The notes beneath the pieces are model-generated. The model was not told the origin of the DNA, made no database searches, and was given only the letters and a program-made list of their open reading frames with translations. Shown one piece after another: positions 1-59,264 of a DNA stretch of 59,264 nt. This DNA comes from a virus. Taxonomy: Duplodnaviria; Caudoviricetes. Positions within the stretch are counted from its first letter, which is position 1, and each line of letters starts with the position of its first letter. A program made the translations under genes and the position numbers. The DNA lies in the IMG/VR virus record IMGVR_UViG_3300036832_000931, positions 1-59,264 of that record; one strand, given 5' to 3'.

Positions 1-1252
1 TGTTATGCGTAATATCAGTTCTGATCGAACTGCCTTTGCCCGTGAAAATGGAGATCGCTAGGTCATACTCGCGAAGCACCGAATAAAACGGATTGCCCGG
101 TTGTTCGGTGCCCGACATGGTACAACTATCAATCTTGAACCCACTGTTAGTAACGCGGAAGATTTGGGTTTGGCCCGTGGTCATATGGGGATTCCACAAC
201 GTTGCCCCGGCCGCACACTGGATGGCCGAATTTGAAGGCGGCGTAACCGCGGTGAACACCAAGCCATTGTAATTTGCCGGAAACACTAGATTCTGGCCAT
301 TCGTTTTCGCCTGATTCAGCGCATTACCAATCGCCGCTGAATCGTCATTCCCCACTATCCAGAATGCGCCCGCGCTGGCATTAAAGCCTATGCCACTACT
401 ACCGCATCCGGCCGTTTTGCTTACCGTAAGCTGTGAACTGGATTGCACCGAAGCCACCGTGCCTTCGCACGCCACGCCGGTATAGCAAGCGTACCCGGAC
501 CAGCACCCCGCGGTGCTGTTCGGTGCGCCCCATTGCATCAGCGAAATGCGCTTCCCGGCCATCCCGTTGGTGAATTGGTTTGCGCTGCTTTGTAGTACCC
601 AACTATTGGTTGAAACAGTGCCATCGGAACCACTAACCGCATCGCCTTTGGCACAGCCCGCGCCCTGACCAGCGTCGCAGCCCTGATAGGTTCCGCTGAG
701 AATATCCAGACCGGCGAGCGAGGGAGGCGTTGCCGTCGCACTCGGCTGCGGGGTCGAGCTGTTGCTCGGTCCAGGCGTCGGGGTGGAGTTGCCCGTGCAC
801 AGCACCTGAAGCGTCTCGCCAGCGGCCAGCTGGGTCCAGCTTGAGTTGCTCGTCGCCCCGCCGCAATCCGCCATAATGGTGGTCTGCGGGGTGAGGTCAA
901 TGGTGTTACCTGTGGTGCCGCAGCCGAAAGTCGCGCTCGACCCCGGCGTCATCGGCAGGCGGTTGTTGTTACCGCCGACCTGTTGTACGCACTGTACCAG
1001 CGTCGATTGCGGAGCGATCAGGGTGACGACTTGGCCCTGCGGCGGTGTGGCCGTGGCAGTTGCCGTTGGGGTTCGCGTCGGTACGGGTGTTCCCGTCGCG
1101 GTGCCGCTCGCAGTTGGGGTGGTACTGGGTGACTTAATCGGCTTGAGTTCGACCGAACAGCCGTCACAATGCTTGAGCTCCATCCAGTAGTCCGCGGCGA
1201 AGGCGCTGCTGGCGACGAGCAATGCTATTGCTATCATCCCCCTCGTTTTCAT
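1..1252 (-). CDS. Secreted protein with Pro/Thr linkers and probable pectate-lyase-like beta-helix domain (3' partial, runs off the window)
   Basis: Hand translation from ATG 1252 after a GGAGGGG RBS stays open to base 1: MKTRGMIAIALLVASSAFA signal peptide, TPTATATATP linkers, and a GNDDSAAIGNALNQA...LVFP motif typical of beta-helix N-termini. Not in the ORF track because no stop falls in the window. Confidence 0.7.
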   Translation of the reverse strand, partial: MKTRGMIAIALLVASSAFAADYWMELKHCDGCSVELKPIKSPSTTPTASGTATGTPVPTRTPTATATATPPQGQVVTLIAPQSTLVQCVQQVGGNNNRLPMTPGSSATFGCGTTGNTIDLTPQTTIMADCGGATSNSSWTQLAAGETLQVLCTGNSTPTPGPSNSSTPQPSATATPPSLAGLDILSGTYQGCDAGQGAGCAKGDAVSGSDGTVSTNSWVLQSSANQFTNGMAGKRISLMQWGAPNSTAGCWSGYACYTGVACEGTVASVQSSSQLTVSKTAGCGSSGIGFNASAGAFWIVGNDDSAAIGNALNQAKTNGQNLVFPANYNGLVFTAVTPPSNSAIQCAAGATLWNPHMTTGQTQIFRVTNSGFKIDSCTMSGTEQPGNPFYSVLREYDLAISIFTGKGSSIRTDITHN

Positions 1253-1319
1253 TGTGTCCCCTCCCTTGTTGTTTCACCGCTACTGCGCGGGAACCCTTAC
1301 TCACATAAATTGTAGATGC

Positions 1320-1526
1320 TCATGCACCGCGGCGCTTCGTGCGGCGAGCTTCCTTATATTGTTTGCCGAGCGTGGACTGGCATTGCTTGCATTTATGCTG
1401 AAAGCCGCGTTGCCTATGCCGATAAAGCTCAAACGCGCTGGTCGGTAGAGTCTTCTTGCATTGATTGCACAGCCGCGTCGTCTCTGTGGAGTAGTCGTCC
1501 CAATTAAACTGGCCGAGATGTATCAT
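1320..1526 (-). CDS. Small zinc-finger protein (CxxC...CxxC)
   Basis: CNQC...F...CKQC pattern like the Zn fingers of HNH/EndoVII-type phage proteins; start overlaps the upstream stop. Confidence 0.55.
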   Translation of the reverse strand: MIHLGQFNWDDYSTETTRLCNQCKKTLPTSAFELYRHRQRGFQHKCKQCQSTLGKQYKEARRTKRRGA

Positions 1527-2647
1527 CTATATATACGCCGCTGCTGGTGCGGCTGACGCTTGTGATTCCACCCATGCGGGGCCTTGACCGCACTTACCGC
1601 AGTGGCACCGTTCTGTACGTTTACCGTGGTATACGCATCCGGCCACCCAATCGGCAGGTCATTCCCCTGCGACAATCCACACGTATAGGCCGTCGCTGTT
1701 AGGACATGGGTACCATTGTTGACCTTTACCGTCGTATCCCACATCCACGGCCCCTGCCCCGGACTACAGGTCAGAAAGCCCATGTCGCTGCTGAGACAAG
1801 CGTAAAAACACACACCAGGATTACCGGAATGTGCCAACTCTACCTTTACCTGACCAGAGACCGTCGTACCTTGTTTGGGACTGCTTATATACAGCGCCGG
1901 CAGCCACGGCTTCTCTGCCATCAGCTGATGTACCCGGTCGATATACGGTAGCGCCCCCTCGTCATACCAGTTACCGCTGTACCAGCTACCCAGACAGCCA
2001 TCACTCATCTCCTGCGCCGTACCGTTGGGATATTGCGGATAACCATGACCCGGAACCTTATCCCCGTAATACTTGATCTCCCCGTTCATACACGCCCGCC
2101 AGTACGAACCCCTGAAGTCGAGCGCGAACGGAGTGCTCTCATACGCCATCGGACACGCATTATAGTTGGTACATTTGATCTGAATTATGCTGTATGACGT
2201 GTAGCAGTAGCCTGCCGGTTGCCACGCATCAAAGCCGTTTCCTCCCGTACAGAGGTCGTGCTCGAACTCGTCGTCCCCCTTGACCGACTGATTCCACCCA
2301 CTCTCATTCCACGCCTGCGCCCTTAACTGCTCTACATCCATCCCCCACTTACACGCCGCCCACTGTATGACCTCGTCGGTGGTCCCCCTGAAGTTCCCAT
2401 CGACGCGAAAAAAGGAAGATGCCGGAGGACCATTAAATTGTAACGGGTTGGCGTAGAACGGCGCTAATTCCCCCGTCGTCGGTATCCGCTGATTGTAAGG
2501 ACTGTTCTGCCCCTTGGTCTCCGGCCGGGGCTGTACCTTGGCCGCACATTCCGCCCCCGACGGTAATGCCCCATTAGGCGGTACAAACTGTGCCCACGCT
2601 CCACTCGCGGTTAACAATAATACCGCGATTATCGCCAGTATCCTCAT
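1523..2647 (-). CDS. Secreted lytic-transglycosylase-like protein with C-terminal Ig-like domain (candidate endolysin)
   Basis: Likely start MRILAIIAVLLLTASGAWA (signal peptide, GGGGAGGG RBS); WAACKWG...RAQAWNESGW SLT-like Glu-Ser motif; ISSPKQGTTVSG...WDTT..NGTHVLTATAY Ig-like tail. Confidence 0.65.
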   Translation of the reverse strand: MRILAIIAVLLLTASGAWAQFVPPNGALPSGAECAAKVQPRPETKGQNSPYNQRIPTTGELAPFYANPLQFNGPPASSFFRVDGNFRGTTDEVIQWAACKWGMDVEQLRAQAWNESGWNQSVKGDDEFEHDLCTGGNGFDAWQPAGYCYTSYSIIQIKCTNYNACPMAYESTPFALDFRGSYWRACMNGEIKYYGDKVPGHGYPQYPNGTAQEMSDGCLGSWYSGNWYDEGALPYIDRVHQLMAEKPWLPALYISSPKQGTTVSGQVKVELAHSGNPGVCFYACLSSDMGFLTCSPGQGPWMWDTTVKVNNGTHVLTATAYTCGLSQGNDLPIGWPDAYTTVNVQNGATAVSAVKAPHGWNHKRQPHQQRRIYR

Positions 2648-2687
2648 TGCTGCCCTCCCCTTTGCCGAGCTTCGTTTCACCGCTTTA

Positions 2688-2864
2688 TTACGCGGGAACC
2701 TTGGTCTTACGCTCCTCGTCATTGATGCGCTGGTCTATACCCGCCATCCGGTACCCCAACTGATTTAAATACTTGTACAGCCGCAGACGCTGCAGCTCCC
2801 CCGCATCCTCCACCCACACCCTCATCAACTCCTCATCCGCCTTATCAATCTGCTGCCAGCTCAT
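2688..2864 (-). CDS. Hypothetical protein
   Basis: MSWQQIDKADEE... after a G-rich RBS; ends KVPA* with the stop inside a repeat-hairpin copy. Confidence 0.5.
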   Translation of the reverse strand: MSWQQIDKADEELMRVWVEDAGELQRLRLYKYLNQLGYRMAGIDQRINDEERKTKVPA

Positions 2865-2957
2865 AACGGCCCCCCTGCTTATTTTGTACTCCTCTACAGG
2901 GGCGGTGAAAATGAACGCTTGACTAATTGTGAGCGGAAGCTTAGAGGGTTGATGCAT

Positions 2958-3446
2958 GGTTCCTGCGTACTACGGCAGTGAAACTTATTCGGGTTCTCGC
3001 GTATCAGCGATGAAACCTTCGTCGACAATGTCACGGTTCCTGCGGTTGAGCAGTGAAACTCAGCGCGCTCCCGGCTCCTGCGTATCAGCAGTGAGACCCT
3101 TCGCTTTTGTTCATCGGTTCTCGCGTACCCAGCGATGAAACTTTTGAAACTGGATGGTTCCTGCGTGTTAGCAGTGAAACGCTTCCTGGGGCGGCGAACG
3201 GTTCTCGCGTATTCAGCGATGAAACTCGCAAGCTTAACTCCCCGGCTCCCGCGTACCGGCGGTGAGACCCTTCGTCGCTTATGGTTCCTGCGTTTGAGCG
3301 GTGAAACTGATGCCGACGCGAAATGTTCTACTCGGTTCCTGCGTGTTAGCAGTGAAACCCTGATCCAGTCAAAATGTCGGTTCTCGCGTACTTAGCGCTG
3401 AAACTGATGCGCGCCTCGATGGCTCCTGCGTTACCAGCAGTGAGAC
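2958..3446 (+). CRISPR. Compact CRISPR-like array: 12 truncated (25-27 nt) repeat hairpins with 7-26 nt spacers
   Basis: Copies start at 2958, 2992, 3035, 3073, 3116, 3156, 3200, 3244, 3283, 3334, 3379 and 3421. All match the 3' part of the 37-nt repeat beside the cas gene. Confidence 0.85.
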
Positions 3447-4028
3447 AGGGCTGGATATGCGTCGGGAATTGTTTGGCGCGTAGGGCTGAGGGAATGTACG
3501 CATATGCATATGCTCTCGAGAGGAAGGGCTAGGGGTGGGGTGGCTTAAGGTATCCCTACAAGCCTATAGGTACCATTCCCTGACTGACTAGGACTAGCAG
3601 ACTGAGACCTGACCGTTAGCTAGGCTAGCACAGGGTCAAGCTAACGTTTGCGGGGCTTTCGTGGCTTGTGTGCTTGGCTTGTGTCATCAGTCAGGTCAGC
3701 TAGGCAATCAATCAGATAGGTCTCAGGGAAGTGTCTACTCGAGTAGGTCCACAAAGCTAACCGGCTCCGTCTCAGGTTGATCCAACCTTGCCCTTGCCAA
3801 AAGCGCGCGCGATTGAGCCCACAGTTTCGTACGGATAAGAATTTCGCCACATATCAATATTAAACAGCAAGTTCGGTTTTCCTAATCTAACCTGACCCAC
3901 AACCTCGCGACATTTTTTGGTGCAAAAAAACGCGAGTGGGTTGACTGCAGGTTAATTATAGGCTTCCCTTATACTTTACTACCATTTACTATAGCTAGCG
4001 GTTCGACAAGCTTTTAGGAGATAAGGGA

Positions 4029-4355
4029 ATGACAAAAGGCGATCGGATAGTTGTTTTGACGGGTTCACAAGCGGGTCAGTCAGGCGAAGTGATCGAAGTA
4101 ATTGTGGATATGGTTAAGGTCCGCTTGTATGGACGAGAGGGGCTCACGATCGATTATGTCACTCCTACCGACAATGTGATGCTGCGCAGCTGCCTAGTTT
4201 GTGGCGATGCTGACCATCATGGGAATGAGCCCTGTTGCCCCGCATGTAGACATCACAACGCGTTGTTAGGTGCATATGCTGATCAGGGTCAGGTCTACCC
4301 GACGCGGGTCTTAAAATGCCGCGATTGCGGTTATGTCCAAGATATTCGGCGATAA
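4029..4355 (+). CDS. KOW-motif protein with Cys-rich C-terminus
   Basis: KGDRIVVLTGSQAGQSGEVIEV fits the KOW consensus; CLVC, CCPAC and CRDC motifs; strong AGGAG/TAAGGG RBS. Confidence 0.6.
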   Translation: MTKGDRIVVLTGSQAGQSGEVIEVIVDMVKVRLYGREGLTIDYVTPTDNVMLRSCLVCGDADHHGNEPCCPACRHHNALLGAYADQGQVYPTRVLKCRDCGYVQDIRR

Positions 4356-4385
4356 GGAGAGTTAAGGGACAATGACTAGAAGGAT

Positions 4386-4442
4386 GAGTGGACCCGGGGC
4401 AAGCCCCGGGTTTAAATGGCGGGTCAGGTCACAAGCCCTGAC
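4386..4442 (+). repeat. Two-hairpin intergenic element, copy 1
   Basis: GAGTGG-ACCCGGGG(CAAG)CCCCGGGT-TTAA...GTCAGG(TCACAAGC)CCTGAC; near-identical to 4729-4784. Confidence 0.8.
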
Positions 4443-4485
4443 AACTACAAGCTGACTGATAATCAATTTGTCGTAAGGAGACATC

Positions 4486-4722
4486 ATGGCAATCATCACA
4501 ACCGATTTTGTAGCGTACACAGCATCTAAAATGTTGGATAAGGCAAAGCGGAACTATCAACGCGCATTGACCAACCATAACAAGCAACAGTCAATCGGCG
4601 AAACTGATATGTCAGTCAAACAGACGAGACGTATGGCATTAGCAGTATCAGCATTGTCTCGAGCATCATTCCGCTTGCATGATTGCGAAAGGGTTATGTT
4701 GCGGTTGCTCAATCAGCGCTGA
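4486..4722 (+). CDS. Hypothetical protein
   Basis: 78 aa ORF with a TAAGGAG RBS. Confidence 0.6.
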   Translation: MAIITTDFVAYTASKMLDKAKRNYQRALTNHNKQQSIGETDMSVKQTRRMALAVSALSRASFRLHDCERVMLRLLNQR

Positions 4723-4728
4723 CCTGCA

Positions 4729-4784
4729 GAGTGGACCCGGGGCTCAACCCGGGTTTAATGCGCAGTCAGGTCACAAGCCCTGAC
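4729..4784 (+). repeat. Two-hairpin intergenic element, copy 2
   Basis: GAGTGG-ACCCGGG(GCTCAA)CCCGGGT-TTAA...GTCAGG(TCACAAGC)CCTGAC. Confidence 0.8.
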
Positions 4785-4825
4785 CAACGCAAAATTCAAT
4801 TTCCCGCTAAGTGAGGGAATCTGGA

Positions 4826-5554
4826 ATGAGACAAAAGGGTTTTATCAAGGGCGCGGGTATTCTCTATGAGAATAGCCAAGTTGTAGTTATTGCAACTGGG
4901 GCTAATGGGTCTCGTAAAAGCCGGAACGTTAAGACGGGTCACATGGCGCAAATCTGGATTCTAGTCAAAGCAGTAGACCCGGTCACTGCTGTTAAGACGG
5001 GGCTAGATAAAGCAGTTTGTTTCAATTGCCCCTATCGTGGCGATGAGGGGCTTGATCGGGCTTGCTACGTCACAACCTATGATCTTGCACGGGCTCCGGG
5101 TTCTATCTGGAAAGCCTACCGACGCAATCGCTACGAACACATCACAACCTCAGGTCAGATTGCCAAACTGTTTGGCGATGCTGCAGTCAGATTTGGGGCT
5201 TACGGTGAGCCCGTCTTAATTCCATTGCCAACCATCAAGGCGATAACTGAAGTGGCTAAAACTTGGACGGGTTATACGCACCAATGGAAGCGGGTCAAAT
5301 ATTTGGCTTATCGGCGTTATCTGATGGCTTCAACCTCAGAGACGGATTATCAGCAAGCCCAATCGTTGGGTTGGAGAACATTCTCAGTATCAGCAACAAC
5401 CCTGCAGGGTCAGATAGTTTGCCCTGCTAGTGCGGAACGGGGGCACAAGCTCAGTTGTGAAGAGTGCGGCTTGTGTGCCGGCACAACCCGGGTTGCTAGA
5501 AGCGTACAGATTGCCCCGCATGGGTCAGGGGCTAAATATGCTGCAGCTGCTTAA
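4826..5554 (+). CDS. Conserved Cys-rich phage protein (Gp88-like, possibly Fe-S binding)
   Basis: NVKTG...VCFNCPY...CYV...RFGAYGEP...WTGYTHQW...LMAS...GWRTF...CPAS...CEECGLC motif series. Confidence 0.6.
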   Translation: MRQKGFIKGAGILYENSQVVVIATGANGSRKSRNVKTGHMAQIWILVKAVDPVTAVKTGLDKAVCFNCPYRGDEGLDRACYVTTYDLARAPGSIWKAYRRNRYEHITTSGQIAKLFGDAAVRFGAYGEPVLIPLPTIKAITEVAKTWTGYTHQWKRVKYLAYRRYLMASTSETDYQQAQSLGWRTFSVSATTLQGQIVCPASAERGHKLSCEECGLCAGTTRVARSVQIAPHGSGAKYAAAA

Positions 5555-5735
5555 GCAGTTGCTCGAGACCCTGCAGGGTCCACTCTGCAGGGTGCTAAAG
5601 CCCCTCGCGATTTTTGGCGGGCCCGGGAAAAAAACATCGCCAGGGCTAAAAATGTCGCGAGGTTAAAAGCAAGATTTAAGCAAGCTGGCGGGACTTTTTT
5701 TTCTAAAGCAAGTTTTCTAATAAGGAGAGAGCAAG

Positions 5736-6167
5736 ATGTCAGTATCTATCAAACAGCAAGTGATCGAGTATCTCGAGCGCAACGGGTACAAGTTCGACCC
5801 GGGATATAAAGGGCACAAGTACCGTAAGCTGATCCATGATCGGTATGAACCGATCTACGTTGGCCACACGGGGGCATTTAGGAAGGGTTCTACCATCGCT
5901 GACAGCATCTCGATCACTGATAAGCTCAGAGCGCTGTTGAGCTTGCCGGCATACGGTGAGGCCGGGGCTTGCGAGACCTGTGGCAGCACCGGGTATCGGG
6001 TCAATGCTCGCGTTGCGCGTGCCGCCGGTATAGCGGGCAAGTTGGCTGGTAAGCAAGGTACTGGGAGCAAGTCAGAATGTACCCGCAAGATATATCGTGC
6101 CGGTTATATCCAGGCTTGCTCCATACCATACCATTTACTATATTGGTGTAGTTCGATTGATGATTGA
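5736..6167 (+). CDS. Hypothetical protein
   Basis: 143 aa ORF with a TAAGGAG RBS and the AGCAAG start-associated motif. Confidence 0.55.
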   Translation: MSVSIKQQVIEYLERNGYKFDPGYKGHKYRKLIHDRYEPIYVGHTGAFRKGSTIADSISITDKLRALLSLPAYGEAGACETCGSTGYRVNARVARAAGIAGKLAGKQGTGSKSECTRKIYRAGYIQACSIPYHLLYWCSSIDD

Positions 6168-6183
6168 TAAGGGAGATCAGCAA

Positions 6184-6462
6184 GTGAACAAGCAAATGAT
6201 CGCGAGGTTGTCTGAGGCTTTCGTTGCCGGGTTGCGGCAAGAACTGACGCCTGCTCAATGGGCGCTCATGGCGGAACGCAACCGCTCGGAACAAAGCAAG
6301 AATATCTGCCACAGTCACGATTTTACCGATGCAAATATGGTGATGTCTGCTGCTTTCGAGCAGGCCGGCATTCCGCTGTGGACCGCGGGCGGACATCTCA
6401 GTGAGCAATCGATGGAATTGTGGAATGCGGCGTGGGCCAAAGCGGCCGCGCAACTACGCTAG
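6184..6462 (+). CDS. Hypothetical phage protein
   Basis: GTG start after TAAGGGAGATCAGCAA; contains CHSHDFTDANMVM..AF. Confidence 0.6.
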   Translation: MNKQMIARLSEAFVAGLRQELTPAQWALMAERNRSEQSKNICHSHDFTDANMVMSAAFEQAGIPLWTAGGHLSEQSMELWNAAWAKAAAQLR

Positions 6463-6492
6463 CAAGTTTTTACGATAAGGGAGATCAGCAAG

Positions 6493-6651
6493 ATGACGAT
6501 CCAGATAACAGAATTCGCCACGCAAGTGGCGCTCAGATCCTATGGCGAGGTGCGCAAAGCCTATCGCCGATATAAAGCAGACTGCGATCGTCTCGATCGT
6601 ACCGATAGGCTTGTACAAGCCCACAGAGTTAGCCGACGCAATTGTCGATGA
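6493..6651 (+). CDS. Small hypothetical protein (52 aa)
   Basis: Hand-translated MTIQITEFATQ..., preceded by TAAGGGAGATCAGCAAG-ATG. Confidence 0.5.
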   Translation: MTIQITEFATQVALRSYGEVRKAYRRYKADCDRLDRTDRLVQAHRVSRRNCR

Positions 6652-6885
6652 TTATAAGCCCGCGACATAAGCAAGTTTGGCGCTTCAAGAGAGTAAAGCA
6701 AATGACAATATTTCAGACCAGCGACGGCTATAAGCTCTGGCAGCATACGAGCGGAGACGGGCAAGTGGTATGGCGTGACAAGCCCTCCGGGGATCCCGAT
6801 TGGGATCTTGAGTTTGGCGATGATAAGGGTCACCCGATTGACGACCTGGGTGAACCGCTCGAGGGCTCCTTTGTGAGTTAAAAGC

Positions 6886-7056
6886 ATGACGCGGTTAACG
6901 ACATTAATCGAGATAGCGCTCGGCATCCTGGTCGTTGTGCTGGGTATTCAGGCACCAATATGGATGAACCTCGTCAGACTAAACGGGCAAGTTGCCCAGA
7001 TGGGGGTTCAAGTGTCGCAAATAAACAGCAAGATTGACCAGTTGAATCGTCAATAA
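6886..7056 (+). CDS. Small membrane-anchored coiled-coil protein (56 aa)
   Basis: Hand-translated MTRLTTLIEIALGILVVVLGIQAPIW...VSQINSKIDQLNRQ. Confidence 0.45.
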   Translation: MTRLTTLIEIALGILVVVLGIQAPIWMNLVRLNGQVAQMGVQVSQINSKIDQLNRQ

Positions 7057-7095
7057 AGCGTGAAGAGCAAGTTTCCCATTAAGGAGGGAGGCAAG

Positions 7096-7257
7096 ATGTT
7101 CTACCTCAATATCAAGTCTATATCGCCACCGTTCTACCAGATGCGGTTGTATCGTACCTCGCGGCAACTGTATCAGGTGCAGTTCGAGAACGGTGCTGCA
7201 ATCACCGTCACTGATACCGGTCGCATCGTTGCGCTGGTATATGGGCAAAGCAAATGA
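7096..7257 (+). CDS. Small hypothetical protein
   Basis: ATG after TAAGGAGGGAGGCAAG; stop overlaps the DUF29 start (ATGA). Confidence 0.5.
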   Translation: MFYLNIKSISPPFYQMRLYRTSRQLYQVQFENGAAITVTDTGRIVALVYGQSK

Positions 7258-7712
7258 AGGACTATCACGCATGGTTGCTGGAACAGGCTGCGGCGCTGCG
7301 CCGCCGTGACATCGAAGCGCTCGACTGCGACGAGCTGGCTGAGGAGGTGGAGGGGATGGCAAGGACCGCGCGCCACCATATAAAAGTGGGACTAAGAACG
7401 ATCCTCGAACATCTAAGCAAGCTGGCGTACAGCAAGCCTACCCATCGCCTGTGGCGCGCAGCTATCAGCCGCTCCCGCGATACTATCAAGCTGCTGCTCG
7501 AAGAGTCACCAGGGCTCAGACAGTACCTCGATGAATATAGAGTCAAAGGCTATCGCCGCGCTCGTCGTCTGGCCGGTGAGTCCTTGGGCTGGGAACGCAA
7601 GCAATGGGAAGCCAACCTCCCAGCCGAGTGCCCGTGGACGCTCGAGCAGATCCTTGATGAGGATTTCTTCGCCGACGGTGACAATGACGGCGACTGGATC
7701 CCGATATTTTAG
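7254..7712 (+). CDS. DUF29 family protein
   Basis: DYHAWLLEQAAALR...LD..ELAEEVE...ILEHL.KL...LLEESPGLR...CPWTLEQILDEDF. Confidence 0.85.
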   Translation: MKDYHAWLLEQAAALRRRDIEALDCDELAEEVEGMARTARHHIKVGLRTILEHLSKLAYSKPTHRLWRAAISRSRDTIKLLLEESPGLRQYLDEYRVKGYRRARRLAGESLGWERKQWEANLPAECPWTLEQILDEDFFADGDNDGDWIPIF

Positions 7713-7731
7713 CCGATAAGGAGAACAGTAA

Positions 7732-7899
7732 TTGAGCGACGTCGCCACCAAAAACGATCTGCGCGAGCTCGAAGCGCGGCTCGAGAGCAGCCTCAAAAGC
7801 ACTATCATCAACACCATGATCGCGCTCACCGCCATTTATGGCGGAATTACCGCCGTCGCGATCACCGTATTGACGCTCGTATTCAAGAAAGTAATTTAA
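7732..7899 (+). CDS. Small DUF1640-like membrane protein (55 aa)
   Basis: TTG start after TAAGGAG; VATKNDLRELEARL followed by a hydrophobic helix. Confidence 0.55.
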   Translation: MSDVATKNDLRELEARLESSLKSTIINTMIALTAIYGGITAVAITVLTLVFKKVI

Positions 7900-7901
7900 G
7901 T

Positions 7902-8129
7902 TTGCAAACCCCAACCGATTTGGATTATTTACTACAACAAGTTACTGGCATGGATAAGGACGTATTTTCTAATAAGGGAGAATGCCCGTTGGACATGGAT
8001 TCTTTCAACGCTGAAACGACGGTCATACTGTCCAAGATCTTCCGCCACTACCTTCGGTGGACCATCGGGTCAATGGTCGCAATCGCCAGCATTGCCTTGG
8101 TTATAGCGAAGATATTATGGAACCACTAA
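7902..8129 (+). CDS. Small membrane protein (true start probably further downstream)
   Basis: C-terminal hydrophobic helix WTIGSMVAIASIALVIAKILW; internal TAAGGGAG RBS. Confidence 0.45.
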   Translation: MQTPTDLDYLLQQVTGMDKDVFSNKGECPLDMDSFNAETTVILSKIFRHYLRWTIGSMVAIASIALVIAKILWNH

Positions 8130-8326
8130 AAATGACCGCGGCTGAACACGTCTGGGTTGAGCAGCAGCTGGCCGAGACCCGCAAGTTTATTGCGGAGCAA
8201 AACAAGCTGAACGCCGAACGGCAAAAGTCTGAGCGGGTATGGTGGTGGGTGCCGTTTATTCTGGTCGCTGGGAATATCGTGCTGAGTGCTCTGATCGGTG
8301 CCCTCGTGGGGCACTTCGTCAAATAG
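8057..8326 (+). CDS. Small coiled-coil plus membrane protein (start uncertain)
   Basis: LAETRKFIAEQNKLNAERQK followed by WWWVPFILVAGNIVLSALIGALVG. Confidence 0.5.
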   Translation: MDHRVNGRNRQHCLGYSEDIMEPLKMTAAEHVWVEQQLAETRKFIAEQNKLNAERQKSERVWWWVPFILVAGNIVLSALIGALVGHFVK

Positions 8327-8394
8327 TTACGTCATGAAGAGAGTCAGCAGGTCTGATTCCTCATCGTCAGTGATTTTCAGGTAGGTCAGCATCG

Positions 8395-8541
8395 ATGCGG
8401 TCGGAGCTCTGGAGAGTGTTGTTAGCGTTTGTGCTCGGTGTAGCCGTGTTCTGCGGTGCGGTGTTCGTCGTCTCGCACTGGATACTGCCAGCACCGGCTC
8501 ATCAGGAGATCTACGTTCATATCTATCACGATAAATCGTGA
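8395..8541 (+). CDS. Small membrane protein (48 aa)
   Basis: Hand-translated MRSELWRVLLAFVLGVAVFCGAVFVVSHWIL... Confidence 0.4.
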   Translation: MRSELWRVLLAFVLGVAVFCGAVFVVSHWILPAPAHQEIYVHIYHDKS

Positions 8542-8559
8542 GGAGAGAAATACTATAAA

Positions 8560-9207
8560 ATGTTATTTGGATTTACTAAAAATGAACTCTGTCTGATCTG
8601 CGATTGCCTGCACGGTACGCTCAGCAATCCGTCACAGGATCGTGATGGTGGTCGCCGCTTTATCCTCGATCAGGTGACGGAATTTATCCGCACCGAGAAG
8701 GCAGATGAGAAGTGGGATGTCGCCAGGACCACCATACTCGAGAAGATCGAGACGCTCGACGGCTGGCACTCGCAGCTAATTCTGGGATGCGTCAAGCGTT
8801 TCTGGGAGCTCACCGGTCAGTCCAAGGACTATGATGCTGAGGAGCTGCTGCGTAAGGCAGGCTTCGATACTCCGACCGCCTACCTGATGAACTCGGCCGT
8901 CATTCCGTCGGGTACCTCGGGCACCTACCGTTACACTTGGTATGCGGAGACGGATGGTACGCTGGCGAGATTTATCAAGGACAAACATCCAGTCTCGCGG
9001 ATTGGCTATGCCGATGCCTGCGACATGGTCCAGGACATGAGCGGCGGTTATCGGCCGCGGCTCTCCCGTTCTGCTGCGCTCATCGAACCCGGGGACTGCG
9101 CGATGGTGATCAGACTGAAGTACCGCCTCGCTGATACCGGTCCCAAGAGAGTGCGGATGAAGAATAAAGAAGACTATGAGATCGGGCTGCTCGAGCGGCT
9201 GGATTAG
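8560..9207 (+). CDS. Two-domain protein with C-terminal DUF1874/YddF (AcrIII-1 ring-nuclease-like) domain
   Basis: C-terminal YLMNSAVI..G.Y...SRIGY...SR....PGDCAMVIRL..R...YEIGLLERLD follows the DUF1874 pattern (LNS, SxIGH, NR, GD.A, LLxRLD), with Tyr in place of the His. Confidence 0.55.
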   Translation: MLFGFTKNELCLICDCLHGTLSNPSQDRDGGRRFILDQVTEFIRTEKADEKWDVARTTILEKIETLDGWHSQLILGCVKRFWELTGQSKDYDAEELLRKAGFDTPTAYLMNSAVIPSGTSGTYRYTWYAETDGTLARFIKDKHPVSRIGYADACDMVQDMSGGYRPRLSRSAALIEPGDCAMVIRLKYRLADTGPKRVRMKNKEDYEIGLLERLD

Positions 9208-9209
9208 TT

Positions 9210-9353
9210 ATGTCGCTTAGTGAGTACCTCGATGCGCGATTACGTCGAGCCGAGATCGAAATCATTATTGCCACCATCATGATTGTCGGGCTGGGCGATG
9301 CTGCGTTGTTCTGGGGGCTCTCGATACTTCTGCAACACAAGTTTCACTGCTAA
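9210..9353 (+). CDS. Small membrane protein (47 aa)
   Basis: Hand-translated MSLSEYLDARLRRAEIEIIIATIMIVGLGDAALFWGLSILL... Confidence 0.4.
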   Translation: MSLSEYLDARLRRAEIEIIIATIMIVGLGDAALFWGLSILLQHKFHC

Positions 9354-9417
9354 TGCGCAGGAACCTTGTCATCTATTATCAAATGTTTAGCGTCTGCACA
9401 AAGGCGGTTAGAAGCTG

Positions 9418-9726
9418 ATGAGTGACAACCATCAAGTGGAATTTGTTACGCGCGAGGAATTGCGCGGTGAACTGAGAGAGCTGCGTGGGGAATTTCACAC
9501 GATGCGCAGCGAGGTGCGTGCCGACCTCAAGGACATGCGTGGCGAGTTGAGCAAAATGCATGATGGGCTGAACACCATGCACGGTGAATTGCGGACGCAG
9601 ACGCACTGGATGATGGGCATTCTCGTGACCATTGCCGTGGGCCTCGCCGGGATCGCGTATGGCACCTTACGACTGAGCGTAGGTCTGAAACCACCAGCAA
9701 CAACAAGCTCTAGTACCTTACGATGA
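9418..9726 (+). CDS. DUF1640-like heptad coiled-coil membrane protein
   Basis: FVTREELRGELRELRGE heptads, then WMMGILVTIAVGLAGIAYG helix. Confidence 0.6.
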   Translation: MSDNHQVEFVTREELRGELRELRGEFHTMRSEVRADLKDMRGELSKMHDGLNTMHGELRTQTHWMMGILVTIAVGLAGIAYGTLRLSVGLKPPATTSSSTLR

Positions 9727-9986
9727 AATACTTACGCGCAAGCTCTGACGGCATGTGGATGTTGTTCTTCCCCGTCCTATCGCTCTTCTTCGTGATCTTC
9801 ATCCTCGTTATTACCGATGATGACGGCGTCTCGCGCAAACAGGAGGTTAAAGCGTGCGACATTGCCGTGCAGCAGCTGATGACCACTCATGATCTCGTCG
9901 AACTCCAGCGCGATGAATGGCTGATACATCACTTGCGTTGTTGGGTCACTCGGCGCGCAGTGCCGATACTGGTTCCTGCGAAATGA
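9723..9986 (+). CDS. Small membrane protein
   Basis: N-terminal hydrophobic helix; ATGA overlap with the upstream gene; stop inside repeat copy 9971-9996. Confidence 0.5.
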   Translation: MKYLRASSDGMWMLFFPVLSLFFVIFILVITDDDGVSRKQEVKACDIAVQQLMTTHDLVELQRDEWLIHHLRCWVTRRAVPILVPAK

Positions 9987-10025
9987 GCAGTGAAACGAAT
10001 AAGCGGTTAATAAGGGAATACTCTA

Positions 10026-11444
10026 ATGAGAAAAAGGAAAAGAGACTGGCCGATGAGGGTGATCAAGATTCGTGCGTATCCGAGAGTGATCCCGGATAGC
10101 GTCTGGGCGATCGCGAAGGACCAGAGAAAGCTGTGGAATGATTTGACCAGTATGTGGAAGGCGACCGCTGATCTGGCGGCCAACCTGCCTGAGCAGAAAA
10201 AAGAAATGTGGAAACAGTTTGAGGACTGGGCGGCAGCGGCCGTTAAACTGTCCGGCCTCGACTGGGTTAATGGACCGGATATTTTAGATAGATTGCGTGC
10301 TACCACGCGCTCGCGCAAACAGGCTCCACGCTTTCATGGTGCGCTGCAAAGGGTGTCGATCGGGCACAGATATACCGGCGGCGGGAAGGCTCTGGAGGAG
10401 GTGATTGATCCAGGCGTTCAGGTCAGACGATTCGCCTTGGTCTCATCGAAGGACTGGATCGCCTCGCAGCGCTCACAGATCGGTCAGCATTCGCCCAAGC
10501 GCAAGCATTGGCGCGGCCGCTTCCAGGTCGGTGAAGAGACGATTGAGTACTCGTTGGCGCTTCATCGCGAGCTGCCTGAGCGCGCGATTTTGAAGCGTGT
10601 GGCATGGCTGGGTGAGCGCAGTGGCCCGACATGGTTTTGGTACTTGGCGCTCACGGTGGAAGAAGAGCCGGTACAAGGTTCCTGCGTGACGACGAGCAGT
10701 GAAACTACAAGCTCTGCCGCTATCGACCTGGGCTGGCGGTTATTTGCCGATGGGACCAAACAGGACCGGCTGCGGGTCGGCATGCTGGCTGATTCCGAGG
10801 CGCGCATGATCGAGCTGCGGTTGCCGCTGCGCCTGCGGCCTAACCGCGTTCAGGAACAGCGCGGGCTGGATACCATCGCACAGTGGCAGGCCGAGGCTTC
10901 CAAGCTCGACAAGAGCTCTGACGAGTACCGCATGCTCACCCGCGAGATGAGACAGTTACGCTTTCGCTTAATCCAAAGGCGCAGATGGTACTACCTCAAT
11001 CTCGCCAACTGGCTCTGTCAGCGATACAAGCGGATTGCGCTCGAGGATATGAGCATCAAGGATCTGCATCGTAAGCCGGATGATCCCGCCTTGCAGAATA
11101 GCGCGCAGTATCGCAATTACGCGGCGATTGGGGAATTCCGTGCCCTGCTCCTGCGCACCGCCACCAAATACGGCTGCGAGGTCATTCCCGTCGATTCGAT
11201 TGACTCGACCAGGACGTGCTGGGAATGCGGAGCCAAGGCCGAGGCGAGTGGGCACCTGACGCTTAAATGCGAGAACGGGCACGAATGGGATCAGGATAAA
11301 AACGCCGCTCGTAATCTGTTCTCGCAACTGGAGGGGACTTTCGGGCAGACACACAGTTTGCGAAAAATAACGACTACTGGTAAGTGGAAACGATTGGAGT
11401 TGCCGGAGTCTATTGGAGCGGTTGCAGTTGAGGTTCCTGCGTGA
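10026..11444 (+). CDS. cas12: Compact type V CRISPR effector (TnpB/Cas12 superfamily, Cas12m/V-U1-like)
   Basis: RuvC-I AAIDLGWR, RuvC-II IALEDM, Zn finger CWEC...CENGH, RuvC-III WDQDKNAARNL. LHRELP..A.LK...W.L.LTV and LRVG motifs resemble Cas12m. Directly abuts a CRISPR array. Confidence 0.85.
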   Translation: MRKRKRDWPMRVIKIRAYPRVIPDSVWAIAKDQRKLWNDLTSMWKATADLAANLPEQKKEMWKQFEDWAAAAVKLSGLDWVNGPDILDRLRATTRSRKQAPRFHGALQRVSIGHRYTGGGKALEEVIDPGVQVRRFALVSSKDWIASQRSQIGQHSPKRKHWRGRFQVGEETIEYSLALHRELPERAILKRVAWLGERSGPTWFWYLALTVEEEPVQGSCVTTSSETTSSAAIDLGWRLFADGTKQDRLRVGMLADSEARMIELRLPLRLRPNRVQEQRGLDTIAQWQAEASKLDKSSDEYRMLTREMRQLRFRLIQRRRWYYLNLANWLCQRYKRIALEDMSIKDLHRKPDDPALQNSAQYRNYAAIGEFRALLLRTATKYGCEVIPVDSIDSTRTCWECGAKAEASGHLTLKCENGHEWDQDKNAARNLFSQLEGTFGQTHSLRKITTTGKWKRLELPESIGAVAVEVPA

Positions 11445-12003
11445 TGAGCAGTGAAACCGATAAGCAGAGCATCGCAGGCAACCGGTTCTCGCGGTTGCAG
11501 TGGAGGTTCCTGCGTGACGAGCAGTGAAACTTGGGTACGGCGACTTCGATGAAGTACAAATCAAAGGTTCCTGCGTTACCAGCAGTGAAACAGGCCATCA
11601 GGAGTTCCTCGATTTTCTCGCAGCCCTGAGTTGCAGTAGAGGTTCCTGCGTAATGAGCAGTGAAACTACTAATCCTGCTCAGTGCGGCCTGCGAATGAGC
11701 ATTGAGGTTCCCGCGTACGGGCGGTGAAACAATGAACAAACAGTTTCGATCAAGATTGTCATCACAGTTGGTGGTTCCTGCGTAATGAGCAGTGAAACAG
11801 CTGGAGATCACGCAGCTTGAGGTTCGTGCGTAAGGGCGCTGAAACTAGAAGCACAAGATGGTTCGCGCGTAAGGGCGCTGAAACTCATACACGGTCGAAT
11901 CGGTTCCCGCGTACTGGCGGTGAAACAGAGAGCCGTTTCAGGGTTCCCGCGTGTGGGCGGTGAAACAGGAGAAATGAGGTTCCTGCGGATACAGCAGTGA
12001 AAC
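11421..12003 (+). CRISPR. CRISPR array, 11 repeats; full repeat GTTGCAGTNGAGGTTCCTGCGTRAYGAGCAGTGAAAC (37 nt), shortening distally
   Basis: Full repeats at 11421-11457, 11494-11530 and 11630-11666; core-only or degenerate copies at 11566, 11706, 11773, 11821, 11860, 11902, 11942 and 11978. First spacers are 35-39 nt. Confidence 0.9.
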
Positions 12004-12853
12004 TCCTAGACAGAAGCCGGTTCCTGTATCTGCCAATCTCCGCAGTCGTCTTGGTTGGAGTCCAGCAGCACGCCACTCTGCTTTTTACCTTCGCGCAGAT
12101 GCTCCCGGATACGGTCGAACATCAGCTCCAGCTCGCGGTCACGGTCGCCGCGCTTAAACGCCTTACTCTCCAGGTCGATCGTTATAACTAGCTCCACGCT
12201 ACTGCACCTCAAGTTTTCTTGCCGTTGTACTCCCAAGTCTGCCGGCCGAGTTTGCCGCGATGCTGATGGCAGAGACCCTGGGTCTTGCATTTGTCGCAGG
12301 CCAGCACCGACAGCATCACTTCCCGCCCCTCCTGTAAATCCATCAGCGCCGCCGCCACGGTGCCCGGAGGCGGCTCATCCCCGTAATGCCCCACCAGCTC
12401 CAGCAGCCCCTTCAGTGCACGGTTGCTGCACCTCACCGCAATAATCCCAGCCAGCCCGCCGCCAAGCCCGTCATAAACGCCGCCATCTCGAGAGCCGTCA
12501 CTCGCCACCCTTGAGCAGAAGCGCCATCACCCTCACCGCATCGCGCGGGTCCAGATCGAGTGCCATCAAACGGTCGGATAGCCAATCGCGTAAAGCTGGT
12601 TCCAGCCACTGCGCGACCCGCTGCACTTCTTCTTCGCTCATCCGATCTTCTAGATGCAGATCTTTCATGGTTCACCACCCCACCTCATTTTGTAGAAGTG
12701 AACTATAGTGGTTGAGTGATCTTTATTGAGCGAGTGAAATTGTCACCGCAGAGCTCAATTATTTGGTGAATTTTGACGTGAGCTGTGGACTAATCATGCG
12801 AACTTAGCGTGGTAGGTTCGTAAGTTCGCATCTTTTATCCCCAGAAGTGAAAC

Positions 12854-13288
12854 ATGAAAACGTACGAAACCGATTACTTCGCGTGGGCCAACCACCAAGT
12901 CGCGCTGCTGCGCAGCACCCAGCCCGAGTGGCTCGACTGGAAGAATCTGGCTGAGGAGGTGGAGGACTTGGGGCGCAGCGTGCGGTTTAGCGTGGAAAGT
13001 CACCTCGAGAACGTGCTGGTGCATCTGCTCAAGGCGCGCTACCAGCCCGCCCGGAGCAGCCGCAGCTGGGAGACCTCGGTGCTCAACGCCCGACTGCGCA
13101 TCGAGCGGCTGTTGCGCGAATCGCCTAGTTTGAAGGCGAGGCTGCCGGAGGCGCTAATGGAAGCCTACCGGCTGGCGCGAGGCGAGGCTGGTAGCCAAAT
13201 GGGCATGGACCGCCGACAGTGGGAGGCGACTCTCCCGCCAACTTGCCCGTGGAGGCTGGCGCAGGTGTTGGGGGATGAGCCGCTCTGA
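12854..13288 (+). CDS. DUF29 family protein (second copy)
   Basis: YETDYFAWANHQVALLR...LDWKNLAEEVEDLGRS...LVHLLK...SW..S....R......SPSLK...CPW.L.QVL. Confidence 0.9.
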   Translation: MKTYETDYFAWANHQVALLRSTQPEWLDWKNLAEEVEDLGRSVRFSVESHLENVLVHLLKARYQPARSSRSWETSVLNARLRIERLLRESPSLKARLPEALMEAYRLARGEAGSQMGMDRRQWEATLPPTCPWRLAQVLGDEPL

Positions 13289-13300
13289 GCAGTGAAACGA

Positions 13301-13609
13301 CTACGCCGACCTCTGCCAAATACGACGAGCCTCCGGACTCATCACGATCCGCGTGGCTTCGCTCCTCGTTATTCCCAGATCCATCAGTAAGTCGATGGAC
13401 ATGGTCGCTATCGCCGAGTGCGCCAGTGCCCGCCGTTCCTCGATGGGCAGCTGGTTACAACGCGCGCATATCCCACCCGCGTCCACTTCCTCAACATTCA
13501 TTCCGAAGCGCTGTTTGAACAAGTCTGCGGCTTCTGCGGTGAACCGCTGTGGCGTGACATCCTTGCTGCTACCACACAGAAGACATTTGATTGATGCGCC
13601 GAGCTCCAC
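13301..13609 (-). CDS. Hypothetical Cys-motif protein
   Basis: CLLC...CARC; GAGGAGG RBS. Confidence 0.5.
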   Translation of the reverse strand: MELGASIKCLLCGSSKDVTPQRFTAEAADLFKQRFGMNVEEVDAGGICARCNQLPIEERRALAHSAIATMSIDLLMDLGITRSEATRIVMSPEARRIWQRSA

Positions 13610-13745
13610 CAGTTTTCCTCCTCTTTTTTCGTCTGCAAATTTCGCTCAGGTATTAGCAATTTAAATAGGTGAAATCTTTCTCTTACATAGCTGCGATTCG
13701 ACGATTCTATAGCGTCTTATAGCGACACGACCTTTATTAGTTAAA

Positions 13746-15302
13746 CTAATGGCTTTCTTCCCCAAAAATACCCCCCTGATCGTCGTGGCTGGCGAGGATG
13801 TAACCAGTCGCTCTACCCTTCCCGTGGCGGTTGACCAGATGCTCTTTCACAGCCTGCCTGAGTCCCGCGAGGATCCAGTCTGCGCCCTTCCCAGTATGGT
13901 TGATGAGCTGAGCCTTGGTCGAGCCTCCCCCGAGCGCCTGTAATGCTTCGATGACTGAAGGCATTGCTACCCGTCCCCTGTGCTCACTGAACAAGCCACC
14001 CAGCGTTATCAGCCGTGTCTTCTCATCGAAGAGAACAAGCTCCTCCTTTAATACGCCAGTATCGCCATAACCGCCTTTACCAGTGACAAAAGCATTTACG
14101 CCGCTCGACTTGCGTCGGACCACCATTCGCATGCGATGCTGCGCCGTCCAGGCCGTATGCCCCGCAAACGCTTCCTCTGGATCACGCGGGTCGAGTGCTT
14201 TGGCCTCACTCTTCGGCGCGTGCCCCGTGACCAGTCCGCTGAAGTTGCGTTGACGTACGCACTCGAGCAGCGGATTCTGCTCGTTCATCGTAATCCGGTT
14301 GGTATCGCCAGAGTTATTGGGTGGCATCCCAAAAAAGTCGAAGAGAGTATCGAGGATAAAGGTCTTGCAGCCCAGCTTGTTCATCCAGTAATCGAACCAC
14401 TCCACCGCCTCCTCGGTGAAGCGGAAATGTGCTTTGCTCGACTCAACGATGTAGATAACTTCTTTGAGTTCCCAAAACCCGATATTCTCGCTCCACGCCT
14501 CGAACTCCTTGGCGGATACCACGACCAGCGTCTTGGACTGGCGGCACTTCCGCCCCAGCACCTCCGCTCCGAGCGCCCAGGCGCGAGCGAAGTTCATCGC
14601 CATCGTGGATTTGCCGCTGCCTATCAGGCCGGTCAGCACCGCTGAGCAGCCGTCTCTGATCAGTCCTTCCACCGAGTAGTCGCGACTGTCCGCCCGCATG
14701 GCCTCGTACGCCGCGTAAGCGTCGATTGGAGCGCGTTGTTCGAAGGCGGCTAGCTTCGGGTCCACCTTCGCCGGCAGCTGAGTCTTTTTGACCGGGACGA
14801 TCAGGCGGGAGATCCCCTCCAGTTCACCTCGTACATGCTCTCCGTCCAGCCCCTCCGGCACTGCGTAGCCGGGAACCTGCGTCACGAGCATCTCAAGGGA
14901 CTGCGTGAGTTGTTTGAAGAGCTCATCGCCCTCGAGCTTCCGCAGAGTCTGGTCCTGGACCATCATGCTCTCAGCGACCTGATAGACCCGCGCATTCCAG
15001 CGCAGCAGATTGGCTTGGAACTCATCCTCCTGCTCATCCGCTCCCGGCTCCCTGAGTACAACCTCCTGACGCGGCGGCGGTGGTGGCAGCGCTGGCGGGT
15101 CTTCCAGCAGCCGTGCGAGCGCAGCCGCTACAGCAGACGGCCGGAAACAACTTGGACAGTTAAACTTCAGCTCATCGCCATTGATGATGACGTAAGCATT
15201 CTTGGCTTCACATAACGGACAGGTGAACTCGAGACGGTCTGGCCGTCCGTTGCGATGCCCATCGGGAAGACGTGTTAGTAATTGATCGACGTTAGCCATC
15301 AA
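13746..15302 (-). CDS. Replicative helicase-like AAA_25/RepA-type ATPase with N-terminal Zn-binding domain
   Basis: CPLC...CPSC N-terminus; Walker A GLIGSGKST; Walker B FILDT; GHAPK; C-terminal wHTH-like segment. Confidence 0.75.
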   Translation of the reverse strand: MMANVDQLLTRLPDGHRNGRPDRLEFTCPLCEAKNAYVIINGDELKFNCPSCFRPSAVAAALARLLEDPPALPPPPPRQEVVLREPGADEQEDEFQANLLRWNARVYQVAESMMVQDQTLRKLEGDELFKQLTQSLEMLVTQVPGYAVPEGLDGEHVRGELEGISRLIVPVKKTQLPAKVDPKLAAFEQRAPIDAYAAYEAMRADSRDYSVEGLIRDGCSAVLTGLIGSGKSTMAMNFARAWALGAEVLGRKCRQSKTLVVVSAKEFEAWSENIGFWELKEVIYIVESSKAHFRFTEEAVEWFDYWMNKLGCKTFILDTLFDFFGMPPNNSGDTNRITMNEQNPLLECVRQRNFSGLVTGHAPKSEAKALDPRDPEEAFAGHTAWTAQHRMRMVVRRKSSGVNAFVTGKGGYGDTGVLKEELVLFDEKTRLITLGGLFSEHRGRVAMPSVIEALQALGGGSTKAQLINHTGKGADWILAGLRQAVKEHLVNRHGKGRATGYILASHDDQGGIFGEESH

Positions 15303-15721
15303 CCCCCCCTCCGGTTCTGTCTATCTACTCAGGTTTTACCTTGGTGCCAAATGATCACCCGTAAAAAACGGGTGCGCGGATTTTACTACACACAAACGAT
15401 CACACAAATCTCCTTCGTCATTTGATCGTCTATCTAAATGCCTAGATTTATTGAATAATAGAGAAGAGGGCCGATAATGACCCTCTTCTGGACATGCTAA
15501 CAATCTGTTACATAAGTCTACTATGTAGTAGTAGACCGTTTGCGGCGGGTAACTTCTGCTATCAACAAGTGGACAGCCGGTTAATCCTGACTTAGCACTA
15601 CTTGACTTGCCATCCATCGACCACGCCCTCTACCGCCACGGGCAAAATTTCGGGCAAACCACCACACCCACTTGTGTCACCTATCCCGATTCGGCAGAAG
15701 GTCTTCACTGCTCACACTCAG

Positions 15722-15913
15722 TCAGCTCAGCCCGCCCGGTTTGACCCGACGCTCATCGATGAACCGCTCGAGCGCGGCGGGATCATAGCGCACGCGCTTG
15801 CCGAGCTTTATATACTCCGGCCCTTTTTTTTCGAGCCTCCATTTTTGAAGACACTGAACGGTCACGCGGAGGATCCCTGCCACTTCGCGCTCAGACATCA
15901 AGTCGGTCGTCAT
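15722..15913 (-). CDS. Excisionase/AlpA-like HTH protein
   Basis: MTTDLMSEREVAGILRVTVQCLQKWR...GPEYIKLGKRVRY; GGGAGGGG RBS; adjacent to the integrase. Confidence 0.85.
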   Translation of the reverse strand: MTTDLMSEREVAGILRVTVQCLQKWRLEKKGPEYIKLGKRVRYDPAALERFIDERRVKPGGLS

Positions 15914-17099
15914 TAACTCGCCCCTCCCCAGCGTCTGGTATAGTTTCATCCACCGGTTCCTGCGTGGAAGCAGTGAAACGTTCTGGCTCATGCTCATCAC
16001 GCGCAGCGCTGTAGATGTATCGAGCGTAGTACTTGAACACGGTCTCAAGCCGATCGCCCATCAGCTCCGCGACCTGACCAGGGGTTAGCCCTTGCTCGAA
16101 ACAGTCCACGGCGAACGAATGCCTCATGACGTTCGGAGCTCGATACTTCAGCCCCGTCGCCTTGAACATCGGCCGCCAGTTGCGGTTGGTCCAGTTCTGC
16201 AGATTGAGACGTGCCCCTCGACGACCACGGAAGATCAGGCCCGTTTCATCGATCGGGATGTCTAACCGGCTGAGCACGGCCATGAGCCGTGCCGCGTTTC
16301 TCGGGGGCAGCTTTACAGTACGATGTGCGCGTTTCGTCTTGGTTCCTCGTATCGTAGCCCACTTCCCAGTGTCAGGAAGATCTTCCCGCAGAAGACCCAG
16401 CACCTCCGACGGTCGAGGCCCCAGGGCAAAGCCCAGTTCCACGATCGACCAGTCTTGGACGGTCTTGGCTACCGCCGACAGCTTCAACTGATCGGCCGGT
16501 GGAATGGGATCGATCTCCTCAGTCGCGCCTGAGGGCGGGTTCTCGATAAACTTCATCGGGTTTTTGCTGATCACCTCATCCGCTTCAAGCATCAAGAAGA
16601 TCTTCCGCAGCCGCTGAATGAACTGAGCTATCAGCCGATCCGGCTTGCCGGGGCGGTCTGACCGCCGCTCTACCCCATCGATCGCAGCCTGGATGTCCTT
16701 ACGCATAATCTCGCGCACGTCCATCTCCCCCAGCGCGGTGCCGTCGAGAAAGCGGCTGAACAAATACTCAACCCCCTTCGTCGTCTTTGCGCTTCTATAC
16801 TTCTGGGTATTCAGCCACTGCCGAGCTACGACGCGAAGAACCATAACGGGAGCAGCCGCCGCTTCCGCCTCTGCCACAGCCTTCAGCGCTTTGGCCGCCA
16901 TCGAATTGGGGAAGAATTCTTCAAGTGTGAACGTACCCTCCTTGATCGCATGGGTGACCCGCCGCTCAAGCGACGCGTACTGGCGACGATTCTCTTTGGT
17001 TGCACGCACGCCCTTGCCGACGCTGGGCCGATAAACCTTGCCCTGCCAGCGGAACTCCAGACACAGCCGGTTACGATTGCCTTTGATAAGTGATGCCAT
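15891..17099 (-). CDS. int: Tyrosine recombinase/integrase with N-terminal arm-binding domain
   Basis: GPRPSEVLGL (catalytic R), TKT, MRHSFA, MGD, YARY (catalytic Y). Confidence 0.9.
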   Translation of the reverse strand: MASLIKGNRNRLCLEFRWQGKVYRPSVGKGVRATKENRRQYASLERRVTHAIKEGTFTLEEFFPNSMAAKALKAVAEAEAAAAPVMVLRVVARQWLNTQKYRSAKTTKGVEYLFSRFLDGTALGEMDVREIMRKDIQAAIDGVERRSDRPGKPDRLIAQFIQRLRKIFLMLEADEVISKNPMKFIENPPSGATEEIDPIPPADQLKLSAVAKTVQDWSIVELGFALGPRPSEVLGLLREDLPDTGKWATIRGTKTKRAHRTVKLPPRNAARLMAVLSRLDIPIDETGLIFRGRRGARLNLQNWTNRNWRPMFKATGLKYRAPNVMRHSFAVDCFEQGLTPGQVAELMGDRLETVFKYYARYIYSAARDEHEPERFTASTQEPVDETIPDAGEGRVNDDRLDV

Positions 17100-17175
17100 C
17101 CTCTTCTTCTCCTTGCGGTTATTTCTCTATTTTCTAGTGGTCTGAGCTGAGGTTTCACTGCTAATACGCAGGAAC

Positions 17176-17424
17176 CTACTTCCACTCGCCGGTCAAATAC
17201 TCGATCGGGCGTCCGGACAGTTCCGACCACTGCTTTAAATATGGACAATTCAGCGGCAACACCCGATGCTTCTGCAGGCGGTAGAGCACCCGCCAGTGGT
17301 GGCCGATGGCCTTGGCGACCTGCAGCATCGACGTAAAGTTGTTGCGTTTTCTGATCTGCGAGATCGCATCGAGCACGCGGTTGGTGGCGATCGTCTCCTC
17401 GCCGGGGATGTACTGATATTCCAC
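17176..17424 (-). CDS. Small DNA-binding-like protein (candidate repressor)
   Basis: HTH-like LQVAKAIGHHWRVLYRL...IEYLTG; divergent from the RecT operon and upstream of int. Confidence 0.45.
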   Translation of the reverse strand: MEYQYIPGEETIATNRVLDAISQIRKRNNFTSMLQVAKAIGHHWRVLYRLQKHRVLPLNCPYLKQWSELSGRPIEYLTGEWK

Positions 17425-17606
17425 TTCGCTTCTCCTTTTTTTGTCCCCGCCGGTAAGACCGTGTCAGACAATGACACGACGGCGGCTGATGTGCAACCAT
17501 ACCACTGCCGCAGCGTCAGTACCAGCTAATTTTGGTAACTAAGAGTCAATGTTGGTTATTAGTAGTGGATCATAGTGACGCCTTATAGGCACATGCGCGG
17601 TTACAT

Positions 17607-18008
17607 TTGACCACTTCGAGTGAGCGTGCTAGTTCTCCAAAACCGACGCAATCGCGTCAGCCTGAACGACAGACTTCGTGCATGGTTCCTGCGTTAAGAG
17701 CAGCGAAACTGGAGGGGAAAGTGTCTGTATACAGTCAACTTACGATCGTAGACGCCAAGCCGCGCATCATCCAGCAGTGCAGAGAGCAGGTCGTCAGGGT
17801 GATGGCGCAGCTGAAGTACTGCCATAACCTGCCGCTCATCATCAGAGACCCGTCGTTCCCCTTCGAGGATGTCCCGTGGCACGTAGAGGGACTTACCCCC
17901 GACCAGTTCGGGCGCATCGTGCCGCTCCTGATCGAAATACAACTCATCATGAAACGCGAAGACAAAGCGGAGGAAACCAATGGCCGACAATGCCCTGACG
18001 CTGCTTGA
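17607..18008 (+). CDS. Hypothetical protein (true start probably GTG ~17721)
   Basis: GGAGGGG RBS immediately after repeat copy 17684-17709; overlaps the RecT start. Confidence 0.45.
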   Translation: MTTSSERASSPKPTQSRQPERQTSCMVPALRAAKLEGKVSVYSQLTIVDAKPRIIQQCREQVVRVMAQLKYCHNLPLIIRDPSFPFEDVPWHVEGLTPDQFGRIVPLLIEIQLIMKREDKAEETNGRQCPDAA

Positions 18009-18897
18009 GCAGCAGAAAAACGAGATCCTGCAGACGCTGCCGGCGTCGATATCGCCTGAGCGGTGGTGGCAGCTCGCCATTCAGATAATCAAAAACCCAA
18101 CGCTGAATCGCTGCACCCCGGTCTCTTTGGTCGAGAGCTTACGTCAGATCGCGGCGTGGGGCCTCGAGCTCGATAACGAGGAAGCCACCATAATTCCCTA
18201 CGGTCAGCAGGCTACGCCTACGGCCATGATGAAGGGCGTGGTACGCCGCGTCATCGAGTCAGGTGCCGCCGTCCACGTCTACGCTGAGATCATCTGCGAG
18301 GGTGAGGCGATCCGTATTTCTTCCGGTACCACCGGCCGGAATATCGAGCACGAGCTAAGTTTCGGTTCACGCGGAAAGATCCTCGGGGCTTACGCAGTTG
18401 CGATCCTGCCCGGTGGTCTGACCGACTTCGAGCTCTTTGGCCAGAACGACATCGAGGCGATCCAGAAAGCTGCACTGCGCGTCAGCGGGGGTAAACCCTC
18501 TCCTGCGTGGCAGAGCTTCCCCGGCGAGATGCTCAAGAAGTCGGTGCTGCGCCGTCTCTGTAAGCGCCTTCGCGGTACTCGCGATACGGACGAGGCGCAT
18601 CGCTTCGACACCATGATGGACGGAATGAAGCGCGTCGAGCCTGAGCCTACCGCACCGCTTACCCCTGATGAAATGCCCAAGCCGGCAGAGCCGGTAGCGG
18701 AGACACCCTCGGCAGCTTTGGTTGATGAGGCTCAGATCGCCGTAATTGACGACAACGCACAGTCGACCGGAATTCCACCCAAGAAGTACGCGAAGCTCAT
18801 GCAGGAATTCGGCATTGCCGAGGAGTGTCAACTGCCGTCGGACAAATTGCCGGCGTTCTTAAGGCGCATGCACGAGCTAGCCGAGGCCAGCAACTAA
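17980..18897 (+). CDS. recT: RecT-family single-strand annealing protein
   Basis: LP..ISPER...NPTL..CTPVSL...GL......A.IIPY...RG.I.GAYAVA...PW...EM.KK.VLRRLCK. Confidence 0.85.
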   Translation: MADNALTLLEQQKNEILQTLPASISPERWWQLAIQIIKNPTLNRCTPVSLVESLRQIAAWGLELDNEEATIIPYGQQATPTAMMKGVVRRVIESGAAVHVYAEIICEGEAIRISSGTTGRNIEHELSFGSRGKILGAYAVAILPGGLTDFELFGQNDIEAIQKAALRVSGGKPSPAWQSFPGEMLKKSVLRRLCKRLRGTRDTDEAHRFDTMMDGMKRVEPEPTAPLTPDEMPKPAEPVAETPSAALVDEAQIAVIDDNAQSTGIPPKKYAKLMQEFGIAEECQLPSDKLPAFLRRMHELAEASN

Positions 18898-18917
18898 ACA
18901 AGGGAGGACGGGGGTAG

Positions 18918-19178
18918 ATGGCATTACGAGCAACCGCGTGGGCGTGGCGGCAGGAGTTGCGGGCTTCGGAGAAGCTGGTCTTACTGGCGCTGACTGATCT
19001 GGCGATTAACGGTGAATACGTGACATGGCTTGGGCAACCCAGGCTATGCGCCAAAACCGGTCAGTCACGCACCACCATGAAGCGCGCACTTGAGGCACTG
19101 GCTGAGAAGGGGCTGATCGAACGCAGACAGAATGTAGTTCATCTGCACGTACCGCCAGCCCTCGAGATACGAGCGTGA
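18918..19178 (+). CDS. Helix-turn-helix protein (HTH_36 type)
   Basis: WAW...SEKLVLLAL.D......L..KTG.SR.T.KRAL..L.EKGLI. Confidence 0.75.
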   Translation: MALRATAWAWRQELRASEKLVLLALTDLAINGEYVTWLGQPRLCAKTGQSRTTMKRALEALAEKGLIERRQNVVHLHVPPALEIRA

Positions 19179-19765
19179 AACTCGAGCTCCCACATGTGAC
19201 CGGCCCGCGCTATGACCAGTTGGGCAATAAAGTGTCTGACGGTTTGCTGCACTGGGCAGGCATTTATTACCCCGGATACACGCCTAGGGATATCCAGATG
19301 TATTACAACCGCGGGCAGTTCATTGACGCCGCCTGTAATCTGCTGGCTAAAGGTCAGGCGCTCCATCCCTACACGGTAACAAAAGCCGCGCAGGAAGGAT
19401 GGACGGGCTTTCTCGATGCCTATCGCGATTTTCTCGATAAGGAGGAGTTCCTGCCGACTCATTGCGCGGTGCGAGTCGTCAATCGGATCGAGCGGTATCA
19501 GGGAACCTACGATCAACGCGGCATGCTGAAGGGCGAGCCGTTTATGCTCGATCTGAAGACCGGCACCGCGCCCTCGTGGACAGGTCTGCAGATAGCCTTC
19601 TACACCCTCGCACTGGAGGACACGTTATATCGGGACATCAAACGGGCGGCGCTGGAGCTGCACGCTGACGGTACCTACAGCCTGATTTATTACAAGGAAT
19701 GGAAGGATTTCGATAAAGCGCGTCTTTTGGCGCGCGCATACTGGACGGCTCAGGAATATCTCTAA
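19175..19765 (+). CDS. PD-(D/E)XK exonuclease
   Basis: YQGTYD...LDLKTG...LQIAFY; neighbour of RecT. Confidence 0.75.
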   Translation: MKLELPHVTGPRYDQLGNKVSDGLLHWAGIYYPGYTPRDIQMYYNRGQFIDAACNLLAKGQALHPYTVTKAAQEGWTGFLDAYRDFLDKEEFLPTHCAVRVVNRIERYQGTYDQRGMLKGEPFMLDLKTGTAPSWTGLQIAFYTLALEDTLYRDIKRAALELHADGTYSLIYYKEWKDFDKARLLARAYWTAQEYL

Positions 19766-19783
19766 GAGAAAAGAGGGGGTGCT

Positions 19784-20617
19784 ATGAGCACTGAAACAAC
19801 AACAGACGAAGCGAAAGCATTAGCGGTCGAGATACAACCAGCGCGCAGCGGGTTTGAGAAAGCACTGCTCACTCTTAATGACCTGAACGGGGCAGAACTG
19901 GCCCAAGCTGGTCGTCTCGGTGAGCGGCGTATCGAGTGGGTCAAGCTGATCGACCAGCAGGCGGCCGAGTGGTTCAAGAAGGTGGGTGAACGTCTGGCTC
20001 CGGGTAAGAAAAAAGCCTACGACGCATGGAAGGCGTGGACCCGTCTTGAGGACGAGATGACCGCGCCGGCTAGGACCATCCGTGAGCGGGCGCGTCCTAT
20101 AATTGGTCAGTATCAGCTGGAGCTGACCCGTCAATCCGAGGCTCAGGCAGCACAGTTACGCGAGGAACAGCGCAAAGCTGATGAGGAGCAGCGGCGGGAT
20201 CATGAGGAGGAAGCGGCACGCATCCGCGCTGAGGCTGAGAGGCTCGATGCTCAAGGCGACACGGCGGCGGCTGAGGAAAAGCTGCTCGAGGCTGAGTACG
20301 TGGAGACCCAGCCGATCGTACCGGTGGCGGTTACTGCGGAACAGGTCGCCCGTCCGAAGGTCGACGCTGGCCGCCTCGTTTACTGGCGTCGTCTAGTCAA
20401 CGCTCATCTTTTCTTGCACTGGGTGACGAAAGAACATCCTCGCCTACCGGTGCGTAACGGCCCCGACGACAGCAATGAGCATGTCATCGAGGGGTATGGG
20501 TGGACGCTGACTCTGAAGTTCGATGCGAGCTGGAAGAGCAAAGACGGGAGCGTCGATATACCGGGCATCGCGGTGACGCGAGGCTATGAAGCTCGCAATG
20601 CTCGGGGCAGAAAATAG
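19784..20617 (+). CDS. Coiled-coil hypothetical phage protein
   Basis: 277 aa with an E/A/R-rich central helix. Confidence 0.65.
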   Translation: MSTETTTDEAKALAVEIQPARSGFEKALLTLNDLNGAELAQAGRLGERRIEWVKLIDQQAAEWFKKVGERLAPGKKKAYDAWKAWTRLEDEMTAPARTIRERARPIIGQYQLELTRQSEAQAAQLREEQRKADEEQRRDHEEEAARIRAEAERLDAQGDTAAAEEKLLEAEYVETQPIVPVAVTAEQVARPKVDAGRLVYWRRLVNAHLFLHWVTKEHPRLPVRNGPDDSNEHVIEGYGWTLTLKFDASWKSKDGSVDIPGIAVTRGYEARNARGRK

Positions 20618-20626
20618 GGGATAGAG

Positions 20627-20866
20627 ATGAAAATCCCATCAGAGGAACTCGATATTATCGCGACCACCGTCGCTGAGATCGAACAGATCCTAAAAGGAAA
20701 AGGGTCCGCTATGCAGGGGGCAATCCTGGGCGATCTGCTCGCGACATGGCTGCACGGTCATAGCGACGTAGATGATGATCCAGTCAAGACAGCAGAAGTG
20801 CGCGATGAGCTACTCGCGGTACATATCAATTATGTCAAGCTGCTGGTGGCAGCGAACGACCTATAG
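20627..20866 (+). CDS. Hypothetical protein
   Basis: 79 aa; QGAILGDLLATWL.GH; TAG overlaps a repeat copy. Confidence 0.6.
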   Translation: MKIPSEELDIIATTVAEIEQILKGKGSAMQGAILGDLLATWLHGHSDVDDDPVKTAEVRDELLAVHINYVKLLVAANDL

Positions 20867-20906
20867 GTTCCTGCGTGTGAGCAGTGAAACCAGAGCATGT
20901 CGGTTC

Positions 20907-21821
20907 ATGAGCATCAAAGTCTTCTACAACGACAACGACCTGTATTGCGTGGAATGGTTAAACAATCTAATCGAGGCAGGGCACCTGCCGGAAGGAACCG
21001 TTGATGGCCGCAGCATCGAAGACCTTGAGCCCGCCGACCTTGACAGATATACGCACGCGCATTTCTTCTGCGGACTTGGAGGCTGGCCCTACGCCCTCGA
21101 GCTTACCGGGTGGCCACCAGACCAGCCTGTTTGGACCGGCAGCCCACCCTGTCAGCCCTTCAGCGCCGCCGGCAAAAGACAAGGAGACGCTGATAGCCGG
21201 GACTTGTGGTCGGCTTGGTTCCGGCTCATCCAAGAGTGTCGCCCTGCAACAATCTTTGGTGAACAGGTTGATGGAGCGATTGGGTGGGGATGGTGGGATC
21301 GAGTATGCGCTGACCTGGAAGGCGAAGATTACGCCTGCGCGGCGGCGCTATTGCCAGCTTGCAGCGTCGGCGCGCCCCATCTCCGCAACCGGCTTTTCTG
21401 GGTCGCAACCCTTGACGGGCTGGCCGACGCCAAACCCCCCGACCGGTGGTCGTTCAATCTTAAACATCGACCAGATGGACCCGACGGGCCGGACGGTGGA
21501 CGGCCGGAAACATACGGCGAGTCTGGAACACGCGGTGAAATTCACGGGCTGGGCAACACCGACCTCGCGCGACCACAAGGACGGAGCCTCGGACCTGAGC
21601 AACGTTCCGATCAACTGTCTGCTTGGGCGGCAAGCACGCCTATCTGGTGCAGTGATGGAAAGTGGCGGCGGGTACCGCTTGAACCACGGTTTCAGCCTTT
21701 GGCTGATGGGCTACCCGGTCGACGAGTGGCTGTCCTGCGTGCCGCGGGGAACGCCATCGTCTCCCAAGTCGCGGCAGAGTTCGTAAGAGCATTTCTCGAG
21801 GTTCCTGCATGTGAGCAGTGA
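20907..21821 (+). CDS. C5 cytosine DNA methyltransferase (alpha-like chain)
   Basis: FCGLGG (motif I), GSPPCQPFS (IV), GEQV (VI), H.R.R (VIII), GNAIV (X). Confidence 0.9.
   Translation: MSIKVFYNDNDLYCVEWLNNLIEAGHLPEGTVDGRSIEDLEPADLDRYTHAHFFCGLGGWPYALELTGWPPDQPVWTGSPPCQPFSAAGKRQGDADSRDLWSAWFRLIQECRPATIFGEQVDGAIGWGWWDRVCADLEGEDYACAAALLPACSVGAPHLRNRLFWVATLDGLADAKPPDRWSFNLKHRPDGPDGPDGGRPETYGESGTRGEIHGLGNTDLARPQGRSLGPEQRSDQLSAWAASTPIWCSDGKWRRVPLEPRFQPLADGLPGRRVAVLRAAGNAIVSQVAAEFVRAFLEVPACEQ
21001..21786 (+). CDS. Overlapping alternative-frame ORF, candidate MTase beta subunit (start uncertain)
   Basis: 261 codons open inside the MTase gene; WPTP/WATP repeats and LNHGFSLWLMGYP resembling motif IX. 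Confidence 0.55.
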   Translation: MMAAASKTLSPPTLTDIRTRISSADLEAGPTPSSLPGGHQTSLFGPAAHPVSPSAPPAKDKETLIAGTCGRLGSGSSKSVALQQSLVNRLMERLGGDGGIEYALTWKAKITPARRRYCQLAASARPISATGFSGSQPLTGWPTPNPPTGGRSILNIDQMDPTGRTVDGRKHTASLEHAVKFTGWATPTSRDHKDGASDLSNVPINCLLGRQARLSGAVMESGGGYRLNHGFSLWLMGYPVDEWLSCVPRGTPSSPKSRQSS

Positions 21822-21926
21822 AACATCAAGCTGAGCACTGCGCCTTAAGGTTTTTTTCTTAAAGCGCATGTACAATCGAACAGGTTCCTGCGTACCAGCA
21901 GTGAAACGTTATGCAGTTGCTCTATC

Positions 21927-22385
21927 GTGAAAAAGCTAGTCCTGACTCCCGCTAGGGGGTTCGTGCGAACATCCAAAAAAGGGGTGTGGCAACCCAAAGA
22001 GTCCACCAGTCAATCCCAAGTGTTCGACTGGGCTAGGTGGGCACGGGGGCGTTATCCCGAACTCGATCTGATGTTCGCCGTCCCGAACGGATTTCCCCTC
22101 CACGGTCCTCAGCGTTTTGCCGTGGTCAATTATATGAAAGCGCAGGGGCTCAAGAACGGCGTGCCCGACATCAGCTTGCCCATCGCCCGCGGCGGATTCT
22201 TCCACAAATGGATCGAGATGAAGGTCAAAGGCGGGCGACTGAGTGAGGCACAGGAGGTCTGGATCCAAGCGCTCCGTAACGCCGGCGGGGACGTCTCAAT
22301 TTGCGAGTCGTTCGAGGAAGCGGTGGCTGATCTGGAAGGCTATCTTCAGTTGCCGAACACGCTCTCGTTCAGTGAAACGAATTAG
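21927..22385 (+). CDS. VRR-NUC domain nuclease
   Basis: FAVPNG...GLKNGVPD...WIEMK...GRLSEAQ..W...L. Confidence 0.85.
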   Translation: MKKLVLTPARGFVRTSKKGVWQPKESTSQSQVFDWARWARGRYPELDLMFAVPNGFPLHGPQRFAVVNYMKAQGLKNGVPDISLPIARGGFFHKWIEMKVKGGRLSEAQEVWIQALRNAGGDVSICESFEEAVADLEGYLQLPNTLSFSETN

Positions 22386-23409
22386 TCATCGCTTCGAGAC
22401 GCTCGCGCGCAGAAGCCTGCAGCGTGAGCATATTAATCTCCATTGGATCGGTGATTGGCAGTTGCTCCGGATTAACTGGAAGCTGCGACTTCGGCATCTT
22501 GGCCTCGGTGGCAGCATCCCAGCGGTTCTGCTCGTTAAGCAGCGCGAGTTCCCACCACTGCGCGAGTTTGTGCGCGATCGGAGGGAACAGGCACGAACTT
22601 TTACCCGCGAGCACATGATCCTCCCACTCGGTCTTGCTCGCGTTAATGCTGTAATAAGCGCACATTGCTGAGAATGAGTGGAATTGCCAGCCATACAAGA
22701 TGACCGGCAATTCGATACTCCTCCGCTGTTGGGCGCGCTGGCGATGGTGGCGAGCGTAGGCTCTGGCGTGTGCGAGGGCACCTTCTAGGCCTTCCTGTTT
22801 GATCCACCGCCTCACGACTCCCGGCGCTAGCCGGTAACGCCGACGCAGTTCACGAACAAACGCCACGAGACTGGGATAGGTGGTCCCATCGACAAGGATC
22901 CGGCTCCGTTCGACATCGCGCCGGAGCTGTTCGACATTATTGCCATTGGCACATAGTCGCGAATCAATCGTAGAGACTGGAAGACCGAGCCGAGGGGACA
23001 ATTCCCGAGCCAGCGCGCTGCGACTTAGTTCTCGTCCTTCGAACATGATGACGCGTGTCGGAGAAACACCGCGGCGGCGCGATGTCCGGTGCGTTTGACA
23101 CCACCGCAGCGCAGCATCGCCATCGCCATCATGATTTCGAATAATCGCTTTGAGCCATTTGACGCTGCGACCGGTAGATTGCGCTAATTCCTGAGCGGCC
23201 ACTTGCAAGGAAGGATATTCTCGACCGTTATACGTAATAGTACGTCGGTGGCGTTTCGGTTGCTGTTCGGACACGGCGTCACCGTCACCGTTTTGTGCCT
23301 TGAGAAGCTGATGGAGCCGCCGGAGACTCAGCCCAGTCTCCGGCTCCAGAAGCTTGGCGACGGCTTGAAGGGAGGTATATTGCTGACCCTTGTATGTTGC
23401 GCCGCGCAT
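22369..23409 (-). CDS. Hypothetical protein with tandem DNA-binding-like repeats
   Basis: Four units: YKGQQYTSL, YNGREYPSL, FEGRELSRS and VDGTTYPSL, each followed by a helical segment. Confidence 0.6.
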   Translation of the reverse strand: MRGATYKGQQYTSLQAVAKLLEPETGLSLRRLHQLLKAQNGDGDAVSEQQPKRHRRTITYNGREYPSLQVAAQELAQSTGRSVKWLKAIIRNHDGDGDAALRWCQTHRTSRRRGVSPTRVIMFEGRELSRSALARELSPRLGLPVSTIDSRLCANGNNVEQLRRDVERSRILVDGTTYPSLVAFVRELRRRYRLAPGVVRRWIKQEGLEGALAHARAYARHHRQRAQQRRSIELPVILYGWQFHSFSAMCAYYSINASKTEWEDHVLAGKSSCLFPPIAHKLAQWWELALLNEQNRWDAATEAKMPKSQLPVNPEQLPITDPMEINMLTLQASARERLEAMTNSFH

Positions 23410-24642
23410 TTAAACAGACAGCTGTTCGAACGCCGATCCCGCGGCCGGAGCTGCGGGGACGACCCGGCGGCGGCGGGCGAGCACATCACGCTCCCGACGC
23501 TCGGCCGCCTTACGCTCAGCCGCTTTGTTCCTGGCCCGAACGGCCGTCTGGTGAACGGCGTTGAGCTCCTCACGAAGCACCGGATTGAAGGTCGCGATCA
23601 CTCGCTGATCCGTCGGAAATTTATCTGCTTTGAAATCGCGCGCCGTCTTCCACCCCTCATAAGCATTGAGCACGTTCGCGAGCACCATCAAGTCGCGCTG
23701 ATCTCCTGTAATCTTGATCTTTTGCTTCTCGTTTTTAGAGAGGAGTTGATTTTCGACCATTTTTATAGCGTAAAACGCGTCCATCAAACCGTCCATGTAA
23801 GCACCTTTTTCAGTTTGCAACTTCTCGAGGAACTCTCTCCCGCGTTCTCCATCGCGGTGCAGAACTGACAGATAACCAGCGATGAAAGCTGAGCCTAAAG
23901 GCATTTCCGACTTCGTGGGCGCGAGTGCATCAAGTGCTTCGAGCGCTGGTTTGAAATAATGAACGCTGGCGAGCAGCGGCAAACTTCGATGGACTTGCTG
24001 ATAGATAGGATCTGGATTCTCTTTCGCGAGCAACACTTCGCGAAATTCACTCATCACGGTACTGCCGCACACCGTTGCAGCGAGCTGCAGCACTTTACTC
24101 AGTCCACTTGCTTGACGCAGCCACCACCAGTTCGGGGTGATTTTCGCTACCCGAACCGTCGTCTGGTTCATATCTCTTCTAGCTTTAACCGCAATCAACG
24201 AATCTAAAGCATTGTAAGCCTTCGTTGCAGCGGCCATGTCGGTAGCAGCATAGACCGTAGTGCGTACGGTCGCCGGAGCCGGGATCCCCTCGAGACTCCA
24301 GACGTGGGTTCGCGTATGACCATTAAGTTTGTGTCCGCGTCGGCTGAATGCATCGTCGTGACTTGCATGCCACAAGCTGCTCAGGGATTCGATCGTATCG
24401 CCCTGCTCCGGTCTGCCGATCAGAATGGCGGCGACTTCCCGATGCTGGTCCAGAGGTTCATCGAGCACGCCTGAACTTATGAGTCTCGCAGCGTGCAAAA
24501 CAGTCTGCCGCTGGGCTGGATGGTCTGGCAACGCTGTGAACGTCCCAAGGGGCAGATCCTTGATCGTCTCCAAGTGAAGGATGTGGGGATTTGCAACAAA
24601 CGGAGCTGTCATGTTTCCTCCAGCGCCTTTTCGAGGCTGCAA
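23410..24642 (-). CDS. Hypothetical protein (weak ParB-like N-terminus)
   Basis: 410 aa; HPAQR...KLNGHTR..W. Confidence 0.55.
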   Translation of the reverse strand: MQPRKGAGGNMTAPFVANPHILHLETIKDLPLGTFTALPDHPAQRQTVLHAARLISSGVLDEPLDQHREVAAILIGRPEQGDTIESLSSLWHASHDDAFSRRGHKLNGHTRTHVWSLEGIPAPATVRTTVYAATDMAAATKAYNALDSLIAVKARRDMNQTTVRVAKITPNWWWLRQASGLSKVLQLAATVCGSTVMSEFREVLLAKENPDPIYQQVHRSLPLLASVHYFKPALEALDALAPTKSEMPLGSAFIAGYLSVLHRDGERGREFLEKLQTEKGAYMDGLMDAFYAIKMVENQLLSKNEKQKIKITGDQRDLMVLANVLNAYEGWKTARDFKADKFPTDQRVIATFNPVLREELNAVHQTAVRARNKAAERKAAERRERDVLARRRRVVPAAPAAGSAFEQLSV

Positions 24643-24767
24643 CTTTGGTTTGACGTGCTGTTCTGCGCGCCGAGCGGACTATACGCCTTTGCGATAAAAT
24701 ATTACAATAGCGAGTGCCAGTGATCGAATAATTGGGTGGGAAAGCGGATGTGACGATGAGATACGGC

Positions 24768-25013
24768 ATGATCACAGGAGCTCAGATTCGTGCGGCTCGT
24801 GCCCTGCTTGGGTGGACGGCTACCGATCTGGCTGAAAAATCCGGCGTCAGCTATGCGTCGATCCAGCGCGCGGAGGCAGTCAACGGCGTCAGCACGATGC
24901 GGGCAAAGAATCTTTACGCTTTACAGCGCGCGCTTGAGGACGGTGGAGTGATCTTCCTTGGCGCTAGCGATAACGGTGGCGATGGATTGCGGCTGAAGTG
25001 TGAACTAAGTTAA
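24768..25013 (+). CDS. XRE-family HTH transcriptional regulator
   Basis: MITGAQIRAARALLGWTATDLAEKSGVS..SI.RAE...LE.GGV.F. Confidence 0.85.
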   Translation: MITGAQIRAARALLGWTATDLAEKSGVSYASIQRAEAVNGVSTMRAKNLYALQRALEDGGVIFLGASDNGGDGLRLKCELS

Positions 25014-25141
25014 GGTTCAGGGGGGCAGCGGTATTTCTCGTTCCACGCGACATACCACGCGAATGCGATCACGGTCACCACTCCACCGACGAAGCCGAAG
25101 ATACAGCCCAACACCAGACCGTCTATAAACGGTGTCATCAT
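25010..25141 (-). CDS. Small membrane protein (43 aa)
   Basis: Hand-translated MMTPFIDGLVLGCIFGFVGGVVTVIAFAWYVAW...; G-rich RBS. Confidence 0.4.
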   Translation of the reverse strand: MMTPFIDGLVLGCIFGFVGGVVTVIAFAWYVAWNEKYRCPPEP

Positions 25142-25165
25142 GGCAGTGCCCCCCCTTGGGCTATT

Positions 25166-25546
25166 TTAGGCGGTCTTCTCTCCCACTACTTCCTCGATCA
25201 CCAATCCAGCCACTACCGGTGAATAGGCAGCTGCAGTCAGTTGTGAGGCGACCGCGATCAAATGCACCCACTGATCGCGTCCTACATCGCCGGCATACTG
25301 CAACAGCGCGGTATGGAACTGTGCGAAGCTCTTCCACACCACTTTCTCGGTGGGTGACAGCACCATCTCCGGTGCTTTCGGTGCAACGATGGAGATGCGC
25401 GGGCGGTTAATTGGTGGACGATCCTGCAACGAAATCAGTTCCCGTTGCAGCCGCTGGAGTTCCTGCTGAAAAGGGGTATCCGGCAGTGCCTGCTGGAGTT
25501 CGAGGATCTGCCGCTGCAATTCTTCGAGTTGGACTTTCATGCTCAT
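25166..25546 (-). CDS. Hypothetical protein
   Basis: 126 aa; coupled to the tail fibre stop (ATGA). Confidence 0.6.
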   Translation of the reverse strand: MSMKVQLEELQRQILELQQALPDTPFQQELQRLQRELISLQDRPPINRPRISIVAPKAPEMVLSPTEKVVWKSFAQFHTALLQYAGDVGRDQWVHLIAVASQLTAAAYSPVVAGLVIEEVVGEKTA

Positions 25547-27999
25547 GATTTCTTCTTCTCCACAGCGGCGAGCCGCTTATCGATTTCTTTAAGTGCATTC
25601 ACCATCAAAGTGAATATCGCGGATTCGGCAATGCCCAGCGTTGGGTCGTCCGACTCGAGTCCGCCTGAACCGTCAGCCAACTTCTCCCCAATCACCACTA
25701 CTGCTTCAGGCAGCACCGATTTTACATCCTGTGCGGAGAAGCCAACCTCACGGGCCCGTAATTTACCGTCAGGATTGGAGCGCTGAAACATGATCGGCTT
25801 CAGTTGCTTGATCACCTCAAGGCCGCGCGCTTCCGGCTCCACGTTTTTCTTGAAGCGGATATCGCAGATGTTCTGATAAGCCCCAAGCCCGCCGACCGGT
25901 CCTGTTGGATTGTACGAGAGCAGGTCGCTGGGGCGCATGTGCCACAGCGCACCGTTATTGACAATGAAAGACGATGCGGTTTGACCGGCAACACCGTAGG
26001 CCCAATAAGTATTGGCTGGTATGCCCGCCGCTACGAGAGAATAGCTTCTCCCGACGATTGACCCATCTGCATTTACGGAAGCTACCAGTGCGGGGCTAAA
26101 GCCACTCCCCACCGTCAATCCCGAATTAACGTAAAATTGAAAGTTTCCACCATTACCCGAGAAAACCATCGCGCTCGTGGCATTGGCAATCCAACTAACG
26201 CCGTTATAATAAGCCCCGGTGGCCAGATTTACGTTGTTGGCGACGACTGAGGTAAGCGTAGCCGCTGCAGTCGAAGCACCACTGCTGGCTCCTATATAAA
26301 TTTGGCTAGCGCCGACCGCCGTACCTGCAATCACCCCGTAACTGCCGCTGACCGTACCGGTAACGGCCAAGCCATTCAGGTTCAAGGCCATTGCGAGACT
26401 GGGGCTATATGTACTACCAGCACTCAAAGCTTGATTCAGGAAAATCGAGAAGGCTGCGGCGTTGGCCGGGAAGTTGAATATCGCTGCATTGGCATTTGTC
26501 GCCATCCACGCTGCGCCGGTGGAGTAGGCCCCGGTTGATAGGTTGAACGCACCGCTGATCCCAGGGACATAATTGATAGCTGCCGTGGGCTGAAAGCCAC
26601 TGGTCTGGAACAGTACGCAGGGCGTAGTCGTCTGGCCGCAGATGAGCACGTTGCCGCCCACCTGGGGATTCCCGCCCGTCCGCGCGTAGCCGATGCCTAG
26701 TCCCGTTACGTTCTGATAGCCGTAGACGAATCCAGCAACACCGTTATTACCCCCCGCCGTAACGATTGAGCTGCCATCGGGGAGCGTGACGGTGCCAGTG
26801 AAGGTCGGGGATGCCAAGGGCGCGTAGTTGTTCTGCCCCGAGGCAGGATTTGTCAACGGAGCGGCATTGGCCAGTACAAACTGAGTAGTGCTTAGCTGTG
26901 TAGTATTCGTTCCAACCGTGGCAGTAGGCGCAGTCGGGGTACCGGTAAAGGTCGGGCTGGCTGTAGGAGCTGCTCCGAGTGAGGTCAATGCAGACGGGGC
27001 AGTAGTCGCAGCGGTCCCACCATTCGCAACGCTAAGAGGAATAGCTGCGGTAGCCAATCCACTAAAAGCTGTCCCGTTGGTTTTGGTAACAACGAGTGAG
27101 CCAATGTTGCTAATCGTTCCATCGCCCGAGATCGTCTGTGGGGTAAAGCTGGTGCCGCTCTGGGCGATCCAAATCTGCCCCAAGGTAGGGGCGGTGCCGC
27201 TGCCCGACCCACCGTTGGCCACCGATAGAGGAATGGACGCCGTAGCGAGTGCGGTAAACGCAACCCCAGCAGTCTTGGTAATGGTCAGAGTTCCCGAACT
27301 ATTGAGCGTTCCATCACCCGCTATCGTCTGGGGAACAAAGGTGGTGCCGTTTGCCGCGATATGAATCTGTCCCGACGCAGGCGCGGTGCCATTGCCCGAC
27401 CCGCCGTTAGCCACGGAGAGAGGAACGGTTGCTGTAGCGAGTGCGGTAAACGCAGTCCCCTGAGTCCTTGTAACGGTCAGCGCCCCCGCACTGGTGATCG
27501 TCCCGTCACCGCCCAGCGTTACCGGTGCGATTGAGGTGCCTGACTGCGCGATCTCTATTTGACCGGCGGTGGGAGCGGTGGTGTTTCCGGTACCACCGTT
27601 TGCGATCGTAACCGGACTCGTCAGTGAGATCGTGCCAGTGGTGGTTATGACGCCACCGGCTAGACCAGCCCCCGCGGTAATACTGGTGACTGTGCCGCTG
27701 CCACCGCCACCAGCCGATGAAACGGCAGCCCACGTACTGCCATTCCAGACCATCAACTGACCAGTCGTGGTGTTGTACCAGAGATCACCCGTCGCCGGAG
27801 TAGCTGGGGCCGCGGTCCCGGCAGCGGAGGACGCATTCAGGCGGATCTGTCCTGCAGCGGCGATACTGGTTGGGACACCGCACCACAAACGCGGCGGCTG
27901 GGTCGCCATCTCTACCGCCAGTTCGCCTTGGGCGAGACCTGACGGAGCCTGATTGGCTGTCGCCGTGCGATAAATCTGGATGGCGGTGAGATGAGCCAT
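25543..27999 (-). CDS. Tail fibre with C-terminal peptidase S74-like intramolecular chaperone
   Basis: G/T/A-rich; internal ~64-aa repeats (PLSVANGG.G...GDGT); SPTFTGTPTAPT fibre motif; CDIRFKKNV...GFSAQDV..VLPEAV. Confidence 0.85.
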   Translation of the reverse strand: MAHLTAIQIYRTATANQAPSGLAQGELAVEMATQPPRLWCGVPTSIAAAGQIRLNASSAAGTAAPATPATGDLWYNTTTGQLMVWNGSTWAAVSSAGGGGSGTVTSITAGAGLAGGVITTTGTISLTSPVTIANGGTGNTTAPTAGQIEIAQSGTSIAPVTLGGDGTITSAGALTVTRTQGTAFTALATATVPLSVANGGSGNGTAPASGQIHIAANGTTFVPQTIAGDGTLNSSGTLTITKTAGVAFTALATASIPLSVANGGSGSGTAPTLGQIWIAQSGTSFTPQTISGDGTISNIGSLVVTKTNGTAFSGLATAAIPLSVANGGTAATTAPSALTSLGAAPTASPTFTGTPTAPTATVGTNTTQLSTTQFVLANAAPLTNPASGQNNYAPLASPTFTGTVTLPDGSSIVTAGGNNGVAGFVYGYQNVTGLGIGYARTGGNPQVGGNVLICGQTTTPCVLFQTSGFQPTAAINYVPGISGAFNLSTGAYSTGAAWMATNANAAIFNFPANAAAFSIFLNQALSAGSTYSPSLAMALNLNGLAVTGTVSGSYGVIAGTAVGASQIYIGASSGASTAAATLTSVVANNVNLATGAYYNGVSWIANATSAMVFSGNGGNFQFYVNSGLTVGSGFSPALVASVNADGSIVGRSYSLVAAGIPANTYWAYGVAGQTASSFIVNNGALWHMRPSDLLSYNPTGPVGGLGAYQNICDIRFKKNVEPEARGLEVIKQLKPIMFQRSNPDGKLRAREVGFSAQDVKSVLPEAVVVIGEKLADGSGGLESDDPTLGIAESAIFTLMVNALKEIDKRLAAVEKKKS

Positions 28000-28003
28000 T
28001 AAC

Positions 28004-28174
28004 TTATTCCTTCATTACCACGCCATTAGCTGGCAATGCGTCAGCAGGTAGTTGTGGCTTCGCCTGCTCCATAATGGCGTTAATCAGGGGCATCGCACGT
28101 TTGATCGATTGATCCCCCAGCATGTCCAAAATCTGGTTCCATTGTTCAACGGTTAGTTTGATCGTTATTTCCAT
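28004..28174 (-). CDS. Small tail-associated protein
   Basis: MEITIKLTVEQWNQILDML...LINAI..QA; typical fibre-adjacent small protein. Confidence 0.55.
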   Translation of the reverse strand: MEITIKLTVEQWNQILDMLGDQSIKRAMPLINAIMEQAKPQLPADALPANGVVMKE

Positions 28175-28533
28175 TAGAATGTTCCCCCGTCGATCGGGCT
28201 TAGTAATTGCCAACTCGCAGTTGCACCATTTCTAACGTAGGGTTGCGATGCTCCGGTTGGGGCCTCCCCTAGACCCCCCGCTGGTCCAGGCGGCCCTTGT
28301 GCTGGCACTCCGGTATCGGTGGTACCAACAAACCAATTGCCGTTGGGGCCGATATATGGGCTCTCGGAAACTCCGGCGGTCAGATGCGCAGCGACATCCA
28401 GAATGCGGTAGTACTGATCCTGATTCAGCTCGCCCAGTACGGAGGTGAGCTTGGTCAGCATGTACATAAAGGTGTCCCAAGTATTTTGCTCGTCAGCCGG
28501 CAGAGGCGCTCGGGGAATTGCTGCTGCTGCCAT
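28174..28533 (-). CDS. Tail-associated protein with short collagen-like segment
   Basis: PYIGPNGNWFVG..DTGVPAQGPPGPAG...YVR..ASW...IDGGTF. Confidence 0.65.
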   Translation of the reverse strand: MAAAAIPRAPLPADEQNTWDTFMYMLTKLTSVLGELNQDQYYRILDVAAHLTAGVSESPYIGPNGNWFVGTTDTGVPAQGPPGPAGGLGEAPTGASQPYVRNGATASWQLLSPIDGGTF

Positions 28534-28541
28534 GTTTCACC

Positions 28542-29882
28542 TCAGCGTATCGGGACAACTATAGTCGGCTGCTTTGCTGTCGTCGCTGCTGCTACGGCTC
28601 CGAGGGCTATCTGGAACGCTTCTGTGGTGGTCGGATTACTTAAGATTGCAGTGCGCGTCGAGGTTGTCCCGGCCGCCACCTGCGTAAAAACCGTAGCATT
28701 GCATTTCTGGAATTGCATCGCACGGAGAGTAGGAACCCCGTTGTTATTACGGAACACGAGGGAGTCGGTCGTCGGAAGGCCCGTTGCGAAGTAGTTATTG
28801 GTCGCACGCCACATCGCGACGATGAGCGCGTTCGCCGTTGTGGTCGTGACCGTAGGCGTTACGCTGTTTGTCGCGCTCGCGTTATCGACGTTGGCAAAGG
28901 CGTTTTGCAGAATGCCGCCGCCGGTATCGTGATAGACCGCGAGGAGACTGCAACTGAACGTGGGTGAGCCGGATGCCACGCTCCAGTTGTAACTGGCTGG
29001 CTCAGATCCGCTCGCCACTTTCCAATAGATCGACAGCGTGTATTGGAAGCTCGCATCGTTGTGATCGCCAAAGAGCCGAGTCCAACCAGATGGCGCAGTT
29101 ATGGTCGCGTTGGCAGTCTCGGGCGTAACCATCGCAATCATCATATCGCCCGCGATGATATTGGTCGGTACCGGCACCGGAAGCGAGGTGATGCCAGCCC
29201 CACCGTTATCCTCCCACCGCGCGGCGCGAATACCTAAAGGCTGTGTCGTCTTGGTGCCGGAATTGTAAAGCGACAGTCTCATCACCGCCCAATTGCGTGC
29301 AGCCGTATCGGTAATCGTAGGGGTCGGCGTAGCCGTGTTCTTTTTAACCGGGATTAGCTGACAGTAGCCATTGCCTGAGCCGCCGCCCGCGCCATTATCG
29401 GCGAAATAACCCAAGGCCGGAACGGTTGGTGCGTTCAGTGAAGGGCCGGAAAAGATACTCAACACCAGTTCATACTGGTCATTAGTAGTATCGTTCGGCG
29501 TAAAGGCCGGCATCGTAACGGTCGTACTCGAGTTCTGTATGGCCGTGACAAAAGTGCCAAAACTTGCCGTACCGCCACCCGTATCGTAGTACGTCATCAT
29601 CATCGCGCCACCGGTACCGCTGGGTGTCGTATAGGTATAACTCGCTGGCTCTGATGCCGCCCGCCGCCAGAACACGCCCAGGGCGTAATTACTTGAGGTA
29701 GCCTGCCCGATCTTGGTCCAGCCCGAGGCTGGTCCAGTAATCGTTCCCGCCGAGTTATTGCAGATCATCAGGATGAGCAGATCGCCGTTCTGCGTGCTCG
29801 TTGGCACGTTGATCGGACCGACATTTGAGCCGCCTGAATTGGCGCTGTCAGCCGTCGTTCCGGTACGTAAGGCAATTGCCAT
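28542..29882 (-). CDS. Virion tail/receptor-binding-type protein with two tandem beta domains
   Basis: Duplicated GDLL/GDMM...PSGWT...W+.A..SEPASY motif. Confidence 0.65.
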   Translation of the reverse strand: MAIALRTGTTADSANSGGSNVGPINVPTSTQNGDLLILMICNNSAGTITGPASGWTKIGQATSSNYALGVFWRRAASEPASYTYTTPSGTGGAMMMTYYDTGGGTASFGTFVTAIQNSSTTVTMPAFTPNDTTNDQYELVLSIFSGPSLNAPTVPALGYFADNGAGGGSGNGYCQLIPVKKNTATPTPTITDTAARNWAVMRLSLYNSGTKTTQPLGIRAARWEDNGGAGITSLPVPVPTNIIAGDMMIAMVTPETANATITAPSGWTRLFGDHNDASFQYTLSIYWKVASGSEPASYNWSVASGSPTFSCSLLAVYHDTGGGILQNAFANVDNASATNSVTPTVTTTTANALIVAMWRATNNYFATGLPTTDSLVFRNNNGVPTLRAMQFQKCNATVFTQVAAGTTSTRTAILSNPTTTEAFQIALGAVAAATTAKQPTIVVPIR

Positions 29883-29891
29883 TTCTGATCC

Positions 29892-31052
29892 CTACCGCGT
29901 GCCGACAAACGTGATCTTCACGCCTGCGAGCGTGCTGTCCGCAGCGGTTGGTGCGACTAGTTGGAGTACGTCACCCGCGTTGAACGTGGTCGCCGCGAAG
30001 CTTTGGAACGTACCCGTCGCACTGGCCGCGAAGCGCACCGTGCCGATACTCGAGCCGTTCTTATTTGCCGTGCATGAGACGGTACCGGTCGAGGCGGCGT
30101 CGGCTAGCGCGTAGCTGCCGGTCATATTCGCCGGGAAACTCACTGTACGCGGGAAGATGTACTCACCGATGATCTGCGAGTTGGAATAAGTACCCGCCAG
30201 ATATATGCCGAGATCGTATGGCCCAGTCGCTGGTGGGTTAGCCAAGACAAAAGCGGTGGTGGCTAATTGGGTAGTATTGGTGCCGGGGGCGGCAGTTGGA
30301 GCGGTCGGAACGCCGGTAAACGCAGGGCTGCTGAAGATGCTGACGCCGTTCAGTTGATAGGTACCGGTGGTGATGTTGATGCCGGTGGCCGGAGGGAGAG
30401 CCCCAGGGGTAGTACCGATCTGCAGGGCCGGGAGCCGATAGATACCGGTCTTGTCCCAGATTGCGTCCAAGGTGGGGGTAGTCTGAACCTGGAGGTAGCA
30501 ACCAAAATTGTAGCTATCGACGAGGATGTAAGCGTTTGTAGTATCGAGAGTAATTGCGCTGATATCGACGATGCCCCCGTTGGACCAGTACCCCCCATCA
30601 GGAAAAGTCGCCCAAGTGGTGAAGGTGGGCCGATCGAGGGGCGCGTAGTTGTTCTGTCCAAATGGAGGGTTAATCAGTGGAGCTCCCCCACCGCCGCTGC
30701 CGCCACCACCGCCATCAGACAACGTCAGGGTCGCCGCGATCTCGGCCATATAGAGGTACTGATCACGGTTGGGCCAGCCAAAGGTCTGATATATGGCGGT
30801 GAGAAAACTCCAGAACTCGTCCCATCGGGCTTGCAGGCCAGCTGGCAGGTTGACGGGTGGTGGAGTCGGGTTGACGGTGATGATGTCCTGCGTCGGTGCC
30901 ACCGGAACGGACGGCCGCATCTGGTTAAGCGCCGCCGCTACTCTGCCCAAGTCCGGTAACGCGAGACCCTCTCGCCCGATCTCGGCATCGACGTTGCTGA
31001 TCTGGCGAAGAACTTCTTGGATCTTCTGAGCGATGTCGTTCTTGCGGTTCAT
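29892..31052 (-). CDS. Tail fibre-related protein
   Basis: SPAFTGVPTAPTAAPGTNTTQLATTAFV fibre motif and NNYAPL shared with 25543-27999. Confidence 0.7.
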   Translation of the reverse strand: MNRKNDIAQKIQEVLRQISNVDAEIGREGLALPDLGRVAAALNQMRPSVPVAPTQDIITVNPTPPPVNLPAGLQARWDEFWSFLTAIYQTFGWPNRDQYLYMAEIAATLTLSDGGGGGSGGGGAPLINPPFGQNNYAPLDRPTFTTWATFPDGGYWSNGGIVDISAITLDTTNAYILVDSYNFGCYLQVQTTPTLDAIWDKTGIYRLPALQIGTTPGALPPATGINITTGTYQLNGVSIFSSPAFTGVPTAPTAAPGTNTTQLATTAFVLANPPATGPYDLGIYLAGTYSNSQIIGEYIFPRTVSFPANMTGSYALADAASTGTVSCTANKNGSSIGTVRFAASATGTFQSFAATTFNAGDVLQLVAPTAADSTLAGVKITFVGTR

Positions 31053-31396
31053 GCTGGCGTTATGATCTGACTAAATGTTGCGGTTGAAGCCATCGGGACC
31101 AACCCAATCATCGGCGGATAAGTGCGGCCGTTATCCGAGACGTAGACCTGAAGCACCATGCCCTGAACCAAAGAAACGGTGGTCATATTGCCCGAAGTGT
31201 CGGTGGTCGCCGTGATGATGATGGGCTGGACGACCATGCTGGACAGTGATTGTGGCACCATGCTGTTGAACGTGATGGTACCGTGCTGGACGGGGTTGCC
31301 ATCGACGCGCAGGACCGTCCCCGACACCGTGCAGACCGCAACGGACGTAGCTCGTGGTTCAACTCCTGGCAAACTCATGAGGTGATAACTCCCCAC
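31049..31396 (-). CDS. Hypothetical beta-rich structural protein
   Basis: CTVSGTV...G.PV...I.F; within the tail operon. Confidence 0.55.
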   Translation of the reverse strand: MGSYHLMSLPGVEPRATSVAVCTVSGTVLRVDGNPVQHGTITFNSMVPQSLSSMVVQPIIITATTDTSGNMTTVSLVQGMVLQVYVSDNGRTYPPMIGLVPMASTATFSQIITPA

Positions 31397-31797
31397 TTCT
31401 GAAGCACTGGATGGTAGATGAACGCTGCTTGATGATTAGCCGGAATAGTCGCGCTCACGAGGATGTTGCCGGAGGTAGCGGTGTTGAAACCATCTCGAGA
31501 AAAGGCGTAAAACTGGCTCGCCATATTAGCCGGCGCATTGATCGTCGTAATCGTGGTCGTGCCGGTGATCTGCTGCACCAGCGCACTCGGCGTAATGGTC
31601 GCCGCACTGGCGATATCAGCCCCATAGTTGAATTGCAGGGTGTCGAGCGGTGGCAGCAGCTGGATACGCATATAGTTGGTGACGTACTGCATCCAGCGAT
31701 CCACGACATAGTTGATCAGGAAGGCGCGCAGATCCTGAAAAGTACGGACATTGATCGGTCCCGGTGGTGGGGGATCGAATGGGGCGATATTCGGCAC
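31375..31797 (-). CDS. Hypothetical structural protein
   Basis: DIASAATI...ITGTTTITTI motif; within the tail operon. Confidence 0.6.
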   Translation of the reverse strand: MPNIAPFDPPPPGPINVRTFQDLRAFLINYVVDRWMQYVTNYMRIQLLPPLDTLQFNYGADIASAATITPSALVQQITGTTTITTINAPANMASQFYAFSRDGFNTATSGNILVSATIPANHQAAFIYHPVLQKWGVITS

Positions 31798-33294
31798 TTA
31801 ACGCCATCCCCCCGGACGTAACTCCACCAGCAGCGCCGAGACCTCCCCGCCGTGCTGGGTATTGGGCGTTATCGGCTGCCCCGGACCCTCGGTATTGATC
31901 TGAAACGAGTGCCACTTATCGTATTGGCGGAAGTAAAACCAGCCATCAGCGGCACGAAAGGTGGTCGGGCCGGGAATGTCGTCACCACCCAGATTCCGCG
32001 CATGATACGCCAACACTGAAGCGTATTTCGGCTCTACATAGTATTGCGGCTTGACCCGCATGCACTGTGACAAGCCTTTGGGACTGCCGATGTAGCTGGT
32101 TCGCAGCATCATGGTGCCGGGAGCTCCGGTCCACGACTTGAGAATGTTGTCAGCGCCAAAAAACAAACCATTCCAGACACCGCCGGTATAGCTGTTGCCG
32201 GACTGAGAGCCCGATTGAAAATTCGGGGTAGGCACCATCGTCACATTGAGGAATCCTGCCCCCCATTTACCGTTACGGGTATTCCAGCACACGTAGCGAT
32301 CGGGCACATGCTGAACTGGCGGATTCTTGCTGACGAAATACCAGTAACAAAGGCCGTGGTAAGGATCGTACCGGCTCAAAATCGCGCCGAACCACGTCGG
32401 ATCAGCCACATCGAAAAACCACTCTTTGAGGTTGTTCGGTATCCTTTGCGGCGTATAGCCCGAAGTCACATAAAAATCGTCGATCCCGAAGAATGCCACC
32501 GCATCCGGCATCTCGATGACGGCTTCCTGCGTCCAAGTACCAGTCAAGTCTGACAGTAGCTGCCATGACCACACCGCCTGTCCACCAACGTAGCTACCCA
32601 ACCACATCGCCGAAGGTTTAAAAGCGATGACGTTACGGTAGAGGCGGCTGCAGGCGACGACCTCACCGGGAAAATCGTACAGCACTCCTTGTCCCGCTTG
32701 GGTCTGAATATTCGGTGTCCAGTTATTAAAAGTCGCCAACGCTGAGCAGTACCAGTTGGCACCATTGAACATTAAGACTTGGCCGTTAACTGCGGTGACG
32801 AGACTGGCATTGGTCGGTGCGCCACCACCGATCGCAGCGAAATGGCCGTTACCATCAAAAGTCGAGAAGAGCGGTTGTGGCTGCCCCCTATTTACGGCGA
32901 TGACCGTGTCACCGAACTGGGAGAATCGCCAGCGGTAGCCGACTCCTGGGGGAATTGCCCCGGTATTCTCTGCGATGTTCCATGTATTGGTGGGATCCGG
33001 ATTACTGCCTGCGGTGTTGTTCAGTGCCCACAGATGATCTTTGTCACCAGCGAACACCTGAATAGTGCCGTTGCTGTAGTAAACCACCGTCGCACCGAGC
33101 GGCATGCTTGCCAGCGGTGGCGGACAGTACAACTCAGCCAGATTCTGCGCCTGATAGCCTTTTGCGGTCGGCATCGCCTGATCCATATCGATCAGTACGA
33201 CCTGCCCGCCGGAGCTGGCATTGAGCGCGAGATCGGGCGCGAAGTCCGCGAGGGGAAACTCCTGCACCGATACGCCGACCTTATAAGCGCTCAT
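31798..33294 (-). CDS. Tail nozzle/packaged-DNA stabilisation protein (P22 gp10-like)
   Basis: 498 aa, beta-propeller-like (WRFSQFGD.VIAVN); follows the adaptor gene. Confidence 0.65.
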   Translation of the reverse strand: MSAYKVGVSVQEFPLADFAPDLALNASSGGQVVLIDMDQAMPTAKGYQAQNLAELYCPPPLASMPLGATVVYYSNGTIQVFAGDKDHLWALNNTAGSNPDPTNTWNIAENTGAIPPGVGYRWRFSQFGDTVIAVNRGQPQPLFSTFDGNGHFAAIGGGAPTNASLVTAVNGQVLMFNGANWYCSALATFNNWTPNIQTQAGQGVLYDFPGEVVACSRLYRNVIAFKPSAMWLGSYVGGQAVWSWQLLSDLTGTWTQEAVIEMPDAVAFFGIDDFYVTSGYTPQRIPNNLKEWFFDVADPTWFGAILSRYDPYHGLCYWYFVSKNPPVQHVPDRYVCWNTRNGKWGAGFLNVTMVPTPNFQSGSQSGNSYTGGVWNGLFFGADNILKSWTGAPGTMMLRTSYIGSPKGLSQCMRVKPQYYVEPKYASVLAYHARNLGGDDIPGPTTFRAADGWFYFRQYDKWHSFQINTEGPGQPITPNTQHGGEVSALLVELRPGGWR

Positions 33295-33369
33295 GTCATT
33301 TGCTCTCTTATCGTTTCCCCGCTAACGTGCAGCGATGGTTCCCGCGTAGAGGCGGTGAAACATTTTTGC

Positions 33370-34287
33370 TCACCAATCCCAGCCGGGGATCCGATATCCC
33401 TGTTGTGCCGCGGCTTGCGCTTTGAGGTGGCTCAATTCCTCACTGGCCGCGCTCATGGCGAGTTGGGCAGCGTCTGAATCATAGAGAATTTCGCGGCTGA
33501 TCGAGGCTTGCGCGTACTTTCGAATTAAGCGCTCGGCAGTGGTCGTCCAGTAGTTGGTGTCAGTCGCATTGAAGAGGATGTTAGGGCCGGTGTTGTAGTT
33601 CAACGTGATCGGATAAAAGCCTGCCGGATAGACCCACAGATAAATCTGCGATTGCCAGTACGACCAGAAGCGGGGATACGCCGCGATCGGAGAGGGCTGC
33701 ACCACGTCGTACGAACTCAGCTCGATAAAAGGAATCTTCTCGAGAATCAATCTGAGGTTGGCGGTGGTGATCTGAACCATGTACGGAGCCACCCAATCGA
33801 CGGGCGGAATGTACTGGTTCATGTTGGGAACCGTGCTCAGCTGGGTGTGATAGCCACGCTGAAACGGCCCGATATTGGCCCACAGCACTCCACCATCCGA
33901 GGTAATGCCGTAGTCAGTCGGCAGGGGCTGCTGGTAGTACGAGGACCCCGGCAGATCGTAAAAGATATGGTTGTTCCAAGTGGGAGGAGTCGCTCCGCTC
34001 TGCTGTATCCCCTCCGACATGGCGACGAAGGCGTAGGTGATGCCGCTCACCATCTGCTGAATGGTCGAGCCCAGCGGAAACATCGTACCCGCCTGCCAGA
34101 CGGGAACTTTGCGATTGTCGATCTCAGAAAAAAAGAACGCCTTGCGCTGGAAATAACGCATGGCGTCCTGCAGATAGTCGATGATCAGACCGGCGAGGTC
34201 GGGACGATTCAAGTCATCGAGCAACCTCGCCTGCTGTGCGCCAAACGTCCGGGTATCCGCCTGTTGCGGTTGATACGATTCAGCCAT
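33370..34287 (-). CDS. Head-tail adaptor protein
   Basis: DDLNRPDL...I...A....QR..F.F.E N-terminus; P....YP...Y...TNYW...AE.LI C-terminus. Confidence 0.7.
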   Translation of the reverse strand: MAESYQPQQADTRTFGAQQARLLDDLNRPDLAGLIIDYLQDAMRYFQRKAFFFSEIDNRKVPVWQAGTMFPLGSTIQQMVSGITYAFVAMSEGIQQSGATPPTWNNHIFYDLPGSSYYQQPLPTDYGITSDGGVLWANIGPFQRGYHTQLSTVPNMNQYIPPVDWVAPYMVQITTANLRLILEKIPFIELSSYDVVQPSPIAAYPRFWSYWQSQIYLWVYPAGFYPITLNYNTGPNILFNATDTNYWTTTAERLIRKYAQASISREILYDSDAAQLAMSAASEELSHLKAQAAAQQGYRIPGWDW

Positions 34288-34308
34288 GACATAGAACAGT
34301 CAGCCGCG

Positions 34309-34527
34309 TTAGTCTTTACCCATCCCTGCGGGGTTAGGCTCACCGGGAACTGGTCCGCCCATCACGCCTGAGCCGGACTTGCTGTTAGGCGTTTCGGTCA
34401 TGTCACAAGTCGAGAGATGGTCTTTCATCATCTCATCATAACTGGTGAAGAGCTTTCCATCCGGCTCCTCACCGGAGTTGGTTTCATTGAACGGATTGGG
34501 ATAACCGTAACCCATGCTTTTTGCCAT
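34309..34527 (-). CDS. Hypothetical protein
   Basis: 72 aa in the head operon, with RBS. Confidence 0.5.
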   Translation of the reverse strand: MAKSMGYGYPNPFNETNSGEEPDGKLFTSYDEMMKDHLSTCDMTETPNSKSGSGVMGGPVPGEPNPAGMGKD

Positions 34528-34779
34528 TTACTTATTTCCTCTTACGTCGCGTTTGCCTTCGCTTATTCCCCACAGCGCGTCTCTAAAGTCTTCACAGGCG
34601 TTTGTGATGTGATGACCCTTATCCCACGCTTTCTGGTAAGCGTCAGTCACCGTGTCGTCACTCAGCTTCCCGGCGATGAGGTCTTTCACCCTCGTATCCG
34701 CATTTTGCGGATAACTGGTCTTGGGCGGCACCCAGATATTGTCGATATCTGGATACTCATCCATCGTTTTGCGACTCAT
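34528..34779 (-). CDS. Hypothetical protein
   Basis: 83 aa; TAATG overlap with the upstream gene. Confidence 0.5.
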   Translation of the reverse strand: MSRKTMDEYPDIDNIWVPPKTSYPQNADTRVKDLIAGKLSDDTVTDAYQKAWDKGHHITNACEDFRDALWGISEGKRDVRGNK

Positions 34780-35408
34780 TATACGCCTCCGTCATAAGCC
34801 GGTGCCCACTGTACCACAAAGCTTACAGGCGTGGCCGGTGTGAGCGCGGCAGCGACGATGATTTGCAGCATGGTTCCGGGCTGCCACTGCACTACGCGGC
34901 AGCCGGTCGCACCGATCGCGCGCGGCGTCGAGCAATACATCGTCCCGAGATTCTGCGCCTGAGGAGCAGTCATGGCGGCGTTAGTGATAATGGCACCCGC
35001 CAGCGTGCCGTACGCCGTCGGGCTGGCCAACGAATCCTGAAGCGTCCCGGTTACACCGGAAGTGACGATTTGGTAACTGAGCAGGAACGAATTGAACGGC
35101 ACGTAACAAAGGTTAATGTTGTTGCCAATCGCCAATGCCACGCCAGCTTGGAAAGCACCCATGACGGGAATTGTATAGACGCTCGGTCCTCTACCGCCCT
35201 TGGGATCACGGATGATGGCCGAGGAGTTGAAGCCCGCGGGCAGTGCCAGCAGACTCGGACCCATCGGTCCTTTTACTTCACCGTTGCCGTTGCTCTTGTG
35301 TTGTTTCGCCGCCTCTTCATGTGAACCAGCGTGTTCAGACACAGGCGCTTCTTTCTCTTTGTCTTTCTCTGAAGAAACTCCAAAGCCCTGGTGTTCGCTC
35401 TTTGACAT
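34779..35408 (-). CDS. Candidate capsid decoration/cement protein
   Basis: Start MSKSEHQ after a GGAG RBS; directly downstream of the capsid gene; beta-rich. Confidence 0.55.
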   Translation of the reverse strand: MSKSEHQGFGVSSEKDKEKEAPVSEHAGSHEEAAKQHKSNGNGEVKGPMGPSLLALPAGFNSSAIIRDPKGGRGPSVYTIPVMGAFQAGVALAIGNNINLCYVPFNSFLLSYQIVTSGVTGTLQDSLASPTAYGTLAGAIITNAAMTAPQAQNLGTMYCSTPRAIGATGCRVVQWQPGTMLQIIVAAALTPATPVSFVVQWAPAYDGGV

Positions 35409-35425
35409 TTGTTCTTCCACTCCTG

Positions 35426-36532
35426 CTACTGCGCCATCGCTTCTTGCGAACCCGGCTGATCGATATCGGCACCCCAGGTGTCGATTACGGTGACGCCGAA
35501 GTCGAGGTTGTTGAACACAACTTTCTTCATGCCCCAGATGGCACTCACACCGATCCCGATCTGTCTCCCGAAGTCTCTTAGTTCCTCTAACCAAAGAAAC
35601 TTTTGCTCAGCCTGCTGACCGCGGCCGAACGCCATCACCGCTGCCTGAGCACCGCAGAAGAGTGCGCGCTTGGTATTGGTCACCGCCGCTCCAGCCACAC
35701 TCACGGCATTGGGCAGACGGCTGTTCTCATGCATCAAGGTGCGATGGTACTGACCGAGGCTCTCCCAGAAGATCGGGTTATCCCCGAGGTCGCCACCAGT
35801 CATCGCTGCTTTTTGAATATCGAGCCACTGACCTACAGATGTATTGATTCGTAGATCGGTGCCTTGTGACGTATGGACGAACAGTACATAGAAACTGCGT
35901 CCAGCGACTTTGAGCGGGCGAATACCACTGGTGAGCGACTTAGCTAACAATTCTGCCTGATCGACCAGGGTAATGTTAAAAGTGTTGGTGTTGGTCAGGT
36001 TGGCCGCGTCGGTGATCGGAGTGGCCGGAGGTGCCGGCTGGGCGAAGATCTGCCGCGTAGCCGTGGTTGGGGCTTGCAACCCTGTGAATCTGGTATCGGT
36101 TTGCGGCGTGTATGAGGCCAATTGGTTCGCCGCGCTATGATCGGTACGTGCGGCATACCAGTCGGCGAGGCGGTTACGTCCCGTCCTTCTACGATCGAAC
36201 AGAATGCGTTGATCCGAGATCGGACCAACCAAAAGGATCGCGTGCGCCAACTCGTGGATATAGAGGCTATCACCATATGTGAGCGGCGATTCCTCATTAC
36301 CGGTCAAGGTATTGAGGTCCATCACACCGGCACCGCTAAGCAGCTGGCTAACCCCGTAGCGGACATTATCTCCGGCGTGTTTCTGGAGATCGTCCAGGAT
36401 CATCACCAGTGAGCTGTCGTCAGGTGACGCAAAGCGGAGAAAAAGCGTGTCGATCATGTACTGAGCCAACATCAGTTTGGCCCAGCGTGAATTACTTAAT
36501 GGATCTGTAGTTTGATAAACCCATTCTGCCAC
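35426..36532 (-). CDS. Major capsid protein (N4-gp56/DUF4043 type)
   Basis: GTG start after GGAGG; DL.K.AGD.V...L.GNEE.L...L.DW...IRP......YV...H..Q..DLR...W...Q......NPIF...G...GAQA...FG...W.EE..DFG...DFGV. Confidence 0.9.
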   Translation of the reverse strand: MAEWVYQTTDPLSNSRWAKLMLAQYMIDTLFLRFASPDDSSLVMILDDLQKHAGDNVRYGVSQLLSGAGVMDLNTLTGNEESPLTYGDSLYIHELAHAILLVGPISDQRILFDRRRTGRNRLADWYAARTDHSAANQLASYTPQTDTRFTGLQAPTTATRQIFAQPAPPATPITDAANLTNTNTFNITLVDQAELLAKSLTSGIRPLKVAGRSFYVLFVHTSQGTDLRINTSVGQWLDIQKAAMTGGDLGDNPIFWESLGQYHRTLMHENSRLPNAVSVAGAAVTNTKRALFCGAQAAVMAFGRGQQAEQKFLWLEELRDFGRQIGIGVSAIWGMKKVVFNNLDFGVTVIDTWGADIDQPGSQEAMAQ

Positions 36533-36813
36533 AGGTGGTCCTCCGGAAATCGTTAAATTCCACCGTTTCACCGCTGTTACGCGGGAACCGTCGTGCTATG
36601 TGCCTCGATGAATTTAACGCCCAGAAGAGGAACCCCGAGGCTCCGAACTGGCGTCGTCCGGTCGGGTTACTCGCGACTTTAACGCGACCTGTGCGAGTGG
36701 CTACCTTTGCGAAGAGTAGCAGGTCTAAATTTTTCTATAGACGCAACTAACTACTAAGTCAATATATCTTGACTGTCAGTCATCCCACGTTTCACCGCCG
36801 TAAACGCGGGAAC

Positions 36814-37074
36814 CTAACGCATGGTCTTGCCGCGCCCTGACATATGCCTGCCTGTGTCATGCTGATACTTCTTATCCGAAGCGTAGCCGCGCTTTGTTTC
36901 AGTACGCGAGTGCGTTTTGACCTTAGCTGGGAGTCCTTCAGTCTTGGTGGCTGCATAGTCATGCAGTTGCTTGTGCGACATCTTCGTCACACCAGCATTT
37001 TCGGGCGATACCGCTTCAGGGTCGTGCTCCGCAATCGCCATTAGTTTTTGTTGTTTTTTCGATACGGCAGGCAT
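36814..37074 (-). CDS. DUF3008-like small basic protein
   Basis: MPAVSKKQQKLMAIA...MSHKQLHDYAATK..GLP. Confidence 0.65.
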   Translation of the reverse strand: MPAVSKKQQKLMAIAEHDPEAVSPENAGVTKMSHKQLHDYAATKTEGLPAKVKTHSRTETKRGYASDKKYQHDTGRHMSGRGKTMR

Positions 37075-37113
37075 GTCATTAACCTCATGTTTCACCGCCA
37101 ATAACGCGGGAAC

Positions 37114-38187
37114 CTAACCTCTCAGATAGCTTACTTCATCGCCGTCCAAACCATCTGCACGAGCCATCGCGTATTTTAGATCGGCGGCAGTTTGCGGATT
37201 TGAGAGCGCGGCCATAAATTCCCGTTCACTCATCGCCTCGATATCCGCCGGACCATAATTGCGATACGAACTGGCACCACCAGCGTTACCACCTGCAGGA
37301 ATAGCACCCAAGCCCTGGAGTCTCTGACCGTTTTGTACCTGCTGTAGCCGTTGCGACTGCGGTGTAGCCGGTTGTGTTATGCGAGATCCTGTTTCAGCGC
37401 CATTTACGCGCGAACCTTGTTGTTGGTTAAAGCCCCACTCGCGGGCGAGCTGCGCCACTGCCGGCGCAAACTTGCCCCCGTACTGCTGGCTCAACCGCGC
37501 GATCATCACCGATTCCGCCTCCACCATCTTTTCAGCCAGACCCACAGGCGCATTCGGAGCGATCGACCGCCAGAAGCCGATACGCTTGTCGGCGGCGTAC
37601 TTGGCTGCCGGGAAATACTGCTGATCGTTGGCCGCATAGACGTTGGCTTCATTCTTTACCCAGTCTGCGAACTGCTGCTGGTCCTGATTGGACTGATAGG
37701 TCTGACCGAAGTTCTGGAGCTGCGACTGTAACTGCTCAATCAGCCCGCGATCCTGCAGACGCGCCTGCCTCACATCATAGAGTTCAGCCCCGACCGGATC
37801 GATGTTCGGATCGGGACGTTCTGCCGCACGGCGTTGCTCCGCAGTTAGACGCGCTGCCTGATCATTGGCTTCCTGGATGAGACGCTGCCGTTCATCCATG
37901 CGGGTTCTGAACTCACGATGTTGCGAGAGTTCATCGCTGAACTGCTTGTTCTGATCGAGGAGCTGTTTGAAGCGCCAATAAGGAACTTCCTCGGTTTGTT
38001 CCTGAGCGTGTGCGTCCGGCTGCTGAGGTTGCGGCGGTGCTTCTTCAGGAGCAGGTTCTGGTGCGGGAGCCTGCTCCGGCGCGGGTTGTTCCCCGGTTTC
38101 TAACGCTTCGACTTCCGCATCATTGGCTAATTCTCCAGGCTTAAAGCCTGCTCGCGGTTGTGCTGCCATTGATGGCATCTCCTTCAA
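37114..38187 (-). CDS. Capsid scaffolding protein
   Basis: Acidic/Pro N-terminus, VPY.RF, coiled coil, C-terminal MS.REF; upstream of the capsid gene. Confidence 0.7.
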   Translation of the reverse strand: MKEMPSMAAQPRAGFKPGELANDAEVEALETGEQPAPEQAPAPEPAPEEAPPQPQQPDAHAQEQTEEVPYWRFKQLLDQNKQFSDELSQHREFRTRMDERQRLIQEANDQAARLTAEQRRAAERPDPNIDPVGAELYDVRQARLQDRGLIEQLQSQLQNFGQTYQSNQDQQQFADWVKNEANVYAANDQQYFPAAKYAADKRIGFWRSIAPNAPVGLAEKMVEAESVMIARLSQQYGGKFAPAVAQLAREWGFNQQQGSRVNGAETGSRITQPATPQSQRLQQVQNGQRLQGLGAIPAGGNAGGASSYRNYGPADIEAMSEREFMAALSNPQTAADLKYAMARADGLDGDEVSYLRG

Positions 38188-38255
38188 GTTTCACCGCTGT
38201 TACGCGGGAACCATGTCGTCTTCTTACAGTTTCACTGCTTTATACGCAGGAACCT

Positions 38256-39512
38256 TTATTCCCACCTGATACCGAGCTCTTCACCACTTTCGATCGCTTC
38301 GGTTAACTGCTCAAGCGCACCGAGGTTAATATCCAGGTCGCGACCCTTGATATTTTCAGCGACCTCAACCGCTTCTTCCATCGCCTGACTCAGAGTCGTG
38401 CCCATACCGATTGCAGCACCACATTCAGTCAGCTTCGAGGGCGATACCGCATAGTCAGTGCCGTCGTATTGACAGTGTCCATAGAGGACTGTTCGATCCC
38501 AGCGTTCTGACGTAATGCGTAACGGGTTCTCCTTCCCATACTCGCTTTTGAAGATGATCTGCACCCCGATCGGGGCGAGCCATTCCGGCTCAACCACCCT
38601 GCCGTGAGCACCCTCCCACATAGTCTCGCCCAGATTATGGACCATGAACCGCATCAGGGCTGATGGCGGGTTGGGGTATCGTGCGGTGAAGTCAATGAAG
38701 TATGACCCCTGATCCGTTTCCCGCGTCTCCGTCGACATGGGACCGCGATAGTCAAACTGCTCGAGAATGGGGGCGAGCTTATCGACACAGTCCTGCAGAC
38801 GTTGCGGTAATTTGCCGACCCTACCTCCGTAGCAGACGTCTTTGACTTCGTAGCCCCAGAGATTCTCCGTTGGCAGTACCCCAGCGACGTTGACCAGGAG
38901 GTCCGCTCCAACTTCGACGCAGGGATCACCCTGAATGGGTTGCTCGATCACGAATTCCGCGTGGTCCCCATACGGTTCCATCTTGAGTGCCAGTTCATTC
39001 AAGCGGCGCGTAGTATCGACTGGATCCTCATGTTTGAAGGTTTCGGCCTCACCGCGGAAGGTCGAGAGTTTGATGTGGAGCTGGTCATCTTTCATCTCGC
39101 TCAGGATGTTGCGGAGATTCTCGACGCCAGTTACCGGCATAGCCTCGGCACAGCCCAGTTCGTACTTCTTGCAGACGCTTTTCAGATACCAGCGATCACG
39201 TTCGAGGCGAGCGGCAGCACCGGAGCCAAAGACTGGCTTGCCCTGACGGCGCAGCCACTCCTGCAGACCGGCATTACCGACATCGGGGAAGACCACCAGA
39301 TCGGCATCGTCTAATACGTCCCAGAAGTCATAGACGCGCTCGATCCCGTCCAGACCGGTACCGGGGATGTAGTCGCGCACCGAGGGAAAGGCTTTTTCCC
39401 ACGGGGAGTAGTAGTAGATGGTCCCAAATTGCCCAACTACCGATTCACACATATGCACATAGGAAGCACTGGGATCGAAAAATAAGACCGTTTTTGTTGA
39501 AAGGTCTGTCAT
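38256..39512 (-). CDS. ATP-grasp enzyme (PurD/GAR synthetase-like fold)
   Basis: DLVVFPD...PVFGSG.AA.LE.DR...K...FVIEQ.I.G...EV...YRGP.S......YFIDFTAR...P. Confidence 0.7.
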   Translation of the reverse strand: MTDLSTKTVLFFDPSASYVHMCESVVGQFGTIYYYSPWEKAFPSVRDYIPGTGLDGIERVYDFWDVLDDADLVVFPDVGNAGLQEWLRRQGKPVFGSGAAARLERDRWYLKSVCKKYELGCAEAMPVTGVENLRNILSEMKDDQLHIKLSTFRGEAETFKHEDPVDTTRRLNELALKMEPYGDHAEFVIEQPIQGDPCVEVGADLLVNVAGVLPTENLWGYEVKDVCYGGRVGKLPQRLQDCVDKLAPILEQFDYRGPMSTETRETDQGSYFIDFTARYPNPPSALMRFMVHNLGETMWEGAHGRVVEPEWLAPIGVQIIFKSEYGKENPLRITSERWDRTVLYGHCQYDGTDYAVSPSKLTECGAAIGMGTTLSQAMEEAVEVAENIKGRDLDINLGALEQLTEAIESGEELGIRWE

Positions 39513-39587
39513 CCCCGTTTTCGCCCAACGAGAACTGATTTACTTTTCATGACATCCACGAGTTTCACTGCCGTATACGCAGGAACC

Positions 39588-40058
39588 TCACTTACTGCGC
39601 GCACCTGCTTGCATGCTCGGTGCTTGCCCGCCACCACCCGCATTTGCTTGAGCCCCAGGTAAACTCGGTGCGGGGTTCATCGGCGCTGGTTGCCGTTGGA
39701 GCGGCTGTCCCATCTGTCCCACATTTGGCATCGGGCCGCGCATCTGGGGAGTGCCAATTGCCCCCCATTGCGGGTTTTGCTGCGGCATCGGCGGCGGCTG
39801 CATCACCGGACCCATCGCGGGAGTGCCGACTTTACCAAACTGTGGGTTTTGTTGTTGCATCGGTGGACTCGGCTGAGGAGTACCGATCGCACCGAATTGC
39901 GGACCCTGCGGGCTAACGGGTCCAGGCACGGGTGCGGTGATGGGCTGTGGCGGCTGCATAGGCGGTCCCATTGCGGGAGTGCCGATTTTACCGAACTGCT
40001 GACCCTGCGGCGGTGAGCCACCCATCTGACCGGTCTGTTGCTGTGGTCCTGCCGACAT
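39588..40058 (-). CDS. Pro/Gln/Gly-rich repeat protein
   Basis: Four Q(F/W)GxxGTP repeats. Confidence 0.6.
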   Translation of the reverse strand: MSAGPQQQTGQMGGSPPQGQQFGKIGTPAMGPPMQPPQPITAPVPGPVSPQGPQFGAIGTPQPSPPMQQQNPQFGKVGTPAMGPVMQPPPMPQQNPQWGAIGTPQMRGPMPNVGQMGQPLQRQPAPMNPAPSLPGAQANAGGGGQAPSMQAGARSK

Positions 40059-40570
40059 TAGCTTAGTTCCTCTTTCAATTGCCTCACCGCTGATACGCGG
40101 GAGTCTTCCTCGAAGCGGACGTGATGATGAAGGCTCCAGAAACCGGTCGTTTCCAGTGCCTGCTGATGACCGTCACCGGGGCGCAGGATCGGCCCGAAGA
40201 CCTCAGCCAATATGTAACGCGCCTGTTCGAAGTGCTCCGGTGACCATGAGCAGGTAGCCAACCACCCTTCTTCCGGCACCTCAAGCTTATATTTGCCTTG
40301 CTTCGCAGGACCGTCATCGACGGGAGTGTGACCGAGCAGTTCGAGCACAGCGGCTGAGCCGTGCCACACCGGTCTTTTCTTGTTCCACGTCTCAAGCATG
40401 AAGATGAGATGCCACGGTCCCATCTTCCAACGATATTCATCGACTATCGCCATGTTGCGATCGTACGCGGGGAAGCGCTGTGCAATCGCACGCTGCTTGG
40501 CGCACTTCTTCTTGAAGGACTCGATGTCCCACTTAGCTATAAAGTCGAGGCCAGTAACCATAATGCTCAA
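40058..40570 (-). CDS. Hypothetical protein
   Basis: 170 aa; TAATG coupling to the next gene. Confidence 0.6.
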   Translation of the reverse strand: MSIMVTGLDFIAKWDIESFKKKCAKQRAIAQRFPAYDRNMAIVDEYRWKMGPWHLIFMLETWNKKRPVWHGSAAVLELLGHTPVDDGPAKQGKYKLEVPEEGWLATCSWSPEHFEQARYILAEVFGPILRPGDGHQQALETTGFWSLHHHVRFEEDSRVSAVRQLKEELS

Positions 40571-40582
40571 ATCGGAAGTGTT

Positions 40583-40792
40583 TCACCGCTCTAAACGCGG
40601 GAACCCCAGAAACGGCGGACCAAATACACCGAGGAACTGTAACAAAATGACCACCAGAACCAGCGCCATAATCACGCGAATGACTACTCTAACTGGTGGT
40701 GGCAGTGGTATCTGTCCCAACAACCAGTCGAGGAGATAGAACACCAACCCGAGAATTACGAGATAAAAGATTAACGATATGAGGCTTATCAT
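40583..40792 (-). CDS. Two-helix membrane protein (Thivi_2564-like, candidate holin)
   Basis: LISLIFYLVILGLVFYLLDWLL..IPLPPP.RVVI.VI..LV.V.ILL. Confidence 0.65.
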   Translation of the reverse strand: MISLISLIFYLVILGLVFYLLDWLLGQIPLPPPVRVVIRVIMALVLVVILLQFLGVFGPPFLGFPRLER

Positions 40793-41280
40793 CGCGGTTG
40801 CTCGTCGACTACTTGCGCCAACCCCATCGCTTCAGAGAGCGACGATGCGCCTGCTGCTGCATGACCATTAGTCACTGGTGGAGCGAACATTTCCGGCTGC
40901 GTCGGCGCTGCCAATGCCGGAGCCGGTGCGAGTGAACGATCCATACGATCCTCAGCTTCGATCTGGTTGGCCAAGGGCTGATGCAGACGACAGTACCAGC
41001 TACCGGTGCGGTTGAACTGGCTGGGCTTGGTCTTGTAGATGCCCTGTCGCCCGCAATGGACACAGGGATTGGTCACAACTGCTGATGCTGCTGGAGTCTG
41101 ATGCGTTTCACCGCCGATACGCGGGAACCCGGCTGTATTTAGACCAGCTGCCACCAGCAGCGTTCTGACCTCGTCCAGTTTACGGGCGCAGACCATAAGC
41201 GCCGCAGCCTTCATCGCTTCGCTGAAACCCTGCTCATAGATCTGTTTCGCCGAGCGCTGGATTTCCATATCCAGCGACAT
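40789..41280 (-). CDS. Hypothetical protein with CxxC...CxxH motif
   Basis: Probable start MSLDMEIQ; CVHC...WYCRLH. Confidence 0.5.
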   Translation of the reverse strand: MSLDMEIQRSAKQIYEQGFSEAMKAAALMVCARKLDEVRTLLVAAGLNTAGFPRIGGETHQTPAASAVVTNPCVHCGRQGIYKTKPSQFNRTGSWYCRLHQPLANQIEAEDRMDRSLAPAPALAAPTQPEMFAPPVTNGHAAAGASSLSEAMGLAQVVDEQPR

Positions 41281-41353
41281 TTGCCGGCGTCGGCGACGGC
41301 GCTTCGGCTTATCCACGCGGTCTAAACGTTTCACTGCTGTATACGCAGGAACC

Positions 41354-42064
41354 TCACCGGGGTCTAAACGGGTCGTGGTACGTGCGCGCCTGCTGCTGAA
41401 ATTGTTTTCTTCCATGATCCGCCAGTTCACTTCGTAAGATGTAGTCGTCCTCTTCGCACATGCCGCCGTGTTCCCAAGTGGAGAGCGGGTCGCGCGTCCA
41501 CATTGGGTTGCGGCAGTTGTGGCACCTCGTTGCAATCCACGGAGCAGTCAGTGGCGTACCGGGTCGTTCACTGGCTATTCGCCACCGCCGCCGATCAATC
41601 GGAGCTGGGTGCATCGGGGGGCCGTCGATAATCGAGACGAGCGGCGTTTCACTGCTCTTATACGCAGGAACCTCTGCAGTCGTGCCACTGCTTCCATCGC
41701 TAAGTTTCACTGCTGTTTGCGCAGGAACCTCTTGTCCCATCGTCCTGATGCCATGCCCTCGTGCCCACTTCTGCCATGTACGCCTGCCACAGCCGCATGC
41801 ACACAAATTCGGTGGTTCTGATGGTGGCGGCGCTGAGCGTTTCAGTTTCACTGCTTCATCCGCGTCATCCGCAGGAACCGCTTCTTCCGGGGGCTTAACT
41901 TTGCTCCATAGTGCGCTCAGCTTTTCGATGTTCGCCTGCTGCTGTGCCGCACGTTCGGCCTCCTGCTTTTCCAGATACGGCGCACGATGACCGGAACGAA
42001 AGCCGCCAGCGTCTTGCACCATTTCGCCGCAGCCGCAGGCACATTCGAACTTCGCGTAAGCCAC
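41354..42064 (-). CDS. Protein with two CACGCG Zn-binding motifs, carrying three in-frame repeat copies
   Basis: ECACGCG...F.SGH and LCACGCG...WARGH; AVPA...AVKL, EVPAQTAVKL and EVPAYKSSET are repeat-encoded. Confidence 0.6.
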   Translation of the reverse strand: MAYAKFECACGCGEMVQDAGGFRSGHRAPYLEKQEAERAAQQQANIEKLSALWSKVKPPEEAVPADDADEAVKLKRSAPPPSEPPNLCACGCGRRTWQKWARGHGIRTMGQEVPAQTAVKLSDGSSGTTAEVPAYKSSETPLVSIIDGPPMHPAPIDRRRWRIASERPGTPLTAPWIATRCHNCRNPMWTRDPLSTWEHGGMCEEDDYILRSELADHGRKQFQQQARTYHDPFRPR

Positions 42065-44296
42065 TTAGACCTCGCCTCCTTGATCTTGCGCGCCCGGAGG
42101 CGGTTGCGGTGCGGGACCACCAAAGCCACCAAACGCACCCATACCCTTGGCTAAAGCATTAGTGATGTTCAGTTTATGTTGATGACCTTTGTGCATCAGG
42201 TCAGCGACATCTTTGCCGCGCTGATGAGCATTCTTGAGCCGCTCCTGTTCCATCTGATGCTGCTCATACTGACCCTTCTGCCCTTGTGATACCGCTTCGA
42301 GGGCGAACTTTGGTCCGGTCAGATTCGAGCGCATATCAATCTCACGAGCCTGCGACATCGCTTTCTTCGCTTGCGCGCTACGCAGCTGCACGTTGGCCTG
42401 CACCAGTTCCGGTGGATCCTGTTTGCCCCGTCCCTTCTGCGGCTGCCCCTTCTGCTGTTGCTGCATCTGCGCCGCCTGCTTCTGAATATCGGTGACCAGT
42501 TGGCTCGGGAAGGGGCTGTATTTCAGCAGCTGGAGGATCATCTGACCCATGCCGAACTTCATCAGGGCCTGCAGGATGCCGCTCTCCATCAGATCACGCC
42601 ACACTGCGGCTTTAAGGTTCGGGTTATGTTTCACGCTGTCGTCGAGCACCAGACTGTAGTGCCAGCGATCAGGGAGCGATTCCTTGAGTAACGGTGCTGA
42701 CTGACTGTTAAAGTCGCCACCGACTTGGATAATCTGACCCTGCGACCAATATTCGCGGATGAACTCGAGCGTCATCGTGGCTTTCTCTTTGTGATGACGC
42801 CGGAGATTGTCAAAGAACCAGCCGAGGACCACGAGACCAGCCTGCGTACGACCCTGGGCGGTCTGGGAGGGAGTCTGACCGGTAGCCTGACCGATCAGTT
42901 CCGCGTTGACGCCGCTCACCAATGTCATCGCTTTCTGAGCCTCGCTATAAAACATCGGGAGCTCAGGCGGCAGTTGGGTCGGAGTACGCGGCACTATGTC
43001 GTTCTTGATGTCGCTCTCGTCAGTGACCGGAATCCAGGCATCGGGTTGAGACCATGCATCCTGTGCGCGGCGGGGATCGTCAAATGCGCGAGGCTTGAAG
43101 AGTACGCCGCCCTTGGCATTGCTGATGTGGAAGGCGAGCGCACTGCTGATGGCTTTGTTCTGGGTCTTTTGCGGGTCGATCATGTTGCGGACGAGGCCGT
43201 ACCAGCGCTTCTTTTCCTCGTCCCACTGTCCGGTCATGCACAACAGCGAAAACCCACCGGGGAGATCGACCGGTTCCTCCAGTTCGATGCCGCGGCAGTA
43301 CATGCCCTGCCGAAAGACCGGCTGCATCTGCTTGACGGCGGGAGGTGGAGGCGTACCAAGCATCTTGGCGCGTTTCTTCAGACGGCCCCACTGCACCTCG
43401 TCGAACTGATTTTCCTCACCCGTCGTTTCATCGATGAGGCGGAACACAGGTTGCATGTCACGCCATTGGTACTGAACGACAGTCACGTCCTTTTTGGGAC
43501 CACCGCCCCCCACTTGCGGGTTAGCCTGCTGATTCGCTCGACTGTAGTAAGGCGTAACCAGCTCATATTTATCGGTGGCCCCAAAAGGCGTATCAGGGGT
43601 GGAGAGATCAACTGAAGCCAGTTTCTCTTCACCCCAAATCTGTTTGAACTTTTTACGGGAGATAGGTTTCTTGCGGGCGCACCACTCACGCCCCTCGAGA
43701 TTCTCCTTTTTCTGATTGTTGGGATCCCATCTCATTTCGTCCCACGGCAACCGCTCGTAGATGACCCGTCCGTTAATGTCGTCGGAATAATCCATGCGGA
43801 TTTCCGACCAGCCCATGCCGGTAACTACCGCATCACGCGCTACGCGGCTCAGTTCCTCACTGGCATTGCAGAGATCATCCGCAGTTGAGACAGCCTCGCT
43901 AGCGAGATCACCAGCAGCATCGAGTTGCGGTGGAGAATCCATCGCGCGGCTGACGAAGCGGACATCAGAGCGGTTGAGCCGCTCCAATCCGCTGACCGCA
44001 TCCACCGCCGGTTTGATCATATTGAAGACGATGGCGGGACGCTTGGTCCGTTCCATCGCCATGCGGTCAATGTCGTCCCACTGGTGGCCGGCGTAGAAAC
44101 GATTGTCTTCTTTGGCGGAACCAATGAAGGCTTGATAGGTGGATTCGGAACTGGCGAGATCGCGCAACACCTTCTGCGCGCGTTCCTCAGCGTCATCACT
44201 GTCATTGAGCCGGGTGATCTGTTCGCCAGGAGCCTGCGACCCCTGATCGGCACCGAGAAAGACGCGGGCATAAATGTCAGTTGACTCAGCCATCAC
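42065..44296 (-). CDS. Portal protein (P22-like)
   Basis: ED.RFYAG.QW...RP...FN.I...VD.VSG.E...G.GW...YGLVR.M.DPQ...NK...GV..E..G; Q-rich barrel. Confidence 0.9.
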   Translation of the reverse strand: MMAESTDIYARVFLGADQGSQAPGEQITRLNDSDDAEERAQKVLRDLASSESTYQAFIGSAKEDNRFYAGHQWDDIDRMAMERTKRPAIVFNMIKPAVDAVSGLERLNRSDVRFVSRAMDSPPQLDAAGDLASEAVSTADDLCNASEELSRVARDAVVTGMGWSEIRMDYSDDINGRVIYERLPWDEMRWDPNNQKKENLEGREWCARKKPISRKKFKQIWGEEKLASVDLSTPDTPFGATDKYELVTPYYSRANQQANPQVGGGGPKKDVTVVQYQWRDMQPVFRLIDETTGEENQFDEVQWGRLKKRAKMLGTPPPPAVKQMQPVFRQGMYCRGIELEEPVDLPGGFSLLCMTGQWDEEKKRWYGLVRNMIDPQKTQNKAISSALAFHISNAKGGVLFKPRAFDDPRRAQDAWSQPDAWIPVTDESDIKNDIVPRTPTQLPPELPMFYSEAQKAMTLVSGVNAELIGQATGQTPSQTAQGRTQAGLVVLGWFFDNLRRHHKEKATMTLEFIREYWSQGQIIQVGGDFNSQSAPLLKESLPDRWHYSLVLDDSVKHNPNLKAAVWRDLMESGILQALMKFGMGQMILQLLKYSPFPSQLVTDIQKQAAQMQQQQKGQPQKGRGKQDPPELVQANVQLRSAQAKKAMSQAREIDMRSNLTGPKFALEAVSQGQKGQYEQHQMEQERLKNAHQRGKDVADLMHKGHQHKLNITNALAKGMGAFGGFGGPAPQPPPGAQDQGGEV

Positions 44297-47200
44297 GCCA
44301 CCGCGGTTTCGCCCATGCTTTGCAGTTGTTTCATGCGTTTAGTGAGATTCGCCTGAGTGGTTTTGTTCTTCACTTGCGGCAGTTCTTGTCTGAGGCGCGT
44401 CTGCAATACCTGCATCAGCATCGGCCTTTCTTCAGGTGAGGCCAGTTCCGTTGCCATCATCGCATCGGTCAGCGGCATCCCCGCCAGTACATCGGTGGCT
44501 TTAGGGTCGTTGTGGAATTGAAGGGTCTTCCTGACTTCATCGACCGAGTGACGGCCGCTGGCCAGATCACGCGACACATCGACGGGAGAAGTTGGCTTGC
44601 TGACATTCATCGCGAGCTTCTGCGCCGAGTCGGCAGAGGAGCGGCTGGGAGCGACGTTCTCGGAGCGCATACGATCGGCAGCGCTGACGCCGGGGCCGGG
44701 ACTTGGACTCGGCGTCGGAAATAGGGGGGTCGGCGTTCCCCAAATCTCAGGGTGCCGGTTACCTTTCACCGCCTCTTCGCGGGAACCTGATGTCGCTGAC
44801 GCAGCGTTCACCGAGTATTTCTCAACGGCTCTGCTCAAGCTCGCTCCGCGCTCGTACTCGTCGAGGATTTCCTGATCGACTTGCGTCTTTGCCAAACCCT
44901 CGGCAATGATGCTGCGGCCAATCGCCCTAGTCAGTGCGTTCGGACGGGAGAGATAAGGCGTGGGATTGCGTAGAATGTGTTCAACATCCTGCGCGAGAAT
45001 CGGATCCTTCGCCATCGCTTCACGAAGACCCCTATACATCATTTCACCTGGAACCAGCCCCGTGAACGCACCAAAACCGGTGAGCGCGAAACCGGAAAAC
45101 CGGCTCATCATTGGCATCGCGATATCCACCAGTGCCCAGATCCCCGCTCGATTCTTCCAACGTGTAAAGAACTGCCGCTCTTTATAGCCCCTCTGGAAGT
45201 TCTGGACGGCGGCACCTGATTCGAGAGCTTCCTGCCGCGTCATGGGTTCCGGGCTACCACCACCACCGCCACTAGGGTCCAGCCGCCGTTGAAGATTATC
45301 GCGAGTATCCGGTAACCCTTGTACACCCCCGGGAGGGGCTAACCTCGGCTCTTCTCTCGCCGCCGCAGCTTGTTCACGCGCAGTGGTCTGCTGCGGGTAT
45401 GCTGCCTCCGCTTGCTGTCTGGCTAAATCAGGGTTCTGGATTTCCGGTGGTTGCTGTTTGAGTTGGTTTTCAACGGTATCAGGGATAGGTGGCTGCTGCT
45501 GCAGCGCATGGGTTTGTTCCGCACCCGCGATAAACTCAGATGCCTTTCTGGCAGCCAGTTCCGCATTGCTTCCAACACGCTCTCTGATCAGTACATCAGG
45601 GGGTGCCTCTTCTGCCGAGCGAATCCGGAATTTAAGTTGCCTCTCCAGAGCCGGACCTAATAGATGCGCGTCTCTGCGGGCTAGCTTGACGGTGATGTCG
45701 GCCAATCGGCGATTCCGGTCACCAACGTCTTGCATGACATCGTTCAGAAAGCTCTGCTTCAGTCTGGGATTCGCCTCGATCGCGGCGGCCGCAGCCTTGA
45801 TATTCTTATCGTTACGAATCCAAGAGTCTTTGTTGCGGAGGTCGCTAGTCTCGGGGAATAACTCGTCGAGTATTTTCTGGTCGACATTATTGATCCATTG
45901 CGGACCATTTTCCTTCACATTAGCAGCGATCTGATCGCGCAGTTCCATGCGCGTACCGAAACCATCGTCAGCAGCGAGCTTGGAATGCTGGATCAGTTCG
46001 AGCGCTGCCTGCGGGTGTTGAGTCAGCAGTACGTTTGAGGCATCGACCGGCCGTTCAAACTGGTTCAGCCGTCGCTCGAGCGCAGGGGTGAAGTTGTTGC
46101 GGTGGTTGAAGTACTCCTCGTTGAGCTCCTGCAACCTTTGAAGATTGGCTTCTCCTGCTCGCTCGGGGGGAAGACTATCAACGTGAGCCTTGATGTTATC
46201 GTCAATGCCGTCGTTAATTGCCTCAATCGCTACCTGATTGGTGGGATCTCTCTCCCTGAGGATGAGTCCTTTAGCCTCGCGCTGTACCTTGAGCAGATCA
46301 CGGATACTAGCTGGCGGATGTGCTGCGTGAGCCTGCTCGATCTCCCATCGCGCGGGACTTAAAGCATAACGCCGCTCCAGAATCTTTGCGTGGGCCTGCT
46401 CCGGTGTCTTGGGTTCAAACCTATGCCCCACCATCGAATCGTACTGAGCCTGTTCAGCGGGGTCATATGCCCTAGTGCGGTCAACGGCAGCTTCCTTTTC
46501 GGCTTGTGCAAGGAAATTTCTGACTTCCTGCGGGGATTTACCCTGAGCAGCTAGGACGTCTGCATCAGTCGGCGCAACTAGACTTCTTACCCTGTCGAAA
46601 AAGCCTCTGACCTTAGGATTTACCGGTCGATTCTTCCACTCAGGAGCGATGACGTTACCCTGCTCGTCCCGCTGCTCATTCTGCTCCTCATCCATCTTCC
46701 TGATGAGTGGATCATAATTGGTCGGTCGTTCGTCTTTGATCGTGTCAGGGATGGCTTGATCGCGCTCGCTACGCCAGTTCTCGCGATAAGCCGTTACCGG
46801 CGCTTTCGTGGCACGTCGGAAAATTCGGTCGCGCAGGCTCCGGAGAGGCCCAGACGGCATGGTGTTATCAAAGACCGGTTTGCCCTTCCTGTCCTGATTA
46901 GCCTCATCAACCTCCTGCTGAATAGCGTCTTTGGCTGCCTCCTTGCGATATTTTGTGGCGTGCTTATCCCTGGCCGCCTGCTCATCGGTTTTGATCTGTT
47001 CTTCTTCTGCAGCCGCTGCCTGCCTTTGGGCATGTTCAGCTTCTGCCTTACCGAACGTTACCTTTGCCGCATCTTCTCTCTGCTTATCAAGCGCCGTTTG
47101 CCGTTCGTCCGTTGCTTTCTCGACGAACTTAGTACGTGCCGCCTCGGCTTTGTCCTGTGCTCTTTGTCCGGCTCCTACCGCTTTGTCCTGTTGTGATTCA

Positions 47201-47991
47201 GTTTCTCGTCGCGCCGCCTCATCGGCACTTTGAGTCGCTTTGGTGAAGCGGTCACGGGCTTTCGCTGAAGCTGCCTCCATCTCAGGCCTCAAGGTGCCTT
47301 CGCCACCAAACATACTTTCAGCTTTCGGGACGCCATAGGCTTCGATTCCCATTGGCACACCCAAACCCGCCACCAAGCCTGCCCCTTCAGCAACCATTGG
47401 ATGATTCGGGAATAGCGCGTGAGCCCCTTCCTGAGCTAGTTGCGAACCCTTTACAGAGGCGACCACTGAGCCCGCACCAAGAGCTTTCTGCGCGATCTTG
47501 GGTCCGGCCTTTTCGACTGCCTGCAGTGTGCCTTCATGTCGTAAACCAAGGTTTTCCAACCATCGGCGGGCAGTGGGACCAGTCATAGCTTCCAACACTG
47601 ACTTGGCAGCTGGTTTTACCACTGCCTCTCCTGCTTCTCCTAACTCCCCTACCTCTCCACCGGGAATCAGTAACGAGGCTAAGGCCGTGTAATAGGGATG
47701 CCGATCCATCCAGTCGGTGACTTTCTTGCCCTGCCGATTCACATAATCGTAGGCTGTGCCCACGGGCGAATTGCGGACAGCATTGAACTGAAACGGGTCC
47801 ACGTTCATTAAGTACGCGAGCGGTGCCGGTATAAACTGGTCCTGCGTCTGATGCTTAAACTCGGCTTCTTCCGGAGCAGTGAACCCTGATCGCGGCGGTT
47901 TTGCTGCTGGTTTCACCGCTGTTTCGCGGGAACCTGAATCACTCGCCGGCGGAGCATAAGGGACGGCGTCATCGGGTACTGGAATTGGCAT
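44293..47991 (-). CDS. Large internal virion/DNA ejection protein
   Basis: 1232 aa, helical and A/E/R/Q-rich; last gene of the ejection-like cluster. Confidence 0.6.
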   Translation of the reverse strand: MPIPVPDDAVPYAPPASDSGSRETAVKPAAKPPRSGFTAPEEAEFKHQTQDQFIPAPLAYLMNVDPFQFNAVRNSPVGTAYDYVNRQGKKVTDWMDRHPYYTALASLLIPGGEVGELGEAGEAVVKPAAKSVLEAMTGPTARRWLENLGLRHEGTLQAVEKAGPKIAQKALGAGSVVASVKGSQLAQEGAHALFPNHPMVAEGAGLVAGLGVPMGIEAYGVPKAESMFGGEGTLRPEMEAASAKARDRFTKATQSADEAARRETESQQDKAVGAGQRAQDKAEAARTKFVEKATDERQTALDKQREDAAKVTFGKAEAEHAQRQAAAAEEEQIKTDEQAARDKHATKYRKEAAKDAIQQEVDEANQDRKGKPVFDNTMPSGPLRSLRDRIFRRATKAPVTAYRENWRSERDQAIPDTIKDERPTNYDPLIRKMDEEQNEQRDEQGNVIAPEWKNRPVNPKVRGFFDRVRSLVAPTDADVLAAQGKSPQEVRNFLAQAEKEAAVDRTRAYDPAEQAQYDSMVGHRFEPKTPEQAHAKILERRYALSPARWEIEQAHAAHPPASIRDLLKVQREAKGLILRERDPTNQVAIEAINDGIDDNIKAHVDSLPPERAGEANLQRLQELNEEYFNHRNNFTPALERRLNQFERPVDASNVLLTQHPQAALELIQHSKLAADDGFGTRMELRDQIAANVKENGPQWINNVDQKILDELFPETSDLRNKDSWIRNDKNIKAAAAAIEANPRLKQSFLNDVMQDVGDRNRRLADITVKLARRDAHLLGPALERQLKFRIRSAEEAPPDVLIRERVGSNAELAARKASEFIAGAEQTHALQQQPPIPDTVENQLKQQPPEIQNPDLARQQAEAAYPQQTTAREQAAAAREEPRLAPPGGVQGLPDTRDNLQRRLDPSGGGGGSPEPMTRQEALESGAAVQNFQRGYKERQFFTRWKNRAGIWALVDIAMPMMSRFSGFALTGFGAFTGLVPGEMMYRGLREAMAKDPILAQDVEHILRNPTPYLSRPNALTRAIGRSIIAEGLAKTQVDQEILDEYERGASLSRAVEKYSVNAASATSGSREEAVKGNRHPEIWGTPTPLFPTPSPSPGPGVSAADRMRSENVAPSRSSADSAQKLAMNVSKPTSPVDVSRDLASGRHSVDEVRKTLQFHNDPKATDVLAGMPLTDAMMATELASPEERPMLMQVLQTRLRQELPQVKNKTTQANLTKRMKQLQSMGETAVA

Positions 47992-50816
47992 CAGCCTGCT
48001 GCCTCCGAACCGGTGCGCTCTGAATCAAGATGCATGACTCCGCCCTTGACCCATCCGCTGCCTTTGGTGGGGCTGTGTACATATGTCCACCCGCCAGCAT
48101 TATCCGGTGGCTCCGGTGTACCGGGAGGATGCGGTGGCCCTGCTGCTGCCGCTTTGGGTGGTGGTATGTGGATGTTTAGGCCCGGATTGTCATACCCTTG
48201 GCCGTTGTTAAGAGCATCAGCCATCTTGTTGGCCTCATTCAACGGCATGTTGTACTGCTGTCGGTGACCGGGAGGTCCGACAAGTACAGTTCGCCTTGGC
48301 CCGCCGGGAAGATACCTCTCCGCGAATCCAGGCGTGGTCGGCGATAGCACAGTTACGTTCGGTGCTACTTGAACGGGGAGAACTCCACTTGAGGGTTTGC
48401 TTTGCTGGATCTGCTGTCCCGCTTTTCTATCGATAGACTCCTGAATCTGTGCCGGTGTGGCTATCGTGTATGGATAAGGCGGATTGAAGTTCTCACCGGG
48501 CTTTATCCAAATCCCATGTGAATCACTCGAATCGTCCTTATTGGTGACGATAAGGTGCGTCCAGCCTTTGTACCCGGCTGCCTCTGCTTGTGCGTTACGT
48601 TCCTTGGTCTCAGCTTCCAGTGCTGCTTTCCGTGTGGGTACAAGTCCTGTGTTCGCTTGGTTGAGGGCTGCGGCAGACGTATTCCTCGCTGCTATTGTCG
48701 GCTGGACTCCAGCCTCTGCCCCGGCGAGCGTGCCCTGCTGTTTGTGCATCCAGTTGGTTACGAGGTCATTCCGGCTGTTGCGGAAATACTCCATCTGATC
48801 CTTAACCGGCATATCTGACAGAGCTGCGGCATAGAGGCCACTCGCCAACTCTCGCTGTTCCGGTGTTGCATCGGGATTTTGCGATATCGGAGCCCAGACA
48901 TCAGTGGCCATCCGCCTGCCAGCGGTAATCTCCTGCGCCTGCTGCTGATGTAATCCCGCCTCCGCGTAGGACGCTTGGGTCTGAGCTCGCTTCAGCGGCA
49001 GGTCGGCGAGTGACTCATATGCCTTGAGTTCCTCATCGGTCAGCTTTGCCTGCTGTGCTTCCGCCTCACTAAAGCCCTTCAATCCGGTCAGCCCACCGAT
49101 GCCAAGTCTACCCATCGGGCTGGTGTGCTTGGGTGCCGAGATCCCGCCAAAGTAGGCACTCAGCGCACCCTGCATGAGCGGGTTGTTGAGGAAGTTACTG
49201 ATCTTGTCGAGTGTCGGGAAACCGCTCGAGTGCGACCCGAAGCTCTGAGAAATTAAGTCTTCGAGATGCTGCTCATACGGATCCTGACTGCCGCCAGCAC
49301 CCGCACCGTCAATGGGAGCCGCGCTGGGATCCTGAACGTTATGCATCTGCATGACGTGTTGAAGGAGATTCGTGTTGCTCGTTGTATCGGGAGCACCTGC
49401 TGCTGGTGCTGCACCAGACGCTGGAGCGGCTCCTGCTGCCGGTGGAGCAGATGGATCTGCCGCAACCGGTGCTGCCGGGTCTGTTGCCGCAGGCGCAGCG
49501 GAAGTAGCTGTCGTAGCGTTTACACCGCTATTAACGCGGGAACCTGTTGCTGAAGGATCTGCTGGCGCTACTGCCGCTGCGGGTGCTGCTGCAGTAGCCG
49601 GTGCGCCACCTGCGGGTGGTGCGGTACCACCGCCGCCATCGGTAGGCGGACGTAGTTTCTCACCTCGCGCGATCGCGTTCCGCAGCCGGTCGTTGTAGGG
49701 AACCCAGGGTTTCAGTCCCTGTTCCTTGTACATCGCGTGTGCGACTCGTGTCTGATCTTCAGGACTCGCATCCATTGCATTTTTTGCGAGCTGCCCCGGA
49801 TTAGTCCGCGACTGGATGTTCATCCCCTTCGAGTAGTGATTCCAGTTGCTGTCGGTGATCTGGAACAGTCCACCCGCGGTGCGGCCTTTAGCCCCATAGA
49901 GATAATTCGGCACATAGGGACGGAAGTCGCTCTCGTAATAAGCGGCCAAGCCGAGGTCGTTGTATGCCTTATCGGACATACCCGGAAGCCGCGGGATCGC
50001 ACCGATTGGACCGAGACCGCCGCTGCCTGATGGTGGTGTAGATGCCGCAGGAGCTGGAGTAGCACCGCTATCAGGAGCAGGAGCTGCCGCTGCAGCTGCA
50101 GCATCTGCAGGTACCTTTCGTCTCACTGCTGGTGACGCAGGAGCCTTGCCTGCCACAACCTTCATATCATCGGGGGTGAGAGTCGATGGCAGTCCGGGCA
50201 TCAATTCCGCCGGTATTGCCGATGGTGTACCACCGTCCACGCGACCCGAGATCGCAGACAGCTTTGCCGCTGCTGGATCAGTTGCACCACCACCAGCTGC
50301 CGCGGCCATCGCGGACAATCCAGGCATGTCATAATTTGCACCGGGATCATCGGTTGGCATACGATTCGCCAGCGCCGCCAACTGCGGCATGTTGTAGCCA
50401 GCGCCGGGAGTCAGATCTGCCCCTGCCGTTGAGCCGCTGACATCGTTTGCCGTTGCCGCCATCGCCGGTATGTCGTAATTAGCGCCGGTGTTTACACCGC
50501 CATTACGCGGGAACCCTTTTGTTGCAGGTTTGGACGATTTCATGCGATTAGCGATCACCGCCAATTTGCGCATGTCCAAATTCGCGCCCGGAGTAGGGGG
50601 AGTTGGAGGAGCCACCGCATCGCCCGCGGTGTCTGCGTTCGCTGCACTCAGATCGACTTTCGCACCTGCTGGATTAAACGCGCTAGTTGCTCCACCACCA
50701 CCTAAAGCCCTAGCCGGTGGAGTCAATGGCGACGGCGTCAGTCGAGAGAGCGGGGAGCCTTGGTTATAGCCCTGAATCGCATTGAAGATCGCAGCGAGCT
50801 CGTCGGTGATTGCCAT
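47991..50816 (-). CDS. Internal virion protein with lysozyme-like transglycosylase domain
   Basis: YESDF...AGGLFQITDSNW...A..ASPEDQ.RVA..MY..QGLKPW inside A/P-rich low-complexity sequence. Confidence 0.7.
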   Translation of the reverse strand: MAITDELAAIFNAIQGYNQGSPLSRLTPSPLTPPARALGGGGATSAFNPAGAKVDLSAANADTAGDAVAPPTPPTPGANLDMRKLAVIANRMKSSKPATKGFPRNGGVNTGANYDIPAMAATANDVSGSTAGADLTPGAGYNMPQLAALANRMPTDDPGANYDMPGLSAMAAAAGGGATDPAAAKLSAISGRVDGGTPSAIPAELMPGLPSTLTPDDMKVVAGKAPASPAVRRKVPADAAAAAAAPAPDSGATPAPAASTPPSGSGGLGPIGAIPRLPGMSDKAYNDLGLAAYYESDFRPYVPNYLYGAKGRTAGGLFQITDSNWNHYSKGMNIQSRTNPGQLAKNAMDASPEDQTRVAHAMYKEQGLKPWVPYNDRLRNAIARGEKLRPPTDGGGGTAPPAGGAPATAAAPAAAVAPADPSATGSRVNSGVNATTATSAAPAATDPAAPVAADPSAPPAAGAAPASGAAPAAGAPDTTSNTNLLQHVMQMHNVQDPSAAPIDGAGAGGSQDPYEQHLEDLISQSFGSHSSGFPTLDKISNFLNNPLMQGALSAYFGGISAPKHTSPMGRLGIGGLTGLKGFSEAEAQQAKLTDEELKAYESLADLPLKRAQTQASYAEAGLHQQQAQEITAGRRMATDVWAPISQNPDATPEQRELASGLYAAALSDMPVKDQMEYFRNSRNDLVTNWMHKQQGTLAGAEAGVQPTIAARNTSAAALNQANTGLVPTRKAALEAETKERNAQAEAAGYKGWTHLIVTNKDDSSDSHGIWIKPGENFNPPYPYTIATPAQIQESIDRKAGQQIQQSKPSSGVLPVQVAPNVTVLSPTTPGFAERYLPGGPRRTVLVGPPGHRQQYNMPLNEANKMADALNNGQGYDNPGLNIHIPPPKAAAAGPPHPPGTPEPPDNAGGWTYVHSPTKGSGWVKGGVMHLDSERTGSEAAG

Positions 50817-50823
50817 TATTTGC

Positions 50824-51717
50824 CTATGCGAACTGACGGGTGTTGCTGCCCATCATCAGCGCGAGCAGTTGCGCCAGTGCCGGATTCTGACCGCCGCCTC
50901 CTCCCGCACTGATGCCAGCCGCGGTCGGCATATTACCTCCACCTTGATTAGCCATCACTCCGGCAGCACCGGGTAGTTGCTGTGCCGGAGGAGTCTGCAG
51001 AGGAGCTACCGGCTTGGGAGTCATCTGCTGAGGTGGTGCAGCCGGTGGTGGTGTCGGCTGCGTGTTCTGCTGCTGACCCTGTCCGCCACCCATCACAGCT
51101 TTTGCCGCTTGTTGTGCCGCTGGTGACTGCATCACCTGACCAGTAGGTGACTGGAGAAAACTATTGAGTTTCCCCATGATCCCTCCACTGCCGGGAGCGG
51201 CTCCCTGCTCTGTTGATGCTCCAGTAACCTGATTCTGCAGTGAGCTCAGGAGCGGGTTGCTGCCCAAGGCCGAATTGATGTCACCCATTCCCGGCGCGCC
51301 ACCGGTTCCAGGTGTTGCCAAGTTTGGAGTCGGCCCGGGAGTACCGGCACCTACTTTCCCACTGAACATGTTGCCGATCCCACTGGCCATGCTGCCCAAT
51401 CCGCTACTAGCCATTCCCGGTAGATTACTCAGACCACTCAGCCCGAGGCTGCCTGTCAGGCCACCGCCGCTGGTCATACCTGCGGTACCACCGGCACCGA
51501 GGGCTGATAGACCCTCTGCACCGCCACCGGCCAGCCCACCGACCATGCTGCCCATGTTGGCTCCGGACTGACCGCCCGCCCCTTGTCCCGCCATCTGCCC
51601 AACCCCGGACATCATCAGGGGAACCCCGATTTCAGGTGCGCCGAAAGCGGTGGCCGCAGCGCCACCGACCGTCTTCAGACCCCCGAAGATGTAATTATTT
51701 GAGCCGCCACCACTCAT
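50824..51717 (-). CDS. Gly-rich internal virion/ejection protein
   Basis: G/A/M/S-rich; MSGGGS start. Confidence 0.6.
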   Translation of the reverse strand: MSGGGSNNYIFGGLKTVGGAAATAFGAPEIGVPLMMSGVGQMAGQGAGGQSGANMGSMVGGLAGGGAEGLSALGAGGTAGMTSGGGLTGSLGLSGLSNLPGMASSGLGSMASGIGNMFSGKVGAGTPGPTPNLATPGTGGAPGMGDINSALGSNPLLSSLQNQVTGASTEQGAAPGSGGIMGKLNSFLQSPTGQVMQSPAAQQAAKAVMGGGQGQQQNTQPTPPPAAPPQQMTPKPVAPLQTPPAQQLPGAAGVMANQGGGNMPTAAGISAGGGGGQNPALAQLLALMMGSNTRQFA

Positions 51718-51759
51718 ATTAATTTACTGCTTTCAGTTTCACTGCAATTACGCAGGAAC

Positions 51760-52530
51760 CTAGTTTTGCCGCGCGGCTATCCGGTCTTGCCGCGCCTGTT
51801 GTCTCGCTGCTACTTTCTCTTGTCGCGCTTCTTTTCGCGCTGCTACCTTCTCTTGCCTTTGCTCTTGCCTTGCCTGTCTCAGTTCTTGGCGTAGCTCCTT
51901 CGGGGTCTGCTGAGTTGTCGGGCCACCCTGAACGGGAGCAGGCGGGGGTGCAGGAGCCGGTGGTGGAGGTGCAGCGGCAGTTCCGGCAGCTCCTGGCGAA
52001 AACATCCCACCGAAGCTGCTGGGACTAGGGGTACCAGCATTCATACCCCCGCCCATTACGGGATTGGCAGGATTAGGATTCGTCGTCAGACCGCTGGTGA
52101 AGCCTCCCAGCGGATTTGACCCACCATAAAGACCGGCTAATTGAGATGCCGCAGCCGGTGACGTTGCACCGGCAAACGCCGCAGGATTCTGCGCTGCCAT
52201 GTTTTGCAGAAAGGGACTACCCGAGATCATCGGGGAGAACAGCGAATAGGCACTCCCGCTAGGATCGATCTGCTGGAGCATCGAGGCTGCGGCCTGCCCG
52301 CCACCTCCGCCGGCTCCACCACCAGTCGTGGTGACACCGGTATTGGCACCACCGGTCGGAAAGCTTTCGCCCGGTGTGTTGAACCAACTGGACGGGACGG
52401 TGCTGCCGGGAAAGACATAGCCCATCAGGGAGGAGAGATAAGCCTTGGCCGGCTCACGCTCCCACTGCGGCAGCTTTTGGTTGCTCTGCGTGGTGGTCTG
52501 TTGTGACCCGCTACCGCCGCCTCCGCTCAT
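51760..52530 (-). CDS. Gly-rich internal virion/ejection protein
   Basis: MSGGGGSGSQQTTTQ...LP.W..P...YL; basic C-terminal ARQE repeats. Confidence 0.6.
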   Translation of the reverse strand: MSGGGGSGSQQTTTQSNQKLPQWEREPAKAYLSSLMGYVFPGSTVPSSWFNTPGESFPTGGANTGVTTTGGGAGGGGGQAAASMLQQIDPSGSAYSLFSPMISGSPFLQNMAAQNPAAFAGATSPAAASQLAGLYGGSNPLGGFTSGLTTNPNPANPVMGGGMNAGTPSPSSFGGMFSPGAAGTAAAPPPPAPAPPPAPVQGGPTTQQTPKELRQELRQARQEQRQEKVAARKEARQEKVAARQQARQDRIAARQN

Positions 52531-52588
52531 AGTTCGCTCTCCTTATGATCACGATATATTCAGTTTCACCGCCAGTACGCGGGAACCT

Positions 52589-53701
52589 TTATTTACCTGC
52601 CGCGGACGAGGGTGAGGTACCAACCTGCACGCTCGTACCACCACCGCCTGACGCGGTACTCAAGCCTTGTCCCAGATCACTGAGAGCTTGTAGTGGCCAG
52701 TTCGCCTGCCCAGTCAGATTCTGATACGCCGTGTTGAGGACGTTCTGCGCCTGCTGTTGGCCTGTAGCACCAGATTGCATGAGTTGTTGCGGAACCTGAT
52801 ACATCGCGTTGGTCAGTTGCGGAGCCATCTGACCGGCATTCTGCGCCGCCTGTAGCTGCTGACCGTAGATGTTGCCAGCCTCCTGCATGCCCTGGCCGTA
52901 CAGGCTTGTAGCATTCCCCATCCCTTGCCCTAACAAGCTGGCGGCAGTACCGAGACCTTGCCCGTACATGTTCGCCGCGGTGTTCATGCCCTGCCCCAAC
53001 ATGCCGGTAGTTGCGCTCAGATTTTGCGCATAAGCAGGCTCATAAATGCCCGCCGCGAGATTACCTAGGCCCTGACTGAGTGCGTTCTCGGCATTGCCGT
53101 AAGCCTGCGCCTGACCTGCGCTGCCGAGCGTACCGGTCTGCGCAGCGTTCTGGAGGATACCGGGAGCAACCGTTTGCTGGAATTGCTGGGTGAGCGGCTG
53201 TGCCGCAGCATTGAAGTATTGTTGCAGGTACTGATTGTCCGATGGGTTCATCAACCCACCGCCCATGATGTTGGAAGCCATACCCGCACCTGCCTGCTGG
53301 TACTGGTTGGCTAGGGCGTTTTCATTACCGAGCTGTCCGACCGCATTACCGGTAATCGCGTTCTGATTACCAAGTTGGCCGATCGCGTTATTCATCAGCG
53401 CGTTCTGCCCACCCAGATTACCAACGGCATTACCGGCGATGGTGTTTTGCCCGCCGATCGCGTTGCCGGCGTTGGCACCGATCATCTGCTGCTGATTGGC
53501 GGCATTGCCGAGGAAGTTCTGCGCCCAGGGGGTTATCTGGGAGACGAGGTCCATGCCCTGCTGCTGCTGCTGTGTCAGCGGAGCTATTTGTTGGTAGGGA
53601 GTCATCTCCATACCGACTTGGGGAGGAGCAACGCCGCCACTGCCTATCGATCCACCGGCCTGATTAGCTGACACGGTTACCCCGCAAGTTGGTAGTTTCA
53701 C
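52589..53701 (-). CDS. Gln/Gly/Asn-rich DNA ejection (pilot-like) protein; true start likely slightly downstream
   Basis: PYQQIAPLT..QQ.G...NQYL...; G/N/Q/A repeats typical of podovirus ejection proteins. Confidence 0.6.
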   Translation of the reverse strand: MKLPTCGVTVSANQAGGSIGSGGVAPPQVGMEMTPYQQIAPLTQQQQQGMDLVSQITPWAQNFLGNAANQQQMIGANAGNAIGGQNTIAGNAVGNLGGQNALMNNAIGQLGNQNAITGNAVGQLGNENALANQYQQAGAGMASNIMGGGLMNPSDNQYLQQYFNAAAQPLTQQFQQTVAPGILQNAAQTGTLGSAGQAQAYGNAENALSQGLGNLAAGIYEPAYAQNLSATTGMLGQGMNTAANMYGQGLGTAASLLGQGMGNATSLYGQGMQEAGNIYGQQLQAAQNAGQMAPQLTNAMYQVPQQLMQSGATGQQQAQNVLNTAYQNLTGQANWPLQALSDLGQGLSTASGGGGTSVQVGTSPSSAAGK

Positions 53702-53723
53702 CGCTCATACGCGGGAACCTTGT

Positions 53724-54182
53724 TTATACTTTCGCTGTTATCGTCACCCAGGTCGCCGACCAGCCAAATTTACGAGCGAAGGCTTTTGCGCGACGCGGGC
53801 GCGTAACCCACGTAATCTCACTAGTTCCGTAGACTGTTTTAGCGATATTAGCAATATGGTTCCATACACTAGCTACCACCGCCGGCATATGGTCGTCTGG
53901 TAGCCACTCTCGCATCGGGATGTTCCAGGCACACCAGACAAACAACTCTGGCTCATAGTTAAAGATGCGTTGCTGCTTGGAATAGACTAGGAAACCCAAC
54001 ATACGCTCGTCGCGACGAGCCATGACACAGTTAACCTGTGCCCCTTTCATCGCTGCATAAAGGTCTTCCGGGAGCCAGTTGGGTTGCATGTCGCGCTTTA
54101 CATCGAGCATCCCACGCAACAAAAAGGGCCAGAAGTGGTGGAGCTCCTCTGGCTTTAACTCGATTAATTCAGTTCGCGACAC
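53724..54182 (-). CDS. Hypothetical protein (possible GNAT-like fold)
   Basis: W.PEDLY......GFLV......LFVW.AW; upstream of the ejection genes. Confidence 0.55.
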   Translation of the reverse strand: MSRTELIELKPEELHHFWPFLLRGMLDVKRDMQPNWLPEDLYAAMKGAQVNCVMARRDERMLGFLVYSKQQRIFNYEPELFVWCAWNIPMREWLPDDHMPAVVASVWNHIANIAKTVYGTSEITWVTRPRRAKAFARKFGWSATWVTITAKV

Positions 54183-54807
54183 CGCTGTTCGATAGCTTGC
54201 TCAAGACGTACGACTGCGGGTCGGTGTTTTTACTCGGCGTCTTCAGATAATCGTTGATCTGCTGCATCAACTTCATTTGTTCAGGGGTGTATCCACCTTT
54301 GTTCCCCTTCGTCCAATCTGAGGTCTTGAACATGCCGCCACCGCGGATGTACTCCTGAGCCTGCACCTGCCGCAGAAAACGATCGTAACTCCTCATATTA
54401 CTGTGCGGCGATAAGTCGTAGGGCTGAGGCTGATCTGCCGCCATCGATTCCGCCAAACCTTTTACATAAACCTGCCGTGCGCTGGCGTGCTGTTCCGGCG
54501 TCATCGACTTGATGAACTGCTCCGTGAAGCCCTGATACGTGGGATCGGTGGCTTGCAGCCAATGGAGCGACTCGAGACCGAGCGTTTCCGGCCAGCTCGA
54601 AGGATCGGTCAGGGGTTTGTTGCCCCGCAATTGAACGTGCCAGTTATCAGGTGTCGGATTGCCCTCCTCGCCAGGAGGGTATGTTTCGCTCCAGTCCTTG
54701 CCCGTCCCTTTGCTCATCTTCACGTCCCAGTTTGCGAGCCGGGGCCACTGCTGCTTAGCCTGGGCTATAGCTGCATCAAACGCACCCTGATCGTTTTCAT
54801 CGTTCAT
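54169..54807 (-). CDS. Hypothetical protein
   Basis: ORF starting just after repeat copy 54810-54834. Confidence 0.55.
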   Translation of the reverse strand: MNDENDQGAFDAAIAQAKQQWPRLANWDVKMSKGTGKDWSETYPPGEEGNPTPDNWHVQLRGNKPLTDPSSWPETLGLESLHWLQATDPTYQGFTEQFIKSMTPEQHASARQVYVKGLAESMAADQPQPYDLSPHSNMRSYDRFLRQVQAQEYIRGGGMFKTSDWTKGNKGGYTPEQMKLMQQINDYLKTPSKNTDPQSYVLSKLSNSGVAN

Positions 54808-54834
54808 AAGTTTCACTGCCGATACGCAGGAACC

Positions 54835-55494
54835 TCAATCATCATCGTCGTCTACGTCGTATCCGCCGTCACCGATATTTCGCGGTTTGCTCCAGATCAT
54901 CTCTGACGGTCTGATCACCTTGCCCACCGCCTCACCATCATCAAGCGGCAGCAGACCGAAATGCGCCAGCCCCTCAGCTTCGTCGGCACAGTCAGCGTCA
55001 TGCTGCTTATCCATATAATCGAGGCGCTCGAGCACTTCGCGCATATGCTGGTTCATGATGTTGAGCCGCTCGCTGAGCTGCGACACAGTACGCATCGCTT
55101 CAACCACCTCATCGGTGTGAGCGACTAGATGGGCGAATTTACTTTCGTCACGCACGAGAGCACCCCGCATATCCGTAATCTGACTAAGCACCAGTGCCAT
55201 AAAGTCCGGCCACTGCGCAGCCATCGCGGCGTAGCTGTTCTTGCCGTTCGCGAGCTGACGGATGCGGGCTACTACCGCACGGGTCCAGAGCATCGCCTGC
55301 GGATCGAGGTCGCCGGTCTGTGCCCACAACTCCTTGGTATCGAGATTGGCCGGTATCAGATCGACCGGGGGATGGTAATTATCGCAGCCCTCGATGGCAC
55401 GGGCACCATAGGTAGGTACCCCTTGTTGATCCCTGCGGAGGATTCCCCAGGGGTGTGATTTGCCGCATACGCATGGCCTCATTTCATCTTTCAT
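54835..55494 (-). CDS. Hypothetical protein
   Basis: 219 aa; GAGGTGG RBS; TGA abuts a repeat copy. Confidence 0.6.
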   Translation of the reverse strand: MKDEMRPCVCGKSHPWGILRRDQQGVPTYGARAIEGCDNYHPPVDLIPANLDTKELWAQTGDLDPQAMLWTRAVVARIRQLANGKNSYAAMAAQWPDFMALVLSQITDMRGALVRDESKFAHLVAHTDEVVEAMRTVSQLSERLNIMNQHMREVLERLDYMDKQHDADCADEAEGLAHFGLLPLDDGEAVGKVIRPSEMIWSKPRNIGDGGYDVDDDDD

Positions 55495-55697
55495 AAAACC
55501 ACCTCTACTTCATCTTATAGTCACATGCTCGATCTCCCGATAATTCTCACCCAAGATAAACCGCATACAGTCACAGCCCCTTTCCCGGCATACCCCTTCC
55601 TCGTCCTGATGCAGCATCCGAGTGTGACCGCAGAGGCAGAACTGCTGATGCCATACGCTGGCACAATGCGGTCTGCGTGAGATTCGTTTCACTGCCA

Positions 55698-55967
55698 TTA
55701 CGCAGGAACCCCAAATAACTCCCCCTGGCGAGCGGGTTCGCATTGATGCTTGCGAATAATGCGAACAATGTGCGGGCGCATGGCATCCGGATACACGGCG
55801 AAACAGTGCGTACCCTTACCGTTGGTCTTCTCGCGAAGCTCCTTGGGTGGCAGTTCGCCGTGGATGGAGAACCACAGATCCCGTGTCTCTTCACCGACCG
55901 CCCAGGAGAGATTGGGAGTGATGTCCACCCTCTCTTCACGCATGACATCAATCACTGTGATGCTCAT
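55698..55967 (-). CDS. Hypothetical phage protein
   Basis: ITVIDVMRE...WAVG...GELPPK.LREKT.G.GTHCFAVYP; ends GVPA* inside a repeat copy. Confidence 0.6.
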   Translation of the reverse strand: MSITVIDVMREERVDITPNLSWAVGEETRDLWFSIHGELPPKELREKTNGKGTHCFAVYPDAMRPHIVRIIRKHQCEPARQGELFGVPA

Positions 55968-56116
55968 GGTCTTCCCCGTTCCGTTTCACTGCTCTAAACG
56001 CAGGAACCTTACGGTTCGTACGTAACGGCGGTGAAACAAGAGAAGTTTCACTGCTAGTACGCAGGAACCGCCGCCTCATCGTTTCACCGCCCGTACGCGG
56101 GAACCCGTACTGCCGC

Positions 56117-56536
56117 TTACACCACGACGATGCTGTCCGATGGTGGGGCGGCGGTGGAGCCGAGTGCGTTGGTGGCGGTAACCACGCAGGTCGCAGTTTT
56201 GCCCACATCATCGCTTACAATCGTATAGTCCGCGGCATTGGTACCGACATCGGTCCCGTCCAATTGCCACTGGTAAGCGTAGAAGGTGGGTACGCCCACC
56301 CATTCGCCCATTGTGCAGTGCAGCACACTGCCGCTCTGCGACACGTGCGGCACTGTCGTGTTAACGGGAGCACCGGCGGGGTAATTACGCTCCATCAGGT
56401 ATTGGCTGGTTTCTTCGGCATAGCTGAACACTCGCCAGCCGTAGTGCCCGAGGTCATTGACCTCATCGAGCGTAGTTGACCACCGGTATTCATATCGATC
56501 CGGCAGTGCCGTACCTTTTGTTTCTGCTCTTGCCAT
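56117..56536 (-). CDS. Ig-like domain protein
   Basis: PVNTTVP......L.CT.GEW.G.PT.YAYQW..DG...YT....DVGK...C.VTATN..GS. Confidence 0.7.
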   Translation of the reverse strand: MARAETKGTALPDRYEYRWSTTLDEVNDLGHYGWRVFSYAEETSQYLMERNYPAGAPVNTTVPHVSQSGSVLHCTMGEWVGVPTFYAYQWQLDGTDVGTNAADYTIVSDDVGKTATCVVTATNALGSTAAPPSDSIVVV

Positions 56537-56627
56537 GATTTACCTTTTTCGCTGAACCTCAGTGTTTCACTGCCACTACGCAGGAACCTTGCTTTGGATT
56601 ATAGTTTCACTGCCCAAACGCAGGAAC

Positions 56628-58274
56628 CTACCCAGCCATCCAACTACCACCAGAATCAGCACCTCTATTACCAAATGGACTACCACCATACTCCGCATCC
56701 CCGCGGTAGCGCCTCGGCCACACAATATTAAGGGCCGGATCGAACAGGCGGCTCAAAGCGTCCAGCATGTCTCGCTGTTTGGGATTGTACGGCCATAACA
56801 AAAACTCATCATTAATAAAGTGCTGCACCAAGTCGACTTCGCTGCCGTCTTTCAGCTTTTTCTTGATGCCGTCTTTAGGAAAGAGAATGCGCCGGTCACG
56901 GAAGGGAGGGATCAGCCAACCGATGCGGCCGTCTTTAGACATGCCGCCGGACAATTGTACGATCGTAAACATCTGGTTGAGTTCGCGCATACGGAAGTGG
57001 AAGTGCTCGATGTCGCACTGCATCCCGTATTTCTCGTAACCAACCTTCAGCGGATCCCAGCGGGTCACCGCCTGGAACACCGCCTCCCAGCGCTCCTCAA
57101 GATCCAGCTTGTCGCAGATCACGTCACAAATCCGAACGCGCTTGTCTGCTCCAAGCGCTACCACCCACAGGGCGAAGCGGCTGTTGCTGTCGGGATTATT
57201 GCCGGCCGGATCGACCAAGACGTATTTGTTCATGCCGGTGAGCGAGTCGTCCTTGGCGTCCCAGTAATCCAGCCACTCGTGGCTGAAGCCAACCTCGTGA
57301 GGATCCTTCGCCTGACTCGGGTCGAGCAGAATCTGCAGGGCGAAGACCTTGGGGGACAGGGCGGATTTGAAAAAGGAGAACTTCTCATCGCTCAGATAAG
57401 CGGGCTGATGATTCTCATCAAACGGTCCACGCAGCCTGAGCTTGCCCACTCTGCGCTTGATCAACTCGCTGGTCGTATCGCCAAACTCCTGAAAGGTCGC
57501 GATGTATCTGAAGATGGGCGGGTCGGAGGCGGTCAGCAGCAGCGAGTTATCAAACTGCTCGGTAGTGGTGGCGATCATCAGGGTCGAGGTCTGATCCCGC
57601 GCCACGACATCATCATATATAAGGCGGCGGTAGCGCTTGCCGACCGGCTGTCCATCGACCAGACCCCACGCCTCGATGGTGGCCTCTTTGGGATTACCCT
57701 TGCGCTTGACGGTGATGCCGTCATTCTCGCCCCAGCTTACCGAGGCGGTGCGGCACTCATGTTTGGGATCCTGCCACAAGACATCATCGAAGAGATCCTT
57801 GAGGAGCTGGTTGGTTTCGAATTCCCGCTTGATCAGGGTCAGGAAGTCCTTGGCCATCGGGCGGGTATGGCTGAAGAAACCGAACGTCACCTCGGGATCA
57901 TTGAGGATATCCTGAATGGTCAGCCCGAAGGTGATGATCTCGGATTTGTACGACTCGCGAGGCCACAGGTCGAGGTGATTATTGGGATTCTCTTGGACCT
58001 CAGTGCAGCGTTTAAAAGTCCAGCGAGTCTTTCGCTCGTCCGCCAGGAAATGCTTGCGGTTGAGAAGATAGACCAGCAGAAAGAAGAGATCGTGTTGTCC
58101 CAACCAGCGCAGATGATCACGGCGCATCGGGGCGGAACAGTTGCGGGTTTCCGTCCACCACCACTGGGCATTAGCCGGCGAGGTGGAGCGGTGCAGCGGT
58201 GGATGTTCGGCGCAGGCGTTGGTCTTGCGCAGTGCGCCGATTAAATCCTCAAAGCCGTTACCCCGTTTAGGCAT
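56628..58274 (-). CDS. terL: Terminase large subunit
   Basis: PRESYKS (Walker A variant), G.R...LIYDD (Walker B), VDPA nuclease motif, K..RI..L.P, DMLDALS. Confidence 0.9.
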   Translation of the reverse strand: MPKRGNGFEDLIGALRKTNACAEHPPLHRSTSPANAQWWWTETRNCSAPMRRDHLRWLGQHDLFFLLVYLLNRKHFLADERKTRWTFKRCTEVQENPNNHLDLWPRESYKSEIITFGLTIQDILNDPEVTFGFFSHTRPMAKDFLTLIKREFETNQLLKDLFDDVLWQDPKHECRTASVSWGENDGITVKRKGNPKEATIEAWGLVDGQPVGKRYRRLIYDDVVARDQTSTLMIATTTEQFDNSLLLTASDPPIFRYIATFQEFGDTTSELIKRRVGKLRLRGPFDENHQPAYLSDEKFSFFKSALSPKVFALQILLDPSQAKDPHEVGFSHEWLDYWDAKDDSLTGMNKYVLVDPAGNNPDSNSRFALWVVALGADKRVRICDVICDKLDLEERWEAVFQAVTRWDPLKVGYEKYGMQCDIEHFHFRMRELNQMFTIVQLSGGMSKDGRIGWLIPPFRDRRILFPKDGIKKKLKDGSEVDLVQHFINDEFLLWPYNPKQRDMLDALSRLFDPALNIVWPRRYRGDAEYGGSPFGNRGADSGGSWMAG

Positions 58275-58364
58275 TTACCTGATTCTCTTCAAGCGTTTCA
58301 CTGCCGGTTACGCAGGAACCTAACCTTCACTCATCGCTTCGTTTCACTGCCGATACGCAGGAAC

Positions 58365-58901
58365 CTAGTCTATTTTCTCAGCGAGTTTTTCGTCCTCCGC
58401 TGCCAGCTCCTTCAATAATTCACTCATCGCCTCGGGATGGTTACGCAAAGCGCGTTCGATCCGCTCAATCGCCCAGCGCGGGATCCCGCTGGCGTCATGG
58501 CCCATCTCGCGGCGTACCTTGACGATGGAGTCGAGGATACCGCGCAGCGTATCGAGCGCCGACAGGACTAACTTCTCGTCAACGGTAAAGCTCTGTACGT
58601 GCTGCTGGAGGTGAGGATCCCAGACCTTGAGTGCTGATTTACTGTGCTTGGCCCGCCACACGCACATCCGTCCCTCTTGCCAGAGATCGACGAAGCGCTC
58701 GTGAATGTCCGCCCAGTCGAGCTGTTTGCCGTTACGTACCGCGGCGCGGAGCTGGTCACCTTTTATCTTGATGGCGCGGACAGGAGCTTTGGGCGGCGGC
58801 TGCTGACGGAACTTCTCCGCCGTATATTCGTTCGGGACCAGATGCTTTTCAGGTGGCTGCGGCAGCTTGTAGCCGTCTTTTTGTGTTAGTTCGTCAGCCA
58901 T
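58365..58901 (-). CDS. Candidate terminase small subunit
   Basis: Position directly upstream of terL; helical, 178 aa. Confidence 0.45.
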   Translation of the reverse strand: MADELTQKDGYKLPQPPEKHLVPNEYTAEKFRQQPPPKAPVRAIKIKGDQLRAAVRNGKQLDWADIHERFVDLWQEGRMCVWRAKHSKSALKVWDPHLQQHVQSFTVDEKLVLSALDTLRGILDSIVKVRREMGHDASGIPRWAIERIERALRNHPEAMSELLKELAAEDEKLAEKID

Positions 58902-59264
58902 ACGATGCCCGACCTTGTTTCATCGCCAGTTTACGCGAGAACCTCGAGATTACGTCCGTGTTTCATCGCTAATACGCGAGAACCTTTGTTTCGAAACAAA
59001 CTCGGCGTTTCACTGCCTGTACGCAGGAACCTTTAACTTAAGCGCGCCCGTCGGGTTTGTTTCGAAACGTGGGGGTGGATACGTCGTCGCCGGATCTCCC
59101 GACGCACCATTCCCCGGCGGGCGCAAGCTTTATCATCTCATATTGATCCACCATCAGTGAGCATTATAGCCTCCCCAATGTTTCACTGCCGATACGCAGG
59201 AACCTAGCCGTTCGTCAGAAGTTTCACCGCCCTGACGCGGGAACCCTAGCTATGTAGGATGTTG

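Follow-up and report, generated by a model that had tools for sequence, protein, structure and literature searches.

Why should a phage scatter the repeat handle of its own CRISPR-type effector through its genome? The question is raised by a soil phage whose entire 59,264-bp record (hereafter, the window) carries 72 copies of a 25-29-nt hairpin, GGTTC-stem-loop-stem-TGAAAC, as counted with a covariance model: 11 in an array beside the cas gene (11432-12003), 12 in another array (2958-3446) and 49 dispersed, with 32 copies on the plus strand and 40 on the minus strand. The preliminary description had put the total at about 69 (11, 12 and about 46); both array counts stand, while the dispersed count rises to 49 and the total to 72. 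A looser two-half scan of the window yielded 73 candidates, of which 71 were kept as the training set of the model and two (42021-42043 and 52163-52189) were rejected as poor matches with no hairpin. Run unfiltered over the window, the model returned 76 hits at E<=10; the 72 copies score 29.1-42.4 bits and the next hit 9.8 bits. Since the 71 training copies match the model by construction, the informative parts are this gap of about 19 bits and the one copy found beyond the training set (41845-41879). The strict pattern GGTTCCYGCG-N4-8-GCRGTGAAAC matches the window 50 times (19 on plus, 31 on minus), never when reversed (0/0), and gave a mean of 0.00 and a maximum of 0 matches in 100 dinucleotide-preserving shuffles. 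The abundance of the motif thus withstands the covariance-model and shuffle check suggested beforehand.

The first array adjoins the gene of the candidate effector, and the gene itself bears three copies of the handle, in its 5' UTR, internally and at its stop codon, which sits in the loop of the first repeat.

10026-11444, plus: 472-aa Cas12m-family gene (product P0001), from sequence and fold
9971-9996, plus: handle, candidate autoregulation site, 29 nt upstream of the cas12m ATG (37.2 bits)
10677-10705, plus: handle of 29 nt with a long loop, in frame within the cas12m coding sequence (GSCVTTSSET; 32.5 bits)
11418-12003, plus: array A, 11 handles, 3 units with the full 37-nt repeat, gaps of 47, 35, 49, 39, 42, 22, 14, 17, 15 and 11 nt (covariance model)
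2958-3446, plus: array B, 12 minimal handles, gaps of 7-26 nt (covariance model)

Judged by sequence and predicted fold, P0001 is a compact Cas12m-family protein. It shows the RuvC residues D234, the E of IALEDM and D424, together with a CxxC...CxxxH zinc finger. A profile of 28 homologues matches PDB 23vw_A 'Cas12m' (E 1.1e-54), the best PADLOC model is Cas12u1 (E 3e-33), and the best four Foldseek hits of the AlphaFold model (pLDDT 86.2) are Cas12m2 and GoCas12m (E 7e-19 to 7e-14); profile, PADLOC and Foldseek evidence therefore agree with the Cas12m-like assignment of the preliminary description. We searched the 3' end of the homologue gene at 38 metagenome loci. In 24 of these (9 distinct sequences), a GGTTC...TGAAAC hairpin begins in the last codons, and the stems differ yet pair (CTGC/GCAG, CCCC/GGGG, CCGC/GCGG, ATCC/GGGT, TCCC/GGG, ACC/GGT). 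On this comparison, the hairpin is the conserved handle of this Cas12m-family group.

The conserved unit corresponds to the 3' 25-26 nt of the 37-nt repeat, and the 5' GTTGCAGTNGA part is kept in only three array units (11418, 11491, 11627). Both the comparison of repeats and the homologue loci bear out the first proposal that the dispersed copies represent the 3' handle belonging to the cas-side repeat. The handle consists of a bulged hairpin of 7 bp between flanking GG and AC. In the alignment, pairing holds in 98.9% of 448 cells; pair 7-22 is UA in 34 copies, CG in 27 and UG in 3 but never CA, which the scan would have accepted. The covariation score was reached by 0/500 shuffles, although covariation inside one genome could in part reflect copying from a few master variants, not independent compensation. 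Column entropy is 0-0.4 bits in stem and flanks, 1.1-1.9 in the loop and 1.7-2.0 outside the handle. According to PMC10442227, the ordered scaffold helix of the Cas12m2 structure spans -23 to -2, the 5' 7 nt being disordered, and Cas12m2 cuts pre-crRNA upstream of the scaffold; PMC11013384 describes Cas12m processing as Mg-dependent and RuvC-independent. On that structural account, the dispersed phage unit equals the ordered scaffold core of Cas12m2.

The dispersed copies follow transcription: 45/49 are sense to local transcription (P of >=45/49 under 0.5 = 4e-10), a bias that holds across several strand switches, and exactly four (9341, 15955, 33337, 56013) are antisense, as the preliminary description had it. 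They also favour gene junctions. Among the 45 sense copies, 34 are non-coding (14% of random 25-mers), 13 have an upstream stop codon within -1 to +4 nt (0.6%) and 21 a start codon 2-35 nt downstream (4%), nearness to stops and starts being partly a consequence of location in short intergenic gaps, and the counts resting on gene models of which some start codons were hand-chosen and 4/66 fail a frame check. In 7 copies the first G completes a TAG stop. Ten copies are fully intragenic, and these are the weakest scorers (29-34 bits). Sixteen late genes (22369-35408) have no sense handle. The other dispersed handles, besides the two at the cas12m gene given above, are listed below as located with the covariance model.

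1271-1295, minus: sense, ATG at 1252 is 18 nt downstream
2674-2700, minus: sense, ATG at 2647 is 26 nt downstream
9341-9365, minus: antisense, within a rightward gene block
15955-15979, plus: antisense, within the integrase gene (15891-17099, minus)
17152-17176, minus: sense, stop overlaps first base, integrase start 52 nt downstream (42.0 bits)
17684-17709, plus: sense, start at 17721 is 11 nt downstream
20866-20890, plus: sense, stop overlaps first base, next start 16 nt downstream
21800-21824, plus: sense, overlaps the DNA methyltransferase gene at its 3' end, the gene's stop codon being the TGA in GTGAAAC
21883-21907, plus: sense, start at 21927 is 19 nt downstream
33337-33361, plus: antisense, intergenic, in the leftward late operon
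36565-36589, minus: sense, major head protein start (36532) 32 nt downstream (42.4 bits)
36789-36814, minus: sense, stop overlaps first base
37089-37114, minus: sense, stop overlaps first base, next ATG 14 nt downstream
37391-37416, minus: sense, within gene 37114-38169
38188-38254, minus: sense pair (38229-38254, 38188-38212), 16-nt gap; stop 1 nt before the first, ATG 18 nt past the second
39562-39587, minus: sense, immediately past a stop codon
40081-40105, minus: degenerate sense handle, 3' end of gene 40058-40561, next ATG 22 nt downstream (31.6 bits)
40580-40605, minus: sense, ATG at 40561 is 18 nt downstream
41105-41129, minus: sense, within gene 40789-41316
41328-41353, minus: sense, immediately past a stop, next start 11 nt downstream
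41646-41879, minus: three sense handles (41845-41879, 41704-41729, 41646-41672) within long ORF 41354-42064, of which only 41354-41614 is an accepted gene; coding status uncertain
44763-44787, minus: weak sense handle within the 1232-aa gene (29.2 bits)
47910-47934, minus: sense, within the 1232-aa gene
49519-50515, minus: three weaker sense handles (49519-49544, 50120-50145, 50491-50515) within the 941-aa gene (30.5-34.2 bits)
51736-51760, minus: sense, stop overlaps first base, ATG 18 nt downstream
52563-52587, minus: sense, stop 1 nt before, ATG 32 nt downstream
53695-53719, minus: sense, stop 4 nt before, GTG 20 nt downstream (42.1 bits)
54810-54834, minus: sense, immediately past a stop, ATG 2 nt downstream
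55686-55710, minus: sense, within ORF 55571-55948
55983-56105, minus: three sense handles (56081, 56045, 55983) and one antisense (56013-56037, plus)
56564-56628, minus: sense pair following the large terminase gene, whose stop overlaps the first; ATG 27 nt past the second
58295-58365, minus: sense pair, stop overlaps the first, large terminase ATG 20 nt past the second
58917-59245, minus: five sense handles heading the late operon (59221, 59180, 59007, 58960, 58917); the ATG at 58901 is 15 nt downstream of the last, 58917

From orientation, position and hairpin covariation, we infer that the phage transcriptome may itself be a substrate of the effector. We give somewhat less than an even chance to the reading in which the protein binds to phage mRNAs at their handles, perhaps also cleaving there, and thereby controls their translation or stability. 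The 49 dispersed and 12 tandem minimal handles would be transcribed within phage mRNAs and bound co-transcriptionally by the Cas12m-family protein, as repeats in pre-crRNA are, and its guide channel would then take up the 17-20 nt that follow each handle. For about 21 handles those nucleotides would include the next gene's ribosome-binding site or start codon, so that binding, perhaps accompanied by a cut immediately 5' of the handle, could set the translation or stability of the downstream cistron. The cas12m mRNA would be controlled likewise, through the handle in its 5' UTR and the one inside the gene. In the 13 cases where a stop abuts the handle, a ribosome terminating there would need to open the hairpin, coupling upstream and downstream genes. 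Among the models offered earlier, processing or stabilisation of mRNA and binding-based control would fit best, the handles lying between a stop and the next ribosome-binding site. That minimal handles lack the full repeat's 5'-terminal 11 nt counts against this reading, as do the ten intragenic copies. Should cleavage by the protein fall at the handle's 5' edge, moreover, the 7 TAG-completing copies would leave upstream mRNA without a stop codon, which is hard to reconcile with simple beneficial processing.

The only relative found, contig L135 (portal 55% identical, proteins 40-78% identical), is syntenic with window 58235-33985. Compared for handle motif and gene junctions, it has no handle hit above 10 bits and lacks the handle-type junction sequence of the window; its junctions are tight (17/23 measure -49 to +15 nt), and the window has 42 handles over the same span. 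Together with the 16 late genes that lack a sense handle, this indicates that handles are dispensable for the late gene module, a further point against control of phage mRNAs through them. Their absence from L135 also suits a selfish or neutral expansion, improbable in our estimate, in which units spread by recombination, slippage or mobilisation and persist, with no phage function, where they do least harm (intergenic, sense). Array B, lying where leftward and rightward genes diverge, resembles a triplicated four-handle unit, several copies are identical, and the weakest are intragenic, as decaying copies should be. No target-site duplications accompany the copies, however (>=3 nt in 1/72 against a shuffled mean of 1.8), and a Y1 transposase was not found in the window; immobile neutral copies should decay evenly, whereas variation falls only in loops and in stem pairs that compensate, with 19 columns of stem and flank nearly invariant, and tolerance alone does not predict the strand bias across several strand switches. 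That another reader, a host RNase, the ribosome or another phage protein, uses the hairpin and the CRISPR-like array merely shares it seems very unlikely to us. Stabilisation or processing of operon mRNAs at intercistronic hairpins is indeed common, REP elements and T7 RNase III sites being examples, but the hairpin at the 3' end of the homologue gene has the same fixed GGTTC...TGAAAC flanks in unrelated contigs, regardless of genomic context, the end of the dispersed unit coincides exactly with the end of the crRNA scaffold, and the cas gene itself bears three copies.

Two further explanations concern guides and decoys. As a distributed guide source, each handle and its next 17-20 nt would become a crRNA sending Cas12m to DNA, either to homologous genes of handle-less co-infecting relatives or to the phage's own genes as a lysogeny brake. 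A handle followed by downstream sequence is the type V crRNA layout; 10.64898/2026.04.20.719267 reports that, in a different type V system of phage, interference needs no more than a single repeat with 18 nt, and PMC10442227 gives a 17-bp heteroduplex as the Cas12m2 optimum. We nonetheless hold this distributed array, also raised in the preliminary description, to be quite unlikely. Spacers and pseudo-guides have no >=14-nt match elsewhere in the window beyond chance level; pseudo-guides match their own locus only, and there the PAM position is filled by the GAAAC end of the handle, as protects the arrays of relatives. Many inter-handle gaps measure only 7-22 nt, and many 7-16 nt, intergenic sequence diverges fast, and the one relative lacks such junctions. 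Gaps of 7-22 nt in the distal part of array A and in array B, too short for useful guides, would suit decoys, handle RNAs that load and neutralise the Cas12m of a host or competing element or else buffer the protein of the phage itself, in effect RNA anti-CRISPRs on a mass scale. PMC11013384 has Cas12m silencing by stoichiometric binding, not cutting, so that titration would work, and in PMC10651486 solitary repeats serve phages as anti-CRISPRs, type V-A included. Two MAGs hold orphan two-handle mini-arrays with a 37-nt repeat almost the same as the phage's. We still consider decoys unlikely: the phage encodes the cognate protein, which would be titrated too, and decoys need no register with stop codons and ribosome-binding sites. 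Moreover, none of 185,579 species-representative genomes has more than two copies or an array of this handle, and the two mini-array MAGs, which are incomplete, show no close Cas12m homologue.

A search of the literature found no published description of genome-wide handle dispersal, in line with the earlier statement that no case was known. Handle dispersal is not unique to this phage: all four other Cas12-like phage records tested have 2-5 solitary handles, and contig L055 has a copy scoring 40.8 bits, which lies 330 nt away from its homologue gene (48% identity) and on the opposite strand.

The strict pattern GGTTCCYGCG-N4-8-GCRGTGAAAC, which describes the handle (the 25-29-nt hairpin GGTTC-stem-loop-stem-TGAAAC forming the 3' part of the 37-nt repeat beside the cas gene), was matched 50 times in the window, as against a mean of 0.00 in 100 shuffles, and the reversed strict pattern, used as a control, was not matched in the window at all. 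A looser scan yielded 73 candidates; we discarded two that lacked a hairpin and built a covariance model from the other 71. Run unfiltered on the window, this model gave 72 matches at 29-42 bits and none between 29 and 10 bits. The 71 training copies match by construction, the independent results being the clean score gap and one extra copy at 41845-41879. The 72 handles (32 on the plus strand, 40 on the minus strand) consist of 11 after the cas gene, 12 in a second array (2958-3446) and 49 dispersed copies. The preliminary description had counted about 69 by hand, and its counts and coordinates proved right.

Aligned, the copies fold into a 7-bp stem with one bulged U and with GG and AC flanks; 98.9% of 448 cells are paired. 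Both members of the pair vary at three positions of the stem: 3-27 (UA 59, CG 5), 6-23 (CG 54, UA 5, GC 3) and 7-22 (UA 34, CG 27, UG 3), at the last of which C-A was permitted by the scan and was never present. The covariation score of the stem was reached by 0 of 500 shuffles and slid structures pair at 37-54%, a result to be read with the possibility that copies in the same genome inherit their pairs from few master copies. Stem and flank columns vary little (entropy 0-0.4 bits), in contrast to the loop (1.1-1.9 bits) and to the positions immediately beyond the unit (1.7-2.0 bits); the conserved unit is therefore exactly the 25-26-nt hairpin.

The linear window (59,264 bp) is the whole IMG/VR record, with an estimated completeness of 63%, and PHROG and Pfam matches identify it as a temperate tailed phage. 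Besides the genes listed here, it encodes a RecT-like protein, an exonuclease, a DNA methyltransferase and a primase/AAA_25 protein (PHROG/Pfam). The late operon runs leftward, beginning at the right end.

Integration and late-operon genes of the window
15891-17099, minus strand, integrase (PHROG/Pfam)
25543-31052, leftward, tail fibres, late operon
35426-36571, leftward, major head protein, late operon
42065-44296, leftward, portal, late operon
56628-58274, leftward, large terminase, late operon

The GenBank phage collection yielded no close relative of the window, whether searched with 8.7 kb by megablast or by tblastn with P0001, the Cas12m-like product of the cas gene. The stretch 50000-59264 was traced to two soil DNA runs, one of which may be its source, and to no RNA run. 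The AcrIII-1-like label earlier attached to the 215-aa ORF at 8560-9207 (+) is unsupported, with no Pfam match at E<=0.001 and no PHROG match at E<=1e-5.

The placement of the dispersed handles was assessed on 66 hand-curated gene models, four that failed the frame check being removed or corrected. Forty-five of the 49 are in sense orientation. Of the sense copies, 34 lie in non-coding sequence, or 31 should the long ORF 41354-42064 prove real, as compared with 14% of random 25-mers; 10 are wholly intragenic, and the remaining one runs over a gene end, providing that gene's stop codon. An upstream stop lies within -1 to +4 nt of the handle in 13/45 cases (0.6% at random) and a start codon 2-35 nt downstream in 21/45 (4% at random), a closeness that is in part a consequence of location in short gaps. 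In seven of the 13 stop-abutting cases, TAG is completed by the handle's first G; between handle and downstream start there is usually a purine-rich ribosome-binding site, and two handles 36-47 nt apart are a frequent arrangement at junctions. One handle precedes the ATG of the cas gene by 29 nt, and another lies in frame within its coding sequence. No sense handle was found across 22369-35408 (16 gene models). The 61 extra cognate handles lie between stop codons and ribosome-binding sites, with a precision close to one base. In L135, a related phage contig whose late operon is syntenic with 58235-33985 of the window (proteins 40-78% identical), the late operon has no handles and its genes are closely packed, with 17 of 23 junctions in the range -49 to +15 nt; gaps such as those of the window are therefore not ancestral.

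P0001 (472 aa; ORF 10026-11444, plus strand) passed the Pfam model Cas12f1-like_TNB (42.4 against a cut-off of 26.3), remained below the cut-off of the TnpB family model NF040570 guided_TnpB (66.8 bits against 100) and was far under those of the IS607_TnpB and IS200_TnpB models. Its homologues numbered 43 by word-indexed search and 1,410 by exhaustive search (E<=0.001), those about 50% identical being P0002, P0010 and P0013, on contigs of 10.7, 25 and 46 kb; as a query against viral contigs it gave no match. A 28-sequence profile of P0001 matched 23vw_A ('Cas12m') in the PDB at E 1.1e-54 and UnCas12m4a at E 2.2e-30, the top PADLOC model was Cas12u1 (E 3e-33), and Foldseek with the predicted model (pLDDT 86.2) placed Cas12m2 and GoCas12m at ranks 1-4, with Cas12f and TnpB after them. 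The D-E-D RuvC triad is retained (D234, the E of IALEDM, D424); published Cas12m proteins with this triad nevertheless bind DNA and do not cut it (PMC11013384). The model predicts a single helical REC of three helices and ~70 residues. Between RuvC-I and RuvC-II, ~50 residues present in 26 of 27 aligned homologues are absent, a gap (P0001 residues about 290-300) common only to P0022. As modelled, P0001 is nearer in size and layout to TnpB than to published Cas12m. Neither Cas1 nor a match to a Y1_Tnp transposase was found in the window, a record 63% complete. The first repeat encodes, in its 5' part (11418-11444), AVAVEVPA, a conserved C-terminal peptide that is modelled with confidence as a beta-strand; protein and RNA may therefore both constrain these 24 bases.

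The first handle (11432-11457) spans the cas stop codon (11442-11444). A GGTTC...TGAAAC hairpin starting within the final codons of the homologue gene was present at 24 of the 38 loci of relatives; these terminal hairpins comprise nine distinct sequences, in which the stems vary and complementarity is kept. Judged from these sequences, the handle and the P0001-type protein belong together. In Cas12m2, cleavage falls upstream of the scaffold; the scaffold helix is ordered from -23 to -2, and the seven nucleotides at the 5' end show no order (PMC10442227). The dispersed unit corresponds to this ordered scaffold core. Relatives with regular arrays were found at L059, L060 and L096, and relatives with one handle and one guide at L057, L061, L064, L068 and L071.

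Single terminal handle and guide start in bacterial relatives (30-33% identity)
L061, 2973-3015
L064, 11561-11600
L068, 11561-11600
L071, 2638-2680
L072, 5394-5436
L090, 532-575

By analogy, the bacterial single-handle relatives look like fixed-guide, TldR-like regulators; no target site for their conserved guide was found in those loci. The guide start conserved among them is CTSTAYTTYTGGCR. At L064, the homologue gene converges on genes for a CusA/AcrB-type pump (Pfam ACR_tran, E 8e-222) and a CusB-like fusion protein (HlyD_D23, E 1e-70).

Array A (11 handles, 11418-12003, plus strand) retains the 37-nt repeat in only 3 of its 11 units; the near-canonical units come first and the gaps shrink from 47 to 11 nt, the last ones measuring 22, 14, 17, 15 and 11 nt. 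Tandem Repeats Finder reported no array here. In array B (12 minimal handles, plus strand) the gaps are 7-26 nt. Cas12m2 works best with a heteroduplex of 17 bp (PMC10442227); if about 17 bp is needed, the short array gaps leave too little room for guides. At E<=1, the phage collection contained no protospacer for array A spacers, and the first 22 nt of spacer 1 had no match in viral contigs. Array B aligns as three four-handle units, the fourth handle of which is always the GGCTCC...GTGAGAC variant; this recurrence suggests growth by segmental duplication, not by spacer acquisition.

Solitary handles outside arrays were present, at 2-5 each, in 4/4 other Cas12-like phage records tested (G001, G005, G006 and G007, the source records of L029, L026, L050 and L044), with reversed controls at 0; these counts are lower bounds because the search patterns fixed the loop. 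They lie far from the arrays of their records, and in G001 the cas gene is flanked by two short-spaced arrays with a period of about 46-75 nt. On 126 fetched loci, the covariance model R1, fitted to the window's handle, gave weak or terminal matches (6 and 4) and a dispersed case only at L055, a 4.9-kb contig carrying the closest homologue with flanks (48% identical). There, a 40.8-bit copy (2385-2409, minus strand) lies 330 nt upstream of the gene on the opposite strand, and the terminal handle looks degraded by its sequence. The exact handle pattern occurred in viral contigs in one single-copy stretch only. In 185,579 species-representative genomes it occurred in 50 stretches, mostly single and by estimate near chance, none with more than two copies, and no array bearing this handle was found among these genomes beyond two-handle mini-arrays in two MAGs.

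Two-repeat mini-arrays with almost the complete 37-nt repeat of the window
L147, 1355-1466, MAG contig
L170, 160-260, MAG contig

These MAGs are an uncultured proteobacterium and a Binataceae bacterium, and the last repeat of their mini-arrays lies 33-65 nt upstream of a ribosome-binding site and ATG. No close Cas12m was found in either genome, both being incomplete. The MAG loci L147, L170 and L137 have the handle alone in common with the window.

We compared the window with Type V-M systems (MmCas12m2, GoCas12m, MsCas12m and PmCas12m; PMC10442227, PMC11013384, bioRxiv 10.64898/2026.03.26.714355). It resembles them in that the closest sequence and fold matches of P0001 are Cas12m, that its triad is that of several non-cutting Cas12m (PMC11013384) and that a repeat-derived hairpin scaffold stands immediately 5' of the guide, without Cas1; as in other phage Cas12-like loci, the repeat terminates in stem and AC. 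Type V-M effectors also process their own pre-crRNA and bind DNA in a PAM-dependent way without cleaving it, traits for which P0001 offers only its D-E-D residues for comparison. In contrast to Type V-M proteins of about 600 aa with REC1/REC2 lobes that hold the guide-target duplex, P0001 has 472 aa and one ~70-residue REC; array A is irregular, with 3/11 full units, whereas Type V-M arrays have regular ~36-nt repeats and ~30-38-nt spacers; the first repeat overlaps the cas stop codon, and the window has another 61 minimal handles beyond array A. A 2026 preprint (10.64898/2026.09.14.751636) describes an array-associated Cas12m of 610 aa from a myxophage as the first in a phage; dispersed repeats are not mentioned in the passages covered. 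Like TnpB/omega-RNA (OMEGA) and the RNA-guided repressors derived from TnpB, TldR (PMC10705468), P0001 combines TnpB size with a RuvC plus zinc-ribbon core. The handle overlaps the gene 3' end as in TnpB/OMEGA, and in the manner of fixed-guide regulators the bacterial relatives have one handle and a conserved guide; unlike TnpB/OMEGA, the window has no transposon ends or TnpA, and its handle measures 25-37 nt as against a scaffold of >100 nt. Elements between cistrons that process or stabilise RNA include T7 RNase III sites, REP hairpins and engineered Csy4/Cas12a sites. The window handles are likewise short, between cistrons, co-oriented with transcription and many per genome; unlike these elements, the hairpin is recognisable as the handle cognate to a CRISPR effector from the same genome, and we found no published natural case of this.

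The anatomy of the handles, including ribosome-binding sites in guide position, points to RNA as the molecule acted on, in cis: P0001 would bind handles on phage mRNAs, perhaps cutting there. Simple 5' cleavage is disfavoured by the stops that overlap the handle. In its furthest form, this reading would have about 45 minimal crRNA handles in phage mRNAs, each with the next gene's ribosome-binding site in the Cas12m guide position, and one protein would set the translation of some 20-30 cistrons, its own included. Upstream ribosomes would evict it via the stop codons abutting handles, making handle and protein a CRISPR-derived substitute for translational coupling. In our estimate it is possible rather than probable that this miniature CRISPR effector, together with its repeat, now serves the temperate phage as a post-transcriptional switch across the genome. 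DNA-level protein sites such as stoperators, and replication or packaging signals, were rejected, since the stem covaries and the orientation follows the gene strand; intrinsic terminators were rejected for want of a U-tract after the stem.

Four rivals to regulation by P0001 remain. The most plausible is that the handles are decoys: like Racrs (PMC10651486) and standalone cr-like repeats in cas loci (bioRxiv 10.1101/2023.03.03.530964), they are single repeat-like hairpins outside arrays in a phage, one of them just upstream of the cas gene as in autoregulatory cr-like RNAs. Racrs, however, are host-repeat mimics, few per genome and transcribed as small RNAs from dedicated promoters (PMC10651486), whereas the window handles match the phage's own effector in 49 plus 12 copies, are in register with stops and starts and lie within operons, positions that argue against separate small RNAs. 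A selfish repeat ranks next. The marks of a REP/MITE-like mobile repeat were not found: target-site duplications of >=3 nt occur at 1/72 handles (shuffled mean 1.8), the window has no Y1 transposase match, and none of the 50 matching genome stretches has more than 2 copies. Less plausible again is a factory of guides made from each handle and its pseudo-guide, the sequence directly 3' of it; neither the pseudo-guides nor array A spacers had another match within the window. Last comes the possibility that something other than P0001 reads the handles.

CRISPR effectors are known for guided binding or cutting of foreign nucleic acid, and to our knowledge the only described roles of repeats outside arrays are those of a few decoys or autoregulatory elements. 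Regulation by P0001, if true, would give phage Cas12m an RNA-regulon function, and the phage would be a natural example of a Cas protein that, by reading these handles, organises gene expression across an entire viral genome. Such regulation would also provide a very small RNA-binding module for operon control (472 aa, 25-nt site) and a testable model for the origin of handle-only units from TnpB-like single-guide ancestors, and would call for caution in pipelines that label such copies 'solitary repeats' or anti-CRISPRs. The literature searches, and the passages of papers that they covered, yielded no account of cognate handles spread through a genome.

A promoter and terminator scan of 1-20000 remained below shuffle level. 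The 818-aa tail-fibre gene contains a 192-nt tandem duplication (27115-27498, minus strand; 1.9 copies, 76-78% identical). Next to the major head protein gene, on its upstream side, two handles enclose an unusually long non-coding gap of 200 nt (36590-36788); this gap has TTGACT-like words and could be an internal late promoter.

Follow-up and report, generated by a model that had tools for sequence, protein, structure and literature searches.

Twelve truncated CRISPR repeat handles clustered in a soil phage that encodes a compact Cas12m-like protein

Introduction

What might a tandem run of CRISPR-type handles do in a phage genome when it lies well away from the only cas-like gene? The question is raised by a cluster of hairpins near one end of a viral contig from IMG/VR, linear, 59,264 bases long and estimated to be 63% complete, which was analyzed whole and is called the window here. 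The contig belongs to a soil tailed phage with genes for a portal, a major head protein, tail fibres, a DNA methyltransferase and an integrase, and it also encodes a RecT-like protein with an exonuclease. In a preliminary description of the sequence, the cluster had been taken for a second, orphan CRISPR array giving short guides for binding rather than cleavage, or else for a multivalent sponge RNA.

Cas12m silences by binding DNA, and a normal array supplies the crRNAs that guide it. A phage with three full and 64 stripped handles would appear either to have recruited a CRISPR effector onto its own transcripts or to harbor a repeat core that proliferates like a mobile element. Either reading, if true, bears on how, in the absence of Cas1-Cas2, TnpB guide RNAs give rise to arrays. 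It would also reveal how small a handle and a guide can be and still function with a 472-aa effector, a matter of practical value for the design of compact silencers. The question is directly testable with one protein and short RNAs.

The published work on Cas12m, drawn on here (as are the other papers) from the accessible parts of each source, describes an enzyme that binds DNA and leaves it uncut, with a guide of about 17 nt (PMC11013384; PMC10442227; 10.64898/2026.03.26.714355). Variants with D-E-D residues, too, bind without cutting (PMC11013384). In Cas12m2, the ordered scaffold has a non-canonical G.A pair at A(-2) and then six Watson-Crick pairs, the 5′ 7 nt of the scaffold are disordered and the heteroduplex is 17 bp long (PMC10442227). 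For PmCas12m, a preprint gives a mature crRNA with a repeat part of about 33 nt and a guide of about 17 nt; guides of 12–26 nt were tested, the optimum was 17 nt and processing occurs at 17 nt (10.64898/2026.03.26.714355). Mismatches in the first 12–14 nt abolish activity (10.64898/2026.03.26.714355; PMC11013384). A protein of 610 aa was termed the first phage Cas12m in a preprint of September 2026 (10.64898/2026.09.14.751636).

We found no paper describing Cas12m handles dispersed over a phage genome. The closest accounts in print are of solitary repeat units, mini-arrays and RNA anti-CRISPRs. As far as the accessible text goes, solitary repeat units and mini-arrays number one or a few, in cas loci or close by, and an array of at least three repeats is a rarity among them (12 cases; 10.1101/2023.03.03.530964). 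RNA anti-CRISPRs (Racrs) are viral mimics of host repeats in the form of solitary repeat units; three examples of type V-A inhibit Cas12a (PMC10651486). The features of the window on which our argument rests are collected in Table 1.

Table 1. Positions of the hairpins, the effector gene and the candidate promoter in the window
Feature	Position	Strand	Basis
Cluster of 12 truncated Cas12m-type handles, 25–27 nt each, gaps 7–26 nt	2958..3446	+	structural scan
Weak -35/-10-like pair, TTGACT-17 nt-TAGAGG	2919..2947	+	by eye; below scan-tool threshold
Single handle, 29 nt upstream of the ATG of the Cas12m-like gene	9971..9996	+	scan
Compact Cas12m-like protein P0001, 472 aa	10026..11444	+	profile, Foldseek
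Handle with 10-nt loop, in frame in the Cas12m-like gene (GSCVTTSSET)	10677..10705	+	scan
Cas-adjacent array, 12 hairpins, 3 with the full 37-nt repeat (11421, 11494, 11630)	11421..12003	+	scan
Cluster of 5 handles, gaps 16, 22, 148 and 16 nt	58917..59245	-	scan
Whole family, 67 copies with at most one defect	1271..59245	both	structure-aware scan

Anatomy of the cluster

The structural scan recovered twelve tandem hairpins, starting at 2958, 2992, 3035, 3073, 3116, 3156, 3200, 3244, 3283, 3334, 3379 and 3421, the last ending at 3446, with exactly the gaps that had been reported before (7, 18, 13, 18, 14, 19, 18, 14, 26, 20 and 16 nt). Eight of the eleven gaps fall within 13–20 nt, and the start-to-start spacing is irregular, at 34–51 nt. 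The unit reads GGYTC, a 4-bp stem, a loop of 6–8 nt, the complement of the stem and TGARAC. It had been remarked that the repeats differ and still mostly keep the fold, and this is so: there are three sequence types, distinguished by a CTGC/GCAG stem, a TCGC/GCGA stem or a GGCTC..GAGAC outer stem, and there is a single stem mismatch, in the hairpin at 3379. Two of the three types are rare elsewhere on the contig. The 5′ GTTGCAGTNGA of the full repeat is absent from all twelve units, as the preliminary description had it, and full repeats are confined to the three places in the cas-adjacent array.

When aligned, the cluster resolves into three blocks of four hairpins each (2958–3115, 3116–3282 and 3283–3446), every one of which closes with the rare GGCTC...GAGAC type. 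The spacer at the equivalent place in the three blocks is 7, 14 and 26 nt long. The spacers have more words in common than expected: nine 6-mers against 2.2 (a count of nine is reached in 11 of 2000 shuffles) and 23 5-mers against 9.9 (9 of 2000 shuffles). The shared starts pointed out earlier, CTTCG in three spacers and TGATGC in two, are also there. Given the three-block alignment and the k-mers common to the spacers, the cluster therefore probably grew by internal duplication; the hairpins have since been maintained, with compensatory changes, and the spacers have drifted. Selection seems to act on the handles and not on the spacers or guides, because the spacers are paralogous, their lengths differ at equivalent places and the hairpins are intact.

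The cluster begins beside the first ATG (2957) of the longest leftward ORF, and rightward genes start from 4029, which places it at a point of gene divergence, as proposed. From its end to the start of the Cas12m-like gene at 10026, the sole cas-like gene of the contig, there are 6580 nt, in keeping with the earlier figure of 6.6 kb. If a rightward transcript runs through the cluster, the weak promoter-like pair just upstream (Table 1) is a candidate for its start. The scan finds no promoter-like site at the cluster and no terminator-like site in 2500–4900. The ORFs that cover the cluster (2956–3138, 3135–3395 and 3374–3532) consist of hairpin units, and the fold of the whole cluster is no more stable than that of shuffled sequence (z 0.06). 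Tandem Repeats Finder, at a score of 30, lists nothing here; the prediction that standard finders would likely miss the cluster is a fair one for this program.

A canonical CRISPR array has near-identical repeats of fixed length, unique and uniform spacers of about 30–40 nt, and cas genes or a leader adjoining. Here the repeats vary between 25 and 27 nt, fall into three types and are without their 5′ 11 nt; the spacers are paralogous and range from 7 to 26 nt; and the cas-like gene is some 6.6 kb downstream.

The effector and the origin of the hairpin

Protein P0001 carries a Pfam Cas12f1-like TNB domain (E 7.9e-11). The protein collection contains 42 relatives of it, or 43 rows if P0001 is counted. 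Across 20 aligned sequences of the family, D234 and D424 are invariant, as are C398, C401 and C415, and E340 occurs in no fewer than 90%. The family conserves the RuvC residues D234, E340 and D424, an intact D-E-D triad, and a Cys zinc finger, both expected of a type V-M effector. Compared with the PDB, the family profile matches Cas12m 23vw_A at E 7.7e-56 over residues 27–471, UnCas12m4a at 1.6e-33, Cas12m2 at about 2e-15 and TnpB at about 5e-11; the solved Cas12m chains thus match far better than TnpB or Cas12f. For the AlphaFold2 model (pLDDT 84.1), the top four Foldseek matches are Cas12m2 (8hhm, 8hhl and 8hio) and GoCas12m (8pm4), with TMq of 0.58–0.66. In sequence and in predicted fold, the effector is of the Cas12m kind.

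The full 37-nt repeat consists of GTTGCAGTNGA followed by a hairpin, and the 26 nt after GTTGCAGTNGA are the dispersed hairpin. The first full repeat encodes the last codons of P0001 (VAVEVPA*, the conserved C-terminus being AVAVEVPA). Because the full repeat is built in this way and its first copy encodes the C-terminus of the gene, the dispersed element can be identified by sequence as the 3′ 25–27 nt, or core, of this system's own CRISPR repeat. In the cas-adjacent array, the proximal gaps measure 35–49 nt and the distal ones 22, 14, 17, 15 and 11 nt. The ORF preceding the Cas12m-like gene ends inside the handle at 9971–9996, and the handle within the gene sits in a variable linker before RuvC-I.

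The system resembles type V-M (Cas12m2 8hhl, 8hhm and 8hio; GoCas12m 8pm4; 23vw) in the profile and fold of its effector, in an array that starts from the gene end and in having no Cas1 in the contig. The repeat may also be of the crRNA-only type, its predicted 3′ helix with a G.A pair next to the guide resembling the one in the text of PMC10442227. It differs in the size of the effector (472 aa against about 580–610 aa in Cas12m), in the ratio of three full to 64 truncated repeats, scattered over the genome at junctions and within genes, and in a cluster whose spacers are short and paralogous. The truncated unit appears to keep a G.A pair and a helix like those that make up the ordered core of the Cas12m2 scaffold in the accessible text (PMC10442227). 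It is without 11 nt of the full repeat, and its 26 nt compare with about 33 nt for the repeat part of the PmCas12m crRNA in the preprint cited above.

Pairing in the hairpin has been maintained by selection. The element is built of an outer GGUUC/GAAAC helix, in which a G.A pair is invariant, then a bulged U and then an inner stem of 4 bp; in order, the pairs are G2.A(-2), then U-A, U-A and C-G, the bulged U, and four more pairs, with covariation. Over the 67 copies (60 distinct rows in the alignment), 99.6% of cells pair against 93.9% in shuffles, a level that none of 500 shuffles reaches, and 33–49% when the partners are slid. Compensatory changes on both sides are seen at three of the eight pairs. 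The G.A and the bulged U are conserved and never repaired, the G that opens the loop is likewise conserved, and the loops differ in nearly all copies. Single hairpins are weak, at -6 to -10 kcal/mol. Strong conservation with so little stability suggests a motif that is read by a protein and not a hairpin that stabilizes or terminates a transcript.

A terminator or stabilizer hairpin was considered in its own right and rejected, there being no T-run, no terminator-like site in the interval scanned and only a weak folding energy. Rfam at the gathering threshold has no match on the hairpins; its only matches in the contig are two Twister-P5 ribozymes, away from them. No tRNA was found in the contig.

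Dispersal over the phage

The family extends over the contig in copies of 25–29 nt. Three are full-length 37-nt repeats and 64 are truncated, and 55 copies of the hairpin lie outside the cluster at 2958–3446. To call this cluster a second, orphan array is hence misleading, as it is one of at least three large clusters: its own 12 copies, the densest grouping of the family, 12 more at 11432–12003, and five at 58917–59245, where the run stops 19 nt from the contig end and may continue beyond. Elsewhere the copies occur as singles, pairs and triples. A narrow exact pattern has 51 matches on the contig and its reversed control has none. A scan for the flanks only returned 66 sites, 64 of which have a perfect 4-bp inner stem (CTGC/GCAG in 37, CCGC/GCGG in 18, TCGC/GCGA in 5, GCGC/GCGC in 2, and a G.U pair in the remaining two). 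At the third outer position, 62 sites have U-A, 4 have C-G and none has a mixture. Window-wide, 17 of 31 pairs of neighboring hairpins are 13–20 nt apart.

ORFs of at least 80 aa take up 88% of the contig by a greedy call that includes spurious ORFs over the arrays, and 41 of the 67 copies are outside them. At no fewer than ten junctions the hairpin starts between -1 and +4 nt from the upstream stop codon. Several ORFs end within a hairpin, with the next start codon 9–67 nt further on, and at dozens of junctions handles precede ribosome-binding sites and start codons. In-frame copies, not all read in the same frame, are found in the Cas12m-like gene and in two structural genes; those in the structural genes encode GSRVNGAET and GFPRIGGET, in place of a variable linker when compared with a syntenic phage (L195, below). 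Direct repeats of at least 5 nt flank 24 of the 67 copies against 12.7 expected, a count that none of 500 controls reaches; examples are GTTTAGACC at 41328 and GAGGTTA at 37089.

The copies are zoned by strand. Those on the + strand run from 2958 to 33361 and those on the - strand from 36565 to 59245, together with 1271 and 2674; the exceptions are the - strand copies at 9341 and 17152. For the most part the hairpin is on the strand of the gene: by the neighboring gene, 3 of the 67 are antisense (9341, 15955 and 33337), and the copy at 17152 reads in the sense of the integrase gene. The - strand late block at 22369–34287 has zero sense copies at about 11 junctions and one antisense copy, and this lone copy keeps the + orientation in a block that is head-on to it. 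The hairpin strand flips at the extremes of the cumulative GC skew, a minimum at about 3 kb and a maximum at about 33–34 kb; GC skew on the contig largely tracks the gene strand. A degenerate 68th copy at 56013 (+), not counted among the 67, is inverted within its - strand cluster.

Relatives of the effector and of the phage

Relatives of P0001 are encoded in seven viral and 80 metagenome loci, the latter being the best 80 of 228 confirmed. The closest homologs (P0002, P0010 and P0013) are about 50% identical and come from contigs of 10–46 kb; over the wider set P0002–P0016, identity is 43–51%. A 16-mer test was applied to 42 of the 87 loci, a hand-picked set comprising every long locus and eight short ones. 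It detected a CRISPR-like array in the 3 kb downstream of 18 and an unrelated 22-nt tandem repeat in two; in the other 22 it found none. The 18 arrays start at or just after the gene end and have periods near 71–76 nt. Behind a homolog of 32% identity (L119) is a seven-repeat array whose repeat has the same GGTTC...TGAAAC design. Arrays of relatives also combine canonical and short units. One of them (L158) has 36 units spaced 46–118 nt, with 5′-degenerate repeats, short spacers and duplicated spacers. Another locus (L193) has about 41 hairpins of its own, from a different repeat and with covarying stems, over 9.5 kb behind a 714-aa homolog, and the run is interrupted by an IS605-type tnpB.

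The window's own hairpin is scarce elsewhere. Its covariance model gives eight hits in 789 kb of 89 loci (the 87 that encode relatives and two from bacterial MAGs, L074 and L091), and in none of them is it dispersed. No other IMG/VR contig has the exact hairpin pattern. A looser pattern matches 63 IMG/VR contigs once each, which was taken as chance. The two MAG loci contain the same full repeat, as mini-arrays of two repeats 74–75 nt apart and not dispersed. With P0001 as the query, no homolog was found in the repeat-bearing MAGs (the best E is 7e-4, in one of three genomes), and the window proteins have no match to the surroundings of the mini-arrays. Against GenBank phages, a megablast of positions 1–20000 and a blastn of both arrays returned nothing.

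A syntenic relative of the phage (L195) has counterparts of 15 window proteins at 28–73% identity, including the portal (55%) and the major head protein (73%). The hairpin model finds no hairpin in it (the top score is 10.6 bits, E 1.2). Of its 26 junctions, 19 overlap or span 15 nt at most. At the junction before the homolog of 37114–38187 there are 12 nt from stop to ATG in the relative, and two hairpins plus 21 further nt in the window. Since the syntenic phage is without hairpins and its junctions are tight, the hairpins are, by this comparison of sequences, additions specific to the lineage of the phage studied here.

A proposed multivalent cluster of handles

We tentatively favor the view, plausible and yet far from secure, that the cluster is a transcribed, multivalent set of handles bound by the Cas12m-like protein of the phage, and that it is one instance of a phage-wide practice of putting handles to use on RNAs of the phage itself. 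The cluster would be transcribed rightward as an untranslated RNA of about 490 nt, each of whose 12 handles would take up its fold and recruit the Cas12m-like protein, and the transcript might be cut to units of crRNA size (a handle and about 16 nt). It would act by the number of its handles, as a multivalent sink or loading platform that sets the level of free effector, and not by the content of its spacers. The single and paired copies at junctions could let the protein bind or cut the polycistronic RNAs of the phage. We infer, rather than observe, the transcription, the binding of truncated handles and any effect on expression.

Several findings support this view: the identity of the hairpin with the repeat core, the kinship of the effector with Cas12m, the pattern of a protein-read motif and the apparent selection on handles. 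The unit size does so as well, in that the 13–20-nt gaps of more than half of the neighboring pairs approximate the 17-nt Cas12m guide in print. So do the lineage-specific addition of hairpins, the second case of many hairpins behind a homolog (L193) and the irregular array of another (L158). Of the two roles that had been suggested at first, a multivalent sponge RNA fits the evidence better than short guides do, with handle binding and transcription proposed from sequence.

Other findings count against it. The truncated handle is without 11 nt of the repeat, the scan finds no convincing promoter, and cutting at every copy would do harm where copies lie in coding sequence, that of the Cas12m-like gene included. 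The late block has no sense copy and one antisense copy, and in none of the 89 loci is the hairpin type of the window dispersed. The strand flip at the GC-skew extremes fits a DNA-level, replication-linked bias about as well as a transcript-level bias, and the excess of flanking direct repeats points to an insertion process rather than to function.

A more general form of this view, which we consider doubtful, makes the handle a cis-acting code on phage RNAs. The effector would mainly read hairpins, bind or cut RNA, and punctuate operons just past the stop codons; tandem clusters would be titrating sinks or timers, and handles would spread by a copying process that leaves short flanking duplications. 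A bolder variant, by analogy with the TnpB guide against an empty site, would have the handle make the next 17 nt of phage sequence a guide against co-infecting relatives that are without the insertion.

Other explanations

Could the cluster be a working minimal CRISPR array instead? Each handle with its spacer of 13–26 nt would then form a short crRNA that guides the Cas12m-like protein to silence the DNA of the host or of rival phages. An effector of the Cas12m kind is at hand, the enzyme binds without cutting and does best with 17-nt guides in the accessible text (10.64898/2026.03.26.714355; PMC11013384), the majority of the cluster gaps come close to this length, and arrays of relatives likewise mix canonical and short units. 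We nevertheless regard this reading as unlikely, and of the earlier proposal of short guides for binding it is the effector and the prevailing gap length that stand. The spacers are paralogous to each other and vary in length at equivalent places, one is just 7 nt long, and at dozens of junctions elsewhere the "spacer" that follows a handle is simply the next gene. A search of the phage itself and of GenBank phages found no target: there is no exact 12-mer match of a spacer in the phage, one-mismatch self-matches number 33 against 14.9 in mononucleotide shuffles (a lenient control) with none longer, and no spacer matches among GenBank phages. The contig is also without Cas1.

REP elements are short, imperfect, mostly extragenic palindromes in many copies. 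The guide scaffold of TnpB, the omega-RNA, overlaps the 3′ end of the nuclease gene, and the single-strand transposition of IS200/IS605 follows the direction of replication. A further idea is that of a selfish hairpin, REP-like or a miniature mobile element, that would descend from the transposon-end hairpin of a TnpB ancestor, spread at the level of DNA and pile up in permissive non-coding DNA such as this divergent region, leaving the cluster itself without a role. The window likewise has 67 short imperfect palindromes, 41 of them outside ORFs of at least 80 aa, and a scaffold that overlaps the 3′ end of the nuclease gene. The hairpins were inserted in one lineage at junctions that are otherwise tight, the copies within genes occupy variable linkers in different reading frames, short flanking direct repeats are in excess, cumulative GC skew reaches its extremes where the strand switches, and the lone copy in the late block retains its + orientation. 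Still, the copies are direct and clustered instead of forming inverted pairs, and their sequence is that of a CRISPR repeat core. The Y1 transposase that would move them (TnpA/RAYT; PF01797) has no match in the contig, in a search whose controls respond, the contig being 63% complete and an enzyme of the host being possible; and flanking duplications are not known as a feature of IS200/IS605. The loops vary with the stem, the G.A pair and the bulge kept, which argues for continuing selection at each copy. On balance we do not think it likely that the cluster is of this kind.

Solitary repeat units, mini-arrays and crRNA-like regulatory RNAs are repeats outside the main array, often degenerate, that in the accessible account are thought to recruit effectors for regulation or to inhibit them (10.1101/2023.03.03.530964; see also 10.1101/2024.10.29.618823), and the hairpins are like them in kind and unlike them in number, with 67 copies over 59 kb including a 12-unit cluster. 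The 64 truncated copies are repeat-like sequence on a virus outside a normal array, and in this they resemble Racrs, phage-encoded mimics of repeats that act by binding Cas proteins rather than by guiding (PMC10651486). The phage handles could by the same token be a decoy that soaks up a host Cas12m with the same repeat, and there is some encouragement for this in the inhibition of Cas12a by the three V-A examples (PMC10651486) and in the full repeat shared with two bacterial MAGs. Racrs copy the repeat of the host, however, as far as the accessible text describes them; here it is the phage itself that encodes the matching effector, the end of whose gene is fused with the first repeat, and the MAGs yielded no P0001 homolog with this query. 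A decoy against a type V-M system of the host is accordingly improbable.

A replication-origin element or other structural DNA site of the iteron-like kind is very improbable: the cluster does sit at the minimum of cumulative GC skew, where transcription diverges, but the skew largely follows the gene strand, the hairpins are irregularly spaced instead of regular and confined to an origin, the same hairpin is present at some 55 other places throughout the genome, including the inside of genes, and the replication-type gene (AAA_25, 13746–15302) is 10 kb off.

Distribution of the Hairpins

Short direct repeats are found on both sides of some hairpins (copies of the repeat handle) in the window. 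Examples are GAGGTTA (37089), GTTTAGACC (41328) and ACGATGA (54810), among others. Flanking direct repeats of at least 5 nt accompany 24 of the 67 copies, as against 12.7 expected, and it is possible that they are footprints of insertion.

The copies can also be considered by gene block. The head and packaging block (36565–59245) has 31 of them on the (–) strand, which also carries the tail-fibre and virion genes of the late block (22369–34287, –). In the late block the junctions are tight, and no hairpin copy was found there in the sense orientation; one antisense copy is present (33337–33361).

Hairpins and Arrays in Other Loci

A series of hairpins is also seen in L193, a metagenome contig encoding a 714-aa homologue of the effector, the Cas12m-like protein of the window. 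About 41 hairpins of the form GCGCAGAGGC..GT.TCTGCGAC, with covarying stems, are spread there over 9.5 kb, with start-to-start spacing ranging from 39 to 1418 nt, and an IS605-type tnpB lies within the series (Table). In L158, an array of 36 units follows a relative of the effector, the periods being 46–118 nt. The 5′-end of the repeat is degenerate in units that follow short spacers, and several spacers are duplicated (e.g., 8728/8807 and 9278/9635); these two features of the sequence suggest that the array grew by segmental duplication.

The full 37-nt repeat of the window recurs in mini-arrays of two bacterial MAGs (L074 and L091), one of them in a prophage-like setting (a weak small-terminase match and an S49 peptidase). 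A search of these MAGs with the window's protein as the query found no effector homologue.

Table. Features of the window and of other loci.
Feature	Position	Strand	Remarks
Twister-P5 self-cleaving ribozyme	window 4383–4440	+	Rfam RF02684, 46.7 bits
Twister-P5 self-cleaving ribozyme	window 4725–4782	+	Rfam RF02684, 56.8 bits
215-aa ORF	window 8560–9207	+	weakly matches Pfam PF08960 (STIV_B116-like), E 0.0063, under family cut-off
Hairpin series	L193 11114–20168	+	metagenome contig
IS605-type tnpB	L193 12241–13503	–	within hairpin series
36-unit array	L158 7543–10001	+	behind relative of effector
2-repeat mini-array, full 37-nt repeat	L074 1356–1466	+	bacterial MAG
2-repeat mini-array, full 37-nt repeat	L091 159–271	–	bacterial MAG

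Surroundings of the 12-Hairpin Cluster

A leftward ORF (2688–2957, –) adjoins the cluster, and its 3′-end, read by eye, falls within a hairpin (2674–2700). Its more likely start is not the ATG at 2957 but the one at 2866; a G-rich, Shine-Dalgarno-like run (also read by eye) precedes the latter. With a start at 2866, the non-coding DNA between the ORF and the cluster would amount to about 90 nt. Upstream of the cluster, AATTGTGAGCGGA (2925–2937, +), identical in sequence to a half of the lac operator of E. coli, lies between −35-like and −10-like hexamers.

Downstream of the cluster, in the early rightward operon, a small ORF (4486–4722) is flanked by two Twister-P5 ribozymes, both scoring over the Rfam gathering score of 37.6 bits. 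The 215-aa ORF precedes the Cas12m-like gene by 0.8 kb.

Size of the Effector

A segment of about 30–60 residues, present in the 19 other homologues of the alignment (A1, columns about 450–516), is missing from the window's protein after the position of residue 293. The lack of this segment accounts for much of the protein's small size (472 vs. about 494–626 aa).

What the first reader, a model, noticed from the sequence alone, without database searches (positions are those of the whole stretch)
2992..3446. Compensatory base changes show the repeat is selected as a structure
Seen: the inner stem varies in concert as CTGC/GCAG, CCGC/GCGG, TCGC/GCGA (2992, 3116, 3200, 58917, 58960) and GCGC/GCGC (11860). 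The outer stem varies as TTC/GAA versus CTC/GAG (3073, 3244, 3421). A bulged T between the stems is nearly invariant and the loop is variable (longest at 41845). T-G pairs occur in the GGTTC...GAAAC reading (3283, 11821). Inference: a single-stranded, most likely RNA, hairpin is recognised rather than a dsDNA operator. The sequence diversity may also limit recombination among the copies.
Basis: seen in the sequence. Interest (0 to 1): 0.72.

Follow-up and report, generated by a model that had tools for sequence, protein, structure and literature searches.

The report
Cas12m RNA handles scattered in phage
The covarying hairpin is the RNA handle gripped by this phage's own small CRISPR protein (Cas12m), and the phage carries 72 copies of it, most of them between or inside its own genes, which hints that the protein also acts on the phage's own messages.

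Summary
A sequence-only model finds 72 copies of a 25-35 nt hairpin in the 59-kb contig. Three of its seven base pairs vary, and almost always on both sides together.

The hairpin is the structured 3' part of a type V-M CRISPR repeat. ORF 10026-11444 is a compact Cas12m by sequence profile and by predicted fold. Its last codons run into a repeat-spacer array that carries the same hairpin. Repeats next to 14 related Cas12m genes fold the same way with different stem letters.

The flagged stretch, 2958-3446, is a second array. It holds 12 stripped-down handles with gaps of 7-26 nt and looks like a triplicated four-handle block.

So an RNA hairpin read by a protein is well supported. A dsDNA operator, a REP element and a terminator are not.

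What the roughly 49 copies outside the two arrays do is inferred, not shown. My best guess is that Cas12m binds or cuts the phage's own transcripts there.

Earlier notes of this scan (AI notes, unchecked by me) report the same layout in other Cas12m phages. My four paper searches found no description of it in print.

The parts
2958..3446 (+). Second array, far from the cas gene: 12 minimal handles with gaps of 7, 18, 13, 18, 14, 19, 18, 14, 26, 20 and 16 nt. It looks like three copies of a four-handle block.
2958..2984 (+). handle, common inner stem, 8-nt loop
2992..3016 (+). handle, third inner-stem variant
3035..3059 (+). handle, common inner stem
3073..3097 (+). handle, outer-stem variant (C-G instead of T-A)
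3116..3141 (+). handle, third inner-stem variant
3156..3180 (+). handle, common inner stem
3200..3225 (+). handle, third inner-stem variant
3244..3268 (+). handle, outer-stem variant combined with the second inner-stem variant
3283..3307 (+). handle with a T-G wobble in the inner stem
3334..3358 (+). handle, common inner stem
3379..3404 (+). handle with one mismatched inner pair (T opposite C)
3421..3446 (+). handle, outer-stem variant
10026..11444 (+). Compact Cas12m gene (472 aa, D-E-D RuvC residues present). Its stop codon lies in the loop of the first repeat.
9971..9996 (+). handle 29 nt upstream of the cas12m start codon; the stop codon of ORF 9723-9986 lies inside it
10677..10705 (+). 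handle in frame inside cas12m, in a linker that varies among homologues, just before RuvC-I
11418..12003 (+). Array next to cas12m with 11 handles. The first units are 37-40 nt repeats, leaving 35-39 nt between the long repeats (35-49 nt between the handles). The distal units are bare handles with gaps of 22, 14, 17, 15 and 11 nt.
1271..1295 (-). solitary handle, 18 nt before the next start codon
2674..2700 (-). solitary handle; the stop of ORF 2688-2957 lies in its loop
9341..9365 (-). solitary handle, antisense to the flanking ORFs
15955..15979 (+). solitary handle after a + strand ORF; overlaps the 3' end of the integrase ORF on the other strand
17152..17176 (-). solitary handle 52 nt upstream of the integrase start
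17684..17709 (+). solitary handle; the only copy with C in place of the bulged T
20866..20890 (+). solitary handle near the 5' end of ORF 20772-21821
21800..21824 (+). solitary handle over the stop of ORF 20772-21821
21883..21907 (+). solitary handle 19 nt before the next ORF
33337..33361 (+). solitary handle, antisense, between two - strand ORFs
36565..36589 (-). solitary handle
36789..36814 (-). handle whose first base is the last base of the upstream stop codon
37089..37114 (-). handle whose first base is the last base of the upstream stop codon
37391..37416 (-). handle inside ORF 37114-38187, fourth inner-stem variant
38188..38212 (-). handle of a pair (16-nt gap), before a start codon
38229..38254 (-). 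handle of a pair, 1 nt after the upstream stop
39562..39587 (-). handle directly after the upstream stop
40081..40105 (-). diverged handle inside ORF 40058-40570, with the outer-stem variant and changed flanks
40580..40605 (-). solitary handle
41105..41129 (-). solitary handle
41328..41353 (-). handle directly after the stop of ORF 41354-42064
41646..41672 (-). handle in frame inside ORF 41354-42064
41704..41729 (-). handle in frame inside ORF 41354-42064
41845..41879 (-). handle in frame inside ORF 41354-42064; longest loop (16 nt)
44763..44787 (-). handle inside the 1232-aa ORF; last base changed
47910..47934 (-). handle near the 5' end of the 1232-aa ORF
49518..49544 (-). handle inside the 941-aa ORF, with one extra base in the 3' outer arm
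50120..50145 (-). handle inside the 941-aa ORF, outer-stem variant
50490..50515 (-). handle inside the 941-aa ORF, with one extra base in the 3' outer arm
51736..51760 (-). handle overlapping the upstream stop by 1 nt; 18 nt before the next start
52563..52587 (-). handle 1 nt after the upstream stop
53695..53719 (-). handle 4 nt after the upstream stop
54810..54834 (-). handle directly after the upstream stop
55686..55710 (-). solitary handle inside or ahead of ORF 55571-55951
55983..56008 (-). handle of a cluster, 15 nt before a start codon
56013..56037 (+). antisense copy with 2 of 4 inner pairs broken
56045..56069 (-). handle of a cluster
56081..56105 (-). handle of a cluster, 11 nt after the upstream stop
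56564..56588 (-). handle of a pair (15-nt gap)
56604..56628 (-). handle overlapping the stop of the large terminase ORF by 1 nt
58295..58320 (-). handle 20 nt before the large terminase start
58341..58365 (-). handle overlapping the upstream stop by 1 nt
58917..58943 (-). handle, third inner-stem variant, 15 nt before a start codon
58960..58984 (-). handle, third inner-stem variant
59007..59031 (-). handle of a cluster
59180..59204 (-). handle of a pair (16-nt gap)
59221..59245 (-). handle of a pair, near the contig end

Best explanation
The repeat is the structured 3' part (the 'handle') of a type V-M CRISPR repeat. It is read as RNA by the compact Cas12m encoded at 10026-11444.

Layout, 5' to 3': two conserved unpaired bases; a 3-bp outer stem; a 4-bp inner stem; a free loop of 6-8 nt; a T bulged between the two stems on the 3' side; two conserved bases; then the guide. 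Pairing is what selection keeps, so the stems change on both sides together.

The stretch 2958-3446 is a second array of 12 bare handles. They are spaced by about one guide length, and the array seems to have grown by triplication of a four-handle block.

Shown here: what the hairpin is, its covariation, and where the copies lie.

Inferred from published Cas12m biochemistry: any transcript carrying a handle is bound by Cas12m and cut just upstream of the handle and about 17-18 nt downstream. That would chop the phage's long messages at gene junctions and inside a few genes, and would give short RNAs made of a handle plus the next gene's leader. Whether this tunes or silences phage gene expression or arms Cas12m with self-derived guides is open.
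For: (1) ORF 10026-11444 matches Pfam Cas12f1-like_TNB. A profile of it and 21 homologues hits a PDB chain named Cas12m at E 1.5e-58 over nearly its full length, and other Cas12m chains at 2.5e-34 and 5.6e-14. Its AlphaFold model (mean pLDDT 84.8) is closest to Cas12m2 and GoCas12m structures (E 6e-18 to 3e-14; TM-score on the query 0.59-0.63).

(2) The gene's last codons run into an array whose first units are 37-40 nt repeats ending in this hairpin. In relatives the tblastn match also runs into the first repeat, and the last eight residues are conserved in most of the 22 aligned proteins.

(3) The passages I read of PMC10442227 describe the Cas12m2 scaffold as follows: a non-canonical G-A pair at position -2, a 6-bp stem reaching position -3, a flipped-out base just 5' of it, and one base before the guide. 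The copies here have the same order of parts.

(4) Covariation within the window is given. All 18 repeats taken from 14 related loci, plus 5 window variants, fold to the same shape with different stem letters. Fifteen of these 23 were folded again against shuffles and gave z-scores from -0.4 to -4.3.

(5) 69 of 72 copies are in sense orientation. The only copy with two broken pairs is antisense.

(6) 23 of 31 gaps between neighbouring copies are 26 nt or less, with a median of 16. Published Cas12m guides are about 17 nt long, and PmCas12m cuts at guide position 17-18 (passages of PMC10442227, and of bioRxiv 10.64898/2026.03.26.714355).

(7) Another viral contig, L131, encodes a Cas12m (E 2.6e-45). 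It has a short-gap handle array just upstream of the gene and short gaps at the far end of its main array.
Against: - No RNA data exist for this phage, so binding and cutting are not shown.
- The bare handles lack the 5' 11-12 nt of the full repeat. In GoCas12m about 30 nt of repeat form a triplex plus pseudoknot (passage of PMC11013384), so bare handles may bind weakly or not at all.
- The window's Cas12m has no residues over about 60 alignment columns where the other 21 homologues have 25-60 residues. It may be impaired.
- Within the window the independent compensatory events are few. Six fully paired haplotypes imply at least 4 double changes, and gene conversion between copies could mimic them.
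- Some 'spacers' of 2958-3446 resemble each other between blocks, so they are not independent acquisitions.
- A phage with a 55% identical portal has no such hairpins in 21 kb of its structural module. The handles are therefore not needed to express these genes.
- The contig is rated 63% complete.
Confidence: 0.78

Rival explanations
1. RNA decoys (RNA anti-CRISPR, Racr-like). The handles are transcribed in bulk to soak up a host Cas12m and load it with harmless phage-derived guides. They would protect the phage rather than regulate it.
For: Solitary repeat units in phages are known to work this way (abstract and passages of PMC10651486). The copies are in sense orientation and numerous. Cas12m acts by stoichiometric DNA binding (passages of PMC11013384), so titration could work.
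Against: The contig carries its own cas12m with a matching array, whereas the passage I read describes viral SRUs as often not associated with cas genes. That paper found 2,103 SRUs across its viral collections, far fewer per genome than the roughly 49 non-array copies on this one contig. The host and its CRISPR type are unknown.
Confidence: 0.1
2. Selfishly or neutrally spreading repeat debris. Array repeats were copied around the genome by recombination, persist where they do no harm, and have no function outside the main array.
For: A related structural module has none. Copies sit in tolerated places such as gene junctions and low-complexity linkers. The block triplication at 2958-3446 shows duplication. 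The phage has RecT-like and exonuclease-like genes.
Against: Neutral debris should decay. Yet 70 of 72 copies keep every pair while the loops differ (57 kinds), and the unpaired flanks and the bulge are kept in 70-71 of 72. Orientation is 69 of 72 sense. Gaps cluster at guide length.
Confidence: 0.08
3. A single-stranded DNA hairpin of the REP or IS200/IS605 kind, recognised by a Y1 (HUH) transposase and spread as DNA.
For: It is a small imperfect palindrome with conserved flanks, mostly between genes and sometimes clustered. The nearby protein belongs to the TnpB lineage.
Against: There is no Y1 transposase match in the window, while the same search rings in 6 of 14 control genomes. The hairpin is the repeat of a CRISPR-type array joined to a Cas12m. 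Clustered copies are all direct, not alternating. T-G wobbles occur on the sense strand.
Confidence: 0.02
4. A double-stranded operator for a dimeric repressor, or a plain terminator or stability hairpin with no link to Cas12m.
For: Dyad symmetry, and a position at gene ends.
Against: Both arms change together while the spacer between them varies from 6 to 16 nt and only one arm carries a bulge. A duplex operator would keep its letters and its spacing. No run of T follows the stem, and the terminator scan finds 0 sites in 2400-4200. The conserved unpaired flanks point to a specific protein partner.
Confidence: 0.02

Closest known systems
Type V-M CRISPR repeat / Cas12m crRNA scaffold (MmCas12m2, GoCas12m, MsCas12m, PmCas12m)
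   Same: The effector is homologous by sequence and fold. The array abuts the gene. The stem-loop sits at the 3' end of the repeat with a G-A closing pair and one base before the guide. The gaps are about as long as the published guides.
   Different: The protein is shorter: 472 aa against about 577-614 for the solved chains. Like most of its aligned homologues it has no counterpart of the long N-terminal insertion that three of the 22 carry; I take that insertion to be the 'Roof' helix of GoCas12m, which is my inference, not a test. It also has a shortened helical insert. Most copies are bare 25-27 nt handles without the 5' third of the repeat. About 49 copies lie outside arrays, many of them inside transcripts of phage genes.
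Standalone CRISPR repeat-like elements and mini-arrays in cas loci (cr-like RNAs; PMC10120712, passages read)
   Same: A repeat copy sits just upstream of the effector gene (9971-9996). The paper reports the same for about a third to a half of V-A loci.
   Different: The published elements lie inside cas loci and act through partial matches to promoters. Here the copies are spread over the whole phage genome, and the 16 nt that follow them find second matches in the window no more often than random 16-mers do (34 of 68 against 90 of 200).
Solitary repeat units / RNA anti-CRISPRs (PMC10651486, abstract and passages read)
   Same: Repeat mimics carried by a phage and transcribed as RNA.
   Different: The cognate cas gene is on the same genome. 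The copy number is dozens rather than one or a few. Many copies lie inside coding sequence.
TnpB guide RNA (omega/reRNA) overlapping the 3' end of its gene
   Same: The RNA scaffold starts inside the last codons of the nuclease gene, here and in relatives.
   Different: The scaffold is short, about 25-37 nt, not about 150 nt. It is repeated as an array, and no transposon ends or TnpA were found.
REP elements / BIMEs of bacterial chromosomes
   Same: Short intergenic imperfect palindromes in many copies, often just after stop codons.
   Different: No RAYT-type gene was found. The copies are direct and co-oriented with transcription. They are identical to a CRISPR repeat and sit in a phage.

Membership tests
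Type V-M CRISPR-Cas (Cas12m) | Effector homologous to Cas12m (TnpB-derived RuvC and zinc-ribbon core with the Cas12m REC and WED parts) | tested here: met
   Profile against PDB: Cas12m chains at 1.5e-58, 2.5e-34 and 5.6e-14. The top four Foldseek hits are Cas12m structures.
Type V-M CRISPR-Cas (Cas12m) | Repeat-spacer array next to the effector gene | tested here: met
   The units at 11418-11798 are 37-40 nt repeats with 35-39 nt between them, and the first one overlaps the stop codon. The distal units depart from this.
Type V-M CRISPR-Cas (Cas12m) | [quoted passage not shown] | tested here: met
   Tested at the level of sequence and predicted fold only, compared with the description in PMC10442227.
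Type V-M CRISPR-Cas (Cas12m) | The effector processes its own pre-crRNA; no tracrRNA | not testable with these tools
   No RNA run is listed for this DNA.
Type V-M CRISPR-Cas (Cas12m) | PAM-dependent dsDNA binding without cleavage | not testable with these tools
   The D-E-D residues are present. Published D-E-D orthologues still do not cut (passage of PMC11013384).
Canonical CRISPR array (applied to 2958-3446) | Full-length repeats separated by unique spacers of near-constant length | tested here: not met
   The units are bare 25-27 nt handles with gaps of 7-26 nt. The gaps are partly alike between three blocks.
Solitary repeat units / RNA anti-CRISPR | A repeat mimic on a mobile element that lacks the cognate cas genes, aimed at a host system of the same subtype | tested here: not met
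   The cognate cas12m is on the same contig. The host is unknown.
REP / RAYT or IS200/IS605 ends | An associated Y1 (HUH) transposase | tested here: not met
   PF01797 has no match in the window, while the control search rings in 6 of 14 genomes. The contig is rated 63% complete.
Intrinsic terminator | A GC-rich stem followed by a run of T | tested here: not met
   There are 0 terminator-like sites in 2400-4200. The stem is followed by the conserved two bases and then varied sequence.
Rfam families | A match to any curated RNA family | tested here: not met
   There is no match at E <= 1 in 11380-12060. At gathering scores the whole window matches only two twister ribozymes.

The most novel reading that the evidence does not exclude
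This temperate phage has turned a CRISPR effector into a genome-wide reader of its own messages. Handles placed right after stop codons, ahead of ribosome-binding sites and inside a few structural genes would make Cas12m cut or cap the late transcripts. That could keep them silent in the lysogen or set their relative amounts. The released pieces, each a handle plus a leader, could double as guides against related phages that lack the handle at that place. The bare-handle arrays with gaps of guide length, seen again in an unrelated Cas12m virus (L131), would then be a stripped-down working form of a CRISPR array rather than decay.
Probability: 0.35. Interest if true: 0.85.

Novelty: new variant of a known kind. 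Interest (0 to 1): 0.6.

Why it matters
On its own, the covariation is ordinary: CRISPR repeats of type V are known to fold, and Cas12m is known to hold such a stem-loop.

What is unusual is the use. One 59-kb phage carries 72 handles. About 49 lie outside arrays, mostly at gene junctions on the sense strand, and it also has arrays reduced to a handle plus a gap of guide length.

If Cas12m acts on these transcripts, this would be a natural case of a DNA-binding CRISPR effector recruited for RNA-level control of a virus's own genes. The bare 25-nt handle and short guides would also mark the smallest RNA that this compact (472 aa) Cas12m needs, which interests tool builders.

It can be tested directly with one protein, a few RNAs and end-mapping.

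Tried and rejected
Nucleotide relatives. Searches of the phage collection found nothing for 36000-56000 (near mode) or 2600-3900 (distant mode).

Hairpin pattern in collections. The pattern found nothing in other viral contigs. In genome contigs it gave 120 stretches, 119 of them single hits at about chance level. The one double hit, L016, lies in a repeated coding domain and is unrelated.

tRNAs: none.

Promoter and terminator scans around both arrays gave nothing above the shuffles.

Self-targets. The 16 nt after each handle have a second match with up to 3 mismatches in 34 of 68 cases. Random 16-mers do so in 90 of 200 cases. So there is no sign of self-targeting elsewhere in the window.

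Protospacers. The region holding the long spacers (11458-11820) has no match in the phage or plasmid collections at E <= 1.

Structural covariance model. On 100 related loci it found only L144 and its duplicate L151; it is too specific for orthologues. RNAalifold on the orthologue alignment gave no consensus structure, because the bulge shifts the register between groups. I therefore folded each repeat on its own.

Mapping in-frame handles as insertions failed. The proteins of the related phage L223 are too diverged in those parts.

PHROGs named few of the 30 proteins scanned, and none is an RNA-binding candidate other than Cas12m.

Sequencing runs: no RNA holder listed.

Cas1 and Y1 transposase were not found in the window.

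Papers. I made four searches (and the listing in 34), with passages read. None of the passages I read mentions Cas12m repeats scattered over a phage genome. Supplements were closed and may hold repeat tables that I could not see.
Full report
What is there. The stretch 2958-3446 holds 12 direct copies of a 25-27 nt hairpin. A scan for the hairpin shape, and then a profile of sequence alone with no pairing information, find the same element all over the contig. There are 72 matches at E <= 0.012 out of 98 listed up to E = 10, with a clear score gap after them. Thirty-two are on the + strand and 40 on the - strand. The window is a whole viral record of 59,264 bases, rated linear and 63% complete. 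It carries portal, large terminase, tail fibre, integrase and RecT-like genes.

The observation. Over the 72 copies:
- The third outer pair is T-A 67 times and C-G 5 times, and never mismatched.
- The first inner pair is C-G 62, T-A 5, G-C 3, and mismatched twice.
- The second inner pair is T-A 39, C-G 30, T-G 3.
- The other four pairs are constant except for one base in one copy.
- The bulged T is kept in 71 copies, the two 5' bases in 71 and the two 3' bases in 70.
- The loop has 57 different sequences and lengths of 6 (42 copies), 7 (24), 8 (4), 10 (1) and 16 (1).

On the first 68 copies, 99.8% of 427 cells pair. None of 500 shuffles reaches that value or the covariation score, and sliding the partners by 1-3 columns gives 36-54%. 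Naive Fisher tests give 3e-17 and 7e-8.

How far relatedness weakens this. These copies are relatives of each other, so the counts are not independent. There are six fully paired haplotypes, two with a wobble and two with a mismatch. That needs at least four double changes. The outer-stem variant occurs on two inner-stem backgrounds.

The 12 copies of 2958-3446 align as three blocks of four handles, with some likeness in the gaps. At each of the four positions the blocks differ by paired changes. If the blocks are true duplicates, the changes came after the duplication, or copies were converted by other copies. Either way only paired states have survived.

Independent support comes from other contigs. 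All 18 repeats taken from 14 loci that encode relatives of the neighbouring protein (24-49% identity), plus 5 window variants, fold to the same shape: two free bases, a 7-9 bp stem, two free bases. About a dozen different inner stems occur among them. Fifteen of the 23 were folded again against shuffles and gave z-scores from -0.4 to -4.3. In the closest relatives the T is bulged as it is here. In more distant ones it faces a T, or pairs with an A or a G.

What it is. ORF 10026-11444 (472 aa) has the TnpB/Cas12 nuclease core with D-E-D residues. A profile of it and 21 homologues matches a solved chain named Cas12m at E 1.5e-58 over almost its whole length, and further Cas12m chains at 2.5e-34 and 5.6e-14. 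Its model (mean pLDDT 84.8) is closest to Cas12m2 and GoCas12m.

The gene's stop codon lies in the loop of the first of 11 handles at 11432-12003. The first units there are 37-40 nt repeats with 35-39 nt between them. In relatives too the gene runs into the first repeat, and the last eight residues are conserved in most of the family.

The passages I read of the Cas12m2 structure paper describe a scaffold with a non-canonical G-A pair at -2, a stem reaching -3, a flipped-out base 5' of it and one base before the guide (PMC10442227). This is the order of parts seen here, and it explains why the unpaired flanks are conserved.

No Rfam family matches the array. Neither Cas1 nor a Y1 transposase is found in the window.

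Where the other copies lie. Outside the two arrays there are about 49 copies.
- By my ORF map, 69 of the 72 are in the sense orientation of their neighbours. Of the three antisense copies, one is the only copy with two broken pairs.
- In the packaging and head region (36.5-59.2 kb) ten handles start from 1 nt before to 4 nt after the end of the upstream stop codon.
- Several ORFs, cas12m included, end inside a handle.
- The next start codon often follows within 15-32 nt.
- A dozen or more copies lie in frame inside ORFs: three in ORF 41354-42064, three in the 941-aa ORF, and one in a variable linker of cas12m itself.
- Where copies are neighbours, 23 of 31 gaps are 26 nt or less, with a median of 16. 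That is close to the 17-bp guide-target duplex of Cas12m2 and to the roughly 17-nt guide of PmCas12m, which is cut at guide position 17-18.

Comparison with relatives.
- In 19 related loci the handle occurs only in the array after the gene. The exceptions are L154, where one copy lies about 37 nt before the gene start as it does here, and L152, where one degenerate copy lies inside the gene.
- A wider automatic look took in 43 loci, and 33 of them have an array. It found copies away from the gene-proximal array in five distinct contigs (L122/L205, L130, L131, L141, L217). In four further loci the hits only continue a long array.
- L131 encodes a Cas12m (E 2.6e-45). It has eight handles with a period of 37-55 nt ending about 45 nt before the gene, and short gaps at the far end of its main array. 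Short-gap arrays of bare handles are therefore not peculiar to this contig.
- A phage with a 55% identical portal (L223) has no copy in 21 kb (best E 2.3 with filters off) and no other hairpin family.

Mechanism. Shown here: the identity of the hairpin, its covariation and its placement. The rest is inferred from the literature. Cas12m proteins bind the repeat-derived scaffold and process pre-crRNA themselves, independently of RuvC. D-E-D orthologues still bind DNA rather than cut it.

It follows that a phage message carrying a handle should be bound and cut around it whenever Cas12m is present. What the phage gains from that is open. The options I see are control of its late messages, self-derived guides against rivals, or titration of a host Cas12m. 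I give them about 0.35, within that 0.35, and 0.1 respectively.

One further point is inference only. This protein has a shortened helical insert, and in GoCas12m the insert helps read the far end of the guide duplex. That could go with short guides.

Rivals. A duplex operator, a terminator and a REP-type DNA hairpin each fail a feature that I could test; see the membership table. Neutral debris is hard to square with 70 of 72 fully paired copies that carry 57 different loops.

Novelty and limits. A folded type V repeat is known, and V-M systems in prophages are mentioned in a review (PMC11656645, passage). A 2026 preprint calls its 610-aa protein the first phage Cas12m; in the passages I read it describes one ordinary array.

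None of my four paper searches, nor the passages I read, turned up scattered Cas12m handles or bare-handle arrays. Supplements were closed.

Earlier notes of this same scan report the layout in several other Cas12m phages. They are unchecked AI notes that I did not test, and I do not count them as evidence.

There are no expression data, the host is unknown, and the genome is incomplete.

Noticed in passing
window 4383-4440 and 4725-4782 (+): Two type-P5 twister ribozymes above Rfam's gathering score (46.7 and 56.8 bits) flank a 78-codon ORF (4486-4722). They lie in the early region, which has no handles. A second kind of RNA-cutting element in the same phage.
   Followed up: no
window 10026-11444 (+), protein P0001: This Cas12m has no residues over about 60 alignment columns between RuvC-I and RuvC-II, where all 21 aligned homologues have 25-60 residues. 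Like most of its subfamily, it also lacks the long N-terminal insertion that three homologues carry.
   Followed up: partly
L150, L153, L159, L160 (just after the Cas12m-like gene): These relatives have a single repeat and no array, and the sequence that follows it is nearly the same in different contigs. This may be a fixed natural guide, that is, a domesticated RNA-guided regulator.
   Followed up: no
L131 8776-9148 and 11283-11560: An unrelated viral contig with a 636-aa Cas12m has a short-gap handle array ending about 45 nt before the gene, and short gaps at the far end of its main array.
   Followed up: partly
L217 14153, 15987, 19986; L141 6387 and 8859-9130; L122 17677: Further Cas12m-like loci have solitary handles or a second array several kb from the gene. 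In L217 the stems differ by paired changes.
   Followed up: partly
window 2674-2700, 9971-9996, 11432-11457, 21800-21824 and ten junctions in 36.7-58.4 kb: Handles often supply or abut the stop codon of the upstream ORF. Read in one frame, the 5' arm gives the same three residues that end Cas12m.
   Followed up: partly
window 27115-27480: A 192-nt tandem duplication (1.9 copies, 78% matches) inside the 818-aa tail-fibre ORF.
   Followed up: no
L223 (21 kb of a related phage; portal 55% identical): Its structural genes are packed with overlaps or tiny gaps and carry no hairpin family, unlike the handle-filled junctions of the window.
   Followed up: partly
window 3447-4028: About 580 nt without a convincing ORF follow the second array. 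They hold a 28-nt imperfect inverted repeat (3602-3629 / 3699-3726) and short direct repeats. Function unknown.
   Followed up: no

What the first reader, a model, noticed from the sequence alone, without database searches (positions are those of the whole stretch)
10026..11444. Unusually small Cas12m-like effector with an apparently intact D-E-D RuvC and no adaptation genes
Seen: 472 aa with D (AIDLGW), E (LEDM) and D (DQDKN), a Zn finger, and no cas1/cas2, tnpA or evident tracrRNA in the window. Known: characterised Cas12m proteins are about 600 aa, process their own crRNA and silence by DNA binding without cutting. Inference: a compact phage branch between TnpB and Cas12m, potentially useful as a tool.
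Basis: partly seen in the sequence, partly recalled or inferred. Interest (0 to 1): 0.75.

Follow-up and report, generated by a model that had tools for sequence, protein, structure and literature searches.

The report
Miniature phage Cas12m without REC2
A soil phage encodes an intact but unusually small (472 aa) relative of the DNA-binding CRISPR protein Cas12m that lacks one DNA-gripping domain, and about 70 copies of its guide-RNA hairpin lie between the phage's own genes, so it may control the phage's own messages as well as rival DNA.

Summary
Window 10026-11444(+) is an intact 472-aa ORF with D234/E340/D424, a CCCH zinc ribbon, and no cas1, cas2, cas4, Y1 tnpA or resolvase in the 59-kb phage record.

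It belongs to the Cas12m (V-M/V-U1) family, not to IS200/605 TnpB:
- PADLOC Cas12u1, 3e-33.
- Family profile against PDB: Cas12m 23vw 1e-54, ISDra2 TnpB 1e-9.
- The AF2 model (pLDDT 86) best matches Cas12m2 and GoCas12m.

Two absences explain the small size. About 70 aa are missing where Cas12m carries its REC2 coiled coil, so the REC lobe is TnpB-like. A further 31-63 aa are missing between RuvC-I and RuvC-II.

An intact D-E-D triad and missing adaptation genes are already known for Cas12m, and tested D-E-D Cas12m proteins did not cut DNA.

Three things are less ordinary:
- The first 26-nt crRNA handle overlaps the gene's stop codon, here and in relatives.
- Most close relatives with a detected handle carry one handle, not an array.
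- This phage holds about 70 covarying, mostly sense-oriented handles, 53 of 70 outside long ORFs.

The scan has noted such dispersal before in other Cas12m phages. I found no paper describing it.

Verdict: a new variant of a known kind. It is probably an RNA-guided binder that also engages the phage's own transcripts.

The parts
10026..11444 (+). cas12m-family gene, 472 aa (WED-REC1-WED-RuvC-TNB-RuvC, no REC2)
   Evidence: ORF. Pfam PF07282 42.4 bits against a cut-off of 26.3. PADLOC Cas12u1 3e-33. PDB profile hit Cas12m 23vw 1.1e-54. AF2 pLDDT 86.2. Foldseek top 4 hits are Cas12m2 and GoCas12m.
10095..10310 (+). REC1, three helices (residues 24-95). The turn at residues 53-55 (about 10182-10190) is where relatives and Cas12m 23vw carry a 70-84-aa insertion that I read as REC2; it is absent here.
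   Evidence: Model helices H24-53, H55-76 and H82-95. Insertion of 70 aa in P0008 and 84 aa in P0017, against 0-6 aa in the other 26 rows. A roughly 71-aa insertion in 23vw at the same profile position. REC2 is 'inserted into REC1' in Cas12m2: PMC10442227, passages seen.
10725..10727 (+). RuvC-I Asp234 (GAC)
   Evidence: 28/28 D.
10917..10922 (+). Junction S298|D299, where 26 of the 27 other family rows carry 31-63 extra residues (median 45). The missing segment lies between RuvC-I and the long helix before RuvC-II.
   Evidence: The D234-D424 spacing is 190 here and 194 in P0022, against 221-253 in the other A1 rows.
11043..11045 (+). RuvC-II Glu340 (GAG)
   Evidence: 25/28 E.
11217..11282 (+). 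TNB zinc ribbon C398-x2-C401 ... C415-x3-H419
11295..11297 (+). RuvC-III Asp424 (GAT)
   Evidence: 28/28 D.
9959..9996 (+). Repeat copy (handle 9971-9996) ending 29 nt before the cas12m ATG. Its loop holds the stop codon of the upstream ORF 9723-9986.
   Evidence: (36.5 bits).
10677..10705 (+). In-frame handle copy inside the gene (encodes GSCVTTSSET, residues 218-227). It lies in a low-confidence linker just before RuvC-I, and its loop is lengthened by 3 nt.
   Evidence: (32.9 bits). pLDDT below 50 at residues 219-224.
11420..11457 (+). First full 38-nt repeat. Its 5' part encodes the conserved C-terminus AVAVEVPA, and the stop codon TGA (11442-11444) lies in the hairpin loop.
11420..12003 (+). 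Degenerate array of 11 handles. Start-to-start spacing is 73, 61, 75, 65, 67, 48, 39, 42, 40 and 36 nt. Only units 1, 2 and 4 keep the 5' 12 nt of the repeat.
9341..9365 (-). Antisense-oriented handle copy in a + strand gene region. Its + strand transcript would be complementary to handles.
   Evidence: (39.8 bits).
1271..59245 (.). About 70 dispersed copies of the 25-29-nt handle GGTTC-stem-loop-stem-TGAAAC across the record. Clusters lie at 2958-3446(+) and 58917-59245(-). Single copies or pairs sit at most gene junctions from 36.5 to 59 kb(-). None was found between 21907 and 33337.
   Evidence: 60 strict pattern hits against 0.00 expected. 72 covariance-model hits at E<=1. Map. 53 of 70 lie outside ORFs of >=100 aa, which cover 84% of the window.

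Best explanation
The ORF is an intact, probably functional, miniature member of the Cas12m (type V-M, formerly V-U1) family, carried by a temperate soil phage. It keeps WED, a three-helix REC1, a RuvC fold with D234/E340/D424 and a CCCH TNB zinc ribbon. It lacks the REC2 coiled coil of characterised Cas12m and a second 31-63-aa helical insertion present in nearly all of its own relatives.

Inferred mechanism, by analogy with characterised Cas12m and phage Cas12r:
1. The protein binds a 26-nt hairpin handle (outer stem with a G.A pair, bulged U, covarying inner stem, 3' ...GAAAC).
2. It excises the handle plus about 17-18 nt of downstream RNA without a tracrRNA.
3. It uses that RNA to bind PAM-flanked complementary dsDNA without cutting it, which blocks transcription or replication.
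4. With no REC2, it probably holds only a short (about 12-bp, TnpB-like) heteroduplex. That would fit the 11-22-nt gaps in the distal array and the mini-arrays.

Guides can come from two sources. One is the degenerate array that begins inside the gene's own stop codon. The other, because one handle should suffice, is the roughly 60 further handles embedded in sense orientation in phage transcripts. The effector therefore most likely also binds, and possibly cuts, the phage's own mRNAs at gene junctions.

Shown here: family membership, domain losses, conserved residues, handle structure and distribution. Inferred: RNA processing, DNA binding without cleavage, short heteroduplex, action on own mRNAs.
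For: Family:
- PADLOC Cas12u1 3e-33 is the best of 13 models.
- The single sequence against PDB gives Cas12m 23vw 2.1e-20 and ISDra2 TnpB 3e-3.
- The A1 profile gives 23vw 1.1e-54 over profile positions 28-472, UnCas12m4a 2.2e-30, Cas12m2 8hhl 1.8e-12 and TnpB 8bf8 9.8e-10.
- Foldseek ranks 1-4 are Cas12m2 8hhm (6.8e-19, TMq 0.63), 8hhl, GoCas12m 8pm4 and 8hio. Cas12f and TnpB come next.

Intactness.

Domain losses. Passages of PMC10442227 say REC2 lets Cas12m2 hold 17 bp where TnpB holds 12 bp.

Handle:
- Relatives L048 and L049 (7 repeats each) and L070 (4) carry regular arrays of the same GGTTC...TGAAAC hairpin starting inside the gene's 3' end.
- 96.0% of cells are paired against 88.4% in shuffles, and 48 cells are changed on both sides against 10.1. 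In both cases 0 of 500 shuffles reached the observed value.
- Cas12m2 crRNA has a C(-1) and a G:A pair recognised by His269/Arg270 (PMC10442227). Here the handle ends ...AAC with a possible G.A pair, and an LHR motif (H180 in 23/28 rows) lies upstream of RuvC-I.

Processing precedent:
- Purified PmCas12m cuts after nt 2-3 of the repeat and at guide position 17-18 (bioRxiv 2026.03.26.714355, section 5).
- In phage Cas12r a single repeat suffices, giving 26 nt + 18 nt (bioRxiv 2026.04.20.719267, sections 25-26).

Dispersal:
-.
- Handle-to-start spacing is 14-20 nt in 9 of 17 hand-picked handles that directly precede ORFs of >=86 aa.
Against: - Nothing here measures RNA or DNA binding, processing or cleavage.
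- D234 and D424 are invariant and E340 nearly so. That argues the RuvC site is used for something. Phage Cas12r needs its RuvC for interference, so this protein may cut.
- The hairpin alone is not more stable than shuffled sequence (-7 kcal/mol, z about 0).
- The dispersed copies lack the 5' 12 nt of the full repeat, so 5' processing may not occur at them.
- No protospacer was found for any spacer, so no PAM and no target are known.
- Relatives' loci of >=10 kb show no dispersal beyond the gene-adjacent handles, so dispersal is not a family trait of this clade.
- The record is only about 63% complete.
- Calling the missing N-terminal insertion 'REC2' rests on its position in alignments and on a paper's description, not on a residue-level structural superposition.
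Confidence: 0.6

Rival explanations
1. It is an active RNA-guided DNA nuclease (a cutting mini-Cas12 like phage Cas12r, Cas12f or TnpB). The phage uses it against competing mobile elements or host DNA. The dispersed handles are by-products or extra guide sources.
For: - The D-E-D triad is kept in 28/28, 25/28 and 28/28 family rows.
- PMC10442227 (Discussion) suggests that the D-E-D clades 3 and 4 'may facilitate' DNA hydrolysis.
- Phage LalCas12r interference depends on its RuvC D238.
- The MvCas12m preprint also keeps D-E-D and suggests nuclease activity.
Against: - PMC11013384 reports no dsDNA cleavage, and no collateral DNA or RNA cleavage, for its D-E-D orthologues.
- Restoring D-E-D in Cas12m2 did not restore cutting (PMC10442227, 'data not shown').
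- In Cas12m2 the acidic site binds the non-target strand through Mg2+, so conservation does not prove catalysis.
Confidence: 0.22
2. It is a transposon-type TnpB with an omegaRNA (IS200/605 or IS607 relic), not a CRISPR effector. The 'repeat' is the 3' end of an omegaRNA that has been duplicated.
For: - NCBIfam guided_TnpB 2e-18 is the best NCBIfam hit.
- The handle overlaps the gene's 3' end as omegaRNAs do.
- 16 of the 20 relatives' loci with a detectable handle have just one.
- PMC10691335 proposes arrays arising by serial duplication of omegaRNA segments.
Against: - The NCBIfam TnpB scores are far below their cut-offs (66.8 against 100, 42.6 against 350, 34.6 against 425).
- No Y1 or serine TnpA is present in the record.
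- The conserved RNA element is 26-38 nt. From recall, omegaRNA scaffolds are longer.
- Cas12m profiles and structures score far better than TnpB.
- 6 of 7 more distant viral relatives examined have regular arrays next to the gene.
Confidence: 0.06
3. The gene is a decaying remnant, shortened by an internal deletion and interrupted by a repeat insertion. The hairpins are an independent selfish or regulatory repeat (REP/MITE-like), or an RNA anti-CRISPR decoy aimed at a host CRISPR system with a similar repeat.
For: - The 31-63-aa segment is missing.
- A handle is inserted in the coding sequence.
- The distal array is degenerate.
- Phage solitary repeat units acting as RNA anti-CRISPRs are known (PMC10651486, abstract seen in the listing).
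- Two preprints note likeness of phage type V repeats to host type I-E repeats.
Against: - The frame is open end to end with all catalytic and zinc residues, and the model is confident.
- An independent relative, P0022 (458 aa), lacks the same segment.
- The inserted handle is in frame, in a disordered linker, and has a 3-nt loop expansion that keeps the frame.
- The outer stem GGTTC/TGAAAC, invariant in all 71 aligned copies, is the same as in the arrays of relatives that encode this protein family. The hairpins are therefore this protein's cognate handle.
Confidence: 0.08

Closest known systems
Cas12m (type V-M, formerly V-U1): PDB 23vw 'CRISPR-associated DNA-binding protein Cas12m' (577 aa) and UnCas12m4a (23vu/23vv)
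   Same: - Best sequence relatives with solved structures (A1 profile 1.1e-54 and 2.2e-30).
- Same D/E/D motifs aligned (AAIDLGWR; LE; WDQD-NAA-NL), the same LHR-E/P-IPE motif and the same zinc ribbon.
   Different: - 23vw has a roughly 71-aa insertion between the first two REC1 helices and a region of about 95 aa, against 43 aa here, between RuvC-I and RuvC-II.
- Identity is low, only locally alignable with the single sequence.
- I found no paper for these entries (3 papers, none on them).
MmCas12m2 (8hhl/8hhm/8hio) and GoCas12m (8pm4)
   Same: - Best structural matches of the model.
- crRNA-only, with a handle ending in C(-1) closed by a G:A pair.
- No adaptation genes. DNA binding without cutting is the expected mode.
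   Different: - About 600 aa with a REC2 coiled coil, an H-D-D triad and a 17-bp heteroduplex (PMC10442227).
- The protein here is 472 aa with no REC2 and a D-E-D triad.
- Sequence likeness is detectable only with the family profile (1.8e-12).
MvCas12m of myxophage MV-1 (bioRxiv 10.64898/2026.09.14.751636, passages)
   Same: Phage-encoded Cas12m with D-E-D, an adjacent array, no cas1/2/4, no tracrRNA and no protospacers found.
   Different: - 610 aa, with one regular array of eight spacers.
- The passages I read make no mention of dispersed handles or of a handle overlapping the gene.
- Its claim to be the 'first Cas12m in a bacteriophage' sits beside 45 IMG/VR loci with relatives. Of the 7 I examined, 6 have arrays.
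LalCas12r of Thermus Lalka phages (bioRxiv 10.64898/2026.04.20.719267, sections 25-26 and passages)
   Same: - Small phage type V effector next to short degenerate repeats.
- crRNA of a 26-nt repeat part plus 18 nt.
- A single repeat suffices.
- RuvC is not needed for maturation, and there are no adaptation genes.
   Different: - 564 aa, a RuvC-dependent cutter with an A-rich PAM, described as a separate TnpB branch.
- tblastn of my protein against 50,697 phage records gave only one weak TnpB-like hit. I do not know whether Lalka genomes are in that collection, so relatedness was not tested.
IS200/605 TnpB with omegaRNA (ISDra2, 8bf8/8h1j)
   Same: - Core WED-REC-RuvC-TNB fold and a REC lobe without REC2.
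- The guide-RNA scaffold overlaps the gene's 3' end.
- A single guide module in most close relatives.
   Different: - No TnpA or transposon ends.
- The scaffold is a 26-38-nt hairpin.
- Much weaker profile and structure scores.
- Arrays are present.
Standalone CRISPR repeat-like elements (SRUs, mini-arrays, cr-like RNAs; bioRxiv 10.1101/2023.03.03.530964) and phage RNA anti-CRISPRs (PMC10651486)
   Same: Solitary repeats and one-spacer mini-arrays lie outside the main array. One sits just upstream of the effector gene, which is the layout proposed for autoregulation.
   Different: Those are one or a few copies per locus or virus. Here there are about 70 copies in 59 kb, mostly at gene junctions of the phage that itself encodes the effector.

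Membership tests
Cas12m / type V-M (V-U1) | Profile and sequence affinity to V-U1/Cas12m above that to other type V subtypes and TnpB | tested here: met
   - PADLOC Cas12u1 3e-33 is best of 13. One 'Cas12f'-labelled model of the same length comes close at 1.1e-31.
- PDB profile: Cas12m 1.1e-54 and 2.2e-30, against TnpB-like 1.7e-14 and TnpB 9.8e-10.
Cas12m / type V-M (V-U1) | Fold: WED, REC1, RuvC split by a TNB zinc ribbon, closest to solved Cas12m | tested here: met
   Foldseek ranks 1-4 are Cas12m2 and GoCas12m, 6.8e-19 to 6.6e-14. Model pLDDT 86.2.
Cas12m / type V-M (V-U1) | Coiled-coil REC2 inserted into REC1, gripping the PAM-distal heteroduplex (hallmark stressed for Cas12m2 in PMC10442227) | tested here: not met
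   One residue lies between the REC1 helices here, where P0008 and P0017 have 70 and 84 aa and 23vw about 71 aa. The model shows only three REC helices. The equivalence to REC2 is inferred from position.
Cas12m / type V-M (V-U1) | Adjacent CRISPR array, crRNA-only (no tracrRNA) | tested here: inconclusive
   An array of 11 handles abuts the gene, but only 3 units are full repeats and the gaps shrink to 11-22 nt. The RNA requirement is not testable here. 16 of 20 relatives' loci with a handle have a single handle.
Cas12m / type V-M (V-U1) | No adaptation module | tested here: met
   Cas1, Cas2 and Cas4 are absent from the record. The record is about 63% complete.
Cas12m / type V-M (V-U1) | PAM-dependent dsDNA binding without cleavage; self-processing of pre-crRNA | not testable with these tools
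   Literature precedent only (PMC11013384; bioRxiv 2026.03.26.714355).
IS200/605 or IS607 TnpB | Score above the curated family cut-off | tested here: not met
   NCBIfam guided_TnpB 66.8 against 100, IS607_TnpB 42.6 against 350, IS200_TnpB 34.6 against 425. Pfam OrfB_IS605 21.9 against 30.5.
IS200/605 or IS607 TnpB | Association with TnpA (Y1 or serine recombinase) and transposon ends | tested here: not met
   No PF01797 or PF00239 match in the record. No flanking inverted repeats beyond two 14-15-nt chance-size pairs.
IS200/605 or IS607 TnpB | Long omegaRNA scaffold overlapping the gene's 3' end, followed by one guide | tested here: inconclusive
   The overlap is present (handle core starts 12 nt before the end of the stop codon), but the conserved element is only 26-38 nt and is repeated.
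Cas12f (V-F) | Profile match, tracrRNA dependence and dimeric action | tested here: inconclusive
   PADLOC Cas12f models score 1.1e-31 to 1e-3. PDB Cas12f hits are much weaker than Cas12m (4e-5 or worse). No anti-repeat lies next to the array. Dimerisation is not settled.
Cas12r (Lalka phages) | Sequence relatedness to LalCas12r | not tested
   No Cas12r sequence was available to me. One search found no phage relative, but the collection's content is unknown to me.

The most novel reading that the evidence does not exclude
This phage has turned a CRISPR effector into a genome-wide controller of its own gene expression. A REC2-less mini-Cas12m reads about 70 handle hairpins written into the phage's own transcripts. 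Many of them sit 14-20 nt before start codons, so that the ribosome-binding site lies in the 'guide' segment. The protein would thereby cut, shield or silence each cistron. Loss of REC2 and shrinkage of the spacers to 11-22 nt would mark the shift from immunity to self-regulation. The solo-handle relatives, with a conserved 14 nt after the handle, would be fixed-guide regulators of the same kind.
Probability: 0.35. Interest if true: 0.85.

Novelty: new variant of a known kind. Interest (0 to 1): 0.66.

Why it matters
1. A 472-aa, crRNA-only, probably monomeric DNA binder with a 26-nt handle would be about 100 aa smaller than the Cas12m scaffolds now engineered for CRISPRi, base editing and epigenome editing (577-614 aa solved; xCas12m is 581 aa).

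2. A natural Cas12m without REC2 gives a direct test of the published idea that REC2 was the step that turned a TnpB-like core into an adaptive-immunity effector.

3. Three features offer a concrete picture of how arrays may grow from an omegaRNA-like module: a handle overlapping the stop codon, solo-handle relatives, and arrays in others.

4. Seventy cognate handles inside one phage's transcripts is the densest case I know of. The pattern recurs in this scan (AI notes on at least five other phages). I found it in none of the papers my searches returned. It points to a possible non-defence use of CRISPR effectors by viruses.

Tried and rejected
- Spacer targets. The 18 nt after each of 65 handles was searched in the window at <=3 mismatches. 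Only chance-size hits or hits caused by neighbouring hairpins appeared. The array 11440-12060 against 50,697 phage and 72,556 plasmid records at E<=1 gave no match. So there is no PAM and no target. I did not scan IMG/VR with single spacers.

- Same handle elsewhere. The exact pattern in IMG/VR gave 0 stretches. A looser pattern gave 95 stretches, of which 80 were listed, each with one match, which is chance level. The window's own record may be left out of these scans.

- Expression. One DNA run (a soil metagenome, possibly the source) and no RNA holder were listed.

- Homodimer. Complex prediction with two copies gave no verdict (score 0.00, controls not run). This is no evidence either way.

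- Promoters and terminators around 9200-12800. There were 0 promoter-like sites and 1 terminator-like site, which is not above the shuffles.

- Hairpin energy is not different from shuffles. The support for structure is covariation.

- Local targets for the conserved 16 nt after the handle in 12 solo-handle relatives: none at <=2 mismatches.

- Naming relatives. 10 long representatives carried no informative names.

- Named references for the tree were not available to me. The tree is the quick IQ-TREE fallback of 65 hand-chosen rows of >=380 aa. It has SH-aLRT support only, a midpoint root, one TnpB-like row on a 3.5-long branch, and 26 of 62 inner branches open.

- Whole records of L047, L048, L057, L058 and L085 could not be searched for dispersal.

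- Cas-delta (PMC12721324) and TranC/Cas12p (PDB hits 1e-12 and 4e-7) were considered and rejected as the closest kin.

- Supplements are closed. Table S1 of PMC11013384 (134 Cas12m variants, including IMG/VR searches) and the clade tables of Wu et al. 2022 (not in the library) may already hold REC2-less proteins of about 500 aa. My statement that this form is undescribed rests only and on the passages I read.
Full report
WHAT IS THERE

The window is a 59,264-bp IMG/VR virus record, linear, estimated 63% complete. It comes from soil: one DNA run holds it and no RNA holder is listed.

It is a temperate tailed phage:
- integrase 15891-17099(-), RecT and a DNA methyltransferase;
- portal 42065-44296(-), large terminase 56628-58274(-) and tail fibres;
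- major head protein 35426-36571(-).

Cultured relatives are distant, with at most 41% capsid identity.

The finding's ORF is exactly as described: 10026..11444(+), 472 aa. It has D234 (AIDLGW), E340 (ALEDM), D424 (DQDKN) and a C398/C401/C415/H419 zinc ribbon.

FAMILY

- Pfam sees only the Cas12f1-like TNB domain (42.4 bits, above its cut-off) and a sub-threshold OrfB_IS605.
- The NCBIfam TnpB models hit but fall far below their cut-offs.
- PADLOC's best model is Cas12u1, the old name of Cas12m, at 3e-33.
- Against all PDB sequences the single protein finds Cas12m 23vw (2.1e-20) and UnCas12m4a (7.7e-11) ahead of TnpB-like proteins.
- A 28-row family profile (A1) gives 23vw 1.1e-54 over nearly its whole length, UnCas12m4a 2.2e-30, Fanzor2/TnpB-like L79 1.7e-14, LaTranC 1.1e-12, Cas12m2 1.8e-12 and ISDra2 TnpB 9.8e-10.
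- The AlphaFold2 model (pLDDT 86.2, pTM 0.75) matches Cas12m2 (8hhm 6.8e-19, 8hhl), GoCas12m (8pm4) and the Cas12m2 binary complex (8hio) best. Cas12f and TnpB follow.

The best hit, 8hhm, is the state in which REC2 is disordered. That fits what follows.

The family is large but unnamed:
- 43 word-sharing relatives;
- 1410 representatives at E<=1e-3 and 102 at E<=1e-30;
- 10 representatives looked up carried no informative names.

WHY IT IS SMALL

The closest relatives (P0002-P0017, 42-51% identity by BLASTP) are 494-626 aa. Two differences account for the size.

1. Between the first two REC1 helices (residues 53-55) the window protein and 25 other A1 rows have 0-6 residues. P0008 and P0017 have 70 and 84, and Cas12m 23vw has about 71 at the same profile position. 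Omura et al. (PMC10442227, passages) describe the Cas12m2 REC2 coiled coil as an insertion into a three-helix REC1. They say it lets Cas12m2 hold a 17-bp heteroduplex where TnpB, which lacks it, holds 12 bp. My model has just three REC helices. I therefore read this clade as REC2-less, by inference from position.

2. At S298|D299, 26 of the 27 other rows have 31-63 residues (median 45) that the window protein lacks. Only P0022 (458 aa, 35% identical) shares the gap. The RuvC-I to RuvC-III spacing is 190 and 194 residues in these two, against 221-253 in the other A1 rows.

A quick tree of 65 hand-picked rows (limits are given under Tried and rejected) puts the protein in a fully supported clade. 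The clade holds 15 short proteins and the sister pair P0008/P0017. The long state is scattered and needs about 10 changes. The compact form therefore looks like recurrent loss or gain inside a Cas12m-like radiation, not a basal link to TnpB.

WHAT IS ALREADY KNOWN

- D-E-D is a recognised Cas12m state (clades 3 and 4, PMC10442227 Discussion).
- PMC11013384 chose four D-E-D systems among eight. It reports binding without dsDNA cleavage for D-E-D, H-D-D and N-D-D orthologues, and RuvC-independent pre-crRNA processing (passages).
- V-M loci lack other cas genes as a rule (PMC10691335).
- A phage Cas12m (610 aa, D-E-D, array, no adaptation genes) was reported in September 2026 as the first in a phage.
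- IMG/VR nevertheless holds 45 loci with relatives of my protein. Of the 7 I examined, 6 have regular arrays directly after the gene.

So the D-E-D triad, the missing cas1/cas2 and the phage setting do not make this finding unusual.

THE GUIDE RNA AND ITS PLACEMENT

Downstream of the gene is a repeat family whose full unit is 38 nt. Its 3' 26 nt form a hairpin: outer stem G-C, G.A, U-A, U-A, C-G; a bulged U; then a 4-bp inner stem.

The inner stem covaries. On 71 copies:
- pair 9:24 is U-A 33, C-G 30 and U-G 7;
- pair 8:25 is C-G 52, U-A 5 and G-C 3;
- 96.0% of cells are paired against 88.4% in shuffles, and 48 cells are doubly changed against 10.1, with 0 of 500 shuffles as high.

Relatives L048 and L049 (32% identity) and L070 have regular arrays of the same GGTTC...TGAAAC hairpin with spacers of about 36 nt. 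The hairpin is therefore this protein family's crRNA handle.

The first repeat begins inside the gene. Its 5' part encodes the family-conserved C-terminus AVAVEVPA, and the stop codon lies in the loop.

I examined 33 relatives' loci, several of which are near-copies from different samples:
- 20 have a model hit;
- in 12 of those the first handle starts before the stop (9-15 nt before its end in 11 loci, 66 nt in L046);
- in the other 8 it starts 56-73 nt after the stop;
- 13 have no hit;
- only 4 of the 20 have two or more handles.

That gene-handle-guide module resembles TnpB-omegaRNA in layout, though not in scaffold size.

THE WIDER SETTING IN THIS PHAGE

The handle is not confined to the array.
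- A strict pattern finds 60 copies against 0.00 expected in 100 shuffles.
- A covariance model finds 72 at E<=1, of which 70 are below 1e-3.
- 53 of those 70 lie outside or at the edges of ORFs of >=100 aa, which cover 84% of the window.

By an automatic nearest-ORF rule, 54 of 70 are co-oriented. Of the 16 scored 'opposite':
- 10 belong to the 2958-3358 cluster in a divergent intergenic region upstream of + strand genes;
- 3 fall where a shadow ORF displaced the (-) ORF 41354-42064;
- 3 are clearly antisense copies (9341, 15955, 33337).

Many handles start at or within a few bases of a stop codon.

Among 17 hand-picked handles that directly precede ORFs of >=86 aa, 9 end 14-20 nt before the start codon. 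I dropped the other 21 of the 38 rows because their 'ORF' is a short frame inside a handle cluster or inside a longer gene.

The cas gene itself carries three handles: one ending 29 nt before its ATG, one in frame in a disordered linker (residues 218-227) and one at its stop codon.

No relative's locus of >=10 kb shows such dispersal, and no other IMG/VR contig carries the motif more than once.

Earlier AI notes of this scan describe dispersed Cas12m handles in at least five other phages. I did not test those. My calls agree with them where they overlap.

HOW IT MOST LIKELY WORKS

Two precedents are relevant:
- Purified PmCas12m cuts pre-crRNA after nt 2-3 of the repeat and at guide position 17-18.
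- In phage Cas12r a single repeat is enough to make a 26+18-nt crRNA.

By these analogies, any handle-bearing phage transcript should load this protein. The RNP would then bind PAM-flanked DNA without cutting it, as tested D-E-D Cas12m do. Without REC2 it would probably hold only about 12 bp. That fits the 11-22-nt gaps of the distal array and mini-arrays.

Where a handle sits 14-20 nt before a start codon, binding or ruler-type cutting would cover or sever the ribosome-binding site. A role in processing or repressing the phage's own messages is therefore plausible.

None of this is measured. The invariant D234 and D424 leave a nuclease role open. No spacer target or PAM was found.

VERDICT

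The protein is a new, REC2-less miniature variant of Cas12m rather than a TnpB or a new kind of effector. The unusual parts are its domain loss, the handle-in-stop-codon module and the roughly 70 cognate handles in its own phage.

Noticed in passing
window 4383-4440(+) and 4725-4782(+): Two Twister-P5 self-cleaving ribozymes (Rfam RF02684, 46.7 and 56.8 bits against a gathering score of 37.6). They lie on the same rightward strand, about 1 kb downstream of the 12-handle cluster at 2958-3446. That transcript may be heavily processed.
   Followed up: no
window 9341-9365(-), 15955-15979(+), 33337-33361(+): Three handle copies lie antisense to the surrounding genes. Their sense-strand transcripts would be about 25 nt complementary to handles (an anti-repeat-like RNA). 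The first lies 0.66 kb upstream of the cas12m-like gene.
   Followed up: partly
window 9723-9986(+): The 87-aa ORF upstream of the cas gene ends ...AVPILVPAK*. This end is encoded by a repeat copy in the same frame as the Cas12m C-terminus AVAVEVPA*, with its stop codon in the hairpin loop. Repeats seem to supply or capture gene ends.
   Followed up: no
L050:2999, L053:6587, L057:6587, L060:2664, L061:5420, L079 (after the handle): Solo-handle relatives (about 30-33% identical proteins) share a conserved stretch of about 14 nt right after the handle (CTsTAyTTyTGGCG), then diverge. The L062-L069/L081 group shares GTCTGTTTCC. This could be a fixed guide or a scaffold extension. No local target was found.
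   Followed up: partly
L046:2086-2233: The closest relative with DNA in hand (49% identity) has two 74-nt repeat+spacer units that are 91% identical, spacer included. The spacer was duplicated rather than acquired. Its ORF reads through the first handle.
   Followed up: no
window, handle ends compared with start codons (for example 1271, 38188, 40580, 51736, 58917): 9 of 17 hand-picked handles upstream of long ORFs end 14-20 nt before the start codon. The ribosome-binding site therefore lies within the roughly 17-18 nt that Cas12m and Cas12r keep as guide.
   Followed up: partly
L001, L002, L008, L012, L015, L026 (IMG/VR): 6 of 7 distant viral relatives examined carry regular CRISPR arrays (3 to about 35 repeats) directly after the Cas12m-like gene. 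Phage-borne Cas12m-like systems are therefore common in IMG/VR, despite a 2026 preprint's 'first in a bacteriophage'.
   Followed up: partly
L002: 898, 2771, 3127, 8007, 8561, 12600: Six copies of a 40-nt promoter-like motif (CTTGAC...GTGCAC...GTGCACATATTG) lie in a 185-kb viral contig, each followed by a conserved RBS-like box. This is probably a phage promoter family and is unrelated to the handle.
   Followed up: no
window handle consensus: In outline the handle (GTTCC-GC-rich stem-loop-stem-...AAAC) resembles type I-E repeats. This is recalled, not tested. Two preprints note the same for their phage type V repeats. Capture of the repeat from, or mimicry of, a host type I-E array is possible.
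   Followed up: no
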